A program made the position numbers and the translations under genes. A stretch of 64,000 bases of DNA from Candidatus Micrarchaeota archaeon (lineage in GTDB: Archaea > Micrarchaeota > Micrarchaeia > Micrarchaeales > CABMGC01). Under the pieces are notes generated by a model. It made no database searches. It was not told where the DNA came from and was given only the letters and a program-made list of their open reading frames with translations. The stretch covers positions 17,030-81,029 of the forward strand of contig JAGWHD010000001.1 of NCBI GenBank assembly GCA_028866995.1, given 5' to 3'. Within the stretch, counting starts at the first letter, position 1. Each line of letters opens with the position of its first letter. This document shows positions 1 to 64,000 of the stretch, one piece after another.

Positions 1-387
1 CTGGTCGGACCTGAAGATTGCATACCCAACGACGAGTATGTCAGCAAGGCAAGGAGATGTTCCAAGGTTGAGGTCACAAGCGACATAAGGAAGGGGCTCA
101 GGAACGCAGATATAGTGTCGACGGACACCTTCGTGAGCATGGGCCAGGAGGAGGATGCCGAGAGCAGAAAGGAGATGTTCATGCCGTACCAGCTGAACGA
201 GCAGGCATTGTCGTACGCGAGGAGGAACGCCAACGTGATGCACTGCCTTCCCGCGCACAGGGGCGAGGAGATAACCGCAGGGGTGATAGACGGCAGGAGG
301 AGCATCGTATGGAGGCAGGCGAAGAACAAGATGCTCATCGAAAAGGCAATAATATTATACTTATCTAATGGAGATAGTAAGAGGTAG
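1..387 (+). CDS. argF: ornithine carbamoyltransferase, C-terminal fragment (5' end lies outside window)
   Basis: Frame 1 is open from base 1 to the stop at 385-387. The translation contains STDTFVSMGQEED and HCLPAHRGEEIT, the HCLP..RG.E carbamoyltransferase C-terminal signature of OTCase type. Confidence 0.8.
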   Translation: MVGPEDCIPNDEYVSKARRCSKVEVTSDIRKGLRNADIVSTDTFVSMGQEEDAESRKEMFMPYQLNEQALSYARRNANVMHCLPAHRGEEITAGVIDGRRSIVWRQAKNKMLIEKAIILYLSNGDSKR

Positions 388-391
388 GCGC

Positions 392-1075
392 ATGGAGATA
401 ATCTGCATATCGCTCGGAGGCAGCATCATATCGACTGAGGAAGGCATAAACATCGACTTCGTCAAGAAGTTCTCGAGGATCCTCAAGAACAACATAAAGA
501 GGTACAAGTTCATAATAGTCGTCGGGGGAGGATATGCGAACAGGCTGTACATAAACTCGACAAGAAGCATAATCAACAACAACGCACTGCTCGATGAGGT
601 CGGCATTGCGTTCACGAGAATCAATGCGCTGATGATGAAGGACCTCTTCAAGGACTTCAGGACATATCCCAACGTCGTGACAGACCTCGAGGAACTAAAA
701 GCAGCGATAAACGAGAATGAGATAGTGCTCATGGGCGGCCTCATACAGGGGATAACTACCGATGCTTCTACAGTACTCGCATGCGAGGTGACGGGCTGCA
801 AGAAGTTGGTGAACGTCAGCAGCGTAGGATACATATATGACAAGAATCCTAGCGAGAAGGGCGCAAAAAGGCTCGACAGGCTGAACTACCAGCAGCTGCT
901 TGAGCTGGCCTTCAAGTACGACAGCAGGGAGGCCAAGGCGCCTTTCGTGTTCGACCTGGTAGGCTGCAAGCTGGCAAGGAGAAGCAGGATAGAGATAAGG
1001 TTCGTGAGCAACGACATGGAAGAGATAGAGAAGGCGATACAGGGCAGGCCGTACAAGGGAAGCATTGTAAAGTAA
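392..1075 (+). CDS. pyrH: archaeal-type uridylate (UMP) kinase, amino-acid-kinase fold
   Basis: MEIICISLGGSII..FIIVVGGGYANRLY..LMGG..GITTDA. Length (~227 aa) and motif order match archaeal PyrH. ATG 392 is preferred over the in-frame upstream start at 368. Confidence 0.65.
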   Translation: MEIICISLGGSIISTEEGINIDFVKKFSRILKNNIKRYKFIIVVGGGYANRLYINSTRSIINNNALLDEVGIAFTRINALMMKDLFKDFRTYPNVVTDLEELKAAINENEIVLMGGLIQGITTDASTVLACEVTGCKKLVNVSSVGYIYDKNPSEKGAKRLDRLNYQQLLELAFKYDSREAKAPFVFDLVGCKLARRSRIEIRFVSNDMEEIEKAIQGRPYKGSIVK

Positions 1076-1082
1076 CTGTTTA

Positions 1083-1958
1083 TCACGTCGTTGGGGCAGT
1101 ATACCTGGATTGCCAGTTGGCGTTCCAGATAACGTTTGTCGCAGTCCCTTGGTTGTTGTTTCCTGAGTAATCATTCGCGTTCCCGTTGAGCGGCCACCAT
1201 CCGACTATATGTCGTATGTCAATCGGCGCGCCGCCGATCCCCTCCTTGTAAAGGGAGTTTACCGTACGGTTATCAAGCGATGTGTTGTATATCTGTACGT
1301 CTGCGATTGAACCGTTATAGTAGCCGAATCCGCCATCCCCTATCTGCGCGACTGTTCCTCCATTAGTATTTATCGTGCACGGGGCAGTATAATTCAGCCT
1401 GTTGCCACCATTCAAGTAAAACGTTACTACGTTTGTGCCGCTATTGAATACTGCGGTGTAGAACTGCCAATTTAGATTGGATCCGTAAGTAGGCCCATTG
1501 ACCTGGCAGGTCTGCAGATGCAGGCCGATCTGGCCACTTGTCGCCCAAGCAAAGACGTACGTTCCTTGCCCTATGTCATTACCGTACGAGAATACGCCAT
1601 TGGCAGTGGTATCGCTTGAACTTGGCTTGAACCAGAAGGTGATCGTCCTCGCATTGTTTCCCGAAGGCATCCCCGTAGCTCCCATGGTGATATAGCTGCT
1701 CGCCCCGTTGAACTGCCCGACGTATTTGGGGATCAGGTTGCTGCACTGGCCTGCAAGGCTTGTCTGCGCTGCTGTCCTTACAACCTGGCAGGATCCTGGA
1801 GCTGCGGTGGGCTGAAGGTTACCCAAATTGAATATTCCAAGAGAGTATAAGGAGACCATGACGATCGCGATCGCGAGGATGGCCCAGCCGTAGGTCATCA
1901 GGTATTCCATCGCCGACTGCAGCATTGTCCTGGGCCTTGAAGTCGCCATGATAGCCAT
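1083..1958 (-). CDS. class III signal peptide (archaeal type IV pilin-like) protein with LamG/ConA-like lectin domain, paralog 1
   Basis: N-terminus is ..LQSAMEYLMTYGWAILAIAIVMVSLYSLGIFN (a charged/QSA motif followed by a hydrophobic helix). The core has the LamG_3-like motifs TITFWFKP, FYLNG and GSIADVQIYNTSLD. The C-terminal tail is GWWPLNGNANDYSGNNNQGT. It lies 43 nt downstream of rps5 on the same strand. Confidence 0.75.
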   Translation of the reverse strand: MAIMATSRPRTMLQSAMEYLMTYGWAILAIAIVMVSLYSLGIFNLGNLQPTAAPGSCQVVRTAAQTSLAGQCSNLIPKYVGQFNGASSYITMGATGMPSGNNARTITFWFKPSSSDTTANGVFSYGNDIGQGTYVFAWATSGQIGLHLQTCQVNGPTYGSNLNWQFYTAVFNSGTNVVTFYLNGGNRLNYTAPCTINTNGGTVAQIGDGGFGYYNGSIADVQIYNTSLDNRTVNSLYKEGIGGAPIDIRHIVGWWPLNGNANDYSGNNNQGTATNVIWNANWQSRYTAPTT

Positions 1959-2001
1959 TTGACTGAAAGGCTCTTAATTTTATCAGTGGCCTTGTTTAGG
2001 A

Positions 2002-2685
2002 TTAGTCCTGCTTGCCCCTTTCCTTGACAGCGAGCGCATCCACGTTCTTTATCTCAGAGAGGCTCTTGAGCGCGTCGTACGTTGCCAGAGCTGCGTTGTA
2101 CTTGTCCCTGGTCCTTCCCCTTGCGAACGTCCAGACGTCCTTGATTCCTGCGAGCTCGAGAACCGCCTTTATCGTTTTTGCCGCGACTATGCCGACTCCT
2201 TTTGGAGCTGGCTTGAGTATGACATTGGATGAGCCGCACTTCGCCTTGAGCGTCATTGGTATTGAATGCCTGGTGCCGCAGTTGCACTCCCATGAGCCGC
2301 AGCCTATGTTTACCGATATTATGTGCTTCTTGGCATCCCTGATCGCCGTCTCTATCGATGGCTTTACCTCGACGTCCTTTCCCACACCTATCCCTACGTG
2401 TCCGTTCTTGTCGCCTATGATGACGGTTGCCCTGTACTTCTGCTTCCTGTTGTTCTTGGTCATCCTCTGCACGCTTGCGATCTCTATGACGTTGTCCTCG
2501 ATGTTGGGTATGAGCGCGTCTACGATCTCCACCTCCTTGATTACCTTGCCGCTCTCGAATATCTGCTCTATGCTCGTTATCTCCTTTGCCTTGACCATCT
2601 CGCCTATCTTCGTCTTCGGCTTCCATTCGTCTATGTTGAACCTTATCTCAGGCTCCCTTCTGTTGTAGTTCCTATTGTAATTCAA
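2002..2685 (-). CDS. rps5: 30S ribosomal protein S5
   Basis: IFESGKVIKEVEIVDALIP..VQRMTKNNRKQKYRATVIIGDKNGHVGIGVGK..; position after L18 in the conserved operon. Confidence 0.9.
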   Translation of the reverse strand: MNYNRNYNRREPEIRFNIDEWKPKTKIGEMVKAKEITSIEQIFESGKVIKEVEIVDALIPNIEDNVIEIASVQRMTKNNRKQKYRATVIIGDKNGHVGIGVGKDVEVKPSIETAIRDAKKHIISVNIGCGSWECNCGTRHSIPMTLKAKCGSSNVILKPAPKGVGIVAAKTIKAVLELAGIKDVWTFARGRTRDKYNAALATYDALKSLSEIKNVDALAVKERGKQD

Positions 2686-2689
2686 TCAA

Positions 2690-3259
2690 TCACTTAATCT
2701 TGGCCTTTACCTCTGTGAAGAGCTTGTGCATCTGCTCCGGCTCTATCTTCTTCTCCAGCAACCCTGAGAACTGCCTCTTGTAAGCCTCTGCGTCCTTGCC
2801 CTTCAGCTCCTGCACGTACTTTGTGTTCGAGTAGTCATATATATTGCTATCCATCTCGAAGGTGCCCCTTACCTTCACTCCTGCGTCTACGCATCCCTTC
2901 GCGAAGACGAACGGTATCGAGTTCTTGACAGGAGAGGTTATCCCTATGTCGAGTATGTACTCCTTGGACGGTCCCTGCTCCTTCAGCTTCTTCGCGAGCA
3001 GCATGCCCGTTAGGTATGCGGTGCCCCTGTTGGAATTGGATGGCCAGCTGAACTTCCTGAGCTCGTTGGAATCTGCGAACGCTATCGTCTGGTCCCCTTT
3101 CTCGGTGTACCTGACAGCATGCGCTATTATCCTCTTGTTGGTCTTCCTGACCACTATCCTGTCTATTCCGGACTTGACCAGCCTGAACCTCTTCTTGTAG
3201 TCCGTGAGGGCCTCCCTCCTTCTCCTGAATTTCATTGCCTTGATGTTCATGAGCATCAC
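2690..3259 (-). CDS. rpl18: 50S ribosomal protein L18
   Basis: FRRRREALTDYKKRFRLVKSG..RIVVRKTNKRIIAH; operon position between L19e and S5. The exact start among several N-terminal Met codons is uncertain. Confidence 0.9.
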   Translation of the reverse strand: MMLMNIKAMKFRRRREALTDYKKRFRLVKSGIDRIVVRKTNKRIIAHAVRYTEKGDQTIAFADSNELRKFSWPSNSNRGTAYLTGMLLAKKLKEQGPSKEYILDIGITSPVKNSIPFVFAKGCVDAGVKVRGTFEMDSNIYDYSNTKYVQELKGKDAEAYKRQFSGLLEKKIEPEQMHKLFTEVKAKIK

Positions 3260-3747
3260 TGGTACTGCTTCCTTACCTCATCGTTTATCTGCTTGATGTC
3301 GTCATCGGTTATCTTCGCGCCTTCCTCCTTCAGGTGCGACACGAGGGTGGACTTCGTCGCGTACATGTTCCCCTTTATCAGCTTGTAGAACCTCGTGAAT
3401 GTCATATTGTCTATCTTGCCTTTCTGCTTGAGTATCGACAGGAGCCTTCTCTGGCTCCTTACCTTCTTCTCCCAGGTCCTGCCCTGCCTTGCCTTCCTGG
3501 TCCCTCTCCTCCTTCCTGGGCCTCTCCTTCTTCCCTCGGACCTCGCCTCGTTCAGCCTCTTGGCCTTGTCAGTCCTGTTGTGCTTCTCCTTGACAGCGGA
3601 TATCGCGCCGCTGGAGATGAGCCTCCTTATGTCCTCCTTCGTCAGCGCCTTCTCGACATCGGAGTACGAGTTGGGGTTTATCCTTATCGCGGTCTCGCCC
3701 CTTCCCAGTATCTGCGCGGCAGCCCTTTTAGCGAATCTTATCGACAT
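3256..3747 (-). CDS. rpl19e: 50S ribosomal protein L19e
   Basis: RFAKRAAAQILGRGETAIRINP..GRRRGPGRRRGTRKAR; 4-nt overlap with rpl18. Confidence 0.9.
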   Translation of the reverse strand: MSIRFAKRAAAQILGRGETAIRINPNSYSDVEKALTKEDIRRLISSGAISAVKEKHNRTDKAKRLNEARSEGRRRGPGRRRGTRKARQGRTWEKKVRSQRRLLSILKQKGKIDNMTFTRFYKLIKGNMYATKSTLVSHLKEEGAKITDDDIKQINDEVRKQYQ

Positions 3748-3748
3748 G

Positions 3749-4111
3749 TCATCTCAACCTGTTGGTTATCCTTATGCTGTGCTGGTCCGCGGCCTTCTGC
3801 AGCTCCTTCCTCTTCCTCGACGAGAGGCCGTGGAAGAATACAGCCGAATAGTCGCTCTTTCCCTTTAGCATCATCAGCTCGTTCATGTTGTGCACGAGCA
3901 TCTCCATCGTTCCGTCCTTCCTGGCGTTCCTTATGGAATCGCTGTTCTTGTATCCTATGTTGGGCGTGTTGCCGTGGCCGTACGCCTTCACCCTGAGCTT
4001 GTTGTCTGTTCCCCTCTGCTTCCTCCACCTGTCCTTGACCCTAGACCTGCCCTTTGCACCGAAGTTCGGCACAGCGAATGTTGGATGCTTCTTCTTGATT
4101 GCCATTTTCAT
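3749..4111 (-). CDS. rpl32e: 50S ribosomal protein L32e
   Basis: MKMAIKKKHPTFAVPNFGAKGRSRVKDRWRKQRGTDNKLRVK. The internal ATG at 4111 is chosen because the long ORF (to 4174) would overlap rpl6 by 67 nt; this start abuts the rpl6 stop. Confidence 0.85.
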   Translation of the reverse strand: MKMAIKKKHPTFAVPNFGAKGRSRVKDRWRKQRGTDNKLRVKAYGHGNTPNIGYKNSDSIRNARKDGTMEMLVHNMNELMMLKGKSDYSAVFFHGLSSRKRKELQKAADQHSIRITNRLR

Positions 4112-4632
4112 TCCTCCCTGCTTATGTATATCCCGTCCTGGAATACCCTCGTGTCGTATCCCCTGGCCTTGCACGCCTTCCTTATGTTGGCTATCGTCTG
4201 CCCGACGTCGTACCTGTCGACGCCCTTGACCTTGACGTCCTGCCCCTTTATCTCGATCTTCGTGTCCCCCACTATGTCCGCGGTTCTGGGAACCTTCTCT
4301 CCGAAGACGTTCTTGAGGTGCAGCGACCTGCCCTTGAGCTCCAATGACATCGGGAAGTGCGCGTAGAGCACCTTCATGTTGGTCTCTATGCCCTCGTTGA
4401 CGTTCTTGATGGCGTCCCTTACCTCGTTGGATGTCGCCGTTGCCGCGAGCTCGGCCTTCTTCACCAGCTTCTTGTTCTTGGTCCAGCCTATTGTTATCTT
4501 GCTGCCCTCCTGCTTGTAGGTGTTCAGCTTCACGTTGAACTTCTTCCTTGTGGAGCCCAGCTTTCCCTTTATCGCTATCTCGCCTTCGTTGAATTGCACC
4601 GTGGTGCCGCTGGGTATCTCGATCTCGTACAT
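4108..4632 (-). CDS. rpl6: 50S ribosomal protein L6
   Basis: MYEIEIPSGTTVQFNEGEIAIKGKLG..; two-domain L6 pattern; operon position. Confidence 0.9.
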   Translation of the reverse strand: MYEIEIPSGTTVQFNEGEIAIKGKLGSTRKKFNVKLNTYKQEGSKITIGWTKNKKLVKKAELAATATSNEVRDAIKNVNEGIETNMKVLYAHFPMSLELKGRSLHLKNVFGEKVPRTADIVGDTKIEIKGQDVKVKGVDRYDVGQTIANIRKACKARGYDTRVFQDGIYISREE

Positions 4633-4637
4633 CTAAA

Positions 4638-5021
4638 TCAGTAAATATATGCTATGAGCCTTCCTCCTAGCTTGTTCTCCCTTGCTTCCTTGTTGGTCAT
4701 TATGCCCTTGCTTGTCGATACTATCAGCATGCCGAAGTGAATGCTTGGTATGTACCTCATCTCGTACTTCTGTATGTCGTCCTTGGTCACAGCATACCTG
4801 GGCTTTATGACGCCTATGTCGTTTATCTTCTTGGAGAGCATTATCTTTATGCTCTTGAACTTGCCGTTCTGCACCTCCTCGAAGTCCTTGATGTAGCTGT
4901 TCTCCTTCATCTTGGATAGCACAGCGGTGAGCAGCTTGGTCGAGGGCACCATGCACTCGTACATGCCCCTGTCCTCGTACACCTTTATCTTGTTCACAGC
5001 GTCAGCGAATACGTCCACCAT
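4638..5021 (-). CDS. rps8: 30S ribosomal protein S8
   Basis: DVFADAVNKIKVYE..IVSTSKGIMTNKEARENKLGGRLIAYIY (S8 C-terminal signature). Confidence 0.9.
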   Translation of the reverse strand: MVDVFADAVNKIKVYEDRGMYECMVPSTKLLTAVLSKMKENSYIKDFEEVQNGKFKSIKIMLSKKINDIGVIKPRYAVTKDDIQKYEMRYIPSIHFGMLIVSTSKGIMTNKEARENKLGGRLIAYIY

Positions 5022-5025
5022 AATA

Positions 5026-5184
5026 TCACTGGTATTTCTCGAAGCCTATCTCAGGGCCGACCTCCCTGAAGCATCTCCTGCAGATATAGAGGCCGTACGA
5101 CCTTATCAGCCCCCTTGCGGTGCCGCAGATCTTGCACTTCCTCATGCCCCTTCCTTTCCTCCTCATGTCGTATCTCATCTTCAT
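5026..5184 (-). CDS. rps14: 30S ribosomal protein S14 (zinc-binding type Z)
   Basis: Not in the supplied ORF track because it is under 60 aa. Hand translation of the minus strand gives MKMRYDMRRKGRGMRKCKICGTARGLIRSYGLYICRRCFREVGPEIGFEKYQ (52 aa) with a CxxC..CxxC zinc ribbon. It fills the S8-L5 gap exactly where S14 is expected. Confidence 0.85.
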   Translation of the reverse strand: MKMRYDMRRKGRGMRKCKICGTARGLIRSYGLYICRRCFREVGPEIGFEKYQ

Positions 5185-5188
5185 TTGA

Positions 5189-5722
5189 TCATTCCTCTGC
5201 CTTCTCTCCCGTGCTCACCTTGAAGTTCTGCTTGAGGTAGTCCATTATCGAGGCGCTCTCTATGACCCTGTGCGATGCTGACACCTTCGACCTCTTCCTT
5301 TTCCTTATCTCGACCCTCTTGCCCTTCCTCCTGAACGAGGCGTTGACATTCAGGCCGAGCATGCCTATCCTCGGGTCGTACTTGACCCCAGGGAAGTAGA
5401 TGTATTCCTTGACCCCGAAGCTGAATGAGTTGCCTGCTATGCCCCTCTCGTTTATTATGCTGTCGTTGGCCTCGAGCGCCCTCTTAAGCATGTCCCTCGC
5501 GTCGTCGTTCCTCAGTGTCACGAACGCGCCTATCACCTGGCCCTTCCTGAGCTTGAGCTCCGGCTGCCTGGTCCTGGACCTGGCCGCGATCGGCTTGTGC
5601 CCGGTAAGCTTCTCCAGCAGCAGCTTCGCGTTCTGGAACTGGTTCTCGTTGTCTCCGATACCTATGTTGACGACGACCTTGTCCAGGTATATGCTCTGCA
5701 TCGGGTTTCCTGCCATCTTCAT
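5189..5722 (-). CDS. rpl5: 50S ribosomal protein L5
   Basis: NPMQSIYLDKVVVNIGIG..FSFGVKEYIYFPGVKYDP; operon position. Confidence 0.9.
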   Translation of the reverse strand: MKMAGNPMQSIYLDKVVVNIGIGDNENQFQNAKLLLEKLTGHKPIAARSRTRQPELKLRKGQVIGAFVTLRNDDARDMLKRALEANDSIINERGIAGNSFSFGVKEYIYFPGVKYDPRIGMLGLNVNASFRRKGKRVEIRKRKRSKVSASHRVIESASIMDYLKQNFKVSTGEKAEE

Positions 5723-6399
5723 CTTCCAATTACCATTACATTGTCGAGCAGCGTCTCTGTGCTGCCCTGCTTGCCTTCTATCTCGACCGTTGTCGGCCTT
5801 GTGGCCGTTCCCTTCTTTATGCTCTTTATCCTTCCTTCCTCTGAGGCGTGCACGCCCCTGATAACGAGGCAGCTCGCGCCCTCCTGCAGCTTCATGACCT
5901 TGTCTATCGAGCCGTTCTTGAGCGTTACTGAATCGTTGACCTTGACCTCCTTGCCCGCCTTCAGGACGCTGCCGTTGTGAAGCCTGACCATTGTCTCCTT
6001 GCCCTTTGCGAGGTACTTGCCTATGACCTTGAATGCCTGCTCCTCCTTGCCCGAATGCTTCTTAAGCTCTACAGCGCCCTTGTTGCCCACCGACACCACG
6101 AAGCTCTCCTTAGCAGGCTTGACGTGTATTATGTCGCCGAAGCCTACAGGATACCTTGGGTCCTTCACCACCTTGCCGTTGACCTCTATGGACCCGCCCT
6201 TGAGCGCCTTGCTCGCCTCGAAGGAGTTCTTGGCGAGCGCGAGCTTCTCCTTGAGCACTGTCGTTATCGATATGCTTGACAAGCCTGTGTGCCTGCCTGC
6301 ATTGGGCTTGGCTACGTACTTCCTGACCTTCCTCTCTATGTGCAGGTACCTGTTCGATGCTATTCTCTTCACGTGCCTGTTGTTGCCCTTTGACGCCAT
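5719..6399 (-). CDS. rps4e: 30S ribosomal protein S4e
   Basis: GNNRHVKRIASNRYLHIERKVRKYVAKPNAGRH (S4e N-terminal signature), followed by S4/KOW-like regions. Confidence 0.9.
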   Translation of the reverse strand: MASKGNNRHVKRIASNRYLHIERKVRKYVAKPNAGRHTGLSSISITTVLKEKLALAKNSFEASKALKGGSIEVNGKVVKDPRYPVGFGDIIHVKPAKESFVVSVGNKGAVELKKHSGKEEQAFKVIGKYLAKGKETMVRLHNGSVLKAGKEVKVNDSVTLKNGSIDKVMKLQEGASCLVIRGVHASEEGRIKSIKKGTATRPTTVEIEGKQGSTETLLDNVMVIGR

Positions 6400-6403
6400 A
6401 ATA

Positions 6404-6784
6404 TCACTTCTTCTTGAACGATTCCATCTTCGCCTGCCTCTGCTTGTCCGTCATGTCCATATCCGTTATGTATACGTTCGAGGCGTTGATCGGTATCGGC
6501 AGCTCCTTGCCCTTCGCGTTCTTCCTGATTATGCCGTCTATGCTGACTGTTCCCTTGAGCAGGTTGACATCGCTTACCTTTCCAGTCTTGCCCTTGTTGT
6601 CTCCGGCCATTACCTTGACGGTGTCTCCTTTCCTGACCTGCACGCTCCTCTTCCTTATGCCGAGCTTCGTCGCGAGCTCCTTGGAGATGTGCGCGCTAGC
6701 GAATCCCTGCCTCTCGTGCATCGGCGCGGTGAACCTGAACTTCCTCTGCTTCCTCTTCTGCGCGCTTTCTATCATGAGCATCAC
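6404..6784 (-). CDS. rpl24: 50S ribosomal protein L24
   Basis: KOW motif VRKGDTVKVMAGDNKGKTGKV; operon position. Confidence 0.9.
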   Translation of the reverse strand: MMLMIESAQKRKQRKFRFTAPMHERQGFASAHISKELATKLGIRKRSVQVRKGDTVKVMAGDNKGKTGKVSDVNLLKGTVSIDGIIRKNAKGKELPIPINASNVYITDMDMTDKQRQAKMESFKKK

Positions 6785-7182
6785 ACTATCCTCGAGGCCA
6801 CTCCCGCGACCTTGACGAACCTCTCAACTACCTCTCTTGCCATCGCGCCCTTGACCTCGGTTCCTATCGGCAGGTTCTCGTCGGTGACCATTATGCCTGC
6901 ATTGTCCTCGAACTTCACGCGCATGCCGTTGGCCCTCCTTATGTAGGCCTTCTGCCTTATGACTATGACCCTTACGGGCTTCTTGAGATACGTGGCCGTT
7001 CCCTTCCTTACAGAGCATGAGACTATGTCGCCCACCCCGGCGGCCGTCTGCTTGCCGTGCCTCCCTCCAGTCTTGCCTATTATGTGTATCATCCTGAATT
7101 CGTAGGCGCCCGAGTTGTCCGCGCACGGTATGACCGCTCCCGGGACGAGCGTCTTCATTATAACTGACGAAATGCCCTTCAT
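6781..7182 (-). CDS. rpl14: 50S ribosomal protein L14
   Basis: VIPCADNSGAYEFRMIHIIG..GDIVSCSVRKG..AMAREVVERF. The internal ATG at 7182 is chosen; the long ORF start at 7203 would overlap rps17. Confidence 0.88.
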   Translation of the reverse strand: MKGISSVIMKTLVPGAVIPCADNSGAYEFRMIHIIGKTGGRHGKQTAAGVGDIVSCSVRKGTATYLKKPVRVIVIRQKAYIRRANGMRVKFEDNAGIMVTDENLPIGTEVKGAMAREVVERFVKVAGVASRIV

Positions 7183-7186
7183 GATA

Positions 7187-7471
7187 TCACTTTGCCATTC
7201 CAATTACAGCGAAGGACTTGGTCTTGCTCAGCCTCCTTGTCTCGCCTATCGTGACCGTGTCCCCTGTCTTGGCATTTATGCATTCAGGATTATGCGCAGG
7301 TATCCTTGACCTCTTTCTCAGGTATCGCTCGTACTTGTATATGTACTTGGTGTAGTCCACCTTGACTATGACGGTACGCTTGGCCTTGTCGCTGACAACG
7401 ATGCCGTCGAACTGCATCCCTCTCGTCTTCACGTGCCCGTGGATAGGGCACTTAGAATCCTTGCACTCCAT
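7187..7471 (-). CDS. rps17: 30S ribosomal protein S17
   Basis: CPIHGHVKTRGMQFDGIVVSDKAKRTVIVKVDY..HNPECINAKTGDTVTIGETRRLSKTKSF. Confidence 0.9.
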   Translation of the reverse strand: MECKDSKCPIHGHVKTRGMQFDGIVVSDKAKRTVIVKVDYTKYIYKYERYLRKRSRIPAHNPECINAKTGDTVTIGETRRLSKTKSFAVIGMAK

Positions 7472-7476
7472 GCCAA

Positions 7477-7770
7477 TTATTCCTCTCTTCTCTTGTAGTA
7501 CTTCAGCGCCTTCTCTATTCTCTCATGTGGCCTGAAACTTATCTCTTCACCATTTACAATAAAGGACCTTCCGGAAGCGTAGAATTTGAACACGGAGATC
7601 TTCTTGATCACCCGTTTCCTTTCCGCTCCTTTTCTTACTTCCAGGGTATTCTTGGTCTCGTCGACCACGATCCCGGACAGTCCTCTTTGCTTCTTATCCA
7701 GCGACCTGATGACGCGCACCTTGAGCCCTATGAGCTCATGCAGCACGATGTTCCTGTTATTGACCTCCAT
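7477..7770 (-). CDS. rnp1: ribonuclease P protein component 1 (Rpp29/Pop4 family)
   Basis: LHELIGLKVRVIRSLDKKQRGLSGIVVDETKNTLEVR (Sm-like Rpp29 core); canonical position upstream of S17 in archaeal r-protein operons. Confidence 0.8.
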   Translation of the reverse strand: MEVNNRNIVLHELIGLKVRVIRSLDKKQRGLSGIVVDETKNTLEVRKGAERKRVIKKISVFKFYASGRSFIVNGEEISFRPHERIEKALKYYKRREE

Positions 7771-7792
7771 CAGTTAGACTGGATAGTTAAGA

Positions 7793-7818
7793 TTTTTATA
7801 CGTGAGCAAGTATTTAAA
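7793..7818 (-). promoter_or_regulatory. candidate promoter of the rnp1-rps5 operon (two TATA-like boxes)
   Basis: On the minus strand, TTTAAATA (7811-7818) and TATAAAAA (7793-7800) lie 40 and 22 nt upstream of the rnp1 ATG. The TTTAAATA/TTTATATA box recurs upstream of other genes and tRNAs in this window. Confidence 0.35.
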
Positions 7819-7820
7819 GC

Positions 7821-8705
7821 TTACCTAGGCGTTTTCCTTTGCTGCTTCGCCTGCTTGGGCTGCTCCTTTTGCGATGACATCTGCGCGTATATCAGCGCAA
7901 ACAGTATCACCAGCCATGCCCCGAGCACCTGCGCTATGAAGCCCGTGACCATGCCTATCGGCGAGTTCGCCGCTCTGGTCGCGACGCTTGTAAGCGACTG
8001 GGACTGCGCTGCTGTGTGCGTCGCATTCGTGAACGCGCTTATGTATGCAGGTGCTATCTGCGCGTACACGGGTATCTGTATTATCGACGACACTATGAAG
8101 TACGCTATGGCAAGAAGCAGGTAAGCGCCGAAGATCGGCCACCAGTTGCCCTTGATCGCGCTCCAGCTGCTGCGCAGCGAGTCGATAGCCCCTCTCTTGC
8201 CTATGACGGCATAAGGGAACGCGAGGCTCAGCATTATGCCTGCGTATGCTACGTACGCTATGTAAGGTATCATGAGCAGGAACAGGACCGGAGAGATGAC
8301 CGTAAGTAGTATTATTACTATGTATGGCACGAATAGCGCCAGGCCGATGACGATCCCTGCGAGGATGCCTGATGGATACCTGTTTATCGCTGCGTTGAAA
8401 GCCTCGTTGATACCCATATTCTTCCCGTAGAAGGACTTGGTGAGTATCGCGAACGTGAAGAACGCCTGTACCAGGAGCGTTACAAGGACCAGTACGACCA
8501 GCTGGGCTATTCCCGATGCTATAAGTCTCGCATCGGGACTTGGCGCGGCAAGCGAGCCTGTTATGTTGGATATGGGGCCGCTGCTGTAGAGCATGGATAT
8601 CGCGATCAGGACTATAGACTCTATTATCGCTATGGCGAGCAGGCCCCTGTCGGTGAAGAGCCTTGTTATTGATTCCTTTACCGTCTCGACTACGTTTATT
8701 CCCAT
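7821..8705 (-). CDS. polytopic membrane protein, unknown function
   Basis: 294 aa with about 7 hydrophobic segments and a K/Q-rich C-terminal tail. The hydrophobic frame is chosen over the overlapping R/H-rich frame 7825-8709. Confidence 0.6.
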   Translation of the reverse strand: MGINVVETVKESITRLFTDRGLLAIAIIESIVLIAISMLYSSGPISNITGSLAAPSPDARLIASGIAQLVVLVLVTLLVQAFFTFAILTKSFYGKNMGINEAFNAAINRYPSGILAGIVIGLALFVPYIVIILLTVISPVLFLLMIPYIAYVAYAGIMLSLAFPYAVIGKRGAIDSLRSSWSAIKGNWWPIFGAYLLLAIAYFIVSSIIQIPVYAQIAPAYISAFTNATHTAAQSQSLTSVATRAANSPIGMVTGFIAQVLGAWLVILFALIYAQMSSQKEQPKQAKQQRKTPR

Positions 8706-8740
8706 GCAACCGTATGCATTATCTGATGATAAGCTTAAAA

Positions 8741-9541
8741 TTACTTGCGAGTCTGCACCGCGCCGTCCATCGCCTTCGCGCAGCCGCAGGACCTCTGCTC
8801 GGGTATCATCGGCACCAGTTCGGATACAAGCGCCTTCGCCTTCTCGACGTTCTCCGCGAAGGTCTTCATCACCTGGTCAGCAGTCACAGGCTTTATGCTC
8901 GTGCCCTCAAGGCCTACGTCGTAATCGGTTACGAGGCCGACGCCAAGGTAGCAGATCCCCTTCTCCCTTGCCAGCGCAACCTCCGGATACTGGGTCATGT
9001 TTATCGTCTCAAAACCCTGCCTTGCGAAGAACCTCGACTCTGACTTTGTCGAGAACCTCGGGCCGTTTATCACGACGACAGTGCCGGCCTTGTGGTAGGC
9101 ATATCCCAGTCTGTCCAGCGCCTTGGCCGCAATCTCCCTGAGCTCAGGGCAGTACGGCTCCGCAGGGCTCATGTGCGCGACTACGTCCTTGTCGTAGAAC
9201 GTGTCGATACGCCCATGGGTCGCGTTGAAGAACTGGTCGAATAGGACAAGCTCTCCTGGCTTGTACTCCTCCTTGAGCGATCCCACTGCGTTAGTGGCTA
9301 TCAGCCTCTCGACACCAAGCTTCGACATAGAGTCTATGTTCGCCCTGTAAGGCACCTTGTGCGGCGGTATGGTATGCATGGTTCCGTGCCTTGGCAGGAA
9401 CACTACATCCTTGCCCTTCATCTTGCCCATCGCCAGCGCGTCGCTGGGATCGCCGTACTCTGAGATTACGCTCTCGTTAGCCGCTTCCTCTACCAGGGAG
9501 TAGAATCCTGATCCTCCGATTATTCCTATCTTCGTAGGCAT
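8741..9541 (-). CDS. mtnP: S-methyl-5'-thioadenosine phosphorylase (PNP/MTAP family)
   Basis: KIGIIGGSGFY..VVFLPRHG..H.IPPHKVPYRANI..LIATNAVGSL. ATG 9541 is preceded by a GGTGGG Shine-Dalgarno-like element. Confidence 0.8.
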   Translation of the reverse strand: MPTKIGIIGGSGFYSLVEEAANESVISEYGDPSDALAMGKMKGKDVVFLPRHGTMHTIPPHKVPYRANIDSMSKLGVERLIATNAVGSLKEEYKPGELVLFDQFFNATHGRIDTFYDKDVVAHMSPAEPYCPELREIAAKALDRLGYAYHKAGTVVVINGPRFSTKSESRFFARQGFETINMTQYPEVALAREKGICYLGVGLVTDYDVGLEGTSIKPVTADQVMKTFAENVEKAKALVSELVPMIPEQRSCGCAKAMDGAVQTRK

Positions 9542-9552
9542 TGTCCCACCAA

Positions 9553-10788
9553 TCACTTCTTCGCCTTCTCGGCCTTGCCGTTCTTGCCCTTGGCGCTCTT
9601 TCTCGCCATGTAGAACCTTGCGGCTATGACTGCGATGATTGCGACCGCGGCTATCGGCAGCAGCGGTATCCCGTAACCCGGATTCGCCACGGTGACGAAG
9701 TAGTTGTCCGAGCCCGAGAACTGCTGGTTGACGGCGCCGTTAGGCTGCTTCCATTGCTCGTAGAGGGTCACAGGATAGTTGCCAGGGACTGCAGCTGTGT
9801 CGATGTTGACCAGGAAGGTGACGTTTGCCGAGGCTCCAGGTTCAAGGCTGTTGACATAGGCGGTGCTCGCCACAGGCGTCAACGGATACGATGTCTGAAG
9901 GTTCAGCTGCATCTGCCTGGCCTGCGCGGTCCCCGTATTCGTGACCTTCATGTGGACCGGCACGTCCACCGCGCCGACCTTCGGCTCGGTGTCGCCCGAG
10001 CTGATCGCGAACTGCGCTGATGGCGAGACAGACAGGTTGACGCTCTGCGTGCTTGAGAAGCGCTGTTGCAGTGTTGAGGAGTAGAAGCTCGCGTCGGCAA
10101 TAATGCTTGTGCTGCTCGTGTTGTGCGCAGAGATGAGGAGAGGCTCTGTCACTGTGGAATTATGCGTCAGGTTGGAGATGAAGAATGTTGTCACGGAACT
10201 CAGGATGTCGAGTCCCGGGCCCGGGGATACCGATACTGTGACGTTCCTTGCGGTGCCATAGCCGGTATTCTGTATGTGCAGTGAGACGCTCTGGTTGTAC
10301 CCGGAGTAGAGCGCTGCGGGCTGCGGATTTGCCAGAGTCACTGTTATCGATGGCTTGTTCTGCACGTAGAACGTGACAGGCATCGCCGAAGTCGCTATCA
10401 CTGTTCCAGTAGCCGCGTACACGAAGTACGTGGCGGTGAATGTGACGGTGTAAGAGCCAGCTGTCGTGGTGTTCGGCACCGCGAACGTATAGTTATAGTA
10501 TGAGCTGCTGAATCCCGAGGACACCTGCCCTAGCACGATGGAGTTCTGCGGTGAGACGTTGAGCAGGGGGTATGTGCCGCTAGGCTGCAGCGTCGTGCCG
10601 TAGATGTTGTAGTTGAATGTGTTGTACAGCCTGAACTTTATGTGGACGTCTCCGCCGCCGAGGACTGGATTCGGCGATACCGATACGTTTGCCAGGGAGA
10701 GCGCATTGTCGTACGTGCTCGCGGCGCTTACAGAGCCGCCGATGACGGCCAATGCAACGAATGCCCAGAGGAACGGTTGTATTCTCAT
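9553..10788 (-). CDS. secreted surface protein with repeated beta-sandwich (CARDB/NEW3-like) modules and a C-terminal TM anchor
   Basis: Signal peptide MRIQPFLWAFVALAVIGGSVSAAS; repeated modules of the type V.V.N.G...A.NV.V.V; many N-x-S/T sequons; C-terminal TM helix plus K-rich tail. It lies directly downstream of the ABC-2 permease. ATG 10788 is preceded by GGTGGA. Confidence 0.6.
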   Translation of the reverse strand: MRIQPFLWAFVALAVIGGSVSAASTYDNALSLANVSVSPNPVLGGGDVHIKFRLYNTFNYNIYGTTLQPSGTYPLLNVSPQNSIVLGQVSSGFSSSYYNYTFAVPNTTTAGSYTVTFTATYFVYAATGTVIATSAMPVTFYVQNKPSITVTLANPQPAALYSGYNQSVSLHIQNTGYGTARNVTVSVSPGPGLDILSSVTTFFISNLTHNSTVTEPLLISAHNTSSTSIIADASFYSSTLQQRFSSTQSVNLSVSPSAQFAISSGDTEPKVGAVDVPVHMKVTNTGTAQARQMQLNLQTSYPLTPVASTAYVNSLEPGASANVTFLVNIDTAAVPGNYPVTLYEQWKQPNGAVNQQFSGSDNYFVTVANPGYGIPLLPIAAVAIIAVIAARFYMARKSAKGKNGKAEKAKK

Positions 10789-10812
10789 TTTTCCACCAAT
10801 AATCATGATTGT

Positions 10813-11934
10813 TTATATCTGGTCGCTTGTGCTCTTGAAGAGGATAGCCGCTATTGCAATCATTACAAGCGAGAAGATAAGCAATGCCCCGCTATTTATT
10901 ACCAACGCATTGAAGGGCAGATAGCCCTTGATCATTATGTCCCTTACGGCGTTTATAGCGTAATAGACAGGGTTGACGACTGCAGTTGCCTGGAGCGTTG
11001 CGGGGAGCAGTGATACGGGCACGAATGCGCCGCCAAGGAATGACAATGGCAGTGTCGTCGACTGCGCTATGAGCGCGTAGGTCTGCAGCTGCTTCATCCT
11101 TGATGCCAAGGCAACTGACAGTGCCCCGAAGCCGAGCCCGGTGAGGAAGACTATCCAGAGGAGCTCAAGGAAGCCGAGCGCTCCGGCTGCAATAGTCGCG
11201 CCGAAGAGCAGCCCGATCCCGAGGGCGATGTATGCGCTGAATGCGGATTGCACCGTCCCGATCAGTATCTTGCTCAGGAATATCGCTGAGGTGTTGATGG
11301 GAGTGGTCAGGAACGCCTTGAGGTTCCCCAGCTGCCTGTCGCTCAGCACCGTGAATCCGCTGCCGAAGACTGAGCCGAATGCTGCCACCATTATGAGTAT
11401 GCCGCCAACGACATAGCTCTCGTAGTTGCTGGCTGCGCCGTACGCGTAGTTGCTGATCACAGAAACCCCTTGGCTTCCTTTTTCAGCGGCATTGGGTGTC
11501 ACGACATCCGCCTGGAACTTGGATGCCACAGAATTGATGGTGCCTGTCACGACGCTGACTGCCTGCGGCTGGGAGCCGTCAAGGTACATGTATACCTCGT
11601 TTGCCGTGCCGGATGAGAATCCCGTAGGTATCACTACAACTGCTGCTACGGTACCTTTTGAGAGGAGGTTCAGGGCCTGCTGCTCCGTAGTTGCGCTCGT
11701 GACCTTGAGGCTGCTGCCTGCCTGGATCTGGTTGATGAAATTGAGGGCTGACAAGCCGTTGTCGTAGTTCACGACAGATATGGGCACGTTCTTGGGGCTG
11801 CTGCCTGCGCTCCCTAGGAAGAGTATGAAGATTATGGGGAAGAGGAGCGCCCTTGCGAAGTTCGTCCCTAGGCTCTTCTTGAAGATCAGCATCTCCCTGA
11901 GGAAGAGCGTGTAAGTGTCTCCTACCAAACCCAT
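10813..11934 (-). CDS. ABC-2 type transporter permease
   Basis: 373 aa: N-terminal TM helix, large extracytoplasmic loop, then 5 C-terminal TM helices (ABC-2 architecture). Separated by 1 nt from the upstream ATPase gene. Confidence 0.75.
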   Translation of the reverse strand: MGLVGDTYTLFLREMLIFKKSLGTNFARALLFPIIFILFLGSAGSSPKNVPISVVNYDNGLSALNFINQIQAGSSLKVTSATTEQQALNLLSKGTVAAVVVIPTGFSSGTANEVYMYLDGSQPQAVSVVTGTINSVASKFQADVVTPNAAEKGSQGVSVISNYAYGAASNYESYVVGGILIMVAAFGSVFGSGFTVLSDRQLGNLKAFLTTPINTSAIFLSKILIGTVQSAFSAYIALGIGLLFGATIAAGALGFLELLWIVFLTGLGFGALSVALASRMKQLQTYALIAQSTTLPLSFLGGAFVPVSLLPATLQATAVVNPVYYAINAVRDIMIKGYLPFNALVINSGALLIFSLVMIAIAAILFKSTSDQI

Positions 11935-11935
11935 T

Positions 11936-12910
11936 CTATCTACCCATCAGAGTCCTGGTCCTGGAGGTGTCCTCGCCCGTCTGGTCCCTTACCTCCGAAC
12001 CCGTCAGTTTCAGGAAGACGTCGTCGATCGTGGGCTCGTGCATGCTTATGTTGTGTATCGCGATCTTGCTCGCCGATATCGCCTTGACAAGCATCTCTAT
12101 CTTCTCAGTCGCCTTGCTCCCTCCTGGTGCGGTGATCCTGTTGGTTGCGACCTGGGGTTCAAGGCCCACTTTCTTGAAGATGGCCTTGAGCCTGTCCATG
12201 TCCTCCTTGTCAGCCGATACCTCTATCACGTTGCTCATGCCTATCTTCTGCCTGAGCTCTGAAGGTGTGCCTAGAGCTATCATCTTCCCGTGGTCGATTA
12301 TCCCGATCCTGTCGCAGAGCTGGTCGGCCTCCTCCAGGTACTGCGTGGTGAGCAGTATGGTCACGTTCTGGGCCTTGTTCATCTCACGCAGAAGGCCCCA
12401 TATCTTCGTCCTGTTCTGGACGTCGAGCCCTGTCGTGGGCTCGTCAAGCAGCAGGATGTTCGGCGTGTGCATCAGCGCTTTTGCGGTCTCGAGCCTCCTC
12501 TTCATGCCCCCTGAGAATGTGCCCGCATACGTCTTCCTGAATCCCTCAAGGTCCGAAAGCTTCAGGGCGAAGTCTATGCTCTTCTTCAGCTCCTGTTGGG
12601 GTATGTGGTAAAGCCTTCCGAATATCATCAGGTTGTCCTCGGCTGTTAGCTCCGGCTCGACAACTGTCTCCTGCGTGACTATCCCTATATCCTTCTTGGC
12701 CTTTTGCGGGTCCTTCTGCATGTCTATGCCGTCTATGAGGATCTTGCCCGATGTCGGGGACAGGAGTCCGAGGATCATGTTTATCGTGGTGCTCTTGCCG
12801 GCGCCGTTCGGCCCCAGCAGCCCGAATATCTCCCCCTTCTTTATGTTCAGGCTTATGCCGTTGACGGCCGTGAAGTCGCCGAACTTCTTGACCACGTTCT
12901 CCAGTTTCAA
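11936..12910 (-). CDS. ABC transporter ATP-binding protein (DrrA/CcmA-like)
   Basis: Walker A GPNGAGKST, signature FSGGMKRRL, Walker B ILLLDEPTTGLD. Confidence 0.9.
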   Translation of the reverse strand: MKLENVVKKFGDFTAVNGISLNIKKGEIFGLLGPNGAGKSTTINMILGLLSPTSGKILIDGIDMQKDPQKAKKDIGIVTQETVVEPELTAEDNLMIFGRLYHIPQQELKKSIDFALKLSDLEGFRKTYAGTFSGGMKRRLETAKALMHTPNILLLDEPTTGLDVQNRTKIWGLLREMNKAQNVTILLTTQYLEEADQLCDRIGIIDHGKMIALGTPSELRQKIGMSNVIEVSADKEDMDRLKAIFKKVGLEPQVATNRITAPGGSKATEKIEMLVKAISASKIAIHNISMHEPTIDDVFLKLTGSEVRDQTGEDTSRTRTLMGR

Positions 12911-12923
12911 TATGTCCAGGCAA

Positions 12924-13244
12924 TCACTTCAACAGCTTTTTCATGTATGTCATCGTCTTGAGACGCATCTCGAGCGCAGACTTCAGCGCCTTTCTGCCCT
13001 TCTTCGTTATGGTATAGTACGTCTTCGCCCTTTTCCCGTCGCTTCTCCCCGAAACCTCTATCAGCCCTATGTGCTCGAGAGCGTTTATTGAGTTGTAGAC
13101 GTCGTTCTTGAGGTCCGTCTCCGTGTAGTGGAAGAACTTCTCCTTGCCAAGCCTCTTGACCAGCGAGTACGGATAGACCTTGCCGCGGCTCGCCTTCAGC
13201 AATATGACCATCTTGAGTATAGTCCTCTGCATCTCCTTGTGCAT
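12924..13244 (-). CDS. PadR-like winged-helix transcriptional regulator
   Basis: 106 aa: ILKMVILLKASRGKVYPYSLVKRL...LIEVSGRSDGKRAKTYYTITKKGRKAL. ATG 13244 is chosen; the longer ORF (to 13577) runs through an AT-rich promoter region and into the divergent gene. Confidence 0.65.
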   Translation of the reverse strand: MHKEMQRTILKMVILLKASRGKVYPYSLVKRLGKEKFFHYTETDLKNDVYNSINALEHIGLIEVSGRSDGKRAKTYYTITKKGRKALKSALEMRLKTMTYMKKLLK

Positions 13245-13282
13245 GTAGTCGGGAAAAAGCCCTTCCTTCAATCTATCACTAT

Positions 13283-13313
13283 AGTTTGATTCCAAACAGT
13301 TTGAATTTAAACT
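13283..13313. promoter_or_regulatory. tandem imperfect palindromes, candidate PadR operator
   Basis: AGTTTGATTCCAAAC followed directly by AGTTTGAATTTAAAC. These are GTTTG-N4-CAAAC and GTTT-N6-AAAC half-site pairs, with 12 of 15 positions shared by hand count. They lie 40-70 nt upstream of the PadR ATG in the divergent intergenic region. Confidence 0.35.
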
Positions 13314-13470
13314 ATCATGTATTAATACCTTTCGTAGGGGTGGTGCGGCCATTGCCAGGCATGATGTGCACGGGGCGAAGTTGTATAGGGATATAAATGC
13401 ATCTGCACAATTAGGATTAGGTGTCCAGTTGCTTAGGATCGTAGGCAGCAGGGAAATTACAGAGATACTG

Positions 13471-14520
13471 ATGTTCTTCGTCATAGTGCAGTTCGTAGGC
13501 CTGCTGCTCGTGATGATGAACGTTGGCTTCTCCACGCTCGGCACCATAAGGGCAGGGATATCGAGCGACCAGTCCACGTACCTTTCCTATCTCTTCGACG
13601 CCATACTGGTCCTCATATTCGCCTTTGTTATAATAAGGAGGCACAGGCACCACTACACGAGCATGGACGGAAACAGGCTGTTCCTCGTGATGGAGGTGGT
13701 GGTGATAACACTGACGTCTTATTTCACCTTCATGTTCATCTTCGCCCTGTTCCTTCCTGCATCGTCATACCTGTACTACGCGCTGAGCCTCGGCTGCGCT
13801 GTCCTTCTCATACTGCTCAAGGAGCGAACCCTGTTCTTCAGGAATGCAGCTACGACAGTATCGAGCATAGGCGTCGGCCTCTTCCTAGCCATGTACCTGG
13901 GTTTCCTCTACACTCTCGCCCTTCTGTTTGTTGTGGCGATTTACGACTACTTCTCAGTATTCGTGTCGAAGTCCATGATAAAGCTTGCCAAGGCCATAGA
14001 CAAGAGGAACGTGGCCTTCCTGATCAAGGTGGAGAGCGTGAGGGACCTGCCACCGGGAAGCTTCAGCAAGAAGGAGCTCAAGGAGTACCTTTCGTACATA
14101 CACAGCAATCACGAGGACAAGAACCCGATATTCAAGAAGATACTTGAAGAGGGAGATGTTCCTGTCGTAAGCAGGCTTGAGCTCGGTGAGGGCGACCTGG
14201 ACCTTCCGCTCATGGTGGTTGCCAGCTCCTTCCTTACATATACCAACCCGTTCGTGAGCGTCACGATTGTCGCTGGGGCCACGATAGGGCTCCTTGCGAC
14301 GCTCCTTATCATGAAGGCGTACCAGAGGCCCATGCCAGCGATACCTCCCCTATTCGCATCCATAGCGATAACAACAGGGCTTGTGTCGCTAAGGAGCGGC
14401 TACCATTCCATTACCATGAATCTTGGTCTCGTAGCCCTGGGGATAGCCGTCATGCTGGTGGTGCTGATAAGGGTATTCAGGGACGGTTCGAAGGACAGGA
14501 AAAGGCCGCAGACGCAGTGA
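13471..14520 (+). CDS. presenilin/signal-peptide-peptidase-like intramembrane aspartyl protease (A22 family, archaeal PSH type)
   Basis: Multi-TM protein with ordered motifs AIYDYFSVF (the YD motif), LGEGDLDLP (the GxGD motif) and PMPAIPPLF (PAL-like), plus a hydrophilic loop between the two Asp motifs. The first in-frame ATG is 13471; an upstream GTG at 13366 is an alternative start. Confidence 0.6.
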   Translation: MFFVIVQFVGLLLVMMNVGFSTLGTIRAGISSDQSTYLSYLFDAILVLIFAFVIIRRHRHHYTSMDGNRLFLVMEVVVITLTSYFTFMFIFALFLPASSYLYYALSLGCAVLLILLKERTLFFRNAATTVSSIGVGLFLAMYLGFLYTLALLFVVAIYDYFSVFVSKSMIKLAKAIDKRNVAFLIKVESVRDLPPGSFSKKELKEYLSYIHSNHEDKNPIFKKILEEGDVPVVSRLELGEGDLDLPLMVVASSFLTYTNPFVSVTIVAGATIGLLATLLIMKAYQRPMPAIPPLFASIAITTGLVSLRSGYHSITMNLGLVALGIAVMLVVLIRVFRDGSKDRKRPQTQ

Positions 14521-14553
14521 GGCGCAAGGCGCCCGGTTTCGGCCTATGCCGGC

Positions 14554-17500
14554 TTATCTCTTCCTCCTCTGCTGGATCATCCTGGGATAGATAAGGCCTA
14601 TCGCAATGCCTATGGCGATGGCTACGCCAGCAGCTACAGCAGCTGCAGGAACAGCCGGAGCCTGCGTAGCAGGTTGCGTCGCTGTCGCATTAACGGTCTC
14701 ATTTGGAGGTACTGCGGCAATTGCCGTTGCGTTGGCAGGAATGGTCGTTGTGACGGTAGTGGAAGACGACGTTGTAGCAGTCGTCGCCGGAAGGGTGAAG
14801 CACACTCCCACATCTACCGTGTTCTGTATCGGCACGTACTGTATGGACTTGAGCTGGACTGTAGCGGTTCCCGTCGAATCGCTGGATATCGTGACAGTTT
14901 GGCCAGAATCTAGGGTGTATGATGCTCCGTTGACGGATACGCCCGCAGACGTAGGCGTTATGAAGTTCTCTACTACGCTGAACGGTCTTCCGTTGATCAC
15001 CATGCTTGCCGTGTTGAGCTGCGCGAAGTTGCTTATGTCGTAGCATGAGTTGGAGACCTGCGAGACTACGGGCACTGAGGATCCCGCGCCGCCAGGCAGA
15101 GGCGTATTGCCGGAGCTGCCGGAGCCGCCGCTGCCTGATGTTCCGCCTGAAGGCGCAGCGTTGACATTGAGTGAGCCGAAGGTAGTGAAGTGGTATGTGA
15201 CTATCTTGGTATCGGTGCCGTTGGAGATGTAGCACTCGCCAGGAAACTCTGGATCCGACGGCGCTGCATACGTGCCGCCGCACTTGCTTGTTATCTGCAC
15301 CCAGCTGTCGGATCCGGCAGGCTTGTACCCTACGGTCCCGTTCACTCCAGGAAGCAGTATCGTTGCCGGCTTGTTGAATAGGAGCACGACGTTAGGAGAC
15401 CCCACTTCGATGACCGTGTTGCCCACGGAGAACCCGGAAGGTGCAGAGCCAGAGACGTTGGCTTTCTTTGGCGGAGTAATCGTCCCTGTCCAGTTGCTGG
15501 GCGCAAGGACAGTTGTGCCGTTCGGAATGGCGACGCTCACCTTCGAGAGCGCAGTGTTATTGATCACTATCGACGCTCCGTTCTGTCCGGAAGTCAGCAT
15601 CACCGCCTTATCGACCTTGACAGTCTGGCCACCAACAGTCTGAGGCTTGGTCAGGTTAACTGTGCTTGAGCCTATCTTGAAACCGGTGCTTAGGGAGATA
15701 GTATTGCCTCCGACTATGACATTGCCACTTGATGCAGTTTGCACCGAGTTAGCGAGGTCGAGGACAGTGTTGTTGCTCAGTGTTATGCTGTTATGGCCTG
15801 TTGGTAGAGAAGCCTGGCCGGTAGTAGTTGATGGCATGTCGAAGTTGCTCTTGGTTGCGTTCACGTTGCCGCTGCTTGTTGGAGCTGACGATGCGCTTGT
15901 GACAATGTCGTTGCCCCCGAAGCCGCCAAAGGTATAGGAATCCATAGCCGTATTTGTAGTCCCTAGAAGCACGTATGACCAGGACCATGTAGGGATTGAC
16001 CTGTTGGTGAATCCTGGGAAGTAGCTGTTAAGATAATAATCGGTTGTCGATAGTGGCGGGTGGGTATTGTAGTAGGTGCTGTTTATTACATTCGCTGGCG
16101 TTCCCTTTAGGTCTAGCGTGCCTATGGGAGCGCCGCTCGTGGATACCGTATTAGTGCCTGGACTGAATGCCCCATTGAACGTGATGTTTTCATAACCTTT
16201 CATTGTCATTATGCCGTCTGCCGGCTGTGCCACGCCATTCAGGGGGCTCTTCGCTCCTGCGAATGTGTACGAGTATCCGGAGTCTTTATAGCTAGCCTTG
16301 AAGCTGTGCAGTCCCGTCTGATAGACCTTTATAGTTCTTGTAAAGTTGTCAAGGGCCCAGTAGCCGTTGTTCCCGCTGTCAGGGTCGTTTGCAATCTTTG
16401 CAGTTACATATAGTATCAATGCAGGGTTCACCACTATGTTTCCAGTCGTGTTGTTTGAGTTGATTATAGCTGATCCTGAAACCATTGTCTGGTTCCCATA
16501 TGTATAGGTATATTGCCAACCGTTCCATTGCTTATTCGTTATGTTGGTGAAGTACATAGCGAGATAGTGGGTTATTGTAGACGGTGTGCTGCCGTATGAT
16601 CCGTTGAGTATAAGCGCGTACGTGCCGCCGTCATCGAACGTCCCTATGGAGCCAATCGTGTTGGCCTGCGGTGAGAATGTTCCATTGAGAGTTATTTCCT
16701 GAGAGCCACGCATGTCAACCGTACCGTTTGAAGGTTCTCTTATGGTATTTGAATTTGGACTGAGAGCGCCTGCAAAGGTATGTGATTTCCCGGTATCAGT
16801 GAAGTTTATCAAGAATGAATGCAGTCCAGTTTGCCACACCGTGATAGTTCTCGTGAGATTGTCGAGTGCCCAGGTGTACGAGCCTCCATCGGGGTCATTG
16901 ACTATTTGAGTAGTTACGTTGACTATCGGTTTCTGCGTATTCACTGCGACAATGTCGCCTGCACTGGCATCGGTGCCCCAGTTGTTTGTGTTGCTGTCTA
17001 CCCATTTGTTCCCGTTTGATGGGTACGTGCTGTTCGTGTATGTCCAACCGCCGCCGTTGTTGGCAGATCCCGAATAGTTGGCAGAATCAAAATTAATGAA
17101 GTACGTGCCTATGTAATACTGATATGTTGATACTGTATTCGAGGTGTCTATCGATGTGCCTGTGAATTTGCCGTTGTTGTTGAGTGTCGGCAGCGTACCT
17201 GTCACGCTGTTCGAACCAGGAGAGAATGTTCCGTTGAATATGGTGCTCGCAGATCCAGTCATTTGCACGACTCCGTTGTAAGGTTCGACCACATTAAGTA
17301 TACCAGGACTCTGGACGCCTGCAAATGTGTACGACAGTCCGGAGTCGGTGAAGTTCATCATGAAGCTGTGCAGTCCCGTCTGGTAGATCTTTATCTGTCT
17401 CGTGAAATTGTCGAGTGCCCAGTAGCCGTGGTCGCCACTGTCAGGATTGTTGACTATTTGAGTAGTTACGTTGACTATCAATGCCGGATTCACCACTATG

Positions 17501-18357
17501 TTTCCTGTGGTATTGCTTGGATTGATCACTGCAGTTCCAGAGGTCATGATCTGGTTTCCGTAGGCATAGACATATTGCCAGCCGTTCCATTGCTTATTCG
17601 TTATGTTGGTGAAGTACATGTCCAGGTAATGGCTTATTGTCGAAGGCGTGTTGCCGTAGGAACCATTGAGGATCAGTGCCCGGGTTCCAGTGTCGTTGAA
17701 TGTTCCTATGAAACCAGTTGTGGAGTTATGTGGCGAGAAGTTTCCGTTAAACGTTATCTCCTGTGATCCGTGCATGTCTACCGTGCCATTGGAAGGCTCC
17801 AGGATTGTGCCGTCGTTCGGGCTCTTTGCGCCTGCAAATGTGTAGGACTTCCCAACGTCAGTAAGATTTACCAGGTACGAGTTAGGGCCTGTCTGCCAGG
17901 CGGTAATTGTCCTTGTGAAGTTGTCAAGGGCCCAGGTGTATGAGCCGCCGTCGGGATCGTTTATTACGTTTGATATTACGGAAAGGATTTGTTTGTTATT
18001 TACTGTTTGGGTTATCGGAGCGCTGGTACTTGTCGTGTAGTTCGTATCCCCAGCGTATTTTGCGGTTATAGAATCTGATCCTGCAAGCAGCGCCGATGTT
18101 ATAAGTGTAGCTGATGCCGCCAGAGTTGTGCCTGTGCCGATCGCCTGTCCATTGCTATAGAATGTTATGGTTTCGCCATTGGGAACGCTGCTATTCACTG
18201 TTGCAGTAAATGCCAGCGTATCCCCGTATACCGAAGGATTTGCACCAGAGGTCAAGGATACTGAGGTTGTCGTTGCAGATTGTGCGTTCGCAGATGCTAT
18301 AAGGATGAAGAAAACCGTTAACAATGCTATGCCATGCAAGGCGGACTTCATGCGCAC
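14554..18357 (-). CDS. giant surface (S-layer/adhesin-like) glycoprotein with signal peptide, Ig-like N-domain, (AB)2 repeat block, Thr/Ser-rich stalk and C-terminal TM anchor
   Basis: 1267 aa. Signal peptide MRMKSALHGIALLTVFFILIASANAQS; dozens of N-x-S/T sequons; internal repeats; TTATTSSSTTVTTT linker; C-terminal AAGVAIAIGIAIGLIYPRMIQQRRKR. Confidence 0.8.
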   Translation of the reverse strand: MRMKSALHGIALLTVFFILIASANAQSATTTSVSLTSGANPSVYGDTLAFTATVNSSVPNGETITFYSNGQAIGTGTTLAASATLITSALLAGSDSITAKYAGDTNYTTSTSAPITQTVNNKQILSVISNVINDPDGGSYTWALDNFTRTITAWQTGPNSYLVNLTDVGKSYTFAGAKSPNDGTILEPSNGTVDMHGSQEITFNGNFSPHNSTTGFIGTFNDTGTRALILNGSYGNTPSTISHYLDMYFTNITNKQWNGWQYVYAYGNQIMTSGTAVINPSNTTGNIVVNPALIVNVTTQIVNNPDSGDHGYWALDNFTRQIKIYQTGLHSFMMNFTDSGLSYTFAGVQSPGILNVVEPYNGVVQMTGSASTIFNGTFSPGSNSVTGTLPTLNNNGKFTGTSIDTSNTVSTYQYYIGTYFINFDSANYSGSANNGGGWTYTNSTYPSNGNKWVDSNTNNWGTDASAGDIVAVNTQKPIVNVTTQIVNDPDGGSYTWALDNLTRTITVWQTGLHSFLINFTDTGKSHTFAGALSPNSNTIREPSNGTVDMRGSQEITLNGTFSPQANTIGSIGTFDDGGTYALILNGSYGSTPSTITHYLAMYFTNITNKQWNGWQYTYTYGNQTMVSGSAIINSNNTTGNIVVNPALILYVTAKIANDPDSGNNGYWALDNFTRTIKVYQTGLHSFKASYKDSGYSYTFAGAKSPLNGVAQPADGIMTMKGYENITFNGAFSPGTNTVSTSGAPIGTLDLKGTPANVINSTYYNTHPPLSTTDYYLNSYFPGFTNRSIPTWSWSYVLLGTTNTAMDSYTFGGFGGNDIVTSASSAPTSSGNVNATKSNFDMPSTTTGQASLPTGHNSITLSNNTVLDLANSVQTASSGNVIVGGNTISLSTGFKIGSSTVNLTKPQTVGGQTVKVDKAVMLTSGQNGASIVINNTALSKVSVAIPNGTTVLAPSNWTGTITPPKKANVSGSAPSGFSVGNTVIEVGSPNVVLLFNKPATILLPGVNGTVGYKPAGSDSWVQITSKCGGTYAAPSDPEFPGECYISNGTDTKIVTYHFTTFGSLNVNAAPSGGTSGSGGSGSSGNTPLPGGAGSSVPVVSQVSNSCYDISNFAQLNTASMVINGRPFSVVENFITPTSAGVSVNGASYTLDSGQTVTISSDSTGTATVQLKSIQYVPIQNTVDVGVCFTLPATTATTSSSTTVTTTIPANATAIAAVPPNETVNATATQPATQAPAVPAAAVAAGVAIAIGIAIGLIYPRMIQQRRKR
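15873..17997 (-). repeat. in-frame tandem duplication inside the giant surface protein gene: two 1062-bp (354-codon) units, each made of two related ~175-aa modules
   Basis: The motif NDPDGGSYTWALDN[FL]TRTIT.WQTG occurs at aa 133 and aa 487. Related B modules carry N[ND]PDSG..GYWALDNFTR.IK.YQTGLHSF. A 38-nt run at 16520-16557 is identical to 17582-17619 (offset 1062). The block boundaries are approximate. Confidence 0.7.
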
Positions 18358-18542
18358 TCATGCCCCAGTAAGGGAATCCTTTGACTGTGCTGCCGATGAA
18401 TTACTGCTGTCCCCAATTAAGGCTCTGATTCCACATTTAAATACTTAACTACAAAAATTTGGGGCTTTATACGGCTTTCGGTAGTTTTGGGCTTATGGGG
18501 CTTGGAGCGCATGTTTTGGATGCCTTTTGCCCTGTTGCTTGT

Positions 18543-18550
18543 TTTAAATA
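18543..18550 (+). promoter_or_regulatory. TATA-like box upstream of GT2 gene
   Basis: TTTAAATA within gttttaaatagct, 48 nt upstream of ATG 18599. The ATG is preceded by an AGGTG Shine-Dalgarno-like element. Confidence 0.35.
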
Positions 18551-18598
18551 GCTTTCAGATGCATACTGTTAATATTGTAATTATGTATAAGGTGCAGC

Positions 18599-19492
18599 AT
18601 GAGGCCCGAGATAAGCGTTGTGATACCAACGATAGAGGAGGAGAGCGTATTCAAGCTGGTTAAGGACATCAGGAGGCTGCTCGGGAACGGCGTTGAGATA
18701 ATAATAGTGGACAAGAGCGGCGAGGCGTACTTCAACAGGCTGAAGAGGACAGGCGCGAAGGTCATAAGGCAGAAGGACAGGGGGGTGGAGAACGCGATAA
18801 TGCTGGGTTTGAAGGCTGCGAAGGGGGGTATCCTCGCCAGCATCGATGCCGATGGCACCCACGACCCGAGGGGCCTCAAGGAGGGGGTGGACCTGGTCAA
18901 GGCCGGCAATGCGGACCTGGTCCTTGGCAACAGGATGGGCCATCTCGAGAGAGGATCGATGTCATGGTACATAATAGTCGGGAACAGCATACTCAGCTGG
19001 CTGTTCAGGACGCTGTACAACGCCAACGTCCATGACGTTCTGACAGGGCTTTTCGTGACAAGGAGGAGCTCCTTCGACGAGATAAGGAGCATAGAGCCCT
19101 ACAGGGCTGGAATCGCCTTCTTCGCGATAGAGATGGCGAGGAGAGGCGCTGACATAAGGGAGGTCGACATCAACTACTACGTAAGGAGGCACGGTGAGTC
19201 GAAGCTCACAAGATCGAAGTTCATCTACGGCATAAACGTCGCGTCGCACATAATCAGGCAGATAAGGGACTACAGCCCGTTGGCGATATTCGGAGGCCTC
19301 GGGATCATAGCGATAGTGATAGGGCTTGCCCTCGGCACCAACGTGCTATGGAACTTCTGGACAAGCGGAAGGTTCACCGAGACGGGAAGGGCGCTGATCG
19401 CGTTCTTCATGGTCATGCTGGGCTTCCTGCTGTGGGTCGCAGGCCTGATACTCGACCTTCTCCTTGAGATAGAAAGGAAGATAGGGAGGTAG
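18599..19492 (+). CDS. family 2 glycosyltransferase (dolichyl-phosphate hexose synthase-like) with C-terminal TM helices
   Basis: ISVVIPTIEEE..IIIVDKSGE..DADGTHDP (DxD-type GT-A fold), followed by two C-terminal hydrophobic helices. Confidence 0.7.
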   Translation: MRPEISVVIPTIEEESVFKLVKDIRRLLGNGVEIIIVDKSGEAYFNRLKRTGAKVIRQKDRGVENAIMLGLKAAKGGILASIDADGTHDPRGLKEGVDLVKAGNADLVLGNRMGHLERGSMSWYIIVGNSILSWLFRTLYNANVHDVLTGLFVTRRSSFDEIRSIEPYRAGIAFFAIEMARRGADIREVDINYYVRRHGESKLTRSKFIYGINVASHIIRQIRDYSPLAIFGGLGIIAIVIGLALGTNVLWNFWTSGRFTETGRALIAFFMVMLGFLLWVAGLILDLLLEIERKIGR

Positions 19493-19493
19493 G

Positions 19494-19886
19494 CTATTTC
19501 TCCCTGTAGATGGAGATTATGAACAGCGCGACCACCAGTGCATGGACCACGGTGCACCACGCGCATATGCTCCCGAGCACGTATTCCAGGTAGATTAGGA
19601 ACATGACCGTGGCTATGCCTATCGCATTGAGGAAGATCAGCTGCTCCTTGGTCTTGATCCTGAAGAAGACAAGCAGCTCGAGCGCGAAGAACACGAAGCC
19701 GAGGATGGGCAGCGGCACGCCGAATACGACGGAGTAGCTGCTGTTGAGCACCCTTGTGCAGTTTATGACTGTGCTCTCGTTTGGGCAGTAGAGCTGGACG
19801 GCGGAGTAGTGGTACAGTATAAGGTATGCCGTCACAGCTAGCCCCAGGGCGGAGAGCGCGATTATAGCTTTATCGGAAACCTTCAT
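19494..19886 (-). CDS. VKOR (vitamin K epoxide reductase) family thiol oxidoreductase
   Basis: 130 aa with 4 TM segments, a loop cysteine pair CPNESTVINC, and a membrane CxxC motif CAWC. Confidence 0.7.
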   Translation of the reverse strand: MKVSDKAIIALSALGLAVTAYLILYHYSAVQLYCPNESTVINCTRVLNSSYSVVFGVPLPILGFVFFALELLVFFRIKTKEQLIFLNAIGIATVMFLIYLEYVLGSICAWCTVVHALVVALFIISIYREK

Positions 19887-19889
19887 GGC

Positions 19890-20696
19890 TCAACCTATGC
19901 TCTTCTCTATGGACTTGATGTACTGCTGGCCGCATACGTTAGCATCCGAGTTGTTTATCAGCATGCATATCTGCGCGGTCATGAGGTTGGCAGCCCCGAT
20001 TATGGATTGCGACTGCAGGGTCGATGGGTCGTTGATGGCCGTGGCTATCTGCGACCAGTTGAGGTTCTGGAGCGATGTGGGCTGGTAGCTTGAGCCGAGT
20101 ATCATCGTGGAGTTGCCGAAATCGGTGAAGGGTATGCTGCCCCTGCTCGACTTGGGGATAGCTGGGTTGTTGAGATCGTATGCGCTGAAGGTTGCGTTCT
20201 GCAGCGCGTTGGGCGTCTCCAGCCTTGTCCCTGTCCTGTTCGTGGTCTCGACAGGCATGAAGACCACGTACTGGCTGCTGTAGCTTGAGCCGTAGAATGT
20301 GAATGTGGGCGTATTCGCAAAGACGTCGTTGGGATCGGACAAGGTGTACTTGAGGTTCGTGAAGTTGCCGAACCTCATAAGCGCTATTGTCAGCGGCCAC
20401 CTCTGAGCTGCGCAGTAGGGGCAGTACTCTGCGCCCACGTATACGACAACAGGCTTGCCTTCCACCTGCATCGGTGTGCCGCTGATCTTGACCGGAGGGG
20501 TTGCGACGCCTATCCCTATCGCCTGGCTTACGTTCTGAGGGACCCTGAGAAGCGCTAGAACGGATGAAGGCACGGGCTGCTGGTCGAATGCCTCGAGGCT
20601 CTGCTTCTTCGAGCCGTTGAGCCCGAACGCGAAGAAGAGCAGTATGACCACAATTATTATTACCGCTAGTATGCCGTAGAACAGTTTGTTGTTCAT
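19890..20696 (-). CDS. membrane-anchored thioredoxin-like protein (DUF929-type, CPYC active site)
   Basis: N-terminal TM anchor, then [28 protein letters not shown] 20696 is chosen over the upstream TTG at 20723. Separated by 3 nt from the VKOR gene. Confidence 0.6.
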
Positions 20697-20802
20697 ATAA
20701 CCAACCGAATATGGCAACGGCAAACTATAAATCCCTTGTTGCGTGCGCTGCGATTTCCACTTTTTTGGTCACCTTCGTTCTTTGTCTTATGCCTTTGCCC
20801 TG

Positions 20803-20810
20803 TTTAAATA
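20803..20810 (+). promoter_or_regulatory. TATA-like box upstream of HMGCS-like gene
   Basis: TTTAAATA within tgtttaaatagct, 32 nt upstream of ATG 20842. The flank is the same as in the box at 18543. Confidence 0.35.
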
Positions 20811-20841
20811 GCTGCGTTTTCCCTAATTGCTCGTTGATTTG

Positions 20842-22650
20842 ATGGCAAGTTCAGGAGAAGCGGAAGGATATGCGGCTATGCTGGAGTACCACGGAGTAAC
20901 GTTCGATCGAGAGGTGCTGGAAGGCGACCAGGTATTCGCTGCGAGCAACGGCAGCGGCGGGAGCTCCCACTCCGCCATTAACTTCCCGAGGATAGGAATA
21001 ACCACGATGGTGCTGAAGGCAGGCAGCGTGAACTTCACGGCCGCTGAGCTCGCCGAGGGCGTAAATATTAGCACAGGCGAGCAGCTCCAGAGCGAGGGGA
21101 AGCTGAGGAAGGGGCTCATGATAGAGGGCAGCAGGTATCCAAGCTTCTCGGAGACCAATGCGACGCTCACGGCTGACGTGCTATACAGGTTCATCAAGAA
21201 GACGCTTGACGACCCCCACGAGAGGGCGAAGCTGACGGCAGAGCCGATAACGCACATCTATTTCGCGACTGAGAGCAACGCTGACAGGAGCAGGCCAGAG
21301 CTCACGCCTGCGCTCCTCATGGTGTATTCGAAGCTCCTAGCGGAGGACGAGGGCAGGAACAGGTCAATAGTCGAGATGCTGAAGAGGGCGACACCTGTGC
21401 AGATAACCTTCGCATGCGCTGGGGAGGGCATAGCGCTTGAGCAGGCAGTATCGACGATATTCGCAAACCATGCCATAGGAGCGCCTAACAGCGCACTGGT
21501 CCTGAGCGTCGACACTGCGATATACGACCATTCCAAGGCGCCCAATGCTGAGGTGACGCAGGGATCCGCAGCTACCCTTGCCTGGGTGACGAAGGACCCC
21601 AAGCTTGTAGAGGTGATGTACAGGAAGGGTTCAGGCGCATTCCATATACCTGCATCGGATTTCACGAAGTTCGGCAGCGAGACCCCGACAGTCCATGGCA
21701 AGTTCTCAGAAAGACTGTATGTCTATGTCGTCGCGAAGGCATACGAGGATGCTGAGAGGGCCTATGAGAAGCTTACGGGAAGGGAAGCGGACCCGAAGTA
21801 TGTGGTCACGCACGTCCCTTTCCCAAAGCAGGCGATATATCTTGCTACGCCACTGTTCATCCATTACCTTAGGCATGCTGACCCTGCCCTGCTGAAGGAG
21901 ATAGAGGGCAGGCCCGGCGTCGGCCCCGAGCCCCGATCAGGCTATTCGAGGTTCACAGACATGTTCGATGCCACTGTGGCAGCATTCAACAGGAAGGGCT
22001 CCAAGAGGATGGAGGAGGCTGGCTTCAAGGATTACATAGAGAAAAACCCCGGATTGACAGCTTACTGGAACTGGTACAAGGCAGTAAGGGAGAATGCGTC
22101 TGAGGAGTTCGATGCGTTCTGCAAGGGGCTGAACATAGACGGAGGGCTCGTTCTCCCAGGAGAGTACGGGAACGGGTATGCAAGCGCCAAGGTCGTCATG
22201 AGGGCGAGCGGTCTCCAGGGATTCGCGAAGAAGCTGAGCGAGGGCATGCTCGGCCAGATGCTTAGAGCGGATGGGAGCGCAGTAATCGAAGGCAGCGAGT
22301 CCTCGTACGGAAGCGGGGCCTTCAGCAAGATGCTCTGGACAGAGGCGCACGTCAATCCTGCAGTCATAAGGGACAATGTGATAGTGCTCGGTGATCCTGT
22401 CAATCTTCCTGCATCGATTTACGTTCCTGTTCATGAGAACCTGCTGCTAGGCGAGGCCGAGAGAACGGTCGGCAAGGGGGACCTTATAGAAAAGGACAGG
22501 CAACTCCTTGGATCCGCGCTGAAGGCCGCAGGCAGGGACGGAAGGCTTCCTGAAGGCTTCAAGGTAATAAGGAGGAACGGGGATGGAACGGGCGAGTACG
22601 CGCACGTTGGAAAGAGAGGCGGAGTCACGAAGCTGAAGGTAAGGTACTGA
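20842..22650 (+). CDS. HMG-CoA synthase-like thiolase-fold condensing enzyme, unusually long (602 aa)
   Basis: Ordered motifs FATESNADRSRPE (Glu), TFACAGEGIAL (Cys), SVDTAIYD, TQGSAATLAWV, THVPFPKQ (His) and GNGYASA resemble the HMGCS catalytic set. The first ATG is 20842; the track start at 20827 is TTG. Confidence 0.5.
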   Translation: MASSGEAEGYAAMLEYHGVTFDREVLEGDQVFAASNGSGGSSHSAINFPRIGITTMVLKAGSVNFTAAELAEGVNISTGEQLQSEGKLRKGLMIEGSRYPSFSETNATLTADVLYRFIKKTLDDPHERAKLTAEPITHIYFATESNADRSRPELTPALLMVYSKLLAEDEGRNRSIVEMLKRATPVQITFACAGEGIALEQAVSTIFANHAIGAPNSALVLSVDTAIYDHSKAPNAEVTQGSAATLAWVTKDPKLVEVMYRKGSGAFHIPASDFTKFGSETPTVHGKFSERLYVYVVAKAYEDAERAYEKLTGREADPKYVVTHVPFPKQAIYLATPLFIHYLRHADPALLKEIEGRPGVGPEPRSGYSRFTDMFDATVAAFNRKGSKRMEEAGFKDYIEKNPGLTAYWNWYKAVRENASEEFDAFCKGLNIDGGLVLPGEYGNGYASAKVVMRASGLQGFAKKLSEGMLGQMLRADGSAVIEGSESSYGSGAFSKMLWTEAHVNPAVIRDNVIVLGDPVNLPASIYVPVHENLLLGEAERTVGKGDLIEKDRQLLGSALKAAGRDGRLPEGFKVIRRNGDGTGEYAHVGKRGGVTKLKVRY

Positions 22651-22710
22651 GCTTCGTCTCGCATGCTCCTCAGAGCGCCTGGATAGTATATATAGTTAGC
22701 CCAGGATAGT

Positions 22711-23373
22711 TTGTACATGGCCATGAGTCCCGGCAGCGCGGTTGAACTGCTCAGCGACAGCTGGGTATGGGGCAAAGGCGTCAGGCACGTCATTAAGAAG
22801 GACAAGGTCATGGCTAGGACCATCAGGAAGGTAGGAAGGATAGCGTTCGAGCCTGACGATGGAACCTACTACGAATCATTGGTAGAGGCTATACTATTCC
22901 AGCAGCTTGCGGGATCTGCGGCAAGGGCCATACTGAAGAAGTTCAAGGCGCTTTACAGGGGAAGGATACCCACGCCAAGGCAGTACCTATCAACGAGCAT
23001 GGCAAAGCTGAGGGCCGCAGGCATATCGCCGCAGAAGTATTCATACATAAAGGACCTTTGCGAGCGCATACAGGACGGCAGGCTGAGGCTCAACGGGTTC
23101 GAGAGCATGGCAGACCACGAAGTCATAAGCATGCTGGACGAGGTCAAGGGGATAGGGAGGTGGACAGCTGAGATGTTCCTCCTGTTCAACCTGGGAAGGG
23201 CAGATGTCGTGCCCATGGATGATTTAGGGTTCAGGAAGGGATTGCAGAAGGCGTACAAGCTCAGAGGATTGCCAGAAAAGGAGAGAATTGAGAGGATATC
23301 GTCAGCATGGAGGCCTTACGGGTCCATAGCAACACTATACCTTTGGAGAAGCCTCGACAAGACGCCGGAATAG
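22711..23373 (+). CDS. alkA: DNA-3-methyladenine glycosylase II / HhH-GPD family base-excision glycosylase
   Basis: ILFQQLAGSAARAI..ISPQKYSYIKDL..VKGIGRWTAEMFLLFNLGRADVVPMDDLGFRKG (helix-hairpin-helix followed by a catalytic Asp). Confidence 0.75.
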   Translation: MYMAMSPGSAVELLSDSWVWGKGVRHVIKKDKVMARTIRKVGRIAFEPDDGTYYESLVEAILFQQLAGSAARAILKKFKALYRGRIPTPRQYLSTSMAKLRAAGISPQKYSYIKDLCERIQDGRLRLNGFESMADHEVISMLDEVKGIGRWTAEMFLLFNLGRADVVPMDDLGFRKGLQKAYKLRGLPEKERIERISSAWRPYGSIATLYLWRSLDKTPE

Positions 23374-23464
23374 CGCTTGCTCGTGGCCATGAGGCAGGAT
23401 GCCCTCGAATATGTTTATATAGCAGGAGCAAGGAATAGGAACAGGGGCGATTACAGGGGATTTT

Positions 23465-24178
23465 ATGGTTTTCAAGATCAAGAACACGAATATGGATCCG
23501 CACAGACTTTCGCAGCGCATGGCTGGCTTCTACGGGATAACCTCGGATAAGTACAAAGAGCTTGGATGGGACCATGTCAAATGCGCCCAGACGCTCCTGG
23601 AATCAGGTGTCAGGACTGTGCAGCTCCTGTTCAACGACTTTCCCGAGTACGGCAGGGCTCTTGAAGACGCAAGAAGGATAAGGAAGCTGTGCGATGCGCA
23701 TGATGCGCTGTTCTTGATAACCGTTTACCACAAGCCGCTGAAGGCGCTTGCGCTGGTGAAGGACTCTGATGCGGACGGCATGCATTACCACATGGTATCG
23801 GCATCGTTGGGCCTGCCCCTTGAAGAGGGGAGAAGGCAGCTAAAAGGCAAGGTCATGGGCATAACCGTGCGCAACGGCGCAGAGGCGAAGGTTGCAGAGG
23901 CGGCGGGCGCAGACTATGTCGGTAGCGATCCTGTATTCCCCTCCCTGCGCCACAGGCCAGGCAACGCGCCGATAGGGCTTGAGGGGCTTAAAGGCATAGT
24001 GGATGCCGTGAGCGTACCGACCATTGCGGTAGGCGGCATAATGCCGCGCCACCTCCAGGAGATAAAGAGGATAGGGGCGATTGGGTTCGTTACGATGTCG
24101 CCAGTCTACAAGCCTGAACAGGGCAAGACGCCCGAGTCGGTAGTTGCGGAATACATGAAAGCCTGGAACGAGTCCTGA
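23465..24178 (+). CDS. thiE: thiamine-phosphate synthase
   Basis: FYGITS..AGADYVGSDPVFPS..K....PIGLEGLKGIVDAVSVPTIAVGGI. Confidence 0.75.
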   Translation: MVFKIKNTNMDPHRLSQRMAGFYGITSDKYKELGWDHVKCAQTLLESGVRTVQLLFNDFPEYGRALEDARRIRKLCDAHDALFLITVYHKPLKALALVKDSDADGMHYHMVSASLGLPLEEGRRQLKGKVMGITVRNGAEAKVAEAAGADYVGSDPVFPSLRHRPGNAPIGLEGLKGIVDAVSVPTIAVGGIMPRHLQEIKRIGAIGFVTMSPVYKPEQGKTPESVVAEYMKAWNES

Positions 24179-24253
24179 GCCAGGATCATGCAGCGGGCCT
24201 GCTGCTTCTTCGGGAAATGCTCTCGGAAAGCGTTGCCCGGTTGCTGGTGCCGA

Positions 24254-24667
24254 CTAAATATCCTTCAGCTCCGTATGCAGTTTCAGGACTGCCTCGACGC
24301 TCTGCTCCGAGTACTGTTTGATCCTCTCTTCTGCCTGCTTCCATGTGATCCCGGGGCCCATGACGCCTAGCCCTACAGGTTTCTCGTACTGCAGCGACAG
24401 CATCATGATTGCGTGCGACAGCTGGTTCGCTATCAGCTCGTCGTGTTTGGTCTTGCCCTTTATGATCGCCCCCAATGTCGCCACCCCATCGACGTCCTTC
24501 TTCTTGAGCAGCCTCTTTATCACGATCGGCATGTCGAACGCGCCTGGCACAGCCACTTCGGCAACCACCCTGAGCCCGAGCTTCTTCGCGTGGGCTCTCG
24601 CATGTTCGAGCATTTCATCGGTGATCTCGTGGTTGAATTTTGACTGCACTATCGCTATCGATACCAT
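24254..24667 (-). CDS. ribH: 6,7-dimethyl-8-ribityllumazine synthase
   Basis: IAIVQSKFNHEIT..VPGAFDMPI..DGVATLGAIIKGKTKHDE..; adjacent to riboflavin synthase. Confidence 0.85.
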   Translation of the reverse strand: MVSIAIVQSKFNHEITDEMLEHARAHAKKLGLRVVAEVAVPGAFDMPIVIKRLLKKKDVDGVATLGAIIKGKTKHDELIANQLSHAIMMLSLQYEKPVGLGVMGPGITWKQAEERIKQYSEQSVEAVLKLHTELKDI

Positions 24668-25132
24668 TCAATCAGTCCTCAGTGGTCCTTCGTCACTTTT
24701 GCCCTGCCTTCTCCCCGTGCCTGCCCTGCCCTGCAGCATTTTCTGGTCGAAGAGCAGCATAAGCGCGTTCTCTGCGTGCTTCCTTGCCCTGTCTTCGCAT
24801 ATGCTCGCGAGCTCCGCGTCATCCTTGGCCTCGTCCATATGGACGAATACCTCGAGGATATGCTTCCCTTCAGACAGTTGCACCGCCTGGAGGCCCATGC
24901 TCGCTTCGTGCGAGCACTGCTTGTCTATCGGCATCTTCCCGACCATCCCGCACGCTATGACAATGTCGCACTTCTCCTGGAAGAGTTTCTTGCACCCGAC
25001 CGGCAGGTCTTTTATGCCGGGCACGGTGTAGCGCGCGACCTCCACCTTCGGATTGCTCTTTGCCAGAGCGCCGAGCACTACGGGGGCGTAGTCGAATCTT
25101 GAGAAGGTGGTGTCTGCAAGCCCTATTTTCAT
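24668..25132 (-). CDS. ribC: archaeal-type riboflavin synthase
   Basis: MKIGLADTTFSRFDY..VPGIKDLPV..DIVIACGMVGKMPIDKQCSHEAS (archaeal RibC pattern). It abuts ribH with no gap. Confidence 0.8.
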   Translation of the reverse strand: MKIGLADTTFSRFDYAPVVLGALAKSNPKVEVARYTVPGIKDLPVGCKKLFQEKCDIVIACGMVGKMPIDKQCSHEASMGLQAVQLSEGKHILEVFVHMDEAKDDAELASICEDRARKHAENALMLLFDQKMLQGRAGTGRRQGKSDEGPLRTD

Positions 25133-25207
25133 TATGAATCACGCAGTTGGCCATTGGATATGCTCATTACTGATTATTTAACTTTATGCAGGTCTTGACG
25201 ATTCGCG

Positions 25208-25993
25208 ATGGAAGATCAACTGCTCAGAACCTTTTTATTTATTCGTGGAGTGAAGTATTGCGTGCTGCAACTTGGAGTCATGCTTCTGCAGACGAATGCG
25301 CTGACGTACGTCAGCGCCGGATCGATATTCGTAGAGGGCACCATAGGGGTGACGCTGACCATGCTTACGGTCCTCGCGATCTCGATACAGATAGCCAGGG
25401 GCTACTTTTTAAGGATCCTGAGGAAGTTCACGCTACGGCTCGCGGCAGACATCTGGTGGCTCCTGTTCGTGATACTGCGTGACGCAAGCATATTCCTTGT
25501 CGTTTTCCTGGGAGTCATGCTCTTCTGGCCGGGGATATACCAGGACATAGCCATAGCGGTGCCGTTCCAGCCCATTGCAATAGACATGTTCGCGATAGCC
25601 CTGGTGATACTATTGCTCAAGGACACCGATGAAGAGCCTTTCTACAACAGCCTCATCACCATATTCGTGCTGATAGGCACTGTCCTGTATACTACTGGAA
25701 CGGTGTTCGTTACGGAAAGCGCAGTGCAGCTTGCCGTATTGCCGCCTACGGTTTCCGATAGTTCAAGCAACATATGGGGCTTCTTCAACAACAACTTCAA
25801 TTCGATAAATAACCCTGCGCTTTCCATGTATACGTTCTACGTAGGCTTTGCGATCCTCGGGCTATGCGGGCTGATAGCCATAATCAGCTCGTTCAAGGGA
25901 GGGATATTCAACAGGTTCGTAGAGCCGAAGCCCAAGCCGATCGTGAAGGAGACCCCTGAGCCGCAGCGGAAAGGGCCAGACAAGGGATCCTGA
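25208..25993 (+). CDS. polytopic membrane protein, unknown function
   Basis: 261 aa with about 6 TM segments and a K/P/E-rich C-terminal tail. Its stop overlaps the start of the downstream ferredoxin gene (TGATG). Confidence 0.6.
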   Translation: MEDQLLRTFLFIRGVKYCVLQLGVMLLQTNALTYVSAGSIFVEGTIGVTLTMLTVLAISIQIARGYFLRILRKFTLRLAADIWWLLFVILRDASIFLVVFLGVMLFWPGIYQDIAIAVPFQPIAIDMFAIALVILLLKDTDEEPFYNSLITIFVLIGTVLYTTGTVFVTESAVQLAVLPPTVSDSSSNIWGFFNNNFNSINNPALSMYTFYVGFAILGLCGLIAIISSFKGGIFNRFVEPKPKPIVKETPEPQRKGPDKGS

Positions 25994-26433
25994 TGCCTTA
26001 TGCGTTCACGTTCGACGACAGCATCTGCATACAGTGCGGCATATGCGCAGACGTCTGCCCAGTCAACACGCTAGATTTCACCAGGCCCAGGCACGCGCAT
26101 GTTGAAGACACGAAGGAGTCGGTTGACCTCACGACCGACATGACTGAATATCCGATACAGGTGGACAAATGCATCGGCTGCATGATCTGCCCTGAGGAAT
26201 GCCCCGTGTCATGCATAACGATAACCAGCGCGGACAAGGAGCCGAAGTACGCTGCAAGGCAGGGACCGATGCTGACAGAGGAGCCGGCAAAGGACGAGTT
26301 CTCGCTCTCGAAGTACACCAAGGTAAGGCCTACAAGGGTGAAATCGAAGGATCCGTGGGGCCATGAGTACATCTACATACCGAAGAGGAGAAAGTCGAGG
26401 GCCTCGACGTGGAACGAGAAGGACATGCTTTGA
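25993..26433 (+). CDS. 2x[4Fe-4S] ferredoxin-domain protein with ~70-aa C-terminal extension
   Basis: CIQCGICADVCP and CIGCMICPEECP cluster motifs. Confidence 0.8.
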   Translation: MPYAFTFDDSICIQCGICADVCPVNTLDFTRPRHAHVEDTKESVDLTTDMTEYPIQVDKCIGCMICPEECPVSCITITSADKEPKYAARQGPMLTEEPAKDEFSLSKYTKVRPTRVKSKDPWGHEYIYIPKRRKSRASTWNEKDML

Positions 26434-26528
26434 CGCAGATGCGGATGGATAAGAGGCTGGACCTTTCGGATGCGAAGGCTAAGAGGAATGCCGCAGACCG
26501 AACTTCCTCGTTTTGTTCATGTTCGCAC

Positions 26529-26786
26529 CTAAATCTTAGCGTATATATTTTTCCTGTGCCCTAGAGTTCTGATAAGTATTTTCTTGTTCTGATCATCTAT
26601 ATTGGCAATAATCCTATAATCCCCAACTCTTAATTTGTACTCTGGCCTGCCAGTTAGTTGTCTGAAAAAGTTATTTGGGTTGCCTACAGTGCCGTCAAGT
26701 TTCTTCAGGATTCTTTTTGCTATTGATTTGTCTATTTTTTCAAGTTGCATTACCGCTTCTGCAGAATATTCCAGGCTATAAGCCAT
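26529..26786 (-). CDS. relE: RelE/ParE-family mRNA interferase toxin
   Basis: 85 aa: ..KRILKKLD....P..F.RQLTGRPEYKLRVGDYRIIANIDDQNKKILIRTLGHRKNIY. Confidence 0.8.
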   Translation of the reverse strand: MAYSLEYSAEAVMQLEKIDKSIAKRILKKLDGTVGNPNNFFRQLTGRPEYKLRVGDYRIIANIDDQNKKILIRTLGHRKNIYAKI

Positions 26787-26787
26787 T

Positions 26788-27024
26788 TTATAACCCTAAT
26801 CGTGCACGGACTTCGGCAGAATTATAGGTTCTTTCATGCCTTATGTCGAGTAAGCCTCTCAAAAGAGATGCCCTGAACTCAGCAGTGTACTTTCCCTCTT
26901 CATCGCCGCCAGGGATTAGATCTATCAAGGCATTTATTATTTCGTCATAAGTTGCACGCTTGTAAATCCTTAGTTTATTGAGCCTTTCCCTTGTATTCTT
27001 TTCTAGTTGTATTGTCGTGTACAT
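26788..27024 (-). CDS. antitoxin (ribbon-helix-helix-like) of the RelE pair
   Basis: 78 aa; TIQLEKNTRERLNKL is a beta-strand-then-helix start. It sits 1 nt upstream of relE, which is the typical antitoxin-toxin order. Confidence 0.65.
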   Translation of the reverse strand: MYTTIQLEKNTRERLNKLRIYKRATYDEIINALIDLIPGGDEEGKYTAEFRASLLRGLLDIRHERTYNSAEVRARLGL

Positions 27025-27196
27025 TTAATCACTATATAATTAACATATAACAGATATATAAATATACCCTTTTAGTACTTTTAGTAACTAAAGCTCATGC
27101 TAGGTATAACATAAGCTGTATACCCTAAGATTTAGATCCGTCCAAATCCGAACACCGACGACAAAGTAGAATCTTGCCGTCGTAAAAACTAAGGCA

Positions 27197-27268
27197 TGCC
27201 GCAGGCCGGATTTGAACCAGCAACATCCGCCTCTTCAGGGCGGCGCTCTCCCGTTGAGCTACTGCGGC
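27197..27268 (-). tRNA. tRNA-Phe (GAA)
   Basis: Minus strand reads GCCGCAG TA GCTC AACGGGA GAGC G CCGCC CTGAAGA GGCGG ATGTT GCTGG TTCAAAT CCGGC CTGCGGC A. It folds into a full cloverleaf. CCA is not encoded. Confidence 0.9.
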
Positions 27269-27331
27269 ACGCTATCAAGCTATTGCTTAAAAGCTTTTTA
27301 AGAACATACCGTAGTGCTGAGACTGGTCTAT

Positions 27332-28876
27332 ATGGCTATAGATGATAGATGGAGGCAGCTGGGGGAGTATGCCAACCTCATGAACCTTGACAATGTCGAG
27401 TTCAGGGAGTACCAGTACAACATAATAGAGTCAATATACAGGCATGGCAATACCCTTGTGGTCCTTCCTACTGGATTGGGGAAGACGCTCATAGCAGTAG
27501 CCGCTATAGCGAGGGCAGTGGCGAACGGAAGGCGCGCGCTGCTCATGGCCCCGACCAAGCCGCTGTCAGAGCAGCACTATGCGACCCTTGCCCAGATGCT
27601 GAACATACCTAAGGAGGAGATACTGCTCCTTACAGGGGCGACCAGCAGGAAGGCGAGGGAGGCGAACATCGCCAAGGTGATAGTCGCCACTCCGCAGACA
27701 GTCGCGAACGACGTGAAGAGCGCTCTGCTCAGCCTGGAGGGCTTCGGAGTCGCGATATTCGATGAGTGCCACCGTGCTGTGGGCAAGTACGCGTACACCT
27801 ATGTTGCCAACGAGTGCACGGTAAGGGACATACTCGTGGTAGGGCTCACCGCTTCGCCTGGAAGCAAGAAGGAGAAGATACAGGAGGTAGTTGGAGCCCT
27901 CAACATAAGGCACATAGAGGCGAGGGTGTCTACGGATGCAGATGTAGTCAAGTACGTGATGCCCAAGTACGTTCATGTGGTGAACGTGAAGCAGACTGAT
28001 ACCGTAAGGAGCATATCCAAGTTCCTCGTGCCTGAGATAGAGACAAGCATGGAGAGCCTCAGGAACATGGGATTGATGCACTTCAAGAGCTTCCAGAACA
28101 TACCCAAAGGCAGGCTAATCGCTCTTGGAAGAGAGATAGACAAGATAGAGGCGAGGAACTACAAGTTCGGGGCGATATTCGGGTACGTGAAGCTGCTGAA
28201 CCTGGTGCACGCATACGATCTGCTCGCAGTCGAGGGCATATCGCCGTTCCTGAGCTACATCAACTCCCTGCAAGCGAGGGAGGCGAAGAGCAGGGCCGTG
28301 GAGTACCTGATAAACAGCATGAACATAAGGACAGCGAAGAGGCTTGCCGAAGAGGCTGTCAAGAGAGGAGAGGAGCACGGAAAGGTCTTCGCGCTTATAG
28401 ACGTGCTCAAGGACTATAAAGGTAAGAGCGCGATAGTCTTCGCCCAGTACCGCTCAACGATAAAGATGCTCAATGAGTTCCTGAACAACAACGGGTTCGG
28501 AGCTGTACCTTTCGTGGGCAAGAAGGAGGGGGTAACACAGATGCAGCAGAAGCAGGTGATAGACGACTTCAGGAGCAGGAAGTTCGACATACTGGTAGCA
28601 AGCTCGATAGGAGAGGAGGGCCTCGACATACCGAGCGTCGACCTGGTGGTCTTCTACGAGGCGATACCGAACGAGATAAGGAACATACAGAGGAAGGGCA
28701 GGACTGGCAGGTTCAGGAACGGCGACATCTACATACTCGTCGCAGAGGATACGAAGGACGAGGTCTATCTGAGGATATCCGGGCAGAAGGAGGACAAGAT
28801 GAGGGCGCTGATAAACCAGATGAACAGGAAACTTGCGGAGACGTATCCGATGGGGAAGGGGCAGAAGCAGCTCTAA
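27332..28876 (+). CDS. Hef/FANCM/Mph1-family SF2 helicase (helicase module only)
   Basis: FREYQYNII..VLPTGLGKTLIA (motif I), FDECHRAVGKYAY (motif II), GLTASPGS (motif III), QRKGRTGR (motif VI). The ORF ends about 60 aa after motif VI. The first ATG is 27332; the track start at 27314 is GTG. Confidence 0.75.
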   Translation: MAIDDRWRQLGEYANLMNLDNVEFREYQYNIIESIYRHGNTLVVLPTGLGKTLIAVAAIARAVANGRRALLMAPTKPLSEQHYATLAQMLNIPKEEILLLTGATSRKAREANIAKVIVATPQTVANDVKSALLSLEGFGVAIFDECHRAVGKYAYTYVANECTVRDILVVGLTASPGSKKEKIQEVVGALNIRHIEARVSTDADVVKYVMPKYVHVVNVKQTDTVRSISKFLVPEIETSMESLRNMGLMHFKSFQNIPKGRLIALGREIDKIEARNYKFGAIFGYVKLLNLVHAYDLLAVEGISPFLSYINSLQAREAKSRAVEYLINSMNIRTAKRLAEEAVKRGEEHGKVFALIDVLKDYKGKSAIVFAQYRSTIKMLNEFLNNNGFGAVPFVGKKEGVTQMQQKQVIDDFRSRKFDILVASSIGEEGLDIPSVDLVVFYEAIPNEIRNIQRKGRTGRFRNGDIYILVAEDTKDEVYLRISGQKEDKMRALINQMNRKLAETYPMGKGQKQL

Positions 28877-29409
28877 TCCATTATCTTCCTTACGATTGCG
28901 AACTCCTGTTCAGGAGTCAGCCTCCCAGAGTTCAGCACCATGTGGAAGTGCTCCTGGTCCCTGTAATCGGTCTTGAATAGCTTCTTGCCCATGACCACTT
29001 CATCGTGCTCCCTCTTGAGCAGGATTCTTTTTATCTCAGCTGTGCTTTTGCCTTTGTATTCCCCTACCGACGATCTCTTGACTCTCGTATCAAGATCCGC
29101 AGTCAGGTAGATGAGAAGGCACTTTCTAGAATTCAGATACGACACAAACCTAGAATCAGCGACTATCCTTCCCTTCTCAAATATCCTCTTTGCTTCTACG
29201 TTCATCCTCCTGTTCGCAGCCACTGTAGTACCCTTCCAGAACACGTCGAACGGAATCTCTCCGTTAGGATAGAGCTCTTTCCATCTCTCGCGCCACATGT
29301 CTCCGAGCGAGAGCTTTTTCCATCTGTAGTGGTCTGCAAGCATCTTGGCAAGCGTCGACTTGCCAGACTTAGGCCTTCCTGATATGATTATCGAGATGAA
29401 TCTGCCCAT
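28873..29409 (-). CDS. cytidylate-kinase-like P-loop NMP kinase
   Basis: IIISGRPKSGKSTLAKMLA (P-loop); overall layout resembles archaeal CMP kinase. ATG 29409 is chosen because the longer ORF would overlap the upstream pilin-like gene. Confidence 0.55.
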   Translation of the reverse strand: MGRFISIIISGRPKSGKSTLAKMLADHYRWKKLSLGDMWRERWKELYPNGEIPFDVFWKGTTVAANRRMNVEAKRIFEKGRIVADSRFVSYLNSRKCLLIYLTADLDTRVKRSSVGEYKGKSTAEIKRILLKREHDEVVMGKKLFKTDYRDQEHFHMVLNSGRLTPEQEFAIVRKIMD

Positions 29410-29413
29410 GTCA

Positions 29414-30298
29414 TCACGAAGTTGGTGCAGTATATCCTGACTGCCAATTCGCGTTCCAAACGACGCTTGTTGGTGTTCCCTGGTTGTTGTTGCCTGAATA
29501 ATCGTTGGCGTTGCCGTTGAGTGGCCACCATCCGACAAGATGTTGGATATCTATCGGCACACCGCCAATTCCTTCCTGATAAAGCGACTTTATGGTGCTT
29601 GCATCTAAGGATGTATTGTATACTTGTACATTGGCCATGGAGCCATTAACGTTTGCGTAAGAGCCTGACGTCATGCCCCCTATTCTTAAGTTATCTTGAC
29701 TACTGCCGTGATAAAGCGTGCTTCCGCAGCTAGAGCTGCTGCCTTTCAGAACGCCATCTATGTATATGCCCCTTACTCCGCCGTCGAACACGAATATTAT
29801 AGAATGGAATGTATTTAGTGGTAATGAGGCATTAACATTCAGGTCAGGACATCCGCCATTATAAGTGCCATCGGTGGAACCGTAGAAATGTATAAGACTG
29901 TTTTCTAGCTCAACAGAGAATACACTGCCCGTTCCTGTATACCATCTCTCTACAAACATCTGCCTTGGTACGAAATTCCCAGGACTTATCCAGATCGAAA
30001 CTGTTAAGGAGCTCGAAACAGTCATTGATGAGCTTGAACCTGCGTCTATATATCCGCCTTGGCCGTTGAACTTTCCCACGTATTTAGGGATTAGACCGTT
30101 GCATTGCCCTGCAAGGCTCGTCTGCGCCGCAGTTCTGACAACCTCGCACGAACCCGGAGTCGCTGTCGGTTGCAAGCTTCCTGCGTTGAATATCCCAAGA
30201 GAATAAAGAGAAACCATGACGATTGCGATTGCTAAAATTGCCCAGCCGTACGTCATCAAATACTCCATCGCTGACTGCAGCCTTGCCATGGTAGACAA
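29414..30298 (-). CDS. class III signal peptide (pilin-like) LamG-domain protein, paralog 2
   Basis: MSTMARLQSAMEYLMTYGWAILAIAIVMVSLYSLGIFN...GSMANVQVYNTSLD...GWWPLNGNANDYSGNNNQGT. Confidence 0.75.
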   Translation of the reverse strand: MSTMARLQSAMEYLMTYGWAILAIAIVMVSLYSLGIFNAGSLQPTATPGSCEVVRTAAQTSLAGQCNGLIPKYVGKFNGQGGYIDAGSSSSMTVSSSLTVSIWISPGNFVPRQMFVERWYTGTGSVFSVELENSLIHFYGSTDGTYNGGCPDLNVNASLPLNTFHSIIFVFDGGVRGIYIDGVLKGSSSSCGSTLYHGSSQDNLRIGGMTSGSYANVNGSMANVQVYNTSLDASTIKSLYQEGIGGVPIDIQHLVGWWPLNGNANDYSGNNNQGTPTSVVWNANWQSGYTAPTS

Positions 30299-30374
30299 TG
30301 AACCTGCAATGTATTAATATTAGTGGAAGGGCAGGCTCAGAAACATATATATACCAGAAAAGACAATAGACTGT

Positions 30375-30644
30375 ATGGGGATTGGAATGGGTGTTGGGGC
30401 ATACCAAACACTAGAGCTAGCTAGCTCTGGTAGGATTGAAGTCGCGAGGGCGATCAGGGATCTGGAGGAGTATGCTTACTCCTGCAAGGAATGCAGGCAG
30501 GATGTGAGAGAGTTCCTGGAGAATTACGCTAAGTCTGATATCGGGAGGAGCATAGGGGCAACCGAGGCGCTGGATGCGGTCGAGAGGATCTACGCGGTTG
30601 AGATGCTCGAGGTGCTCTCCGACAATCAGGGCTACGAAGGATAG
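30375..30644 (+). CDS. small hypothetical protein
   Basis: 89-aa acidic, helical-looking ORF in an otherwise empty gap, with a TATA-like catatatata about 25 nt upstream. No recognisable motif. Confidence 0.4.
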   Translation: MGIGMGVGAYQTLELASSGRIEVARAIRDLEEYAYSCKECRQDVREFLENYAKSDIGRSIGATEALDAVERIYAVEMLEVLSDNQGYEG

Positions 30645-30658
30645 AAGGCTACAAACAG

Positions 30659-30666
30659 TTTATATT
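30659..30666 (+). promoter_or_regulatory. TATA-like box of tRNA-Gly(GCC)
   Basis: TTTATATT ends 28 nt before the mature tRNA 5' end, the same spacing as at tRNA-Glu. Confidence 0.4.
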
Positions 30667-30694
30667 GTTTGGTCTGCTATTCTTCCTTATTGTT

Positions 30695-30767
30695 GCGAAC
30701 GTAGTCTAGCCTGGTAGGACTTTGCCTTGCCAAGGCAAGAACCCGGGTTCAAATCCCGGCGTTCGCA
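30695..30767 (+). tRNA. tRNA-Gly (GCC)
   Basis: GCGAACG TA GTCT AGCCTGGTA GGAC T TTGCC TTGCCAA GGCAA GAAC CCGGG TTCAAAT CCCGG CGTTCGC A. Confidence 0.9.
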
Positions 30768-30773
30768 CCTTTT

Positions 30774-31298
30774 CTATTTCCTATCACTTATCCTTGTCCG
30801 GTAAACGCATCTCCAGTCCTTTAGCTTTCCTTCTGTCATGTGGAGGTGCAGGTTGTTGGCAGTAAACTTGCCGCTTATGCCTCTCATGTCCAAGCCCCTT
30901 ATTATCGAGCGCCTCCTTGGCGCTGGCAGGCGTGCGTACACGAGGCTTACGTGCGGCCTGTACGGCACTGCCCTCAGCCTGAATGCGGCTGACGCGCGCC
31001 TGTAGGCTTTGACAAGAGCCCTTGACTTTTGCACCTTGATGAATATCGACTTGAAGAAATTGCCTGATGACGACGGCCTGCCGAGCAGTATGGTGAAGCC
31101 TTTCCATGAGCTTGCCAGCTCCTTTGTATTTCTTACCGCATCCCTCTCAGCCATCCTTATGCCCTTGACTAGGGTAAGGTGCGGCTCGAAAGGAGTAACG
31201 CCGTTCGACCTGCTGAGCCTCTTGACCTGGTTGGCCAACCTTTCCTTGACAGGCCCGCTTGGGACTATCCATATGGAATATACGTTTCTTGCGGCCAT
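30774..31298 (-). CDS. 2H phosphoesterase superfamily protein (2'-5' RNA ligase / cyclic phosphodiesterase-like)
   Basis: Two H-x-T/S-x motifs, FEPHLTLV and YRPHVSLVY, in a 174-aa protein. Confidence 0.65.
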   Translation of the reverse strand: MAARNVYSIWIVPSGPVKERLANQVKRLSRSNGVTPFEPHLTLVKGIRMAERDAVRNTKELASSWKGFTILLGRPSSSGNFFKSIFIKVQKSRALVKAYRRASAAFRLRAVPYRPHVSLVYARLPAPRRRSIIRGLDMRGISGKFTANNLHLHMTEGKLKDWRCVYRTRISDRK

Positions 31299-31304
31299 CT
31301 TCGA

Positions 31305-32198
31305 TCACGCGGCCCTTAGGAGCTCTCCCAGAGGCTCGTCAGAGAATCCCGCCCTCTCCATCGCGTCGTGGGATAGGCTGAAGTTGTCGTTGATTATGGG
31401 CTCGCTGCTGCCCTTGATCACGAAATTCGGCCTCTCGTCCTTCATCACGGTGAAGTGCGGTATGCCTTCAGGGATTATCAGCACGCTGCCCTGGGGCACG
31501 CTCATCTTCTCGAGGTTTCCGCCTGCGAAGTAGTATACATCGAGCCCGCTGAATGTCACGAATATCTCGATCGTCTTCATGTGGACGTGGAAGTTCTGCG
31601 GAGACAGTGAGTTGCCTGCGGAGAACTCCTGGTTGGACGGGCCCAGCACTATGTGCTTGTCGTGGTGCTTCTCCACGAACTCGCCGCCGTTTGCCAGCAC
31701 CTCGCCGTTGACGTGCATGGGCACCACGAACTTGTAGGCCTTGCCGTCCTGCAGGTGCTTTCCTATATTGGCTGGGCTGTATCCAACCGGTTTCCTGATC
31801 CCATCCCACCCTCTGGCGCTTACCTTTGCAGTATAAAGAGGGGCGCTGTGGTCGATCTCGTACTCCACCCCCTTAGGTATCACTACGGCCCCAGCGTCCT
31901 CCATGGCCGATGAGCTTCCATTGCGCCCGTATGATACGCGCATGCCTTCCTCTGACAGCGCGTACATCAGGCCGTCGTGCAGCTGCATGGCAGAATGAGT
32001 GCCATGGTCCGCACGGTGCATAGAGAATAGCAGGCCTCCTGACCTGTAGTTCCATCTCGTCGAGTCCATGTCCCGCTCGCTGGCCATAAGCGGGCGCCTT
32101 GCCTGGGCCGTTATGTCCCTCAGCTCGCTGGCGCTGCTTATAAGCCTCTTAGAGGGTGTCATGTCCCTCGGCCTCTGCCCTGTCTCCAACATCGTCAT
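31305..32198 (-). CDS. cupin (possibly bicupin) domain protein, unknown function
   Basis: FHVHMKTIEIFVTFSGLDVYYF..VLIIPEGIPHF resembles cupin motifs 1 and 2. A weaker N-terminal repeat is HGTHSAMQLHDGLMYAL..VVIPKGVEYE. Confidence 0.45.
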   Translation of the reverse strand: MTMLETGQRPRDMTPSKRLISSASELRDITAQARRPLMASERDMDSTRWNYRSGGLLFSMHRADHGTHSAMQLHDGLMYALSEEGMRVSYGRNGSSSAMEDAGAVVIPKGVEYEIDHSAPLYTAKVSARGWDGIRKPVGYSPANIGKHLQDGKAYKFVVPMHVNGEVLANGGEFVEKHHDKHIVLGPSNQEFSAGNSLSPQNFHVHMKTIEIFVTFSGLDVYYFAGGNLEKMSVPQGSVLIIPEGIPHFTVMKDERPNFVIKGSSEPIINDNFSLSHDAMERAGFSDEPLGELLRAA

Positions 32199-32273
32199 AC
32201 TTTATCATACTATATATGATATGTTCATATATTTAAGCCTTTCGGTCCATTTGGGTATTAATGAGCTGTAGGC

Positions 32274-33137
32274 ATGAAGGAGAGGCTGACCATAACCCTT
32301 GACAAGAGGCTCCTGGAGGAGGTGGACCAGAGCATCGACGGGGTCACGATAAGGAACAGGAGCCACGCGATAGAGCGCTACCTGGGCCTTGCGCTTGGCT
32401 ACAACACCCCGAAGAAGGCGCTGGTATTCGCAGGAGGCAACCCGATAACGCTTAACGAAAAGAGCATAGTGTCGCCAATGGTCATGGTAAGCGGGAAGCC
32501 GGTATTGTGGTACATAATAAAGGAGCTGAAGAGGAACAGGATAACCGAGATACTGCTCGCTGTCGGAAGGGAGAGCAGCAGCATAGTCGAGTACTTCGGG
32601 GATGGGGCCTCGTTCGGCGTCAAGATAAGGTACATAATGGAGGACGCGCAGAAGGGCACCGAAGGAGCGCTTCTGCTTGTCAAGGATTTCGTAGGCAGGT
32701 CCAGCTTCTTCGCGCTGAACGGCGACCACATCTTCAGGATGGACATGAACGAGATGTACAGCCAGCATACTGGCACCAAGGCGGTGGCGACGATCGCGAT
32801 AACGCCTGCGAGCGCGAAGTCGCATTTCGGGGTAACGAGGCTCGAGGGCAACAGGATAACGAGCTTCGTGGAGCGCGGAGAAGATGACACTGAGGCGCAC
32901 CTGGTCAACGCTGGCATATACATATTCAGCAGCTCAGTGTTCGGCTACATAAGGCAGAGCCCGCAGCGGCAGATGCTCGAGCACAGCCTCTTCCCGAGGC
33001 TTGTCAACGAGGGCAAGCTCTACGGCTACGTCTTCTCCAGCCCATGGTACTCTATAGACAACATAATGGACAGGGGCAAGAGCCTGAAGGAGCTCGAGGC
33101 GACTGCGAAGAAGATAAGGGAGATGGAAGAGGAATAG
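32274..33137 (+). CDS. ribbon-helix-helix (CopG-like) domain fused to a sugar-phosphate nucleotidyltransferase-fold domain
   Basis: N-terminus is MKERLTITLDKRLLEEVDQ..RNRSHAIERYLGLAL (RHH). It is followed by ALVFAGGNPITL..SGKPVLWYIIKEL..EILLAVG..ALNGDHIF..LVNAGIYIF..WYSIDN (NTP_transferase layout). Confidence 0.65.
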   Translation: MKERLTITLDKRLLEEVDQSIDGVTIRNRSHAIERYLGLALGYNTPKKALVFAGGNPITLNEKSIVSPMVMVSGKPVLWYIIKELKRNRITEILLAVGRESSSIVEYFGDGASFGVKIRYIMEDAQKGTEGALLLVKDFVGRSSFFALNGDHIFRMDMNEMYSQHTGTKAVATIAITPASAKSHFGVTRLEGNRITSFVERGEDDTEAHLVNAGIYIFSSSVFGYIRQSPQRQMLEHSLFPRLVNEGKLYGYVFSSPWYSIDNIMDRGKSLKELEATAKKIREMEEE

Positions 33138-33140
33138 CGT

Positions 33141-34229
33141 ATGGCTAGGGCTTTCCTGAACGGCCTGCTCAACCTCGTTGCGATATGCTTCGTGGTCCTT
33201 GCCGTGATAATACTCATGAAGGTGTGGGGCATCGGCATCCCATTCCTCAACGTCACCCAGAGCATACTTGCCAATTACACAGTGTCTACAATACCCGTGT
33301 CTACGCTGAACGGCTCACAGGACCAAGGAAGCGCTGGCAATTCCACAGCGCAGGGCAATGACCTGTACCAGTACGCGCTGTCCCTGATAAACAAGGACAG
33401 GAACTCTTTCGGGCTCCCTAATGTCAGCCTCGCGAGCGAGGTCTCAGGGCAGCAGCACTCTGACAGCATGCTCCAGAATAACTACTTCAGCCACTGGGAC
33501 ACGTACGGCATGAAGCCCTACATGAGATATACGCTGGTGGGAGGGACGCAGGCTGTGAGCGAGAACGTTGCATACGAGCAGCAGAGCTACCAGACCTGCA
33601 TAGTCAAGTGCTACGACAGGGGCACGCTCAACCCTGCCAACGCGATATACAACATGGAGTACAGCATGATGTACAACGACTCGATATGCTGCAGCAACGG
33701 CCACCGCGAGAACATACTCGACCCTAACCACAACCAGGTCTCGATAGGCATAGCGTACAATTCCTCGACAATCTACTTCACCGAGGACTTCATAGACAGC
33801 TACATCAACTGGAGCATAGGAAGCCCTGGGGCCTCGAACGGCACTGTGCTGCTCAAGGGTTCGGTTGCCGACGGATACAGCCTGCAGAGCGTGCAGATAG
33901 GCTACGACGACGCTGTCAGGAACATGACTATGGCAGAGCTGGCCGCGACTAGGGCTTACGGTTACGGCGACACTGTTGGCGGAGTCTCTAGCAGCAGCTT
34001 CGAGTACTATCCCGGGCTGACGACGATAGTCGCGAACAGGTACAGCGTAAAGGGCGGCAGCTTCGACATACTGTTCAACATGGGAGAGCTGATTAGCAAG
34101 TACGGCGCAGGAGAGTACACGGTAGAGGTGTGGCTGAACAAGACAGGGACTGGCAGCGGCTTCATAGGCTCCACATACACTGTCTTCGTCAACAGCGAGG
34201 GCAGGCAGTACGTACCGCAGAACGTCTAG
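33141..34229 (+). CDS. membrane-anchored secreted CAP/SCP (PR-1-like) domain protein with C-terminal beta-rich domain
   Basis: N-terminal TM anchor; YALSLINKDRNSFGLP..HSDSMLQNNYFSHWD..GHRENILDPNHNQVSIG (CAP domain motifs). Confidence 0.6.
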   Translation: MARAFLNGLLNLVAICFVVLAVIILMKVWGIGIPFLNVTQSILANYTVSTIPVSTLNGSQDQGSAGNSTAQGNDLYQYALSLINKDRNSFGLPNVSLASEVSGQQHSDSMLQNNYFSHWDTYGMKPYMRYTLVGGTQAVSENVAYEQQSYQTCIVKCYDRGTLNPANAIYNMEYSMMYNDSICCSNGHRENILDPNHNQVSIGIAYNSSTIYFTEDFIDSYINWSIGSPGASNGTVLLKGSVADGYSLQSVQIGYDDAVRNMTMAELAATRAYGYGDTVGGVSSSSFEYYPGLTTIVANRYSVKGGSFDILFNMGELISKYGAGEYTVEVWLNKTGTGSGFIGSTYTVFVNSEGRQYVPQNV

Positions 34230-35068
34230 GACAATGGTCCCGGAAGGAATCCGGGGAACGGCACGCCCGTGGAGAATCCGGTCTGGTTCAGCTGCAGCGA
34301 TATCGCGAAGTCCTTGTTCGAGAAGAGCATCGCCATCGTCACTGGGAGGTTGTCGCTGTCCGAGAGGCATATACCGAACTCCCCTGTTCCGTTGAGCCCT
34401 GAGAGAAGGCCGTGGACATAGGTGCACGGAACCCCTCTGTATTCGCTCTGGTAGACGTTGTCGTATCCTGTTGACATGCCGAAACGCGAGAGCTGCGAGA
34501 TGTTGAGGTAGTAGAGCTGGCCAAGTATTGGCGCAAGAACAGAGTCGTTTGCGTAGCAGGTGTTGTTGCGCGGCCCTCCGAGCAGGCTAAGCAGTTGCCC
34601 GTGCAGGATCGCGCTGATGTTGAGGTTGGTGCATACGTACGTGCTATTCGTCTCGTTCACGTATGTCAACAGTGCCTTTCCTGCCAACGATAGGCTGCTG
34701 GCGTTTATGTCCATGCGCTGCTGGCCATCGGATCCGTATTCATCAAGATGCAAAGGGGAGTTGACCGAAGCCACTGCGCCGACCAGGCCGCTGGGCTTGA
34801 TGCTCAGGGTTCCGGAATATGAGGTGTGGAAGGAGCTGAGGTTGCCTGCCCCGGCCTGTACCAGCGCTGATATCATGGATGTTGCCTGCTGCGAAGTCAC
34901 CGAGGTTATCCCGCTCATGCTCTGCGGCACCTGCTCCCCTGTGTTCGGCATCTGCGGGAGGGCAGACAGGTACGAGCTTGAACCAGACCCCACTACCTCT
35001 ATGCCTACAACAACTGCCACGACCGCGATCCCGAGTATTACGATGGGCACTACGTACGGCGCTGCCAT
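34226..35068 (-). CDS. N-terminally anchored extracellular protein, unknown function
   Basis: MAAPYVVPIVILGIAVVAVVVGI TM anchor; many N-x-S/T sequons; several Cys residues. Confidence 0.55.
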   Translation of the reverse strand: MAAPYVVPIVILGIAVVAVVVGIEVVGSGSSSYLSALPQMPNTGEQVPQSMSGITSVTSQQATSMISALVQAGAGNLSSFHTSYSGTLSIKPSGLVGAVASVNSPLHLDEYGSDGQQRMDINASSLSLAGKALLTYVNETNSTYVCTNLNISAILHGQLLSLLGGPRNNTCYANDSVLAPILGQLYYLNISQLSRFGMSTGYDNVYQSEYRGVPCTYVHGLLSGLNGTGEFGICLSDSDNLPVTMAMLFSNKDFAISLQLNQTGFSTGVPFPGFLPGPLS

Positions 35069-35136
35069 TTCCCTGACCCTCTGAGTCTGATACCCGATAC
35101 AAGCTTATTAAGCTAATGTGCATAACTTTTATGCGT

Positions 35137-35248
35137 GCGAACGTAGTCTAGCCTGGTAGGACTCTGGCCTTCCATTTCTGAAACTTTTACGAAAAGTTTC
35201 ATCAAAAGAGGTAAGCCAAAAACCCGGGTTCAAATCCCGGCGTTCGCA
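35137..35248 (+). tRNA. tRNA-Gly (UCC) with a 39-nt canonical-position intron
   Basis: The exons are identical to tRNA-Gly(GCC) in the acceptor, D and T arms. The anticodon arm is CTGGC CT-TCC-A / A GCCAA. After removing 35175-35213, the 73-nt cloverleaf is restored. Confidence 0.8.
35175..35213 (+). other. tRNA intron (between positions 37/38) with BHB-compatible fold
   Basis: CTTC (35169-35172) can pair with GAGG (35208-35211), flanked by the 3-nt bulges CAT (35173-35175) and TAA (35212-35214). The intron contains a perfect 10-bp hairpin, TGAAACTTTT-acg-AAAAGTTTCA. Confidence 0.6.
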
Positions 35249-35260
35249 TCAGTCCATGGA

Positions 35261-36412
35261 CTATTCCTTCCGCTGCCTGAACGATGCAGCGAGGAGCACG
35301 AATGCGATGACCTGCGCCACGATCACGTACATGGCTATCGTGCCCAGTGAATGGTACAGGTAGCCGACAAGCACGCTCGATACCATTATGCCGAAGCCGT
35401 AGAAGCTGTTGAATATGCCGTATGAGAATCCCCTCCTCTCCTTGGGTATCATGGTCCCTACGACTGCCCTCATGACCGTGTCCTGTATGCCCATAGTCGC
35501 GCCTATGGCCAGCGCTGCCACGAAGAAGTATGTCGGTGCATGATTCAGCAGTATGAACGGTATGATTGCGGCTGAGAGCAGCCCCGCGTAGACAAGGGTC
35601 CTGCCTATCCTGTCATAGAGCATGCCGAATACGAAGCCGAACAGTCCTTCACCTATCATCGCCATGAGGAATATCGTAGGTATGAGGTATGTGTCCACTG
35701 AGCCTTGCGCGCCGAACAGGACGAATGGGGTCTGGTACATCCCTGCGGCGCTGACAGCGACGGCAATCGAGTAAAGGATGAATCTCTTCGACGACATCAT
35801 GCCGTCCTTTGGTTCTCGTTTGGATAGCGATGCGACGTTCCTGTGCCGCATGTATGCGGTGAAGAGGAACAGCATCGCAAGCATCGCAGGTATCGCGAGG
35901 AAGGCAAAGCCCTCCCTGTAGCTGCCGTTGTAGAGTATTATGATGGACATGGCGAGCGGCCCTATGACAGCTCCAGTCTGGTCCAGCGCCTGGTTTATGG
36001 CGAAGGACCTGCCCATGTTCTTGCGCGCGGATACAGCGGATATTATGTAATCCTTCGAAGGCGCCCTGGTCGCCTTGCCCAGCCTCTCGGCGAATATCAG
36101 GAACGCGGCGATGATGAAGTTGCCGGATAGCGCAAGCAATGGAACCACGAACAGGTTTATCGCGTATCCTATGAACGTTATCTGCCAATACCTGTGCGTG
36201 ACGTCCGCAAGCTTCCCGCTTACCAGCCTGAACGCGTATCCTACGAATTCCCCAAGACCCAGCACGATCCCGAGAAGGAAGACCGATCCTCCAAGAGTAG
36301 TGGTGAAGAACTGCGGTATTATGCTCCTTGAGCCTTCATAGGTGAAGTCGGCGAACAGGCTGACTATGCCTATGATTATTATGACGAGAGTCGCCTTGCT
36401 GACCTTGGCCAA
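35261..36412 (-). CDS. major facilitator superfamily transporter
   Basis: 383 aa with about 11-12 TM segments in a 6+6 layout and a central loop (RHRNVASLSKREPKD). Confidence 0.7.
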   Translation of the reverse strand: MAKVSKATLVIIIIGIVSLFADFTYEGSRSIIPQFFTTTLGGSVFLLGIVLGLGEFVGYAFRLVSGKLADVTHRYWQITFIGYAINLFVVPLLALSGNFIIAAFLIFAERLGKATRAPSKDYIISAVSARKNMGRSFAINQALDQTGAVIGPLAMSIIILYNGSYREGFAFLAIPAMLAMLFLFTAYMRHRNVASLSKREPKDGMMSSKRFILYSIAVAVSAAGMYQTPFVLFGAQGSVDTYLIPTIFLMAMIGEGLFGFVFGMLYDRIGRTLVYAGLLSAAIIPFILLNHAPTYFFVAALAIGATMGIQDTVMRAVVGTMIPKERRGFSYGIFNSFYGFGIMVSSVLVGYLYHSLGTIAMYVIVAQVIAFVLLAASFRQRKE

Positions 36413-36453
36413 TGCATCACATTATAAAATATTACAAAGCAATTAAAAGCTGC

Positions 36454-37344
36454 ATGGCAATGGAGGCGTTTCGCGCAGGAATCAGATCGCAATCGGCGAT
36501 GGAATACCTCATGACTTACGGATGGGCGATCCTTGCAATCGCAATAGTCATGGTATCGTTGTATTCTCTCGGGATATTCAACTCAGGGAGCCTGCAGCCC
36601 ACTGCGGCTCCAGGTTCATGCGAAATTGTCAGGACAACAGCGCAAGCATCGCTTGCAGGGCAGTGCAATAATCTGATGCCTAAATATGTGTCAAGACTCA
36701 ATGGTGCAAACAGCAACATCATAAGCACAAACAAGATAACCTTTACAAGCACATCGCCTTGGTCGATATCGGTGTGGATTAATGTTGCCAAGTTTAGTTG
36801 CAGTGGCAGTTACTGGGCAGGAATCGTCGCAATAGACAGCCTCAACAGAGTATCCATAGATGAGGATTGCAGAAACAGTAACGAGATAACTACGTGGGTT
36901 TATGGCGTCACCGAAGGAGGATTTCCAGGTGCAGCATCAAGCCTTTCATCGGGAAAGTGGTACAACTACATCGCAACATATGACGGCAATACGCACTATA
37001 TCTTTTACCTGAATGGCAAACAGGTAGGAGCTGCCACAGATTCGGCTTCATATTCAGGTTCGGGATACGCAAACATAGGTTATGAAAGCTTCTCCTCGCT
37101 CTATCTTAACGGCTCTGTTGCGAACATCCAAGTGTATAATGCATCGCTCGATAATATTTCTGCAAAGGCTCTTTACCAAGGAGGTGTGGGAGGAGTGCCA
37201 GTAGACGTAAGGCACCTGACTGCATGGTGGCCGCTGAATGGGAACGCGAACGATTATTCAGGAAACAACAACCAAGGGACCGTTTCAGGGCAAGTTGTCT
37301 GGAACGCGAACTGGCAGTCTGGATACACAGCACCTTCGAGCTGA
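36454..37344 (+). CDS. class III signal peptide (pilin-like) LamG-domain protein, paralog 3
   Basis: MAMEAFRAGIRSQSAMEYLMTYGWAILAIAIVMVSLYSLGIFN...GSVANIQVYNASLD...AWWPLNGNANDYSGNNNQGT. The upstream in-frame start at 36412 is less likely. Confidence 0.75.
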   Translation: MAMEAFRAGIRSQSAMEYLMTYGWAILAIAIVMVSLYSLGIFNSGSLQPTAAPGSCEIVRTTAQASLAGQCNNLMPKYVSRLNGANSNIISTNKITFTSTSPWSISVWINVAKFSCSGSYWAGIVAIDSLNRVSIDEDCRNSNEITTWVYGVTEGGFPGAASSLSSGKWYNYIATYDGNTHYIFYLNGKQVGAATDSASYSGSGYANIGYESFSSLYLNGSVANIQVYNASLDNISAKALYQGGVGGVPVDVRHLTAWWPLNGNANDYSGNNNQGTVSGQVVWNANWQSGYTAPSS

Positions 37345-37392
37345 GCCTTTCCTCCTGATAACAAATATATACTTCAAAAGGAACGTTCTAGC

Positions 37393-38118
37393 ATGGATAT
37401 TTTCCGTCCCGAGACTGAGGAATACAGGATGAGGAAGGACGACTACACCATAACCATCTCGAAGAAGGGGAGCATGAGATATCTGAAGTACAACGGCATC
37501 GTCTATTCCATGCTCGATTCTGAGCACCCTTACACGCATTCCTACCACGACTATTTCCTGCCTTTGCCGCTGCTGTACGACAAGCCAAGGATACTGATGA
37601 TAGGTCTTGGCGGAGGGACAATACCGTACAACCTCGTGAAGATGTACGGCAGCAAGGTATCGGTAGACGTCATCGAGCCCAACAAGGACATGGCGGAGAT
37701 ATGCAGGAAATTCCTGCCGAACGGCAAGATGGGTTTTAACCTGATAGCCTCGGATGGGATATCGCATCTGAAGGGCTCCACGGATAAATACGACATAATA
37801 ATGCTCGATGCATACGTCGACGGGAACATACCTGAGGAGTTCCTTCAGGACGATTTCATAAGGCTCGCCAGCGATTCGCTTACCAAGGACGGCATACTGG
37901 CGGTAAACTACGCTATGGACTATTTCTGGATGTACGTCTACATGCGCAGGCTGTCCAGATCCTTCAAGGTCTCGAGGATAGGGCACATACTCTTCGGCAA
38001 TTATATCCTCATATGCTCCAAGTCGATGGGCAGGAAGGAGATCAAGGGCAGGATACTGATGGGGATGAAGCCGGACAAGGAGAATTCCTTCCTTATAGAG
38101 AGGTTCAGATCATTATGA
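37393..38118 (+). CDS. spermidine-synthase-like class I SAM-dependent transferase fold protein
   Basis: ILMIGLGGGTIPY (glycine-rich SAM loop), DVIEPN, YDIIMLDAY. Confidence 0.5.
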   Translation: MDIFRPETEEYRMRKDDYTITISKKGSMRYLKYNGIVYSMLDSEHPYTHSYHDYFLPLPLLYDKPRILMIGLGGGTIPYNLVKMYGSKVSVDVIEPNKDMAEICRKFLPNGKMGFNLIASDGISHLKGSTDKYDIIMLDAYVDGNIPEEFLQDDFIRLASDSLTKDGILAVNYAMDYFWMYVYMRRLSRSFKVSRIGHILFGNYILICSKSMGRKEIKGRILMGMKPDKENSFLIERFRSL

Positions 38119-38405
38119 AGGTTTTCCTGATAGTGCACGGATTCGTGCAAGGGGTAGGGTACAGGCATTTCGTGAGGAGGGTCGCGGAGAAGAACGGGAT
38201 CAGGGGCATGGTGAGGAACATGGATGACGGCAGCGTGCAGGTGCTGGCCGAGGGGGATGGCGAGAGCCTGAGCAGGTTTGAGAGCGAGATAGACGTAAGC
38301 ATGGGGAACGGGCCGTCAGTGCACCACATAGAGAGGCATATCGAAGCAGATAAAGAATTCCCGAAGGATGCGAGAAGCTATCGCGAGTTCGTAATAGAGA
38401 AGTAG
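38115..38405 (+). CDS. acyP: acylphosphatase
   Basis: VHGFVQGVGYRHFV...GIRGMVRNMDDGSVQV (acylphosphatase signatures 1 and 2). The ATGA overlaps the upstream stop. Confidence 0.85.
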   Translation: MKVFLIVHGFVQGVGYRHFVRRVAEKNGIRGMVRNMDDGSVQVLAEGDGESLSRFESEIDVSMGNGPSVHHIERHIEADKEFPKDARSYREFVIEK

Positions 38406-39716
38406 CTATATCTCGAAGGACTGCTTCAGTTCTGGAAGGTGTGCATTGTACTTGTCCTTCAGCGCAGCGTGGAACTGGACGGCCTTCTCCTTCTCGCCGT
38501 GGACTATGAATATGTTCTTGAGGTCCTTCATCGAGCCTATGAAGTGCGTCAGCTGCACCCTATCCGCGTGAGCGGAGAGGTGGTACATGGAGACATCCAT
38601 CTGCACCTGTATCTTCTTGTCCTTGAGCTGTATCTCCTTGGCGCCTTCGAACATCGCCCTTCCCAGCGTCCCCTCTGCCTGGTAGCCCACCATGACCATC
38701 CTGTTCTTGCTGTCGTTCGCCAGCCTCTCCAGGTACCTTAGTATGGGCCCTCCAGTGAGCATGCCGCTGGTGGTGACTATTATGCTCGACTCGTCGCTCG
38801 ACATTATCTTCGCCCTCTGCTGCTTCGTCTTGACGTCCTCGAAGTTCACTGACTTGAACGGGTCATCCTCGTTCAGGAGTATGCGCTTCTGCAGCTCGTC
38901 CCTGCAGAATATGACGTTGTGCCTGTGTATGCGCATCGCCTTGGATATCATGCCGTCCATGTATATCGTCACCTTCTGCAGCCTGCCAGACTTCATGTAA
39001 TCATCGAGCATGAGCAGGACCTCCTGGGCCCTTCCCACTGCGAAGCTCGGGACAACGGTCTTGCCCCCTCTTGTTATCGTCTCGTTTATGGACTTGACCA
39101 TGTCGTCCATTATCTTCTTCTCGGACTGGAACTCCTCCTTGTCTCCCGCGTACGTCGATTCTGTTATCAGCGTGTCCACCTTGATGTGGCCGCTCGGCGC
39201 GCCGTCGAGCAGCTTCGTCGTCCTGAAGTTGACGTCCCCCGTGTAGAGCAGCCTGTTCTTGCTGTCCCAGACCTCCACCATTGCGCTCCCGAGTATGTGG
39301 CCCGCAGGTATCAGCCTTATGTTCAGGTTCTTTATCTTGATGTCCTCGTAGTACTCTATCTGCTTGAAGTGCCTTGACATCTTGGTGAGCCCCTCCTTCG
39401 TAACGTTGCTGGGATTGGATATACGCATGTAGTCGCTGATGAGGACTGTGCAGAGCTCGAACGTCGGCTTCGTGGCATAGACATGGCCCATGTACCCTGC
39501 GCTGTATACATGCGGCAAATACCCGGAATGGTCGAGATGCGCGTGCGAGAGGACTATGCCGTCCACCTTCTGCAGCTCCGAGTCCTCTATTAGAGGGTAT
39601 TCGTCGTGCGCTCCAAGCTTTACCCCGGCGTCGAGCAGTATCCTCGTATCATCGCTCTCGAGCATTATGCAGCTTCTCCCTACCTCCCCTGCAGCCCCGT
39701 AAAAAGTTATCTTCAA
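38406..39716 (-). CDS. beta-CASP metallo-beta-lactamase RNase (aCPSF2-like, no KH domains)
   Basis: LLDAGV..LSHAHLDHSGYLP (HxHxDH), later beta-CASP motifs, and a C-terminal HGE. Confidence 0.75.
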   Translation of the reverse strand: MKITFYGAAGEVGRSCIMLESDDTRILLDAGVKLGAHDEYPLIEDSELQKVDGIVLSHAHLDHSGYLPHVYSAGYMGHVYATKPTFELCTVLISDYMRISNPSNVTKEGLTKMSRHFKQIEYYEDIKIKNLNIRLIPAGHILGSAMVEVWDSKNRLLYTGDVNFRTTKLLDGAPSGHIKVDTLITESTYAGDKEEFQSEKKIMDDMVKSINETITRGGKTVVPSFAVGRAQEVLLMLDDYMKSGRLQKVTIYMDGMISKAMRIHRHNVIFCRDELQKRILLNEDDPFKSVNFEDVKTKQQRAKIMSSDESSIIVTTSGMLTGGPILRYLERLANDSKNRMVMVGYQAEGTLGRAMFEGAKEIQLKDKKIQVQMDVSMYHLSAHADRVQLTHFIGSMKDLKNIFIVHGEKEKAVQFHAALKDKYNAHLPELKQSFEI

Positions 39717-39717
39717 A

Positions 39718-40458
39718 TCAATCTCCTATCTCCGTGTCTTCCCTGTTGCTCTTCTTGTCCTTTATGACAGCTATGTCGGCCAGGCTTATCTCGACAGGCT
39801 TCTGCTCCTTCCTGGGCATCTGCTGCCTCTCGCCCCTCTGCCTCTCCCTCCTCTTGTCGCCAAGGAGCTTCCTTAGATGGTCATAGTACACATCGAGCCT
39901 CTTCTCCGACTCCTTGAGCTGCAGCTCGTACCCCTCTATCCTCTTGGTGAGCTCCTCAATGTCCTTGTCTATGAACTCGAGCTTCTTCCTGAGCCTGTAG
40001 CTCTTTATCGACTCCTCGAGCTCCTTCTCTATCTCATTCTTCTTCCTTATGAGGTCCTTCTCAGCGTCTAGCGTGAACGCCTCCGTGGCTATCCTGAACT
40101 CTATCTGCTCCTTCCTCCTCCTCAGGAACCCTATGTCCTTGGTGTTCCTCTTGCTTATGCTCGACAGCCTTGATATCGCTGCCTTCTCGTTGATCTTGTA
40201 GGCGAGCTTGTTCCTTGAGGGCCTTATGTTGCCTATTATCTCCCCGCGCTTCTTCCTCTCCTCCTCTATCTGGGCGTTGACCTGTGATATCTCGTCGCCC
40301 TTGGGGTCAGGAGCCTTTGCCGCTGGAGGCGGCACCGTCTTCTGCGCCTCCTTCTTTTCGTGCTTCTGCTCGGTCTTCTGCTCAGCCTTGCGGTCTGGAG
40401 CCTGTGAGGGCTTCGGCTCCTGCTTGGGCTCGGCTGCCCTCTTTTCCGTTTCAGACAC
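39718..40458 (-). CDS. K/E-rich coiled-coil protein, unknown function
   Basis: 246 aa with a low-complexity P/K/E/Q N-terminus, then heptad-like E/K/L/I repeats. Separated by 1 nt from the downstream beta-CASP gene. Confidence 0.55.
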   Translation of the reverse strand: MSETEKRAAEPKQEPKPSQAPDRKAEQKTEQKHEKKEAQKTVPPPAAKAPDPKGDEISQVNAQIEEERKKRGEIIGNIRPSRNKLAYKINEKAAISRLSSISKRNTKDIGFLRRRKEQIEFRIATEAFTLDAEKDLIRKKNEIEKELEESIKSYRLRKKLEFIDKDIEELTKRIEGYELQLKESEKRLDVYYDHLRKLLGDKRRERQRGERQQMPRKEQKPVEISLADIAVIKDKKSNREDTEIGD

Positions 40459-40478
40459 TTGCTTTCCTTCAGATTCGC

Positions 40479-41654
40479 TCAGTAAATCGCCTTCCGTGAC
40501 AAAAGTAGATCGTAGACTTCAATAAGCTTGTCAGCCACCTTGCCTGCAGAGAACTCCTTTGATGATTCAATCGTATTGCTCTTATAATATTTGGTATTAT
40601 TTAAAACCTTTTCTATTTTCCTTGCACATTGCGTATAATCCCCAGGCCGGAACTTCTCCCCGTTCCTGCCGTTCTTTATCAGCTCCTTCATGGCCATGTA
40701 GTCGGCGCCTATGACAGGCTTGCCCATCGCCATGGCCTCGAGGCAGACTATGCCCTGGGTCTCGAACGTAGACGGCATGCAGAGCGCGTCCGATGCAGCG
40801 TACACCTTCGGCAGCTTCTCCTGGTCCACGAAGCCCAGGAACTTCACGTGCTTCCCCAGCCCCAGCCTGTTGGCCATCTCCCTGTAGTAGTGCTCCGCTG
40901 GTCCAGTGCCGCCTATGACGAACCTTATGGGCTCGCCCTTCTGGAGCAGAAGCCTCGCTGCCTTGAGCATCACCTCTATCCTCTTCTCCCTCGAGAGCCT
41001 GCCCATGTAGAGCAGCATTCTCTCGTCGTCCCGTATCTTGAGCTCGTGCCTTACGGAGTCGCCGTCCACCTTCGGATTGAATATGCTGGTGTCTATGCCG
41101 TTAGAGACAACTGTCGTGTTCCTTATCCCGTATCCCTTGAGCATGCGCTCTATAGTGGCCGTGGGGGCTATCGTGGTGTTGCACCTCTTGTAGAAGAACT
41201 TGAGGTACGAGAGCAGCGCGCCCTTGGTTATCCTCGTGAGGTTCTTGTTCTTCGGATAGTAGTGCTGCACTATCTGCCTGTTGTTGAGAAGCGTATGGAA
41301 AGAGCCTGCAAGAGGGTACCTGTACATCTTGGCGTTCATCATCGCAGCCATGCCCATGACGAACGGCGTCTGCGCGTGTATCAGGTCTATCTTGAGGTCC
41401 TTGAGCTTGAATATGGAGCTGTAAGGGAAGAGCGCCACGCTGTACTGCGGGTAGGGCCTGAACTCTATGCCCGAGTACAGGAACGTCTTCTTGTTCCCGT
41501 ATCTTCTCTTCGCCCTCCTCTCCGAGCTCGCGAATATGTATACGTTGTGCCCCCTCTTCTCGAGCTCCTTCCTGAATGTGAGCGTTGATGTTACCACCCC
41601 GTCCATTGCGGGAAGATAGGAATCGGTGAAGAACGCTATGTTCATGCTTTCCAT
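40479..41654 (-). CDS. family 4 (GT-B, Glycos_transf_1) glycosyltransferase
   Basis: IAFFTDSYLPAMDGV..LLYMGRLSREKR..PSTFETQGIVCLEAMAMGKPVIG. Confidence 0.8.
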   Translation of the reverse strand: MESMNIAFFTDSYLPAMDGVVTSTLTFRKELEKRGHNVYIFASSERRAKRRYGNKKTFLYSGIEFRPYPQYSVALFPYSSIFKLKDLKIDLIHAQTPFVMGMAAMMNAKMYRYPLAGSFHTLLNNRQIVQHYYPKNKNLTRITKGALLSYLKFFYKRCNTTIAPTATIERMLKGYGIRNTTVVSNGIDTSIFNPKVDGDSVRHELKIRDDERMLLYMGRLSREKRIEVMLKAARLLLQKGEPIRFVIGGTGPAEHYYREMANRLGLGKHVKFLGFVDQEKLPKVYAASDALCMPSTFETQGIVCLEAMAMGKPVIGADYMAMKELIKNGRNGEKFRPGDYTQCARKIEKVLNNTKYYKSNTIESSKEFSAGKVADKLIEVYDLLLSRKAIY

Positions 41655-41661
41655 TCAGACA

Positions 41662-42060
41662 CTACAGCTTGATGGCCTCGCCTCCCGCCTTAGTTATCTT
41701 CTCCTGCGCCTTCTTCGAGAAGGAGCTTGCCTTGACTACGACAGCCTTCGAGAGCGTGCCGTTGCTCAGTATCTTGTAGCCCTTCAGCTCCACGGTGGGC
41801 TTCGCTTCCTTTGAGCTGCGCGCCTTCCTGTCCACAGTGTTGAGGCTGGCCTCCTTGAGCTGGAAGCGCCTCCATTGGTTGAACCCGGGGTCCCTGACAG
41901 CCAGCTTGTCGTAGATGACGCGGTGCGTGAACATGCCCTTCCTGTTCCCCTTCCCTACTCCTCCCCTGCTTCCTGATCCTCTCCTGTTCTTGATGTTGCC
42001 CCAGCCCCATCTCCTGCTCCCGAGGAACTTCCTTGATCTTTTCTTAGTCCTTAGTACCAT
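41662..42060 (-). CDS. rpl15: 50S ribosomal protein L15
   Basis: KKRSRKFLGSRRWGWGNIKNRRGSGSRGGVGKGN. Confidence 0.85.
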   Translation of the reverse strand: MVLRTKKRSRKFLGSRRWGWGNIKNRRGSGSRGGVGKGNRKGMFTHRVIYDKLAVRDPGFNQWRRFQLKEASLNTVDRKARSSKEAKPTVELKGYKILSNGTLSKAVVVKASSFSKKAQEKITKAGGEAIKL

Positions 42061-42069
42061 GCGATTACC

Positions 42070-42495
42070 TTATGCCATCCTGTTTATGAGGTCGTTGATC
42101 TTCTCTCCCCTGTAGCCGAGCGCCCCTCCTGCAGTGTAGCTCTCCTTTATGCCCTCGTATCCGTGTCTAGGAGGGTGCATCCTTATCGGCAGCGCGTCCA
42201 GCTCCTTCATGCTCTTCTTGCCCTTCGATATGCCCTCTATGTCCTCCTTGCTGTGCTTTATCTCCTTCCTCTCCAGGACCTTGGCGAGCGTCTCAGGGGT
42301 TATCTCTCCGAACGTGACGAAGTCCTTGCACTTCATTATCATGCCTATGTTCGACTTCGTGCCGTAAATGACAGCCATGTTGTTGACGCGCCTCAGGCTC
42401 AGCCTCGAGAGCGTCTCGTTTATGCTGCGCCTTACTCCCATGGTTCCTCTCACCCTTATGACTGCTATGATCTTGTTCTCAAGAGAATTCTTCAT
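42070..42495 (-). CDS. rpl30: 50S ribosomal protein L30
   Basis: MKNSLENKIIAVIRVRGTMGVRRSINETLSRLSLRRVNNMAVIYG. ATG 42495 is chosen; the rest of the 327-aa ORF is a spurious extension across the divergent gene. Confidence 0.85.
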   Translation of the reverse strand: MKNSLENKIIAVIRVRGTMGVRRSINETLSRLSLRRVNNMAVIYGTKSNIGMIMKCKDFVTFGEITPETLAKVLERKEIKHSKEDIEGISKGKKSMKELDALPIRMHPPRHGYEGIKESYTAGGALGYRGEKINDLINRMA

Positions 42496-42615
42496 GCAAA
42501 AACAGCCCTTGTCTGGCCTGTGCTGGACTCTATCAATTACCAGATATATTGGTTCAGAAACATTTAAATTATGATAACACCATTCTCTATCTGCTGGTTT
42601 ATAAAGGTTCATGGC

Positions 42616-43380
42616 ATGAGGCTCGCATACGTATCTGCTCTCGCATTCTTCGCAATGCTGCTGAACCTGCATGCATATTTCAACGTCACCTACCTCAACA
42701 CGACAGTAGTCTTCAACACCAGCACCAACGCCCACGTGGTAGAGAAGCTGGGGGTGTACGTAAGCAACACCTCCGTCAACCAGTACGTGCAGGACAGGCA
42801 GGCGTTCAACCTGACGCTGAACGACTGGCAGAAGGTCCTCGGCACGGCGCTGCTTGCCGAGCACATAGTGGGACCCAGCTCGAGCATAAGCAAGTTCACC
42901 CTCCTCCCGGGACCGATAATATTCGCGCAGAACGGCGGCGGCACGGCGGTAATAACATTCAGCTACAACGTCCACAACGTCACTACGATAAGGAACATCG
43001 CGCCCAGGAAGTTCGACTACACCTTCAACGACAACCTCTTCAACTTCGAGCACACCGCAGGAGGGCAGGCGCTCTACCCCAACACTAGGCTGATAATGGT
43101 GATACCCAACGGCGCAGAGGCGATATCCATATTCCCTGCTCCCGATTATCCGCTCTCGAACTACGTGGGCAACTACAGCAACGCTACGGTCTTCTCATGG
43201 TACGCAGGAGAGCCGCTCTCGAAGTTCCAGTTCTCGTACATAGTCACGCAGTCGCTGCAGGATGAAGTGCTTACATATTTCAACGGCATCTACCGTTCGT
43301 ACTCCTGGCTCATCTACCTGGCCATAGCGATACTGATAATAGCCGTGGCTGCGTATGCGTACTTCAGCCTGAGGAGGTAG
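42616..43380 (+). CDS. secreted glycoprotein with signal peptide and C-terminal TM anchor, unknown function
   Basis: MRLAYVSALAFFAMLLNLHA signal peptide, numerous N-x-S/T sequons, and C-terminal WLIYLAIAILIIAVAAYAYFSLRR. A TATA-like CATTTAAATT at 42560-42569 argues against the track start at 42571. Confidence 0.6.
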   Translation: MRLAYVSALAFFAMLLNLHAYFNVTYLNTTVVFNTSTNAHVVEKLGVYVSNTSVNQYVQDRQAFNLTLNDWQKVLGTALLAEHIVGPSSSISKFTLLPGPIIFAQNGGGTAVITFSYNVHNVTTIRNIAPRKFDYTFNDNLFNFEHTAGGQALYPNTRLIMVIPNGAEAISIFPAPDYPLSNYVGNYSNATVFSWYAGEPLSKFQFSYIVTQSLQDEVLTYFNGIYRSYSWLIYLAIAILIIAVAAYAYFSLRR

Positions 43381-43385
43381 TGTAG

Positions 43386-44870
43386 TTGCACAGATACGAA
43401 GCGCTTGTCTTGAAGGCACTTAAGCATGGCGGAGAGATGCAGCTCTCGAAGCTGGAGAAGGATACAAAGCTCGGTAGGAGCGAGCTGCTCTGGGCGATTG
43501 AGAACCTCAAGCAGAACGGACTGATAGACGCTTCAGGAAGGGAGACTGCCTCTGTTGAGCTGTCCGACGAGGGCAAGCGGTACGCAGCGTCGCAGCTGCC
43601 GGAGGAGATGCTGCTGGGCAGGCTGGAGAAGGGCGCGATCAAGCTCGCTGACCTCAAATCGAGGGAGGAGCAGATAGGCATACAGTGGCTCAGGAAAAAG
43701 GAGCTGGCCGAGATAAAGAACGGCATGCTCTCGCTCAGCGCGAAGGGCGTAGAGGCTGTTGCGAGCGGAATGGGCGACGGGGATATGCTGAGGAGGCTGG
43801 CGAAGGACCCGAAGTCCTATGATTCGATGTCTAAGGAGCAGAAGGAGATGGTATCCGCGCTCGCCTCTAGGAAGCTGGTCCGCGTCGAGAGGAGGAGCGA
43901 GCTGCAGATTGTAAAGATAACAAGGAAAGGGCTTGCTGCGGACCTGTCGGAAGGCGAGAGGTCGAGGGTTGACGCTGTGGACAGGGGCATGATAGCAGGA
44001 AGGCAGTGGGCAGGCATGAGCTTCAAGCCATATGATGTCAACGTGCCCGTTGATGATGCCAGGATCGCAAGGAGGCACCCTCTGCGTAGGCTGATACGTG
44101 AGGTCAAGGATGCGTATGTCTCGATGGGCTTCCAGGAGATGCACGGGCCTGCAGTTGAGTCCGCTTTCTGGGTCTTTGACAGCCTTTTCATGCCGCAGGA
44201 CCATCCGGCAAGAGACGCCCAGGACACCTTCTACATCTCCAATCCCTCGACGTTAAAACTCGACGATGCCCAGTTCGTCAGGTACATGAAGCGCTCCCAC
44301 GAGTCAGGATGGCACGAGAAGTGGGACATTGACGCTGCGAGGCAGGCTGTGCTGAGGACGCACATGACAAGCGTCTCAGCAAGATATGTCAGGAACGTGA
44401 TAAAGCGCATGCTTCTCAATGAGCAGCTGTACGAGATGCCCGTTAAGCTCTTCTCTGTTGGCAGGACCTTCAGGAACGAGAACATAGACTACAAGCACCT
44501 CGCTGACTTCTACCAGATGGACGGAATAATAATAGGAAAGGACCTGACATTGTCGCACCTCTTCGACACGCTGACAAAGATATACAGGACGTTAGGAGTC
44601 GAGATACGCTTCAGGCCCTCCTACTTCCCGTTCGTGGAGCCAGGAGTGGAATACCTCGCGTACCACAAGGCAAGCAACTCATGGGTCGAGATGGGAGGAG
44701 CAGGCCTGATCAGGAATGAGATAACGGGAATAAGGAAGAGGAGCATACAGGTGCTCGCGTGGGGCGCAGGGATAGAGAGGCTCATGCTCATGCGCGACAG
44801 CAGCATAGGCAGCATAGCAGAGCTCTACGGCAACGGCGTAGGATGGCTCAGGAAGAGGAGGATGATATAA
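43386..44870 (+). CDS. pheS: phenylalanine--tRNA ligase alpha subunit
   Basis: Class II core motifs: FMPQDHPARDAQDTFY, ..LRTHMTSV.., FRNENIDYKHLADFYQMDG, GAGLIR. The start is apparently TTG at 43386; the next ATG is 43437. Confidence 0.9.
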   Translation: MHRYEALVLKALKHGGEMQLSKLEKDTKLGRSELLWAIENLKQNGLIDASGRETASVELSDEGKRYAASQLPEEMLLGRLEKGAIKLADLKSREEQIGIQWLRKKELAEIKNGMLSLSAKGVEAVASGMGDGDMLRRLAKDPKSYDSMSKEQKEMVSALASRKLVRVERRSELQIVKITRKGLAADLSEGERSRVDAVDRGMIAGRQWAGMSFKPYDVNVPVDDARIARRHPLRRLIREVKDAYVSMGFQEMHGPAVESAFWVFDSLFMPQDHPARDAQDTFYISNPSTLKLDDAQFVRYMKRSHESGWHEKWDIDAARQAVLRTHMTSVSARYVRNVIKRMLLNEQLYEMPVKLFSVGRTFRNENIDYKHLADFYQMDGIIIGKDLTLSHLFDTLTKIYRTLGVEIRFRPSYFPFVEPGVEYLAYHKASNSWVEMGGAGLIRNEITGIRKRSIQVLAWGAGIERLMLMRDSSIGSIAELYGNGVGWLRKRRMI

Positions 44871-46510
44871 TGCCAACGGCAACGTTCAACAGGGGATATT
44901 TCGACAGGCTCATGGGGTTCAAGCTCACTGACAAGAAGCTGGAGGAGCAGTGCGGCAAGATGGGCATGTCAGTCGAGAGCCTCAGCGCCAAGGAGATAAC
45001 CGTCGAGGCGTCGCCTAACAGGCCTGACCTGCTCGACTGTGTAGGTTTCGCGAGGGCGCTCAAGAACTACATGCACAGGAGCAAGAGGCTCAGCTACCAG
45101 CTGAAGGACGCGAAGCCATACCTGGAGATAGAGGTCGAGAAGGAGGTCAAGAGGGTAAGGCCGTTCATATCCGCGTTCGTTGCGCTTGACGTGAAGCTTG
45201 ATGATGAGAGCCTTGCGAACCTGATAAACTTCTCGGAGAAGTTCTGCGAGGGCTATGGCAGGAAGAGAAGGAAGATAGCGATGGGCATGCACGACCTGGA
45301 CAGGGTCAAGGGCAAGGTGCGCTACAACGCCTATCCTGACGAGGCGCTCGCGCCGCTGAACGAGAAGAGGGAGAGGAGGTTCTCTGAGATACTGCTCAAC
45401 CACAGCAAGGGAAGGGAGTACGGATACACGATAAGGAACGGCGAGGACGGATATCCGGCGCTCAAGGACGACGAGGGCGTGCTCAGCCTGATACCGATAA
45501 TAAACTCGGAGAGGACAAGGGTGACCACATCCACAAGGAACCTTCTCATCGACATAACAGGAACGTCGCAATACCTTGTCAACAAGTGCGCGGACATGTT
45601 CGCCGCAACGTTCATGGATATAGGCGCGGATGTAAGGCCAGTGATGCTCAAGCAGATGGGCAAGAGGTACACGCAGCCTGAGATGAAGGAGAGGTACATA
45701 GAGATGCAGCTCTCCAAGGCGGAGCAGGAGATAGGCGTGAGGATAGGCTTCAGCAATGTCATATCTCTCGCTAACAAGGTTGGCTACGAGGCTGCGCTGG
45801 TCGGCAAGAGCATCAGGTTCAAGGTCCCGGCATACAGGCTTGACGTGATAGACGAGCAGGACATAGTCGAGGACCTTGCGATAGCCTACGGCTACGACTA
45901 CATACCTGCGATAGCCCTTGGCGCGACCCAGCAGGGCGAGCTGAACGCGGCTACGGAATTGTGCGAGATGCTCTCGGAGCTGATGCTGGGATTGGGATTC
46001 GACGAGATGGTCAATTCGTATCTGACTAATGACGATACGAACTTCGCGAGGATGAGGCTTGAGAAGGACGCTAACTACTGCGTGAGGCTGAAGAACCCGA
46101 GGAGCGAGAGCGTCACAATAATGAGGACGTGGCTGCTGCCGGGGCTCCTGAAGAACCTGGGGCTGTCGCAGCACGACAGCATGCCCCATAACGTCTTCGA
46201 GAACGACCTTGCATTCACCGTAAAGGCCGAGTCCGTATTCGAGAGGCTGCACCTAGCAGCCGTGTCCTCGCATTCAAAGGCCAACTTCAACGACGCGAAG
46301 GCTACGGTCCAGGCAATCAGCGACTCGATGGGCCTTGAGATAAAGATCAGCAAGCACGAGCACAGGAGCTTCATAGATGGGAGATGCGCGAAGATCACGA
46401 TTGCCGGGAAGGACGTCGGCTTCTTCGGCGAGCTGCATCCGGAGGTACTCTACAACTTCGGCATAGAGGAGCCTGCGATAGCCTTCGAGATGGAGCTGCC
46501 GTCCCTCTGA
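44870..46510 (+). CDS. pheT: phenylalanine--tRNA ligase beta subunit
   Basis: MPTATFNRGYFDRLMG..EASPNRPDLLDCVGFARAL (archaeal PheT B3/4 region). Its start overlaps the pheS stop (TAATG). Confidence 0.9.
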   Translation: MPTATFNRGYFDRLMGFKLTDKKLEEQCGKMGMSVESLSAKEITVEASPNRPDLLDCVGFARALKNYMHRSKRLSYQLKDAKPYLEIEVEKEVKRVRPFISAFVALDVKLDDESLANLINFSEKFCEGYGRKRRKIAMGMHDLDRVKGKVRYNAYPDEALAPLNEKRERRFSEILLNHSKGREYGYTIRNGEDGYPALKDDEGVLSLIPIINSERTRVTTSTRNLLIDITGTSQYLVNKCADMFAATFMDIGADVRPVMLKQMGKRYTQPEMKERYIEMQLSKAEQEIGVRIGFSNVISLANKVGYEAALVGKSIRFKVPAYRLDVIDEQDIVEDLAIAYGYDYIPAIALGATQQGELNAATELCEMLSELMLGLGFDEMVNSYLTNDDTNFARMRLEKDANYCVRLKNPRSESVTIMRTWLLPGLLKNLGLSQHDSMPHNVFENDLAFTVKAESVFERLHLAAVSSHSKANFNDAKATVQAISDSMGLEIKISKHEHRSFIDGRCAKITIAGKDVGFFGELHPEVLYNFGIEEPAIAFEMELPSL

Positions 46511-46525
46511 GGGCCAGGTGCAGGC

Positions 46526-47386
46526 ATGGACAAGGCAGTATCGGGAAAACTCCAATCGGCGATGGAATACCTGATGACTTACGGATGGGCGATGCTCGCG
46601 ATCGCGATTGTCATGGTATCTCTTTATTCGCTGGGGATATTCAACGCTGGAAGCCTGCAACCGACAGCCGCCACAGGCGCATGCAAGGTCATAAGAACTG
46701 CAGCGCTGACCAGCCTCGCAGGGCAGTGCAACGGCCTTATCCCGAGATACGTGGCAAGGTTCAGGGGGTCGAACAACTGGGTGCAGGTACCGAATTCCGC
46801 AACGCTGAACATAACAAACAACAACATCACAGTAGCTGCATGGGTATATCCGGTGAACTCGGTGAACTACATGAGGATAGCGACGAAGACCTATACCGGA
46901 GCCTGGGCTCTGAACTTCCAGACTAACACCTATGTTGTGAACTTCGACCTTGGAAAGGGAGGGGTTTCAAGCGGGAGCGTGCTGAGCGCAAACTCCCTTA
47001 GGCAGAACAGGTGGTCATTCGTGGTAGGGACGTACAACGGCTGCGCTTTGAGCATATATATCAACGGAACATTGGACAATGCCGCGACGTGCTACTCGAA
47101 TGACCTGGGCACGGACACTGATCCAGTCTATATAGGATACGAAGGCGGGAGCCCGATGAACGGGTCCATAGCCAACGTGCAGGTCTACAACACTTCGCTG
47201 GATCCGGCGACCATCAAGGCGATGTACGTGGAAGGCATTGGAGGCGCACCGATAAACCTGAAGAACCTAGTTGGGTGGTGGCCTCTCAACGGCGACGCCA
47301 ACGACTACTCAGGAAACAACAACCATGGGACTCCGACAAATGTCATATGGAACGCCAACTGGCAGTCTAGCTACACGCAGCATTAA
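46526..47386 (+). CDS. class III signal peptide (pilin-like) LamG-domain protein, paralog 4
   Basis: MDKAVSGKLQSAMEYLMTYGWAMLAIAIVMVSLYSLGIFN...GSIANVQVYNTSLD...GWWPLNGDANDYSGNNNHGT. It lies 15 nt downstream of pheT. Confidence 0.75.
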   Translation: MDKAVSGKLQSAMEYLMTYGWAMLAIAIVMVSLYSLGIFNAGSLQPTAATGACKVIRTAALTSLAGQCNGLIPRYVARFRGSNNWVQVPNSATLNITNNNITVAAWVYPVNSVNYMRIATKTYTGAWALNFQTNTYVVNFDLGKGGVSSGSVLSANSLRQNRWSFVVGTYNGCALSIYINGTLDNAATCYSNDLGTDTDPVYIGYEGGSPMNGSIANVQVYNTSLDPATIKAMYVEGIGGAPINLKNLVGWWPLNGDANDYSGNNNHGTPTNVIWNANWQSSYTQH

Positions 47387-47395
47387 TCTGAGGGT

Positions 47396-48634
47396 TCATC
47401 TGAGCTGGTAGTAGTCGCTTATCTTGTCTATTTCCTCAGGCTCCAGCCTGAAGCTGTTCATCATGAAATCGTCCACCTTGTCCTTGCCGTAATCGGTCCT
47501 CGCCTTGTCTATCATCACCTTGAGCATAGGCAGATAGCTGTTCAGTATCCCCTTCTTGCTTGTGTGGAGTATCGGGGAGAGCTTTGCGGCTATCTTGCCC
47601 AATGCCTCACGGTCCTTCTTGCTGACGCTCATGTACTTGATGTTTGATGGGAATGAATAGCTGCGGAGCATGCTGACGGATCCGTCGTTCGCTATGGCGA
47701 CTCCGGATGACATTATCACGCTCGCGTACCTTAGGTAGCCGTAGTAGTTGACCCTTGAGGCCTTGTCGTTGAACATCGATGCCTTGGCGAGGCTCTCGTA
47801 CGCCGCAGACTTGCCCTTCTTGGATATGTACCTTATTGGTATGTTCTGCTCGAGCCAGTTTATCATGGTGCCAAGGTCGACGTCGCTCGAGAACATCGCG
47901 TTCCTGGCTATGTCGAAGCTCCTTGAGAAGAATATCTTGTCAAGGACCTTGAAGACCTCCACCTTCCTGTCCCTCGAGCCCATGTGCTCCATCAGCTCCT
48001 TCGGCGAGTCGATCATGAACTCCAGGTCGTTGAGAGCGGCGCGTATGTCCCCCCCGCTCCTCTGCGCTATCTCGTTGACTATGAGCAGGTCGACCGTCTT
48101 CTGCTCCTTCTCCAGCACGTCCACGAGCAGCTTCACGACCTCAGGCTTCTTCGGGTTCTTGAACTCAAGCTTCTCCACCTCGTTCCTCAGAAACAGTATG
48201 TTCCTGTTCCAGAAGTCGTTTGCGGTAAGTACAATTGGGTGCTTCCTCGCCTTTATCAGCTTCAGCAGCGATGATTCGACACCCTTGTCGAACCTCGATG
48301 ATATCTCGTCTATCTCATCGAACAGTATCATTATCTTCCTGTTGAAGAGGTTCCTCGTGCTGTTCGCAGGCATCAGCTTCTTCCCCAGCATCTCGGCGCT
48401 CCTGTAGTCGCTGGCGCTGAGCTCTATAAGGTCAAAACCGTTGGAGTACGCAAGCGCATGGGCCGCGGCCGTCTTCCCTACCCCTGGATTGCCGCATATC
48501 ATTATCGGATTCCCTATCTTCCCTGCCTGCGCCTCAGCTCCGAAAGACACCAGCCTCTTGACCGAGTCCTCGTTCCCCACTATGCCGCTGAGGGTTGTAG
48601 GCGCGTACTTCTCTGAAAGGAGCATTGGGACCAC
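47396..48634 (-). CDS. rfcL: replication factor C large subunit
   Basis: LSEKYAPTTLSGIVGNEDSV..ICGNPGVGKTAAAHALA..ILFDEIDEI..SGGDIRAALNDL. Confidence 0.8.
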   Translation of the reverse strand: MVPMLLSEKYAPTTLSGIVGNEDSVKRLVSFGAEAQAGKIGNPIMICGNPGVGKTAAAHALAYSNGFDLIELSASDYRSAEMLGKKLMPANSTRNLFNRKIMILFDEIDEISSRFDKGVESSLLKLIKARKHPIVLTANDFWNRNILFLRNEVEKLEFKNPKKPEVVKLLVDVLEKEQKTVDLLIVNEIAQRSGGDIRAALNDLEFMIDSPKELMEHMGSRDRKVEVFKVLDKIFFSRSFDIARNAMFSSDVDLGTMINWLEQNIPIRYISKKGKSAAYESLAKASMFNDKASRVNYYGYLRYASVIMSSGVAIANDGSVSMLRSYSFPSNIKYMSVSKKDREALGKIAAKLSPILHTSKKGILNSYLPMLKVMIDKARTDYGKDKVDDFMMNSFRLEPEEIDKISDYYQLR

Positions 48635-48647
48635 TGATAAATAGCGT

Positions 48648-48655
48648 TTATATAA
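48648..48655 (+). promoter_or_regulatory. TATA-like box of tRNA-Glu
   Basis: TTTATATA ends 28 nt before the tRNA 5' end. Confidence 0.4.
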
Positions 48656-48683
48656 CTTGTATTGTTAATATGATAAATCTTTT

Positions 48684-48758
48684 GCTCCGATCATCTAGTC
48701 CGGTCAAGGATGCGAGCCTCTCACGCTCGAAACTCGGGTTCAAATCCCGATCGGAGCA
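48684..48758 (+). tRNA. tRNA-Glu (CUC)
   Basis: GCTCCGA TC ATCT AGTCCGGTCAA GGAT G CGAGC CTCTCAC GCTCG AAAC TCGGG TTCAAAT CCCGA TCGGAGC A. Confidence 0.88.
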
Positions 48759-48908
48759 CATCAATAATCGGCATGCCTGAAAGGAAGGCTGATCCTGAAG
48801 CGCACCAGCTGCATTAATATATGCGATTTATGCACTTACGAGCCTGACGTATGCCATGGGAAGCATTTTAAAGACGCTAAGAGCCGCTCCATAGGCGATG
48901 GTGCATAT

Positions 48909-49424
48909 ATGGACGTAAGAGTCTGCAAGGGAAGGGATGCCGCTATCAAGCTTGATCCAGATTACATAATGAGGAGGATAGGGAGCCGTCAGGCAGGCGC
49001 CGTGGGAATGGGTGAAGTTGAGGGAAGGAGGGGCGCCGTCGAGAGGGTGAGAAGGGATCTCGTGAAGCAGGTGAAGATATATGCGGACGGCAGGTACTAC
49101 ATGCTGCCGAACATGGACAGGATGGAGATGTCTGGACTGGTTGTCGACCTTTCCATGTCGAGGGCGCTCGGGGAGATAAGCGAGAACTTCTACAAGGAAG
49201 GTATGAAAGAGGTAATGTCTGCGCTGAGCAAGGGCAGGAGGGCCATGAACTTCCTTGAAGGATATCCTGCACTCAAGGAGTTCGCGCATACCCACGGGAT
49301 GCGAGCTCTGGGCGACAGGCTCGCTGAGATGAGAAGGAAGGAGAGGGCAGAGACGCCGGAGAATACGGCTGTACTGAAGGATGCTGTCCGGAGGGCGCCT
49401 GCGGTTGCATTGGGGCACGCATAA
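48909..49424 (+). CDS. hypothetical protein (171 aa, R/E/M-rich, helical)
   Basis: Its composition looks coding, whereas the overlapping minus-strand ORF 48828-49499 is R/H/P/L-rich and junk-like. A TATA-like CATTTTAAAG lies about 40 nt upstream. No recognisable motif. Confidence 0.5.
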   Translation: MDVRVCKGRDAAIKLDPDYIMRRIGSRQAGAVGMGEVEGRRGAVERVRRDLVKQVKIYADGRYYMLPNMDRMEMSGLVVDLSMSRALGEISENFYKEGMKEVMSALSKGRRAMNFLEGYPALKEFAHTHGMRALGDRLAEMRRKERAETPENTAVLKDAVRRAPAVALGHA

Positions 49425-49498
49425 AGCCGTACGATTGTTGAAGACAGTACCGCAAACAACCACACGCTTAATTAATCTTGCATGAGAGCAAAAAAGCA

Positions 49499-50131
49499 AT
49501 GCTCGACTACATAGTAAAGACGCTGCCAGGCGGGCTGAAGCAGTACATAAGGGGCGACAAGGTCATAGACCTGCCTGAGAACGCAGCTGTCAAGGAGTAT
49601 CCCGTGCTCAGCGGCGATACGGACATTACCCCGTACTTCGGCATGGTCCTTGAGTCCGGTTTTGCTGTGCCACCGAAATCAAGGGCAAGCATATACGTGG
49701 ACCTTCCGACTGACATAGGAGTCTACATAGTCGGCAGCAAGCAGTACAAGATGATAGACAGGATAGAGAAGTGGCCGAGGAAGTTCTCCCTTTACGGCAA
49801 CGCGATAGACGGGCTTGTCTATAGGTATTCAACGGGAAAGTACGGCAAGGAGCCGAGCAAAGGAAAGGAGGACGCAGTCACTACGAAGGTTGAGATAACA
49901 AACTCGCACTCGAACTGGACCGTCGTAAGCAAGATCATACTGGAGCACAAGTACTTCAACTTCTTCGAGGTGAAGGAGAGGGTAGTGGGTGAGACTGTCA
50001 GCATGCAGGTGGTGAACCCGAAGCTGACAATAGTGAAGCTCTCGAACAGGTCGTCTCTGCCGAACGGCAGGATCATGCCGCACGTGCCTTCCAATCCCAG
50101 CCACGTGCTTGAACTGAGGTACGGACTATGA
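49499..50131 (+). CDS. hypothetical beta-rich protein, translationally coupled to mscS
   Basis: 210 aa starting from ATG 49499; the track start at 49478 is TTG. CTTAATTAATC lies about 25 nt upstream. Its stop overlaps the mscS start (ATGA at 50128-50131). It possibly belongs to an archaeal DUF family, but I cannot name it confidently. Confidence 0.5.
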   Translation: MLDYIVKTLPGGLKQYIRGDKVIDLPENAAVKEYPVLSGDTDITPYFGMVLESGFAVPPKSRASIYVDLPTDIGVYIVGSKQYKMIDRIEKWPRKFSLYGNAIDGLVYRYSTGKYGKEPSKGKEDAVTTKVEITNSHSNWTVVSKIILEHKYFNFFEVKERVVGETVSMQVVNPKLTIVKLSNRSSLPNGRIMPHVPSNPSHVLELRYGL

Positions 50132-50994
50132 ACATCAGCCACATATTCACATCCATATTCCCGTTCCTGCCTGCGCAGTACACGAATGCGATATTCGCGG
50201 TCATAGTTTTCGTTGTAGGCCTCCTCATAGCCAAGGCAGTTGCGGTCGTTGTCAAGAGGCGCATGTACGGGAAGTACTCGAACAACGTCACGAACATAAC
50301 GAGCAGGTTCGTGTACTATGGAATAGTCGTAATAGCCGTGGTTGCAGGATTCGCGGAGCTGGGCATAAGCATAGGGTCGGCGCTGGTCGCCGGGGGCTTC
50401 CTCGGCATAGTGATAGGCCTTGCTGCGCAGTCAAGCGTCTCCAACCTCATAGCAGGCATCCTGCTGATAGTGGACAAGCCTTTCAAGGTGGGCGACTTCG
50501 TGACCTACGGGGACATAACTGCAGGCATAATAGAGATAGGGTTCCTGTCCACAAAGGTGGCGACGTGGGAAGGGGTGCCGGTGCGCATACCCAACGGGCA
50601 GCTGTTCAACTCGAATGTCTACAACTACACTAAGGCTGTCGCAAGGATGGTGAGGACGCAGATAACGCTGATATACGAGGAGGACATGGACAGAGTAATG
50701 AAAGCGGTCACAGACGCATTCAAGGAGCAGTGGTACGTGCTCGTAGAGCCTGCGCCTACAGCGTTCCCCATACAGTTCACCGATTCAGGAATAATAATTG
50801 AGGTCAGGGTCTGGACCACTGGAGCGAACTGGGGAGACCTCTACTTCGCCATGCCGAGGATCATTGCGAAGACCATGAAGAGGATGAACGTGAAGTTCGC
50901 GTACCCGAAGAGGGTGTACCTGGAATCGGGACAGGGAAAGCCCTCGCCGATGGCTAAGGAACAGAAGAAATCGCTGCGGGAAAGCGAAGCTTAA
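50128..50994 (+). CDS. mscS: small-conductance mechanosensitive channel (MscS family)
   Basis: Three N-terminal TM helices, then GFLGIVIGLAAQSSVSNLIAGILLIVDKPFKVGDFV (pore helix plus beta domain). Confidence 0.85.
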   Translation: MNISHIFTSIFPFLPAQYTNAIFAVIVFVVGLLIAKAVAVVVKRRMYGKYSNNVTNITSRFVYYGIVVIAVVAGFAELGISIGSALVAGGFLGIVIGLAAQSSVSNLIAGILLIVDKPFKVGDFVTYGDITAGIIEIGFLSTKVATWEGVPVRIPNGQLFNSNVYNYTKAVARMVRTQITLIYEEDMDRVMKAVTDAFKEQWYVLVEPAPTAFPIQFTDSGIIIEVRVWTTGANWGDLYFAMPRIIAKTMKRMNVKFAYPKRVYLESGQGKPSPMAKEQKKSLRESEA

Positions 50995-51033
50995 AACACT
51001 TTTATACAGGCCCACGTCCAGTTTTAGTGCACG

Positions 51034-53220
51034 TCACCTGCCACTGAGTATGCGCTGCAGCAGCCTGACGACGTCCTTCTGCGCCTTTATGTTGTACTTG
51101 GCGTTGCTCACCGACATGCCCACCTTTATCGAGAACGCGTCCTTCGGCAATACCTCGAAGATGCTCTCGTCTGACGAGTCGTCGCCTATCGCGAGTATGA
51201 AGTCGTGCCTGGTGTTCGACATCAGCTTGATGTAGGACATGCCCTTGCTTACATATGTGTTCATTATCTCTATGTTCTTCTTCCCGTAGATGACCTTGAG
51301 CTCGGAGTTGGCCGTTAGGTTCGTGAGTATGTTGCCTAGCTCCAGCGCGACGTCTGGCGCGTTGGGGCTCTTCGCGTTCCTGTAGTGCCAGGTTATCGAC
51401 ATGTCCTTCTGCTCTATGACCGAGCCCTTCAGCCTCTCCGTGAAGGCTTCGAGTATGGGCATTATGTCATCCTTCCACTTGTCGTCTATGGGCACCAGGC
51501 TCTCCCATGATTGCGAGCCATAGGGCTTGACCCACGCGCCGTGCTCCGCGACCAGCGAGACCTTGACGCTCTTGAATATCCTGTCGAGGGAGCCGCGCGA
51601 TCTGCCGCTGACTATGAAGACGCTGTTGCCCCTGGCCGATGCAAGGCCGTTCAGCATGCTTATGACGGACCCGCTCCTCTTCGAGTACGCGTAGTCCTTG
51701 TGTATCGGTATCAGGGTGCCGTCGTAGTCGAATATGAATAGCCTGTTCTTGGAGCCCCTGTACCTCGAGACCATCTGCTCCTCGCTCTTTGCGTCGAGCG
51801 CCCTAGCGGCCATGATGTTGGAGAGCTTTATGTTGGTCTCTAGGCCTTCTATGAACCTCTCGGCCCACTTCCTTACGCCCAGCTCCTCCAGCTTGTGCAT
51901 CATGTTCCTGTTCGCGACCGCAGTGCCCCTGCCCTTCGTGGCGATGCACTCCTTTATTCGCTTGACTATCTCGTCCTCGTCGTTGGGGTTGACTATCGCT
52001 GCCTCGAACAGCTCCTTGGCTGCGCCTGCGTTCTGGCTGAGTATCAGCAGTCCCTTGTCCCCTCCCTTGACTGCGAGGAACTCCTTCGCTATCAGGTTCA
52101 TCCCGTCCTTTATCGGGAGTATGAGCATTATGTCAGAGGTCTTGTAGAACCCCACAAGCCTGCTGAAGCTTATCTTGCCGTAGGTGTACCATATCGGCAC
52201 CCACCCGTGTACGCCGTACTTGCTGTTTATCCTTCCGACCCTCTCGTCTATCGCCCTCTTGAGCATGCTGTACTGCCTGAGGCTCTCCCTCGACGGCACG
52301 ACTACGAGAGCGTACACGGCCTTGTGCCTCATTCCAGGGTTCTCCTTGAGGAACTTCTCGAAGCTCACCAGTTGCCTGAGTATGCCCTTCGTGTAGTCAA
52401 GCCTGGATATCGAGAAGATCAGCGTCTTGTTGCCGACATATCCCCTTATCTTCCTTATCTCGGCCCTTACCTTTGGCTTGTCTGCCGCGCTCCTGAACTT
52501 CCTGTAGTCTATGCCCATGGGGAAAGCGCCGACCTTGACCACCCTGTCGCTCAGCATTATCCTCCCTGCATAGTTGTCGTAACCGAGCAGCACCCTCACG
52601 CTCTCGAGGAATGCGGAGACGTAGCCGTACGTGTGGAAGCCTATCAGGTCAGAGTACAGTATAGCGTCGAGCAGCTCCTTGTACCACGGGAGCATGGTCA
52701 TGAGGTCATAAGTGGGGAAAGGGGTATGGAGGAAGAACCCTATCCTGGAATTCGGAAGCTTCTGCTTTATGTACTTGGGAAGCACCATGTGGTGGTAGTC
52801 GTTGATCCAGATGAGGTCGTCCGGGCCTGCGAGCTCCGCCACCTTCTGCGCGAATATCTTGTTGACGCGCTCGTACGCCTTCCAGTATGAAGAGGAATAG
52901 GATGCGCGGGTGGGCAGCGAATGGAACAGCGGCCACAGGGTCTTGTTAGCGAAGCCCTCGTAGTACCTCTCCGACAGCCCCTCGGATATGAAGACCGGAT
53001 AGCAGTTGAAGTCCATCTCCATCTTCTTCCTTACAGTGTCCCTGTCCTGCGCCGGGACATCGGCCCATCCTATCCACAGGGCGTTGTAGTCCTCGTAGAA
53101 GGAGCCCAGGCCAGTGGCCAGGCCGCCGACGTTCTGCTCTATTGAGTAATCGCTTCCGACCTTCTTGACCGACAGCGGTAATCTGTTAGAGATTATGATG
53201 AGCCGTCCTTTCTTTTCCAT
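51034..53220 (-). CDS. bifunctional trehalose-6-phosphate synthase / trehalose-6-phosphate phosphatase (GT20 + HAD fusion)
   Basis: N-terminal half: LIIISNRLPLSV..NVGGLATGL..LWIGW..FANKTLWPLFH..NDYHHMVLP (OtsA). C-terminal half: LFIFDYDGTLIP..IVSGR..GDDSSDE (OtsB HAD motifs). ATG 53220 is chosen over 53280. Confidence 0.85.
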   Translation of the reverse strand: MEKKGRLIIISNRLPLSVKKVGSDYSIEQNVGGLATGLGSFYEDYNALWIGWADVPAQDRDTVRKKMEMDFNCYPVFISEGLSERYYEGFANKTLWPLFHSLPTRASYSSSYWKAYERVNKIFAQKVAELAGPDDLIWINDYHHMVLPKYIKQKLPNSRIGFFLHTPFPTYDLMTMLPWYKELLDAILYSDLIGFHTYGYVSAFLESVRVLLGYDNYAGRIMLSDRVVKVGAFPMGIDYRKFRSAADKPKVRAEIRKIRGYVGNKTLIFSISRLDYTKGILRQLVSFEKFLKENPGMRHKAVYALVVVPSRESLRQYSMLKRAIDERVGRINSKYGVHGWVPIWYTYGKISFSRLVGFYKTSDIMLILPIKDGMNLIAKEFLAVKGGDKGLLILSQNAGAAKELFEAAIVNPNDEDEIVKRIKECIATKGRGTAVANRNMMHKLEELGVRKWAERFIEGLETNIKLSNIMAARALDAKSEEQMVSRYRGSKNRLFIFDYDGTLIPIHKDYAYSKRSGSVISMLNGLASARGNSVFIVSGRSRGSLDRIFKSVKVSLVAEHGAWVKPYGSQSWESLVPIDDKWKDDIMPILEAFTERLKGSVIEQKDMSITWHYRNAKSPNAPDVALELGNILTNLTANSELKVIYGKKNIEIMNTYVSKGMSYIKLMSNTRHDFILAIGDDSSDESIFEVLPKDAFSIKVGMSVSNAKYNIKAQKDVVRLLQRILSGR

Positions 53221-53340
53221 TGATGATAAGTGGCCGCGAGAATATATAATAAGCTTTTCAGCGCGCCGACCATAAAACAATAAAAGAGTATATGGTAATG
53301 CTTAATTGAGAGAGTTGGCGACCAGCGCCGATGGATTTGG

Positions 53341-54549
53341 ATGGCCATAGATGCGACAGAGATAAACGTGTTGAGCACAGTAGTGGGGATCAGCGCCCTG
53401 GTGCTCGTTGCAAGGCTCTTCGCCGCAGGCATGCGGTGGATGAAGATGCCTGAAGTGGTAGGAGAGATACTCGCAGGAATCGTCATGGGTCCCTTCGCGC
53501 TAGGCGGCATCATCGTGATATTCGGCCATCCGCTAATACAGCTCAATCCGCTATTCCTAGCTTTCGCGGAGATCGGAGGCATAATAGTCCTGCTGTCAGC
53601 GGGGCTGGAGTTCACGCTCAAGGACCTGATAAAGGCAGGCATACCCGCGCTGGTCATAGCGCTCTTCGGTGTAGTTGTTCCGTTCGTAATGGGATATTAC
53701 GCCTCGGTAATATTCGGCCTCAACAACACCGAGGCCATGATAGTCGGCGCCACGCTGACTGCCACGAGCATAGCGGTCACGGTCGCAGTGCTCAGGGAGC
53801 TGGACAAGTACGGGACGGAGGAGGCGAAGGTTATGGTGAGCGCAGCGATAATAGACGACATATTGGGCCTTGTGGTGCTGTCCATAGTCATAGCAGTAAT
53901 ACAGAGCAATGTTGTGCCGTCTTACGAGTCGATAGGCATCACGACCGTCAAGGCCTTCGCCATATGGGCGATAGCCCTCATAGGAGCGGTGCTGCTGGTC
54001 CCAAGGCTGCTCAACATAATATCGAAGCCCCATTCGGAGGGAGCCGTCGAGGCCGGCATGACAGGGATAACCTTCGGACTCGCAACATTCGTAGGCATCT
54101 TCGGACTGTCGCCGATAGTCGGGGCGTTCATAGCGGGCATGGCGGCTTCGGAGTCCAAGTTCAAGAAGCTGATAAAGACCTTTGTCTCGAACCTCAGGCT
54201 CATATTCGGCCCTCTCTTCTTTGCGGTAATAGGCACGTACCTCAACGTGAGCAAGCTGACGGCCGCAAATTTTGACCTGATACTGGTGCTGGTTGTCGTC
54301 GCGGTGGTGGGCAAGTACCTCGGATGCGGACTTCCGGCCTCGTTCTTCCTAAAGAGCATGAAGAAGGGGATGAGGGTCGGCTACGGCATGATATCCAGGG
54401 GAGAGGTGGGCTTCGTAGTCATAGGCATATCGCTGACGTCGCAGGTCATAACCGAGACGACCTATTCTGTGCTCCTTCTCGTCCTGATAGTGACGACGAT
54501 GGCGTCGCCGGTCCTGCTCAAGAGGGCGTACGACCACTACGAGGACTAG
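53341..54549 (+). CDS. monovalent cation:proton antiporter (CPA2, Kef/NapA-like)
   Basis: PEVVGEILAGIVMGPFALG.. with about 12 TM segments and no KTN domain. Confidence 0.8.
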   Translation: MAIDATEINVLSTVVGISALVLVARLFAAGMRWMKMPEVVGEILAGIVMGPFALGGIIVIFGHPLIQLNPLFLAFAEIGGIIVLLSAGLEFTLKDLIKAGIPALVIALFGVVVPFVMGYYASVIFGLNNTEAMIVGATLTATSIAVTVAVLRELDKYGTEEAKVMVSAAIIDDILGLVVLSIVIAVIQSNVVPSYESIGITTVKAFAIWAIALIGAVLLVPRLLNIISKPHSEGAVEAGMTGITFGLATFVGIFGLSPIVGAFIAGMAASESKFKKLIKTFVSNLRLIFGPLFFAVIGTYLNVSKLTAANFDLILVLVVVAVVGKYLGCGLPASFFLKSMKKGMRVGYGMISRGEVGFVVIGISLTSQVITETTYSVLLLVLIVTTMASPVLLKRAYDHYED

Positions 54550-55583
54550 GATGCTGCGCGCATCGCCAGCTCAGCCGCCCTGCGCACGTCCTCATGCTGC
54601 TCCGCATCGGTCCTCAGCGCCATGGAGAGCAGCATCCCCATGCCTTCCCTCTCATGCCTGAACCTTCGGTTTATCTCCGCAAGGGCCGCGTTGGTCGATT
54701 GGGCAGGCGTCATGCCGTCGGCCGTGTCGAAGTGGGACTGCGTCAGGGCCGAGACGTTCTTGAGCGTTATGGCGAGCGGGTTCATCATGAGCACGTACTT
54801 CTTGAGGAGACTGTGCTGTTCGCTGTGCTCTTCGTGGTCCTTACCTATCGCGGTCATCGCCTTCATGAGGTATTGGTCGCCGAGGTGCCTTGCCTGGTGA
54901 GGCAGCTCTATCAGCCTCACTAGCGCGTCAATCACGGAACTCTTGGGGTGCAGCCGTCCCAGTGGGTTGAAGTTGAAGTGCACCAGCGTGGCTACGTCAA
55001 GATACCTAGGCATCGAGTGTACCTGCTCCTTCAAAGCGCCCTGCGAGGCCCATGTCATCGGACCGTTCGCTACCAATTCGCGGACAGCGTACTTGAGGAC
55101 CCTCCCGTCGCCGTTGCGCAGGATATCCTCCTTTCCCGCCGTCTTCAGCTCGTGCATCAGGTACTTGTCCCCGAGGAGATGCGCGCAGGTCATCTCTATC
55201 GACTGCAGACGCGTCATCAGGATCGGAGGACTGCGCCAGCTTTGCACTAGCGCGTCGAGTTCAGTTTCGCCGATGTTTGGAAGCAGCTCGTAAGCGGTGC
55301 CTATTATCGCCGATCGCGCGCCCTGGTCGTCAATCGCCCTGTAGACGTCGCTTCTGAGAGTTGCTGCAGCGTCAGGATGCGAGCGCGCGTTGTCCAGTCT
55401 GTTCATTCTGCGTATGCTCTCCCCGTACAGTCTCAGCTGCTCGTTGCGGCGCAGCATGACGCCCAAGGAATCACGCATCTGCGCTACCGCAGGATGCTCA
55501 ATGGCACGCTGTGCCCGGACCACTGGCTCTACCTTTCTGAAATTCCCAGAAGGCATAACTCTCGCCGATTGATTCATGCTCAA
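54546..55583 (-). CDS. hypothetical all-alpha protein with internal repeat
   Basis: 345 aa. The repeated segment is HLLGDKYLMHELKTAGKED / HLGDQYLMKAMTAIGKDHE, about 100 aa apart. No known catalytic motif recognised. Confidence 0.5.
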   Translation of the reverse strand: MSMNQSARVMPSGNFRKVEPVVRAQRAIEHPAVAQMRDSLGVMLRRNEQLRLYGESIRRMNRLDNARSHPDAAATLRSDVYRAIDDQGARSAIIGTAYELLPNIGETELDALVQSWRSPPILMTRLQSIEMTCAHLLGDKYLMHELKTAGKEDILRNGDGRVLKYAVRELVANGPMTWASQGALKEQVHSMPRYLDVATLVHFNFNPLGRLHPKSSVIDALVRLIELPHQARHLGDQYLMKAMTAIGKDHEEHSEQHSLLKKYVLMMNPLAITLKNVSALTQSHFDTADGMTPAQSTNAALAEINRRFRHEREGMGMLLSMALRTDAEQHEDVRRAAELAMRAAS

Positions 55584-55726
55584 TGACGTATTTAAAGCGT
55601 GTGAGACGGCACACGCTTCTGAATGAACCTCCTAAAAAGGTTTAAATATGGTCAAATGCGCAATATATTTACCGCATACTGCACGGCTAGTCCTCTTTTA
55701 TATAAGTTTGTCGCAATTGCTTATTC

Positions 55727-56071
55727 ATGGCGCTTGACAACATAGACAACACAATAGAGTTCCTCAACGACTGGGAGGCGAAGCAGAACAGCCTGGACCA
55801 GGCAGGGACGCAGCAGGGCTCGAGGGTCCTGATAGGTACAGTGGAGGAGTTCTTCGACAGGATCAATGTAGCTGCGGTGAAGCTGACGCAGAGCCTCAAG
55901 GTGGGCGACGTCATAGAGGTAGGCAACGAGGAGGAGGCGGTGAGGCAGAAGGTTTCGAGCATGCAGATAGACAGGAACGATGTTGAGGAGGCTGGAGGCG
56001 GGGACTCGGTAGGGATAAAGCTGAACCACAAGGTGCCGCTTGGCAGCGAAGTGTACAAGATACTTCGTTGA
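55727..56071 (+). CDS. small beta-barrel protein resembling EF-Tu domain 2
   Basis: VLIGTVEEFFDRINVAAVKLTQSLKVGDVIEVGN..GDSVGIKLNHKVPLGSEVYKI. A TATA-like CTTTTATATAAG lies about 24 nt upstream. Confidence 0.45.
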   Translation: MALDNIDNTIEFLNDWEAKQNSLDQAGTQQGSRVLIGTVEEFFDRINVAAVKLTQSLKVGDVIEVGNEEEAVRQKVSSMQIDRNDVEEAGGGDSVGIKLNHKVPLGSEVYKILR

Positions 56072-56121
56072 TTCTGATTATGCTTTTGTAGGTTGGTGAT
56101 CATTTGGACAGAAGAACGGAA

Positions 56122-56415
56122 ATGGAGCTGGAGCGGCACAACATGACAGCGTTCCAGATAAAAGTGCTTGATGCTACGATGAGGATACCTAAAGGGCAGA
56201 CACGGACCTACAAGCAGATAGCTGCGAGCGTAGGAAGGCCGAGGGCTTACAGGGCAGTTGGAACAGCTCTGAGGCTGAATCCTCTTCCGATAAGGATACC
56301 GTGCCACAGGGTTGTAAGGTCTGATGGGCTTGGCAGCTATTCTGGTTTCAGGAACAGCAGGAAAAAGAGGGAGCTGCTGAAGAGGGAAGGGGTTGATGTT
56401 GAAAGGTTTGGTTGA
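56122..56415 (+). CDS. ogt: methylated-DNA--protein-cysteine methyltransferase (DNA-binding/active-site domain only)
   Basis: FQIKVLDATMRIPKGQTRTYKQIA..RAVGTALRLNPLPIRIPCHRVV (PCHR active site). The first ATG is 56122. Confidence 0.8.
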   Translation: MELERHNMTAFQIKVLDATMRIPKGQTRTYKQIAASVGRPRAYRAVGTALRLNPLPIRIPCHRVVRSDGLGSYSGFRNSRKKRELLKREGVDVERFG

Positions 56416-56419
56416 TGCG

Positions 56420-56722
56420 ATGGAGAAGATGATAGGCAAGGTATCGGATTTCGCAGAAGGATCTGGAAAGATGGTTGCGGTTGACGGGAAGGCAGTGGCC
56501 GTTTTCAACATAGATGGCAAGCTGTTCGCCGTGGACGAGCTGTGCACGCATGCGCACGGGCCGCTTCATGAGGGCAGCGTCGAGAACTATGCAGTGGAAT
56601 GCCCGTGGCATGGGTCCAGGTTCGATTTGAAAAGCGGAAGGGTCGTGCAGGGGCCCGCAAGGAATCCGGTAAGCACGTACAAGGTCGTCATCAAGGGGCA
56701 GGAGGTATTCCTCGATATCTGA
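56420..56722 (+). CDS. Rieske [2Fe-2S] ferredoxin-like protein
   Basis: CTHAHGPL...CPWHGSRFDLKSG (CxH..CxxH). ATG 56420 lies just after the ogt stop. Confidence 0.8.
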   Translation: MEKMIGKVSDFAEGSGKMVAVDGKAVAVFNIDGKLFAVDELCTHAHGPLHEGSVENYAVECPWHGSRFDLKSGRVVQGPARNPVSTYKVVIKGQEVFLDI

Positions 56723-57758
56723 CCATTGCAGCGAGGCTCTTCGCGTAAGGCCTCCTGGCTATGCCTCTCTCGGTGACTATCGCGCTGACCAGGCTGTCTG
56801 GCGTTATGTCGAATGCGGGGTTCAGCACCTGCGCGTCCTGAATTGTTATCTGCAGCCTTCCGAGTATGTTCCTTACCTCCTCAGGCTTTCTCTGCTCTAT
56901 CGGTATCGTCTTGCCCTTGGGATCTATCGTCGATACAGGAGCAGCGACGTAGAAGGGAATTTTGTGGTACTTAGCGAGCACGGCAAGCCCGTAGGTGCCT
57001 ATCTTGTTCGCCACAGTGCCGTTCATCAGTATCCTGTCTGCGCCCAGAAGGACCTTGCTGATCTTCTCCTCCTTCATGGCGTACGCAGCCATGTTGTCTG
57101 TGATTAGCTTGGCTGGGATTCCGTCCCTCTTCAGTTCCCACATGGTGAGCCTCGCCCCTTGATACAGCGGCGCAGTGGTTGTCGCTATCACTCTTATGTC
57201 CTTGCCCGACTGCCACGCGGTGCGTATTATGCCGTACGAGGTGCCCCATCCCCCGGTAGCCAGAGCGCCAGCATTGCAGTGAGTGAGTATGACGTCGCCG
57301 TCCTTCACCAGCGCGTTCCCGTGCCTTCCCATATCCTTGTCCGCCTGCACGTCCTCCTCGTGTATCGCCTTGGCCTCCTTGAGGAGCAGCGTCTTTGTGT
57401 CGTCAGTCGGAACGTCCGGGCCGCTCAGCCCAGTGTATCTTGAGAGCATCCTGTCGAGCGCCCAGAAGAGGTTTACTGCCGTCGGCCGTGTCCTCCTGAG
57501 CCGTTCGTATGCCTGCATGACATTTGTCTTCATCTCGCCCTTCCCGCGGGACAGGTGCGCCGCAAGCGCAATCCCGTAAGCCGCAGCTATCCCGATGGCA
57601 GGCGCCCCCCTTATCTCCAGCGCCTCTATGGCCTTCGCTAGCTGCTCTACGGAGCTGCTCGCCTTCCATTCCTCTCCCCATGGGATCCTCGTCTGGTCTA
57701 TCCAGGATATGCTGCCGTTGTCCCATCTGACAGGCGTTATATCGGCCAATCTTCTCAT
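56691..57758 (-). CDS. mtnA: methylthioribose-1-phosphate isomerase / aIF-2B-related sugar-phosphate isomerase
   Basis: IRGAPAIGIAAAYGIALA..THCNAGALAT..GTSYGIIR..VLLGADRI..NGTVANKIGTY. Confidence 0.8.
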   Translation of the reverse strand: MRRLADITPVRWDNGSISWIDQTRIPWGEEWKASSSVEQLAKAIEALEIRGAPAIGIAAAYGIALAAHLSRGKGEMKTNVMQAYERLRRTRPTAVNLFWALDRMLSRYTGLSGPDVPTDDTKTLLLKEAKAIHEEDVQADKDMGRHGNALVKDGDVILTHCNAGALATGGWGTSYGIIRTAWQSGKDIRVIATTTAPLYQGARLTMWELKRDGIPAKLITDNMAAYAMKEEKISKVLLGADRILMNGTVANKIGTYGLAVLAKYHKIPFYVAAPVSTIDPKGKTIPIEQRKPEEVRNILGRLQITIQDAQVLNPAFDITPDSLVSAIVTERGIARRPYAKSLAAMVRYRGIPPAP

Positions 57759-57783
57759 GTGCCATCACTTGCCTCTTGTCCAG

Positions 57784-58509
57784 TCATATTATTGAGGTGA
57801 GTACGAATATAAGCAGGGCTGCGCTCGTTGTCGGTATCATCATCTTCCACCACGTGTGCTGGAAGGTCTCCCTCATTATGCTCGATGCGCCCAGGTAGAT
57901 GAACTCCCCTGTGAAGATCGCGAGTATCACCGCAAGATACGCTTCGGGTATGGCTATCGCGTACGTCGAGAGCACTCCGATTATTGGAGCTATCGCGTCC
58001 ATCATAAGGAATGTCGCGGCCCTTTTCACGTTGTGCCTGTTCCTGAACATTACAGTCACGGTGTTTATCCCGTCGTTGAAATCGTGGAATATGACCGCGA
58101 GCGCCACTATGATGCCTATGGCAGGGTTCGCCTGGTACGCCACGCCTATCGCCACTCCGTCGAGGAAGCTGTGGATAGTAAGGCTGCTTGCGCCTATGGG
58201 GCCCATTATGTGCCCTTTCTCCTCTATCTCGCCCTCGTGGTAGTGGTGCACTAGGAAGATGCGCTCTATGAAGTTATAGAAAAGGTATGATGCGACTATG
58301 GCGATCATGAGGTACCTTACCGGCATGCCCAGGCTTGAGGCTATGCCCAGCCCCTCTGGGAATATGTCGAAGAATGCGACTGCTATAAGGCTGCCGGCTG
58401 CGAACGCGAAGAAGTATGGCAGGTATCTCCTCAGTTTTATCGCGACCGCGCCGCCTGCCAACGTTGAGGAGAAGGTCATAAGCGCGAGCAGCAGCACTAC
58501 GGTATCCAT
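57784..58509 (-). CDS. ZIP family divalent metal (zinc) transporter
   Basis: HSFLDGVAIGV and IFHDFNDGINTV motifs; His/Glu-rich loop HHYHEGEIEEKGH. Confidence 0.75.
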   Translation of the reverse strand: MDTVVLLLALMTFSSTLAGGAVAIKLRRYLPYFFAFAAGSLIAVAFFDIFPEGLGIASSLGMPVRYLMIAIVASYLFYNFIERIFLVHHYHEGEIEEKGHIMGPIGASSLTIHSFLDGVAIGVAYQANPAIGIIVALAVIFHDFNDGINTVTVMFRNRHNVKRAATFLMMDAIAPIIGVLSTYAIAIPEAYLAVILAIFTGEFIYLGASSIMRETFQHTWWKMMIPTTSAALLIFVLTSII

Positions 58510-58616
58510 GGCGCATCACTTGAGGAGTTAGATGCCAGGCAAGATTAATAAATATTTTGATATAAATTAATAATAATTGTGAGAATTATCCTGATTGTTA
58601 ATAATAAGTGGCCAGA

Positions 58617-59012
58617 ATGGAGATAATCAGCATATCGCTAGATTCCGAGACCCTTAAGAGGGTGAATGAGATACAGGAAAGGCTGGGCTTCAAGAGCAGG
58701 TCAAAGATGCTGAGGAGCGCAATGCAGAGCCTGATCAACGACTACGGGGGCATGGGCTCGCTTGGCGGGGAGGTGGAGAGCGTATTCGTGGTGACGTACA
58801 AGGAGAATGAGAGGAACCATGTGTCGGACATACTGCACAGGTTCAAGGACGTGGTTGAGACGGAGATGCACCATCACCATGCGGGCAAGGGAATAGACGT
58901 GCTGAACCTGGACACGAGCGCAGCGAGGACCAAGGAGCTGTTCAACGAGCTGAAGAGGTCAAAGTGCGTGAGCTCCGTCACCTGCTCGGTGATAAGCGAG
59001 AGGAAAAGATAA
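58617..59012 (+). CDS. NikR-like metal-responsive regulator (RHH + ACT-like metal-binding domain)
   Basis: MEIISISLDSETLKRVNEIQERLGFKSRSKMLRSAMQSLI (RHH), then VFVVTYKE....EMHHHHAGKGIDVL. Divergent from the ZIP transporter. Confidence 0.6.
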   Translation: MEIISISLDSETLKRVNEIQERLGFKSRSKMLRSAMQSLINDYGGMGSLGGEVESVFVVTYKENERNHVSDILHRFKDVVETEMHHHHAGKGIDVLNLDTSAARTKELFNELKRSKCVSSVTCSVISERKR

Positions 59013-59056
59013 AGAAAAAGGAGGCACGAAGGCCTCCAACAAGACAAGTTCTCCTT

Positions 59057-59404
59057 TTACTTGCTTTCCATGCCGGAGCCTATGCTTCCAAGGACGTATC
59101 CCAGAAGGACAGCCCAGCCCCATCCCATGTTGCCCGCGAGCGCGGTCAACGCGAACAGAGCCATTCCTCCGAAGGTCTCGGTCTTCATGACCCACATGGC
59201 CAGCTCCTTGCTCTTCATCTGCAGGCTTGCCAGTGTGCACAGGAAGAACGATACGGACAGAACAGCCGCGACGCCCAGCAGTATCGCCTGCCAGTCGCTC
59301 GGAGTTCCATACCATCCGCTCCAGAGGCTCCACAACACGTATAGGTAGATCAAGCTACCTATCAGCTTCAGGCCGAACGGGGCCCAGTTGGTTCCTTTTG
59401 CCAT
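59057..59404 (-). CDS. small membrane protein (about 4 TM), unknown function
   Basis: 115 aa with W/G/L-rich hydrophobic segments. Confidence 0.5.
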   Translation of the reverse strand: MAKGTNWAPFGLKLIGSLIYLYVLWSLWSGWYGTPSDWQAILLGVAAVLSVSFFLCTLASLQMKSKELAMWVMKTETFGGMALFALTALAGNMGWGWAVLLGYVLGSIGSGMESK

Positions 59405-59484
59405 TACACCACATACCTTATGATAAAGAATGCGAAGGATAGGCTTTTAAAGGTATTCGTGGGCATACGTCGGATAATGCCAGA

Positions 59485-60495
59485 TTATCGCTCTATCTGC
59501 TGGTTGCAGCCTGGCACAGCGCCGAGCTGCCCGCTCAGTATGAGCTTGAGGTATCCAAGGTAAGGTATGTCGGCCACGACATACCCCACAACATCGCTGC
59601 TCGCTATCGGGTAGTTGCCCGACTGCATGTCGAGGATGGGGTTGTTGTCCCCCTTTGTGAGCAGGTAGTAGGTACCGTTGACGTCCATCGCAGCGTAAAC
59701 CCTGTGTATTATGTCTCCGGAGAACGCGTCCAGGCTCGTCGTCCTGTAGACTATTATGGGATTGCCGTAGTCAGGGGCTATTGTAGTGCCGCCTATGCTT
59801 ATCGATGATGTCTCTACAACGTTGGCCTGCTGTCCAGCTACCGATATCCTTCCGAGAGCATAATTGTACTGCACCAGGTTCTGCTGCTGGCTGGCCACGT
59901 AGCACATGTAGTTGTCATTCTGCCTCCCAAGATAGGCGTTGTCGCCCAGGCATTTGGTATTGTAGAGCCCTATCGAGTATCCTGACGATGATGCGTCGAC
60001 GTACTGGTTCACATCCGACATGTTCGATTTGGGATATGCAAGGAAGGCTGTAAACTCGCTGCGCATGCTTGAGTTCATGGACGAGAACTGCGCGGGGCTG
60101 ACGTTGGCTACTGCTATGTTTTTCGACTCGAGGAACCTCGTCATGTTGCCTATGCCGTGGAGTATGACAAGGTCGCCCCTGTGCATCGTCGGGAGCATGC
60201 TGCAGCTCGCGACGACATTGACAGGGGATTCGGTCTGCAGTATCAGGATCAGCGCTATCCAGAGCAATATGACGGCCAATATCGCTACTGCCGTGTCTAT
60301 TATGGACCTCTTGGCTCCCTCCTGCCTTATGCTTGCGGAGAACTCCATGACCAAGGTCGCGACAACCATCAGGAAAGCCGCGACCCCTATGACTATGTTG
60401 TTGTACAGTGCGTAGGCGGCTAGCAGGACCACGAGGATTATGTAGAACGGCCACATGCTTTGCTGCTTCTTCGCCCTCCTTGCCTTCGCTACCAA
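59485..60495 (-). CDS. signal peptidase I (S26B, Sec11-like) with large insertion
   Basis: N-terminal TM helices; SCSMLPTMHRGDLVILHG (boxes B/C), GDIIHRV (box D), LLTKGDNNPILD (box E). Confidence 0.7.
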   Translation of the reverse strand: MVAKARRAKKQQSMWPFYIILVVLLAAYALYNNIVIGVAAFLMVVATLVMEFSASIRQEGAKRSIIDTAVAILAVILLWIALILILQTESPVNVVASCSMLPTMHRGDLVILHGIGNMTRFLESKNIAVANVSPAQFSSMNSSMRSEFTAFLAYPKSNMSDVNQYVDASSSGYSIGLYNTKCLGDNAYLGRQNDNYMCYVASQQQNLVQYNYALGRISVAGQQANVVETSSISIGGTTIAPDYGNPIIVYRTTSLDAFSGDIIHRVYAAMDVNGTYYLLTKGDNNPILDMQSGNYPIASSDVVGYVVADIPYLGYLKLILSGQLGAVPGCNQQIER

Positions 60496-60502
60496 ACAAT
60501 CA

Positions 60503-63500
60503 TCACTTCTGCCTGCTTACCATCGAAGCTATGTCTATGCCCACTGCGTTCGATACGCCGTTGGTCTTGACGACGCCTATGGCCGCGTCGGCGTTGACTA
60601 TCAGCGAGTCGTTGTGGCTGACCACTATGAACTGCGCGTCCTTCGCCATCTGCTTTATGAGCAGCGACAGCTTCTTCGAGTTCTCCTTGTCCAGCGCCGA
60701 GTCTATCTCGTCGAATATGTAGAGCGAGCTCGGTTTCGAGGTGTGTATCGCGAAGATCAGCACCAGCGAGACGATGGAGCTCTCGCCTCCCGAGAGCGAC
60801 CCCAGCCTCCTCTCCTTGTTTCCGTTCTTGAGCGATATGTCCAGGCCGCTGTTGAGGGGATCCTGCTCGTCGTCCAGCTTGATGGTCGCATTCTCTGGGA
60901 AGATGTAGCTGTATAGCTTGGTGAAGTTCCTGTTGACCTCGTTCAGCGTGTGCATGAAGGTCTGGAGCTTCTTTGAGTCTATGTCCTCCATCATCCTGAC
61001 GACGGCCTGCTTCTCGACCTGCAGGGTGTTGACCTTCGACTGCGCCTCCTCCACGTTCCTCCTCTTCTCGACGTACGCTTCCGGCGCCTTCAGGTTCACG
61101 TTGCCCAGCTCCCCGAGCTTTGAGCTGACGACGGCCTCCTCGGCCTGCAGCTGGTCTATGCTTCCCTTGACCTTCTCTATGTTGCCTATGTAGGACTGCA
61201 GCTCGACGGAGATGTCGTTGAGCCTTGTCTCGCTCGAGCTCCTCTTTAGCCTTATGTCACCGAGCTGCCTGTTCAGGCCGTCGATCTCGGCGTTCAGCTT
61301 CGCCTGCTCCGCACCCAGCCTGCCGCTCTCAGTGTCAAGCGCGCTGAGCCTCTCGTAAGCCTTCTTGCTCGCCTTGTTGCTGTGCTTTATCTTGTCCTCT
61401 ATCTCTGCCTTGGACTTGGACAGCACCCCGGCCTTTATCTCGTTGTCCTTTATCTGCTCCTTGAGCTGCTTTATGAGGGCCGCCTTCTGCGTTGCCTCTA
61501 TGTCCAGCTCCCTGAGCCTGTCGGTGAATACGTTGCTTTCGGTTGTCAGCTGCGCTACCCTTATCTTGGTCTCGTCTGAAGTCTTGTTAAGCAGCGCGTA
61601 CCTCTCGGTCTCCGCGTTCCCTGACCTCTTCCTCTTCTTCCCTGCGCCCATTATGCGCGCCATCAGCTCGCCCTGCTCGGTCCTTGACTTGGATAGCGCG
61701 TCTGTGAGCCCCATCTTCTCCCTGTCCTTGGATTCGAGCTCCTTCCTCGTTCCGTCTATCGATTTGGAGACGCTGTTGATTGATGAGAGGAGAGCCGATG
61801 CGTCAGATTCCAATGTCTTGCGCTCCTTCTCCATTGATGAGACCGCGTTCTCCGCAGAGTTGCGTTCCATTGCGAGCTGCGCCTGCTCCTTCCTCTTGTC
61901 AAGCAGCCTCTTGTTGAGCGACTCGTTGTCGCTCCTGAGCCTTGCCTTGCCCGCTTCGAGCTCCTTTATGCCGTTCTCTATAGACGCGAGCGATACCCTC
62001 CTTCTCTGCGAGCCTCCTGACACGGTGCCTGACTGCTCGACGAGCTCGCCTTCGAGTGTGACGTACCTGTGCTTCCCTATGCCGTACTCCTTGGCGTTGT
62101 TTATGTTATCTATTATGTAGGTGTTGCTGAAGACGTACTCGAACACCTTTGAGAACCTCTGGTCGTACTTGACAGCACCCAGGAGCGGCTCCAGCCCCTT
62201 CGCCTCCTTCTGCTGCCTGTCGGCATTCAGCTCCTTCATGGGTATGAATGTGGCCCTGCCGAGCCCGTTCTTCTTGAGGTATGTTATTATCGTGTTAGCT
62301 GTTGCTATGGAGTCCACAACGAAGTACTCGAGCCTGCTGCCTGCTCCTGTCTCCACGGCTATCGCGTGCTCGCCCTTGTAGCTGCACAGCTGCGAAGCCC
62401 TCCCGTAGAAGCCGTCCTTCTCGGAGAACTGCTCTGACAGCTTCGCGGATATGTTCCCCTCCCTTGACTGCGCCGCCGCCCTCTGCGTTATGAGCTCTAT
62501 GTGCTTAGAGTCTATGGACTCTATCTCCTTGTTGTTGGCGATTATGGCCTTCTCCACATCGAGGCCTTCCTTCTGCGAGCTGTCCTGCTTTTCCCTGGCC
62601 TCCTGCGCCTTCTTCGACGATGACTTTGATGATGATTCGTTCTCCTCGATGCGGTTCCTGAGGCCCGACAATCTCTCTTCCAGCTCCTTCTTCTGCTTCT
62701 CCATCGACGAGAGGTCTGCATGCAGCTTCGAGACGTATGACTGCGAGTCCAGCACCTTCGCGTCGGTCTCCAGTATTATGGCGTTGAGCTTCTCGAGCTT
62801 CTTCTCGAGCTCCCCGCTCTGCATCTCGGATTCCATCTGCTCTATCTCCTTCTCGACCTTGGCCAGCTCGTCCTTGAGCGTCTCTAGAGTTGCGGTGTTT
62901 GCCGCTATCCTCTCAGATGCCGTCTTCCTCTCCTTCCTTATCGATTCGAGCGCGCTCTCGCTGTCCGCCAACGTGCTCCTTGCGGTCGCCAGCTCAGCCT
63001 CGACCTTTGTCGAGTCCTTGTTCAGCATGTCCAGCCTCTGCGTTATCTCGCTCATAGAGCTTTGGCTCTCGTTGAGCTCCTTGGTGAGCACCTGGCGCTC
63101 GCTGCTGAACTGCTCCAGCCTCTTCGCCAGCTCCTGGGCGCTCTTGCCGCTCTCGTTCACCTTGGAATCGAGCTGCGCCATCTCCTTTGTGCAGGAATCG
63201 TACATCTGCTGCAGCTCCTCCTTCCTGTTGGCCAATATCGTGTACTTTATGCTCCTGAGCCTGGCTGTCAGCTTCGTGAAGGTCTCTGCAGCCTCCTTCT
63301 CCTTCTCCAGCTCCCTCAGGGTTATCATCCTCTCGCTCAGCGCGACGTTAGCCTCGCTTATCTTGCTGTCTACCTTCTCGAGCTCGCGCAGCGCCTCCTG
63401 CTTCTTCACCTCGAACTCCTTTATGCCAGCAGCTATGTCTATCAGCTCCCTCCTCTCCTTAGGATTGAGCTCTATCAGGTCGTTGATCTCGCCCTGCGCT

Positions 63501-63928
63501 ATTGTGGTCGTGTCGTCGGCGCGAACCCCGTTCCTGGAGAGCAGGTCCATCACCTCCCTCCTTGACATGCTCTTGCCGTTGACCTTGTACGCTGACTTGC
63601 CGTCGGCCCTTATCATCCTGAGCACGCTCAGCTCCTGGTCCCCTGAGAACTCCATCCTGACGAACGCCTTCGATCCCTTGTTCTTGCTCTTGATGTTGTT
63701 GGATATGAGCGTCTCAAGGTTTCCCGCCCTCAGCCTCTGCAGTGAGGTCTCGCCAAGACCCAGAAGGAGCGAATCGAGTATGGCGCTCTTGCCCGAGCCG
63801 TTGGGCCCCACTATGCAGTTGAATCCCTTGCTGAATGAGAGCTCTGCTCTGTTGAAGGACTTGAACCTGTCTATGACGAGTGACTTCAAGTACAGCATTG
63901 GTGCACCGGTCGCATACGTTTTAGACAT
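60503..63928 (-). CDS. smc: chromosome segregation protein SMC
   Basis: Walker A GPNGSGKSAILDS, long coiled coils flanking a hinge (..GRATFIPM..), signature LSGGESSIVSL, Walker B LYIFDEIDSALD. Confidence 0.9.
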   Translation of the reverse strand: MSKTYATGAPMLYLKSLVIDRFKSFNRAELSFSKGFNCIVGPNGSGKSAILDSLLLGLGETSLQRLRAGNLETLISNNIKSKNKGSKAFVRMEFSGDQELSVLRMIRADGKSAYKVNGKSMSRREVMDLLSRNGVRADDTTTIAQGEINDLIELNPKERRELIDIAAGIKEFEVKKQEALRELEKVDSKISEANVALSERMITLRELEKEKEAAETFTKLTARLRSIKYTILANRKEELQQMYDSCTKEMAQLDSKVNESGKSAQELAKRLEQFSSERQVLTKELNESQSSMSEITQRLDMLNKDSTKVEAELATARSTLADSESALESIRKERKTASERIAANTATLETLKDELAKVEKEIEQMESEMQSGELEKKLEKLNAIILETDAKVLDSQSYVSKLHADLSSMEKQKKELEERLSGLRNRIEENESSSKSSSKKAQEAREKQDSSQKEGLDVEKAIIANNKEIESIDSKHIELITQRAAAQSREGNISAKLSEQFSEKDGFYGRASQLCSYKGEHAIAVETGAGSRLEYFVVDSIATANTIITYLKKNGLGRATFIPMKELNADRQQKEAKGLEPLLGAVKYDQRFSKVFEYVFSNTYIIDNINNAKEYGIGKHRYVTLEGELVEQSGTVSGGSQRRRVSLASIENGIKELEAGKARLRSDNESLNKRLLDKRKEQAQLAMERNSAENAVSSMEKERKTLESDASALLSSINSVSKSIDGTRKELESKDREKMGLTDALSKSRTEQGELMARIMGAGKKRKRSGNAETERYALLNKTSDETKIRVAQLTTESNVFTDRLRELDIEATQKAALIKQLKEQIKDNEIKAGVLSKSKAEIEDKIKHSNKASKKAYERLSALDTESGRLGAEQAKLNAEIDGLNRQLGDIRLKRSSSETRLNDISVELQSYIGNIEKVKGSIDQLQAEEAVVSSKLGELGNVNLKAPEAYVEKRRNVEEAQSKVNTLQVEKQAVVRMMEDIDSKKLQTFMHTLNEVNRNFTKLYSYIFPENATIKLDDEQDPLNSGLDISLKNGNKERRLGSLSGGESSIVSLVLIFAIHTSKPSSLYIFDEIDSALDKENSKKLSLLIKQMAKDAQFIVVSHNDSLIVNADAAIGVVKTNGVSNAVGIDIASMVSRQK

Positions 63929-64000
63929 ATCAAAGAATAAAAAGCTTTGTCACTTTTTTCGGCGCGTCCCGGCCCGGTGCAGGATTCCTGTTTATCATGT

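Follow-up and report, generated by a model that had tools for sequence, protein, structure and literature searches.

Related systems

Filament proteins with conserved, assembly-competent termini, a variable exposed region and homologous recombination at the conserved parts are familiar from Neisseria pilE/pilS and from flagellin/archaellin. The PilC protein of S. sanguinis is a minor type IV pilin of modular build with a proven ConA-like lectin module (PMC9934059), and a survey of modular pilins covers the bacterial IPR012902 motif only (PMC8179133). Within the archaea, the available part of the account of the micrarchaeon 'Ca. Mancarchaeum acidiphilum' Mia14 describes a LamG expansion alongside one FlaK-like peptidase and two loci for type IV pili (PMC5498576), and the available part of that on Undinarchaeota describes arCOG07813 LamG proteins (PMC7414124).

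The window considered here (the whole stretch of 64,000 nucleotides that was analysed) belongs to a Candidatus Micrarchaeota MAG and encodes four LamG proteins, designated A to D. The reading that we favour, with moderate confidence, is that these are modular type-IV-pilin-like lectins whose assembly modules evolve in concert.

Gene organization

All four family members are complete ORFs, and the coordinates and strands given for them in the initial annotation are verified. Copy A (MDE1851085.1) is located on the minus strand at 1083..1958 and is composed of a leader (1920-1958), an N-module (1719-1919), a core (1317-1718) and a C-module (1086-1316). Copy B (MDE1851121.1) is also on the minus strand, at 29414..30298, with the leader at 30278-30298, the N-module at 30077-30277, the core at 29648-30076 and the C-module at 29417-29647. 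On the plus strand, copy C (MDE1851129.1) spans 36454..37344 (leader 36454-36489; N-module 36490-36690; core 36691-37107; C-module 37108-37341) and copy D (MDE1851140.1) spans 46526..47386 (leader 46526-46552; N-module 46553-46753; core 46754-47158; C-module 47159-47383). The NCBI starts of A (1949), B (ATG 30289) and C (ATG 36460) fall a few codons inside these ORFs. No fifth copy was found within the window using tblastn and a motif scan.

Copy A lies 43 nt downstream of rpS5 (2002-2685), and copy D lies 15 nt 3' of pheT and 9 nt ahead of a convergent RFC gene; the spacings to rpS5 and pheT are those first noted. Copy C is flanked by an MFS gene and a spermidine-synthase-like gene. A TATA-like AT-rich sequence is present approximately 25-35 nt upstream of three of the four copies. 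The genes are scattered among housekeeping genes. A scan of the 46 window proteins did not find a type IV pilus ATPase, platform protein or A24 peptidase, which bears out the earlier statement that the window is without pilus ATPase, platform or prepilin peptidase genes, and a search of the 1.3 Mb around 77 related loci turned up no T4P-type Walker-A ORF. The scanned window and flanks therefore exhibit no genomic linkage to assembly machinery.

Lectin domain and family size

Pfam Laminin_G_3 is matched above the gathering score by all four ORFs, with E-values from 2.7e-13 to 4.8e-25 (A, 5.1e-14; B, 9e-19; C, 2.7e-13; D, 4.8e-25). The AF2 model of copy D (pLDDT 89.3, pTM 0.85) consists of a helix plus a jelly-roll, with the helix at residues 12-35, a hairpin at 53-66, the jelly-roll and confident C-terminal strands at 248-276. 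Foldseek matched this model to ConA-like, pentraxin and LamG structures (best match 4dqa, E 4.9e-11), and a PDB profile search gave consistent matches across positions 78-236. The LamG jelly-roll proposed initially is thus borne out by Pfam, the AF2 model and Foldseek. A tail-plus-body construct is colinear with one canonical repeat from a protein with multiple LamG domains (E 3e-10), the tail at the C-terminus matching the strands that normally come first in LamG. On this alignment, the LamG (concanavalin-A-like) domain is circularly permuted, with the usual first strands (WWPLNG..DYSGNNN.G) located at the C-terminus and, in the monomer model, possibly folding back in cis. The globular domain is 27 kDa. 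Membership in TafC, the haloarchaeal Tat-fimbriae tip subunit, was rejected, as the NCBIfam match over the LamG part (E 4.3e-06) reached 26 bits against a cut-off of 410.

The MAG of the window encodes at least 22 paralogues, four of them within the window. Database searches returned 2,586 matches, at least 22 of which are from the source MAG, and at least 546 matches were obtained in GTDB representative genomes; the existing annotation of the family is "LamG domain-containing protein". It is a large paralogous family that so far looks to be essentially confined to Micrarchaeota. The large, dispersed, adhesin-like repertoire that had been proposed is supported by the paralogue count of the MAG, and these 22 or more genes with unrelated binding cores probably represent a repertoire of surface adhesins in a small genome.

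Prepilin-like N-terminus

The N-terminus exhibits the features of a class III (prepilin) signal, namely K/R at -2, S/A/L at -1, Q at +1, E at +5 and a hydrophobic helix. Of the 117 members compared, which come from 43 genomes, 102 (87%) have K/R at -2 and 107 have S/A/L at -1, and QSAMEYLMTYGWAIL is essentially invariant. The Cys pair is invariant in family members (n=116), and together with the signal-position counts this supports the original description of a prepilin-like N-terminus followed by a Cys pair. The helix is identical in 21 of the 22 paralogues of the source MAG and is therefore likely to be kept in the mature protein, unlike a Sec signal peptide. Relatives also encode small non-LamG proteins of 170-215 aa with the same N-terminus. 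A VKOR-family gene (19494-19886, minus strand; Pfam VKOR E 5.3e-23) and a DUF929 gene (19890-20723, minus strand; E 1.6e-34) possibly encode extracytoplasmic disulfide-forming machinery, which may be relevant to the invariant Cys pair.

The N-terminus could instead be an ordinary Sec signal peptide or signal anchor, giving a secreted or type II membrane LamG protein with no prepilin processing. With E allowed up to 10, none of the pilin or class III signal models of Pfam and NCBIfam matched the N-terminus, which is in keeping with this explanation, as is the Leu that three of the four copies have at -1; Gly, Ala or Ser is the usual residue at this position in the characterised substrates of archaeal prepilin peptidases. 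A further point in its favour is that Nanohaloarchaeota LamG proteins are listed among Sec-exported signal-peptide proteins in a genome survey (PMC9563170). Sec signal peptides are not conserved by residue, however, yet the QSAME block with Glu +5 and the entire hydrophobic stretch are invariant in 43 genomes, and a basic residue directly precedes the conserved block in 87% of members, making the Sec explanation improbable.

The favoured reading of modular type-IV-pilin-like lectins would give the following layout: a short basic leader with a predicted prepilin-peptidase site just ahead of the invariant QSAME (Glu +5), then a hydrophobic helix of approximately 24 residues, a disulfide-bonded beta-hairpin and the circularly permuted LamG jelly-roll. 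Once cleaved, the helix would put the lectin into a type-IV-pilus-like filament, which the small pilins of relatives, sharing the same N-terminus, would be able to build, or it would anchor the lectin in the membrane. The shared part for assembly or scaffolding would consist of the N- and C-modules, and the ligand-binding surface would be provided by the core. On this reading the proteins would be exported and cleaved, and they may be built into filaments, bind glycans and act in contact with a host.

A version of this layout that we regard as possible, though unlikely, is that the proteins are helix-anchored surface lectins that are never polymerised, in a bindosome-like arrangement; it differs from the favoured reading only in the final assembly state. 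In Sulfolobus, sugar-binding proteins carry class III signals without being subunits of a pilus. Such an arrangement agrees with the position of the genes, which are interspersed with housekeeping genes and have no pilus machinery close by; a domain of this mass is bulky, and at least 22 different paralogues would suit a mixed surface coat. Conversely, the extreme genome-wide identity of the helix suggests that it packs against the helices of common partners and does more than anchor the protein in the membrane, and the helix is common to the small pilin-like proteins.

Conserved ends and divergent cores

The initial annotation described near-identical ends around barely alignable cores, and this pattern is verified by the identity per alignment segment. 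In the alignment of the four copies, N-terminal amino-acid identity is 0.97-1.00 in columns 16-45 and drops to 0.76-0.80 in columns 46-75, core identity is 0.03-0.33 over columns 91-240 (the cores being approximately 20% identical overall), and C-terminal identity over the last ~70 columns is 0.58-0.83. The terminal likeness was also correctly said to be visible in the DNA, as BLASTN between copies aligned approximately 200-230 nt at 76-80% at the 5' end only and 105-235 nt at 69-77% at the 3' end only, and the tract at 36490/46553 is identical at 40 of 41 positions. BLASTN found no second copy of any core within the window. The same codon is used at 0.40-0.51 of identical residues, against 0.44-0.46 expected from the codon usage of the window, so the DNA likeness is what amino-acid conservation alone yields. 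The G+C content is 0.45-0.53 for cores, 0.50-0.57 for N-modules and 0.47-0.54 for C-modules; the lower G+C reported by eye for the cores therefore stands as a modest overall difference, but GC3 shows no consistent drop in the core.

Recombination, selection and slot turnover

Between the window copies, dS is 1.3-2.0 or saturated for the N-module and 2.2-3.0 or saturated for the C-module, and the longest identical runs are 14-23 nt. Gene conversion between these four copies, as first suggested, is not supported, since the termini are at dS of at least 1.3, near or at saturation. The last homogenisation of the terminal modules in the window is ancient, and the window pattern is explained by purifying selection alone. 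Uniform synonymous divergence had been named as evidence against recombination, and the window copies come close to it, with high dS along the whole gene, whereas relatives show breakpoints.

The term "hypervariable", with its suggestion of diversifying cores, proved misleading. Copy B and its orthologue P0004 (85% identical), the only such pair for a window copy that could be compared as DNA, exhibit a core dN of 0.084, dS of 1.585 and dN/dS of 0.05, which indicates purifying selection and not ongoing diversification. Other orthologue pairs have a core dN/dS of 0.06-0.13. The cores are old, distinct and separately conserved types, and the ligand specificities would likewise be old and separately conserved, not rapidly mutating.

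Across 43 genomes, the terminal modules group by genome and the cores do not. Identity within a genome against identity between genomes amounts to 0.82/0.57 for N-modules, 0.72/0.62 for C-modules and 0.20/0.19 for cores, and the nearest neighbour is in the own genome for 78/94 N-modules, 67/94 C-modules and 13/94 cores. Sharp DNA mosaics occur in relatives: the L016 pair has a nucleotide identity of 0.97-1.0 at +11 to +190, approximately 0.35 in the core and 0.93-0.97 at +712-770, and seven pairs have an N-module dS of 0.048-0.355 beside saturated cores. Reciprocally, the L040 tandem pair is identical in the DNA of the core and C-terminus and 64% identical in the N-module. P0016 and P0079 share a core identity of 0.53 and an N-module identity of 0.54, and the N-module identity to in-genome paralogues is 0.85. 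Recombination at the ends, as originally proposed, is thus upheld family-wide, and these patterns indicate that in the family at large the terminal modules evolve in concert via recombination.

Loci syntenic between the window and the sister genome REEA6 have flanks that are 73-89% identical and cores at 0.22-0.25 identity. The slot of copy C is also occupied in REEA6 (L001), with a core identity of 0.25; at the slot of copy B, REEA6 carries a syntenic copy whose core is unrelated, and P0004 is found in a different gene context (L078). Copy D is absent at the REEA6 pheT/RFC junction. In the window, D is flanked by the 8-bp direct repeat TCTGAGGG (plus strand), the left copy at 46506..46513 overlapping the pheT stop codon and the right copy at 47387-47394 being followed by TTCATCTGAGCTGG, in a region extending to 47408. 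TTCATCTGAGCTGG corresponds to the ancestral pheT end/RFC end present in REEA6, and the comparison indicates that D is an insertion at this junction.

An explanation without recombination, in which the ends are alike by purifying selection and each genome's family is its own recent expansion from one founder, gains from the sufficiency of selection for the window copies and from D, which demonstrates that new insertions occur. We judge it quite improbable given the N-module dS of 0.05-0.35 beside saturated cores with sharp boundaries in relatives, the reciprocal L040 mosaic and core-defined orthologues that carry own-genome N-modules, such as P0016 and P0079. At the other extreme, active antigenic or phase variation of the Neisseria pilE/pilS type, with frequent gene conversion reshuffling the expressed adhesin, would account for a variable middle between conserved ends and for the recent N-module homogenisation and module swaps in relatives. 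It is very improbable here, as each of the four copies is a complete ORF with a start codon of its own, three with TATA-like upstream sequences, tblastn and BLASTN found no truncated silent cassettes in the window, synonymous sites in the window are near or at saturation with identical tracts of at most 23 nt, and orthologous cores are stable under purifying selection. On the favoured reading of pilin-like lectins, the ends stay alike in each genome through strong purifying selection combined with episodes of recombination or gene conversion, and whole cores or whole genes are exchanged or inserted at recurrent chromosomal sites.

Comparison with known systems

Compared with Neisseria pilE/pilS, the window has no silent partial cassettes and exchange in this genome is rare on the synonymous-saturation time scale; in place of short minicassettes, what varies is an entire folded lectin core, indels included. 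TafC is an archaeal filament subunit with an outward LamG domain and a proposed adhesive role, but it is Tat-exported, assembled by donor-strand exchange and without a class III signal (PMC11821415). The LamG expansion of Mia14 and other DPANN is similar as a phylum-level phenomenon, a reduced symbiont genome holding numerous LamG genes of the jelly-roll kind (PMC5498576), and in the available parts of the two accounts these genes are proposed to act in host-cell interaction, some being linked to type IV pilus loci (PMC5498576, PMC7414124). The same parts do not describe a prepilin-type N-terminus, permuted LamG, module-wise concerted evolution or slot turnover. In a layout like that proposed for the window family, PilC combines a class III signal, Glu5 and a short pilin moiety grafted to a ConA-like lectin (PMC9934059), and its proposed filament display for glycan binding is analogous to the reading offered here. 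PilC is bacterial, is encoded by a single gene in a pil operon and has an extra Ig-like module; the window family is archaeal and dispersed, with at least 22 paralogues and a permuted LamG, and is without a separate globular pilin domain, the Cys hairpin joining the helix to LamG.

A dispersed family of LamG proteins with conserved ends

The window encodes four members of a family of Micrarchaeota proteins that combine a prepilin-like N-terminus with a permuted LamG domain: copies A (1083–1958, −), B (29414–30298, −), C (36454–37344, +) and D (46526–47386, +). All four ORFs are present as the initial annotation described them and are deposited under the name "LamG domain-containing protein" with KGH69_ locus tags. 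No fifth copy or fragment of the family was identified in the 64-kb window using tblastn, a motif scan or BLASTN. The overall identity among the four copies is 46–56%. In a codon-aware alignment, the conserved ends and dissimilar middle previously attributed to these proteins form a sharp three-part pattern: amino acid identity is 0.97–1.00 across the first 30 mature residues and about 0.8 from there to the motif P-K/R-Y-V (the N-module), 0.03–0.33 in a core of approximately 135 residues with many indels, and 0.58–0.83 in the last 75 or so residues (the C-module).

With a protein search at E ≤ 0.001, 2,586 relatives were found. Of the top 120, 18 are located on the 726,952-bp contig that holds the window and four on another contig of this MAG, which gives the genome at least 22 paralogues. 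A scan of the GTDB representative set, which excludes the window's own genome, gave at least 546 confirmed relatives, nearly all in Micrarchaeota MAGs. Searching with the N-module produced 2,099 matches at E ≤ 0.001, mostly of the same architecture of approximately 290 aa plus short fragments. From 77 fetched loci, 117 full-length members belonging to 43 genomes were extracted. The copies are dispersed in the window, and tandem arrays are found in some other genomes. Family members are also found on contigs binned as Saccharimonadales bacterium (L061, DATJMH010000029.1) and Marsarchaeota (L065, JAMCZN010000033.1), where mis-binning or misclassification is most likely, rather than true spread beyond Micrarchaeota.

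The LamG domain is circularly permuted

Assignment of the globular part to LamG is borne out by PF13385 (Laminin_G_3), which matches all four copies with 50.7–88.9 bits against a cut-off of 27.6. The AlphaFold2 model of D (pLDDT 89.3, pTM 0.85, 116-sequence alignment) predicts a two-sheet jelly-roll, preceded by an N-terminal helix (residues 12–35) and a beta-hairpin (53–66) flanked by the invariant cysteines C53 and C68, and followed by a second helix (227–236) and well-ordered C-terminal strands (248–276). Foldseek analysis of the model gave 595 PDB matches at E ≤ 0.001, with LamG, pentraxin and neurotoxin Hc-N domains at the top. A profile search of the PDB likewise places the globular part among the ConA-like, LamG and pentraxin folds.

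The strand order departs from that of a canonical LamG domain. The segment W-x-P-L-x-G...D-x-S-G-N, normally located before the F-x-G strand, is C-terminal in this family, and the tail that carries it (L-V-G-W-W-P-L-N-G-N-A-N-D-Y-S-G-N-N-N-x-G-T...W) corresponds to the segment with which a LamG_3 domain usually opens. When this tail is placed before the body, the construct aligns with a canonical repeat in a 907-aa multi-LamG protein of locus L031 without a break in order at the join (E 3e-10). The LamG domain is therefore circularly permuted with its fold membership unchanged, and the C-terminus is conserved because it is part of the framework of the permuted domain, not a linker. That the C-terminal strands fold back in cis is an assumption of the monomer model; pairing in trans would be the alternative, and the model does not decide between the two.

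Locus L031 (FK5.bin94) encodes three large proteins of 750–907 aa (12747–15467, 16123–18375 and 18351–20840), each containing multiple canonical LamG repeats; their genes come directly after two family copies that are themselves located behind rpS5. The first of these proteins (12747–15467) has a divergent, class III-like N-terminus.

A prepilin-like N-terminus with no pilus genes found nearby

The N-terminus has the features of a class III (prepilin) signal, as the initial annotation proposed: a short basic leader, a putative cleavage motif, Glu at +5 and approximately 20 hydrophobic residues predicted to form the N-terminal helix. The block QSAMEYLMTYGWAIL (QSAME, with the Glu at +5) is essentially invariant among the 117 members from 43 genomes. 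K or R occupies position −2 in 102/117 members, and S, A or L occupies position −1 in 107/117; the Leu at −1 in three of the window copies is, in our view, unusual. The N-terminal 70 aa did not match any curated pilin or class III signal family in Pfam and NCBIfam at E ≤ 10, a search in which the HMMER filters drop most matches above about 0.1. Export by a Sec-type route, favoured by the missing class III match and by the Leu at −1 but opposed by the invariant QSAME with Glu at +5 and the basic residue before it, is less likely.

Several related genomes also encode small, Cys-containing proteins of 170–215 aa that share the QSAMEYLMTYGWAIL N-terminus and have no LamG domain. These are found at L058 11572–12147 and 12277–12921, L033 4977–5486, L047 11819–12343 and L067 4103–4666. 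They are plausibly the ordinary pilins of their organisms; under the same Pfam and NCBIfam search (E ≤ 10, same filter limit) they too have no pilin-family match.

As noted previously for this region, a pilus ATPase, a platform protein and an A24 peptidase are all absent among the 46 window proteins scanned. In the 1.3 Mb of the 77 related loci, a screen for type IV pilus ATPases found GxxGSGKTT ORFs that encode only SRP54, ABC transporters and kinases, and motif and neighbour screens of the same loci found no pilus ATPase adjoining the LamG copies or the small pilins. Genomic linkage to pilus machinery is thus not supported. In the main rival explanation, the same proteins are helix-anchored surface lectins that do not polymerise. 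The lack of pilus machinery near the genes speaks for this explanation, and the near-uniform helix, shared with the small putative pilins, speaks against it.

The window encodes a presenilin/signal-peptide-peptidase-type GxGD intramembrane protease at 13366–14520 (+) (PF06550, E 2.1e-13). GxGD presenilin-type proteases are mechanistically akin to prepilin peptidases, yet lie outside the A24 family. VKOR and DUF929 genes are also encoded in the window and would fit extracytoplasmic disulfide formation, possibly involving the Cys pair of the family. For pilus machinery, the pilin-like reading relies on the Micrarchaeon Mia14, in which PMC5498576 reports a pair of type IV pilus loci and a single FlaK-like peptidase.

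Old core types under purifying selection

The cores had been described as hypervariable, but fast ongoing change is not seen. Copy B and its orthologue P0004 (Logan contig, 85% identical) have a core dN/dS of 0.084/1.585, no higher than that of the termini, and two further orthologue pairs in relatives gave core values of 0.06 and 0.13. Ongoing diversifying selection on the core is rejected by dN/dS values of 0.05–0.13 in the measurable pairs. Each core is an old type of its own, maintained by purifying selection. A diversity-generating retroelement was also considered and rejected, since there is no template repeat (the core DNA is single-copy in the window) and no reverse transcriptase among the 46 proteins scanned; nor is hypermutation of this type compatible with cores that differ by indels and at approximately 80% of residues.

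Homogenised modules and mosaic genes

Gene conversion at the gene ends had been proposed for the window copies. Recent tracts are absent among A–D, and the part of the proposal that stands concerns related genomes only. Third-position identity in the conserved termini is about 0.5, and identical residues use identical codons at frequencies of 0.40–0.51 in the N-module and 0.38–0.48 in the C-module, where 0.44–0.50 is expected from window codon usage. Nei-Gojobori dS values are 1.3–2.0 or saturated in the N-module, 2.2–3.0 or saturated in the C-module and at least 2.7 or saturated in the core, so that no module has a dS below 1.3, and pairs of copies share uninterrupted identity over at most 14–23 nt. 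The tract shared by C and D that had been cited as an example does match at 40/41 nt, but it is only marginally unusual and codes for Q-S-A-M-E-Y-L-M-T-Y-G-W-A. The N-modules exhibit a slight excess of identical bases (P 0.000–0.019, with the family's pooled codon usage as the null), which makes a faint signal of old conversion possible and does not indicate recent conversion. The DNA upstream of the four copies is unrelated, with TATA-like sequences upstream of A, B and C. Variation of the pilE/pilS type, with one expression locus and promoterless partial donors, does not fit the window, which contains four complete ORFs and no partial copies. An active, Neisseria-like variation system is a less likely explanation for the family; recent conversion tracts are seen only in related genomes.

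Across the family, the helix and hairpin C-terminal to the invariant block are nearly uniform among the paralogues of a genome and different between genomes; AIAIVMVSLYSLGIFN is read in 21/22 copies of the window's MAG. Mean identity of the N-module (positions 16–68) is 0.82 within genomes and 0.57 between them, and the nearest neighbour is from the same genome in 78/94 cases. For the C-module these values are 0.72, 0.62 and 67/94, and for the core 0.20, 0.19 and 13/94, with about 5 expected by chance. Orthologues defined by their cores can bear the N-module of their own genome: P0016 and P0079 have identities of 0.53 in the core and 0.54 in the N-module, whereas N-module identity to their in-genome paralogues is 0.85.

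Mosaics are also visible in the DNA of relatives. A pair in YF1.bin19 (L016) is 97–100% identical from +11 to +190 nt, approximately 35% identical in the core and 93–97% identical at +712–770, and seven pairs of relatives have N-module dS values of 0.048–0.355 beside saturated cores. In a tandem pair from FK5.bin94 (L040 1510–2421 and 2438–3313) the pattern is reversed, with identical core and C-terminal DNA (dS 0–0.04) and N-modules that are 64% identical. Such mosaics are direct evidence of exchange; short-read assembly could blur differences of a few percent, but should be unable to make them from diverged sequence. A model of selection only, in which the ends are alike purely through constraint, sits with the diverged synonymous sites of A–D and against these mosaics, and is less likely. 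Both N-modules of the L040 pair are atypical for FK5.bin94. An apparent 100% identity in the flank alignment of the L026 pair was discarded as overlapping flanks of adjacent genes, and dS was taken from coding sequences only.

Copies occupy recurrent chromosomal slots

Copy A begins 43 nt after rpS5 and copy D 15 nt after pheT, in agreement with the initial annotation. Family members are also found after rpS5 in two distant genomes (one of them convergent) and after pheT in another, all with unrelated cores. The gene for uL15 (PF00828) is located at 41662–42060 (−), approximately 40 kb from uL18–uS5 (2002–3259, −), which in this genome interrupts the customary order S5-L30-L15-SecY. The interruption is where copy A lies.

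The sister MAG REEA6 is syntenic with the window across the blocks MFS–copy–speE-like–beta-CASP and copy–cmk–helicase, with flanking proteins that are 73–89% identical. The occupants of these slots have core identities of 0.25 and 0.22 to C and B, respectively, beside N-modules that are 0.84–0.85 identical, whereas true orthologues of the two genomes have core identities of 0.71–0.86. Copy D is absent at the pheT/RFC junction of REEA6 (L001 19985–20000) and of DBS2-5.bin41 and, relative to REEA6, is an insertion of approximately 0.9 kb at this convergent junction. Comparison with REEA6 identifies a remnant of the ancestral pheT end, TTCATCTGA, within 47387–47408, just after D. An 8-bp direct repeat, TCTGAGGG, brackets D at 46506–46513 and at the start of 47387–47408; its three occurrences in the window compare with a chance expectation of 3.15, and on its own it is weak evidence for a transposition-like event. 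The slot comparisons and the insertion of D together indicate gain or replacement of copies at sites that recur, a pattern that does not tell ancestral slots with swapped content apart from repeated insertion.

The GC3 of family genes in this clade is below that of their neighbours, at 0.48–0.69 in the window (A 0.63, D 0.69, B and C approximately 0.48–0.50) against 0.70–0.82 for neighbouring housekeeping genes, and is 0.49 for L078 3649–4545 and 0.50 for REEA6 L001 9917–10852. The difference would be compatible with exchange involving a wider pool of genes and is not proof of it. There is no family-wide offset, gene G+C minus locus G+C averaging +0.008.

Elsewhere in the window, 26529–27024 (−) encodes a ParE toxin (E 6.8e-13) and a DUF7557 partner with a GC3 of 0.36–0.40, far below that of the genome; the pair adjoins tRNA-Phe (27196–27269) and is probably acquired DNA. 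A 112-nt tRNA match at 35137–35248 (+), just upstream of the MFS gene beside C, scores 53.8 bits with Rfam, was not called by ARAGORN and is presumably an intron-containing tRNA. Other likely surface proteins are a CARDB/NPCBM_assoc protein (9553–10806, −), a 1,267-aa protein with a Big_3_5 domain (14554–18357, −; GC3 0.58) and a CAP-domain membrane protein (33141–34229, +).

A lectin repertoire with a predicted pilin-like role

DPANN archaea, Micrarchaeota among them, spend their lives attached to host cells, and little is understood of how they recognise and hold these hosts. The best-supported reading is that the family is a repertoire of modular lectins with a predicted pilin-like function. 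A common assembly part, which comprises helix, hairpin and the framework strands from the two ends of the permuted LamG domain, would be joined to many different, putatively ligand-binding cores. Selection for compatibility with shared partners would keep the common part constant within a genome and recombination would reset it from time to time, while the cores would remain distinct types that move from site to site.

A more elaborate scheme, which we regard as rather improbable, is an adhesin system organised like cassettes. Assembly modules homogenised per genome by gene conversion would be common to dozens of lectin "pilins", and cores, possibly from the DNA of other strains, would be swapped into recurrent slots such as the ends of the rpS5 and pheST operons, retuning the symbiont's choice of host glycans. 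The permuted C-terminal strands could moreover be donated to the neighbouring subunit, giving a filament held together by helix packing and strand exchange.

Read as a repertoire of modular lectins, a family that occupies at least 2% of a genome of approximately 0.85 Mb is a concrete candidate for host recognition, with a pilus-type assembly helix, many different lectin cores and members exchanged between loci. It would offer testable reagents, with distinct cores for glycan arrays and a defined, predicted cleavage site, and a clean natural case of module-wise concerted evolution, in which assembly parts are homogenised and binding parts kept distinct. Expansion of LamG proteins in DPANN archaea, Micrarchaeota included, has already been published, with host contact as the suggested role (PMC5498576, PMC7414124). 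In the literature searched, the prepilin-type N-terminus, circular permutation, module-wise concerted evolution and slot turnover were not found described for this family. The modular lectin reading would carry the bacterial modular-pilin concept over to archaea. In PilC of S. sanguinis a lectin module on a pilin is proven (PMC9934059), and in haloarchaeal Tat-fimbriae the tip subunit, TafC, bears a LamG domain (PMC11821415).
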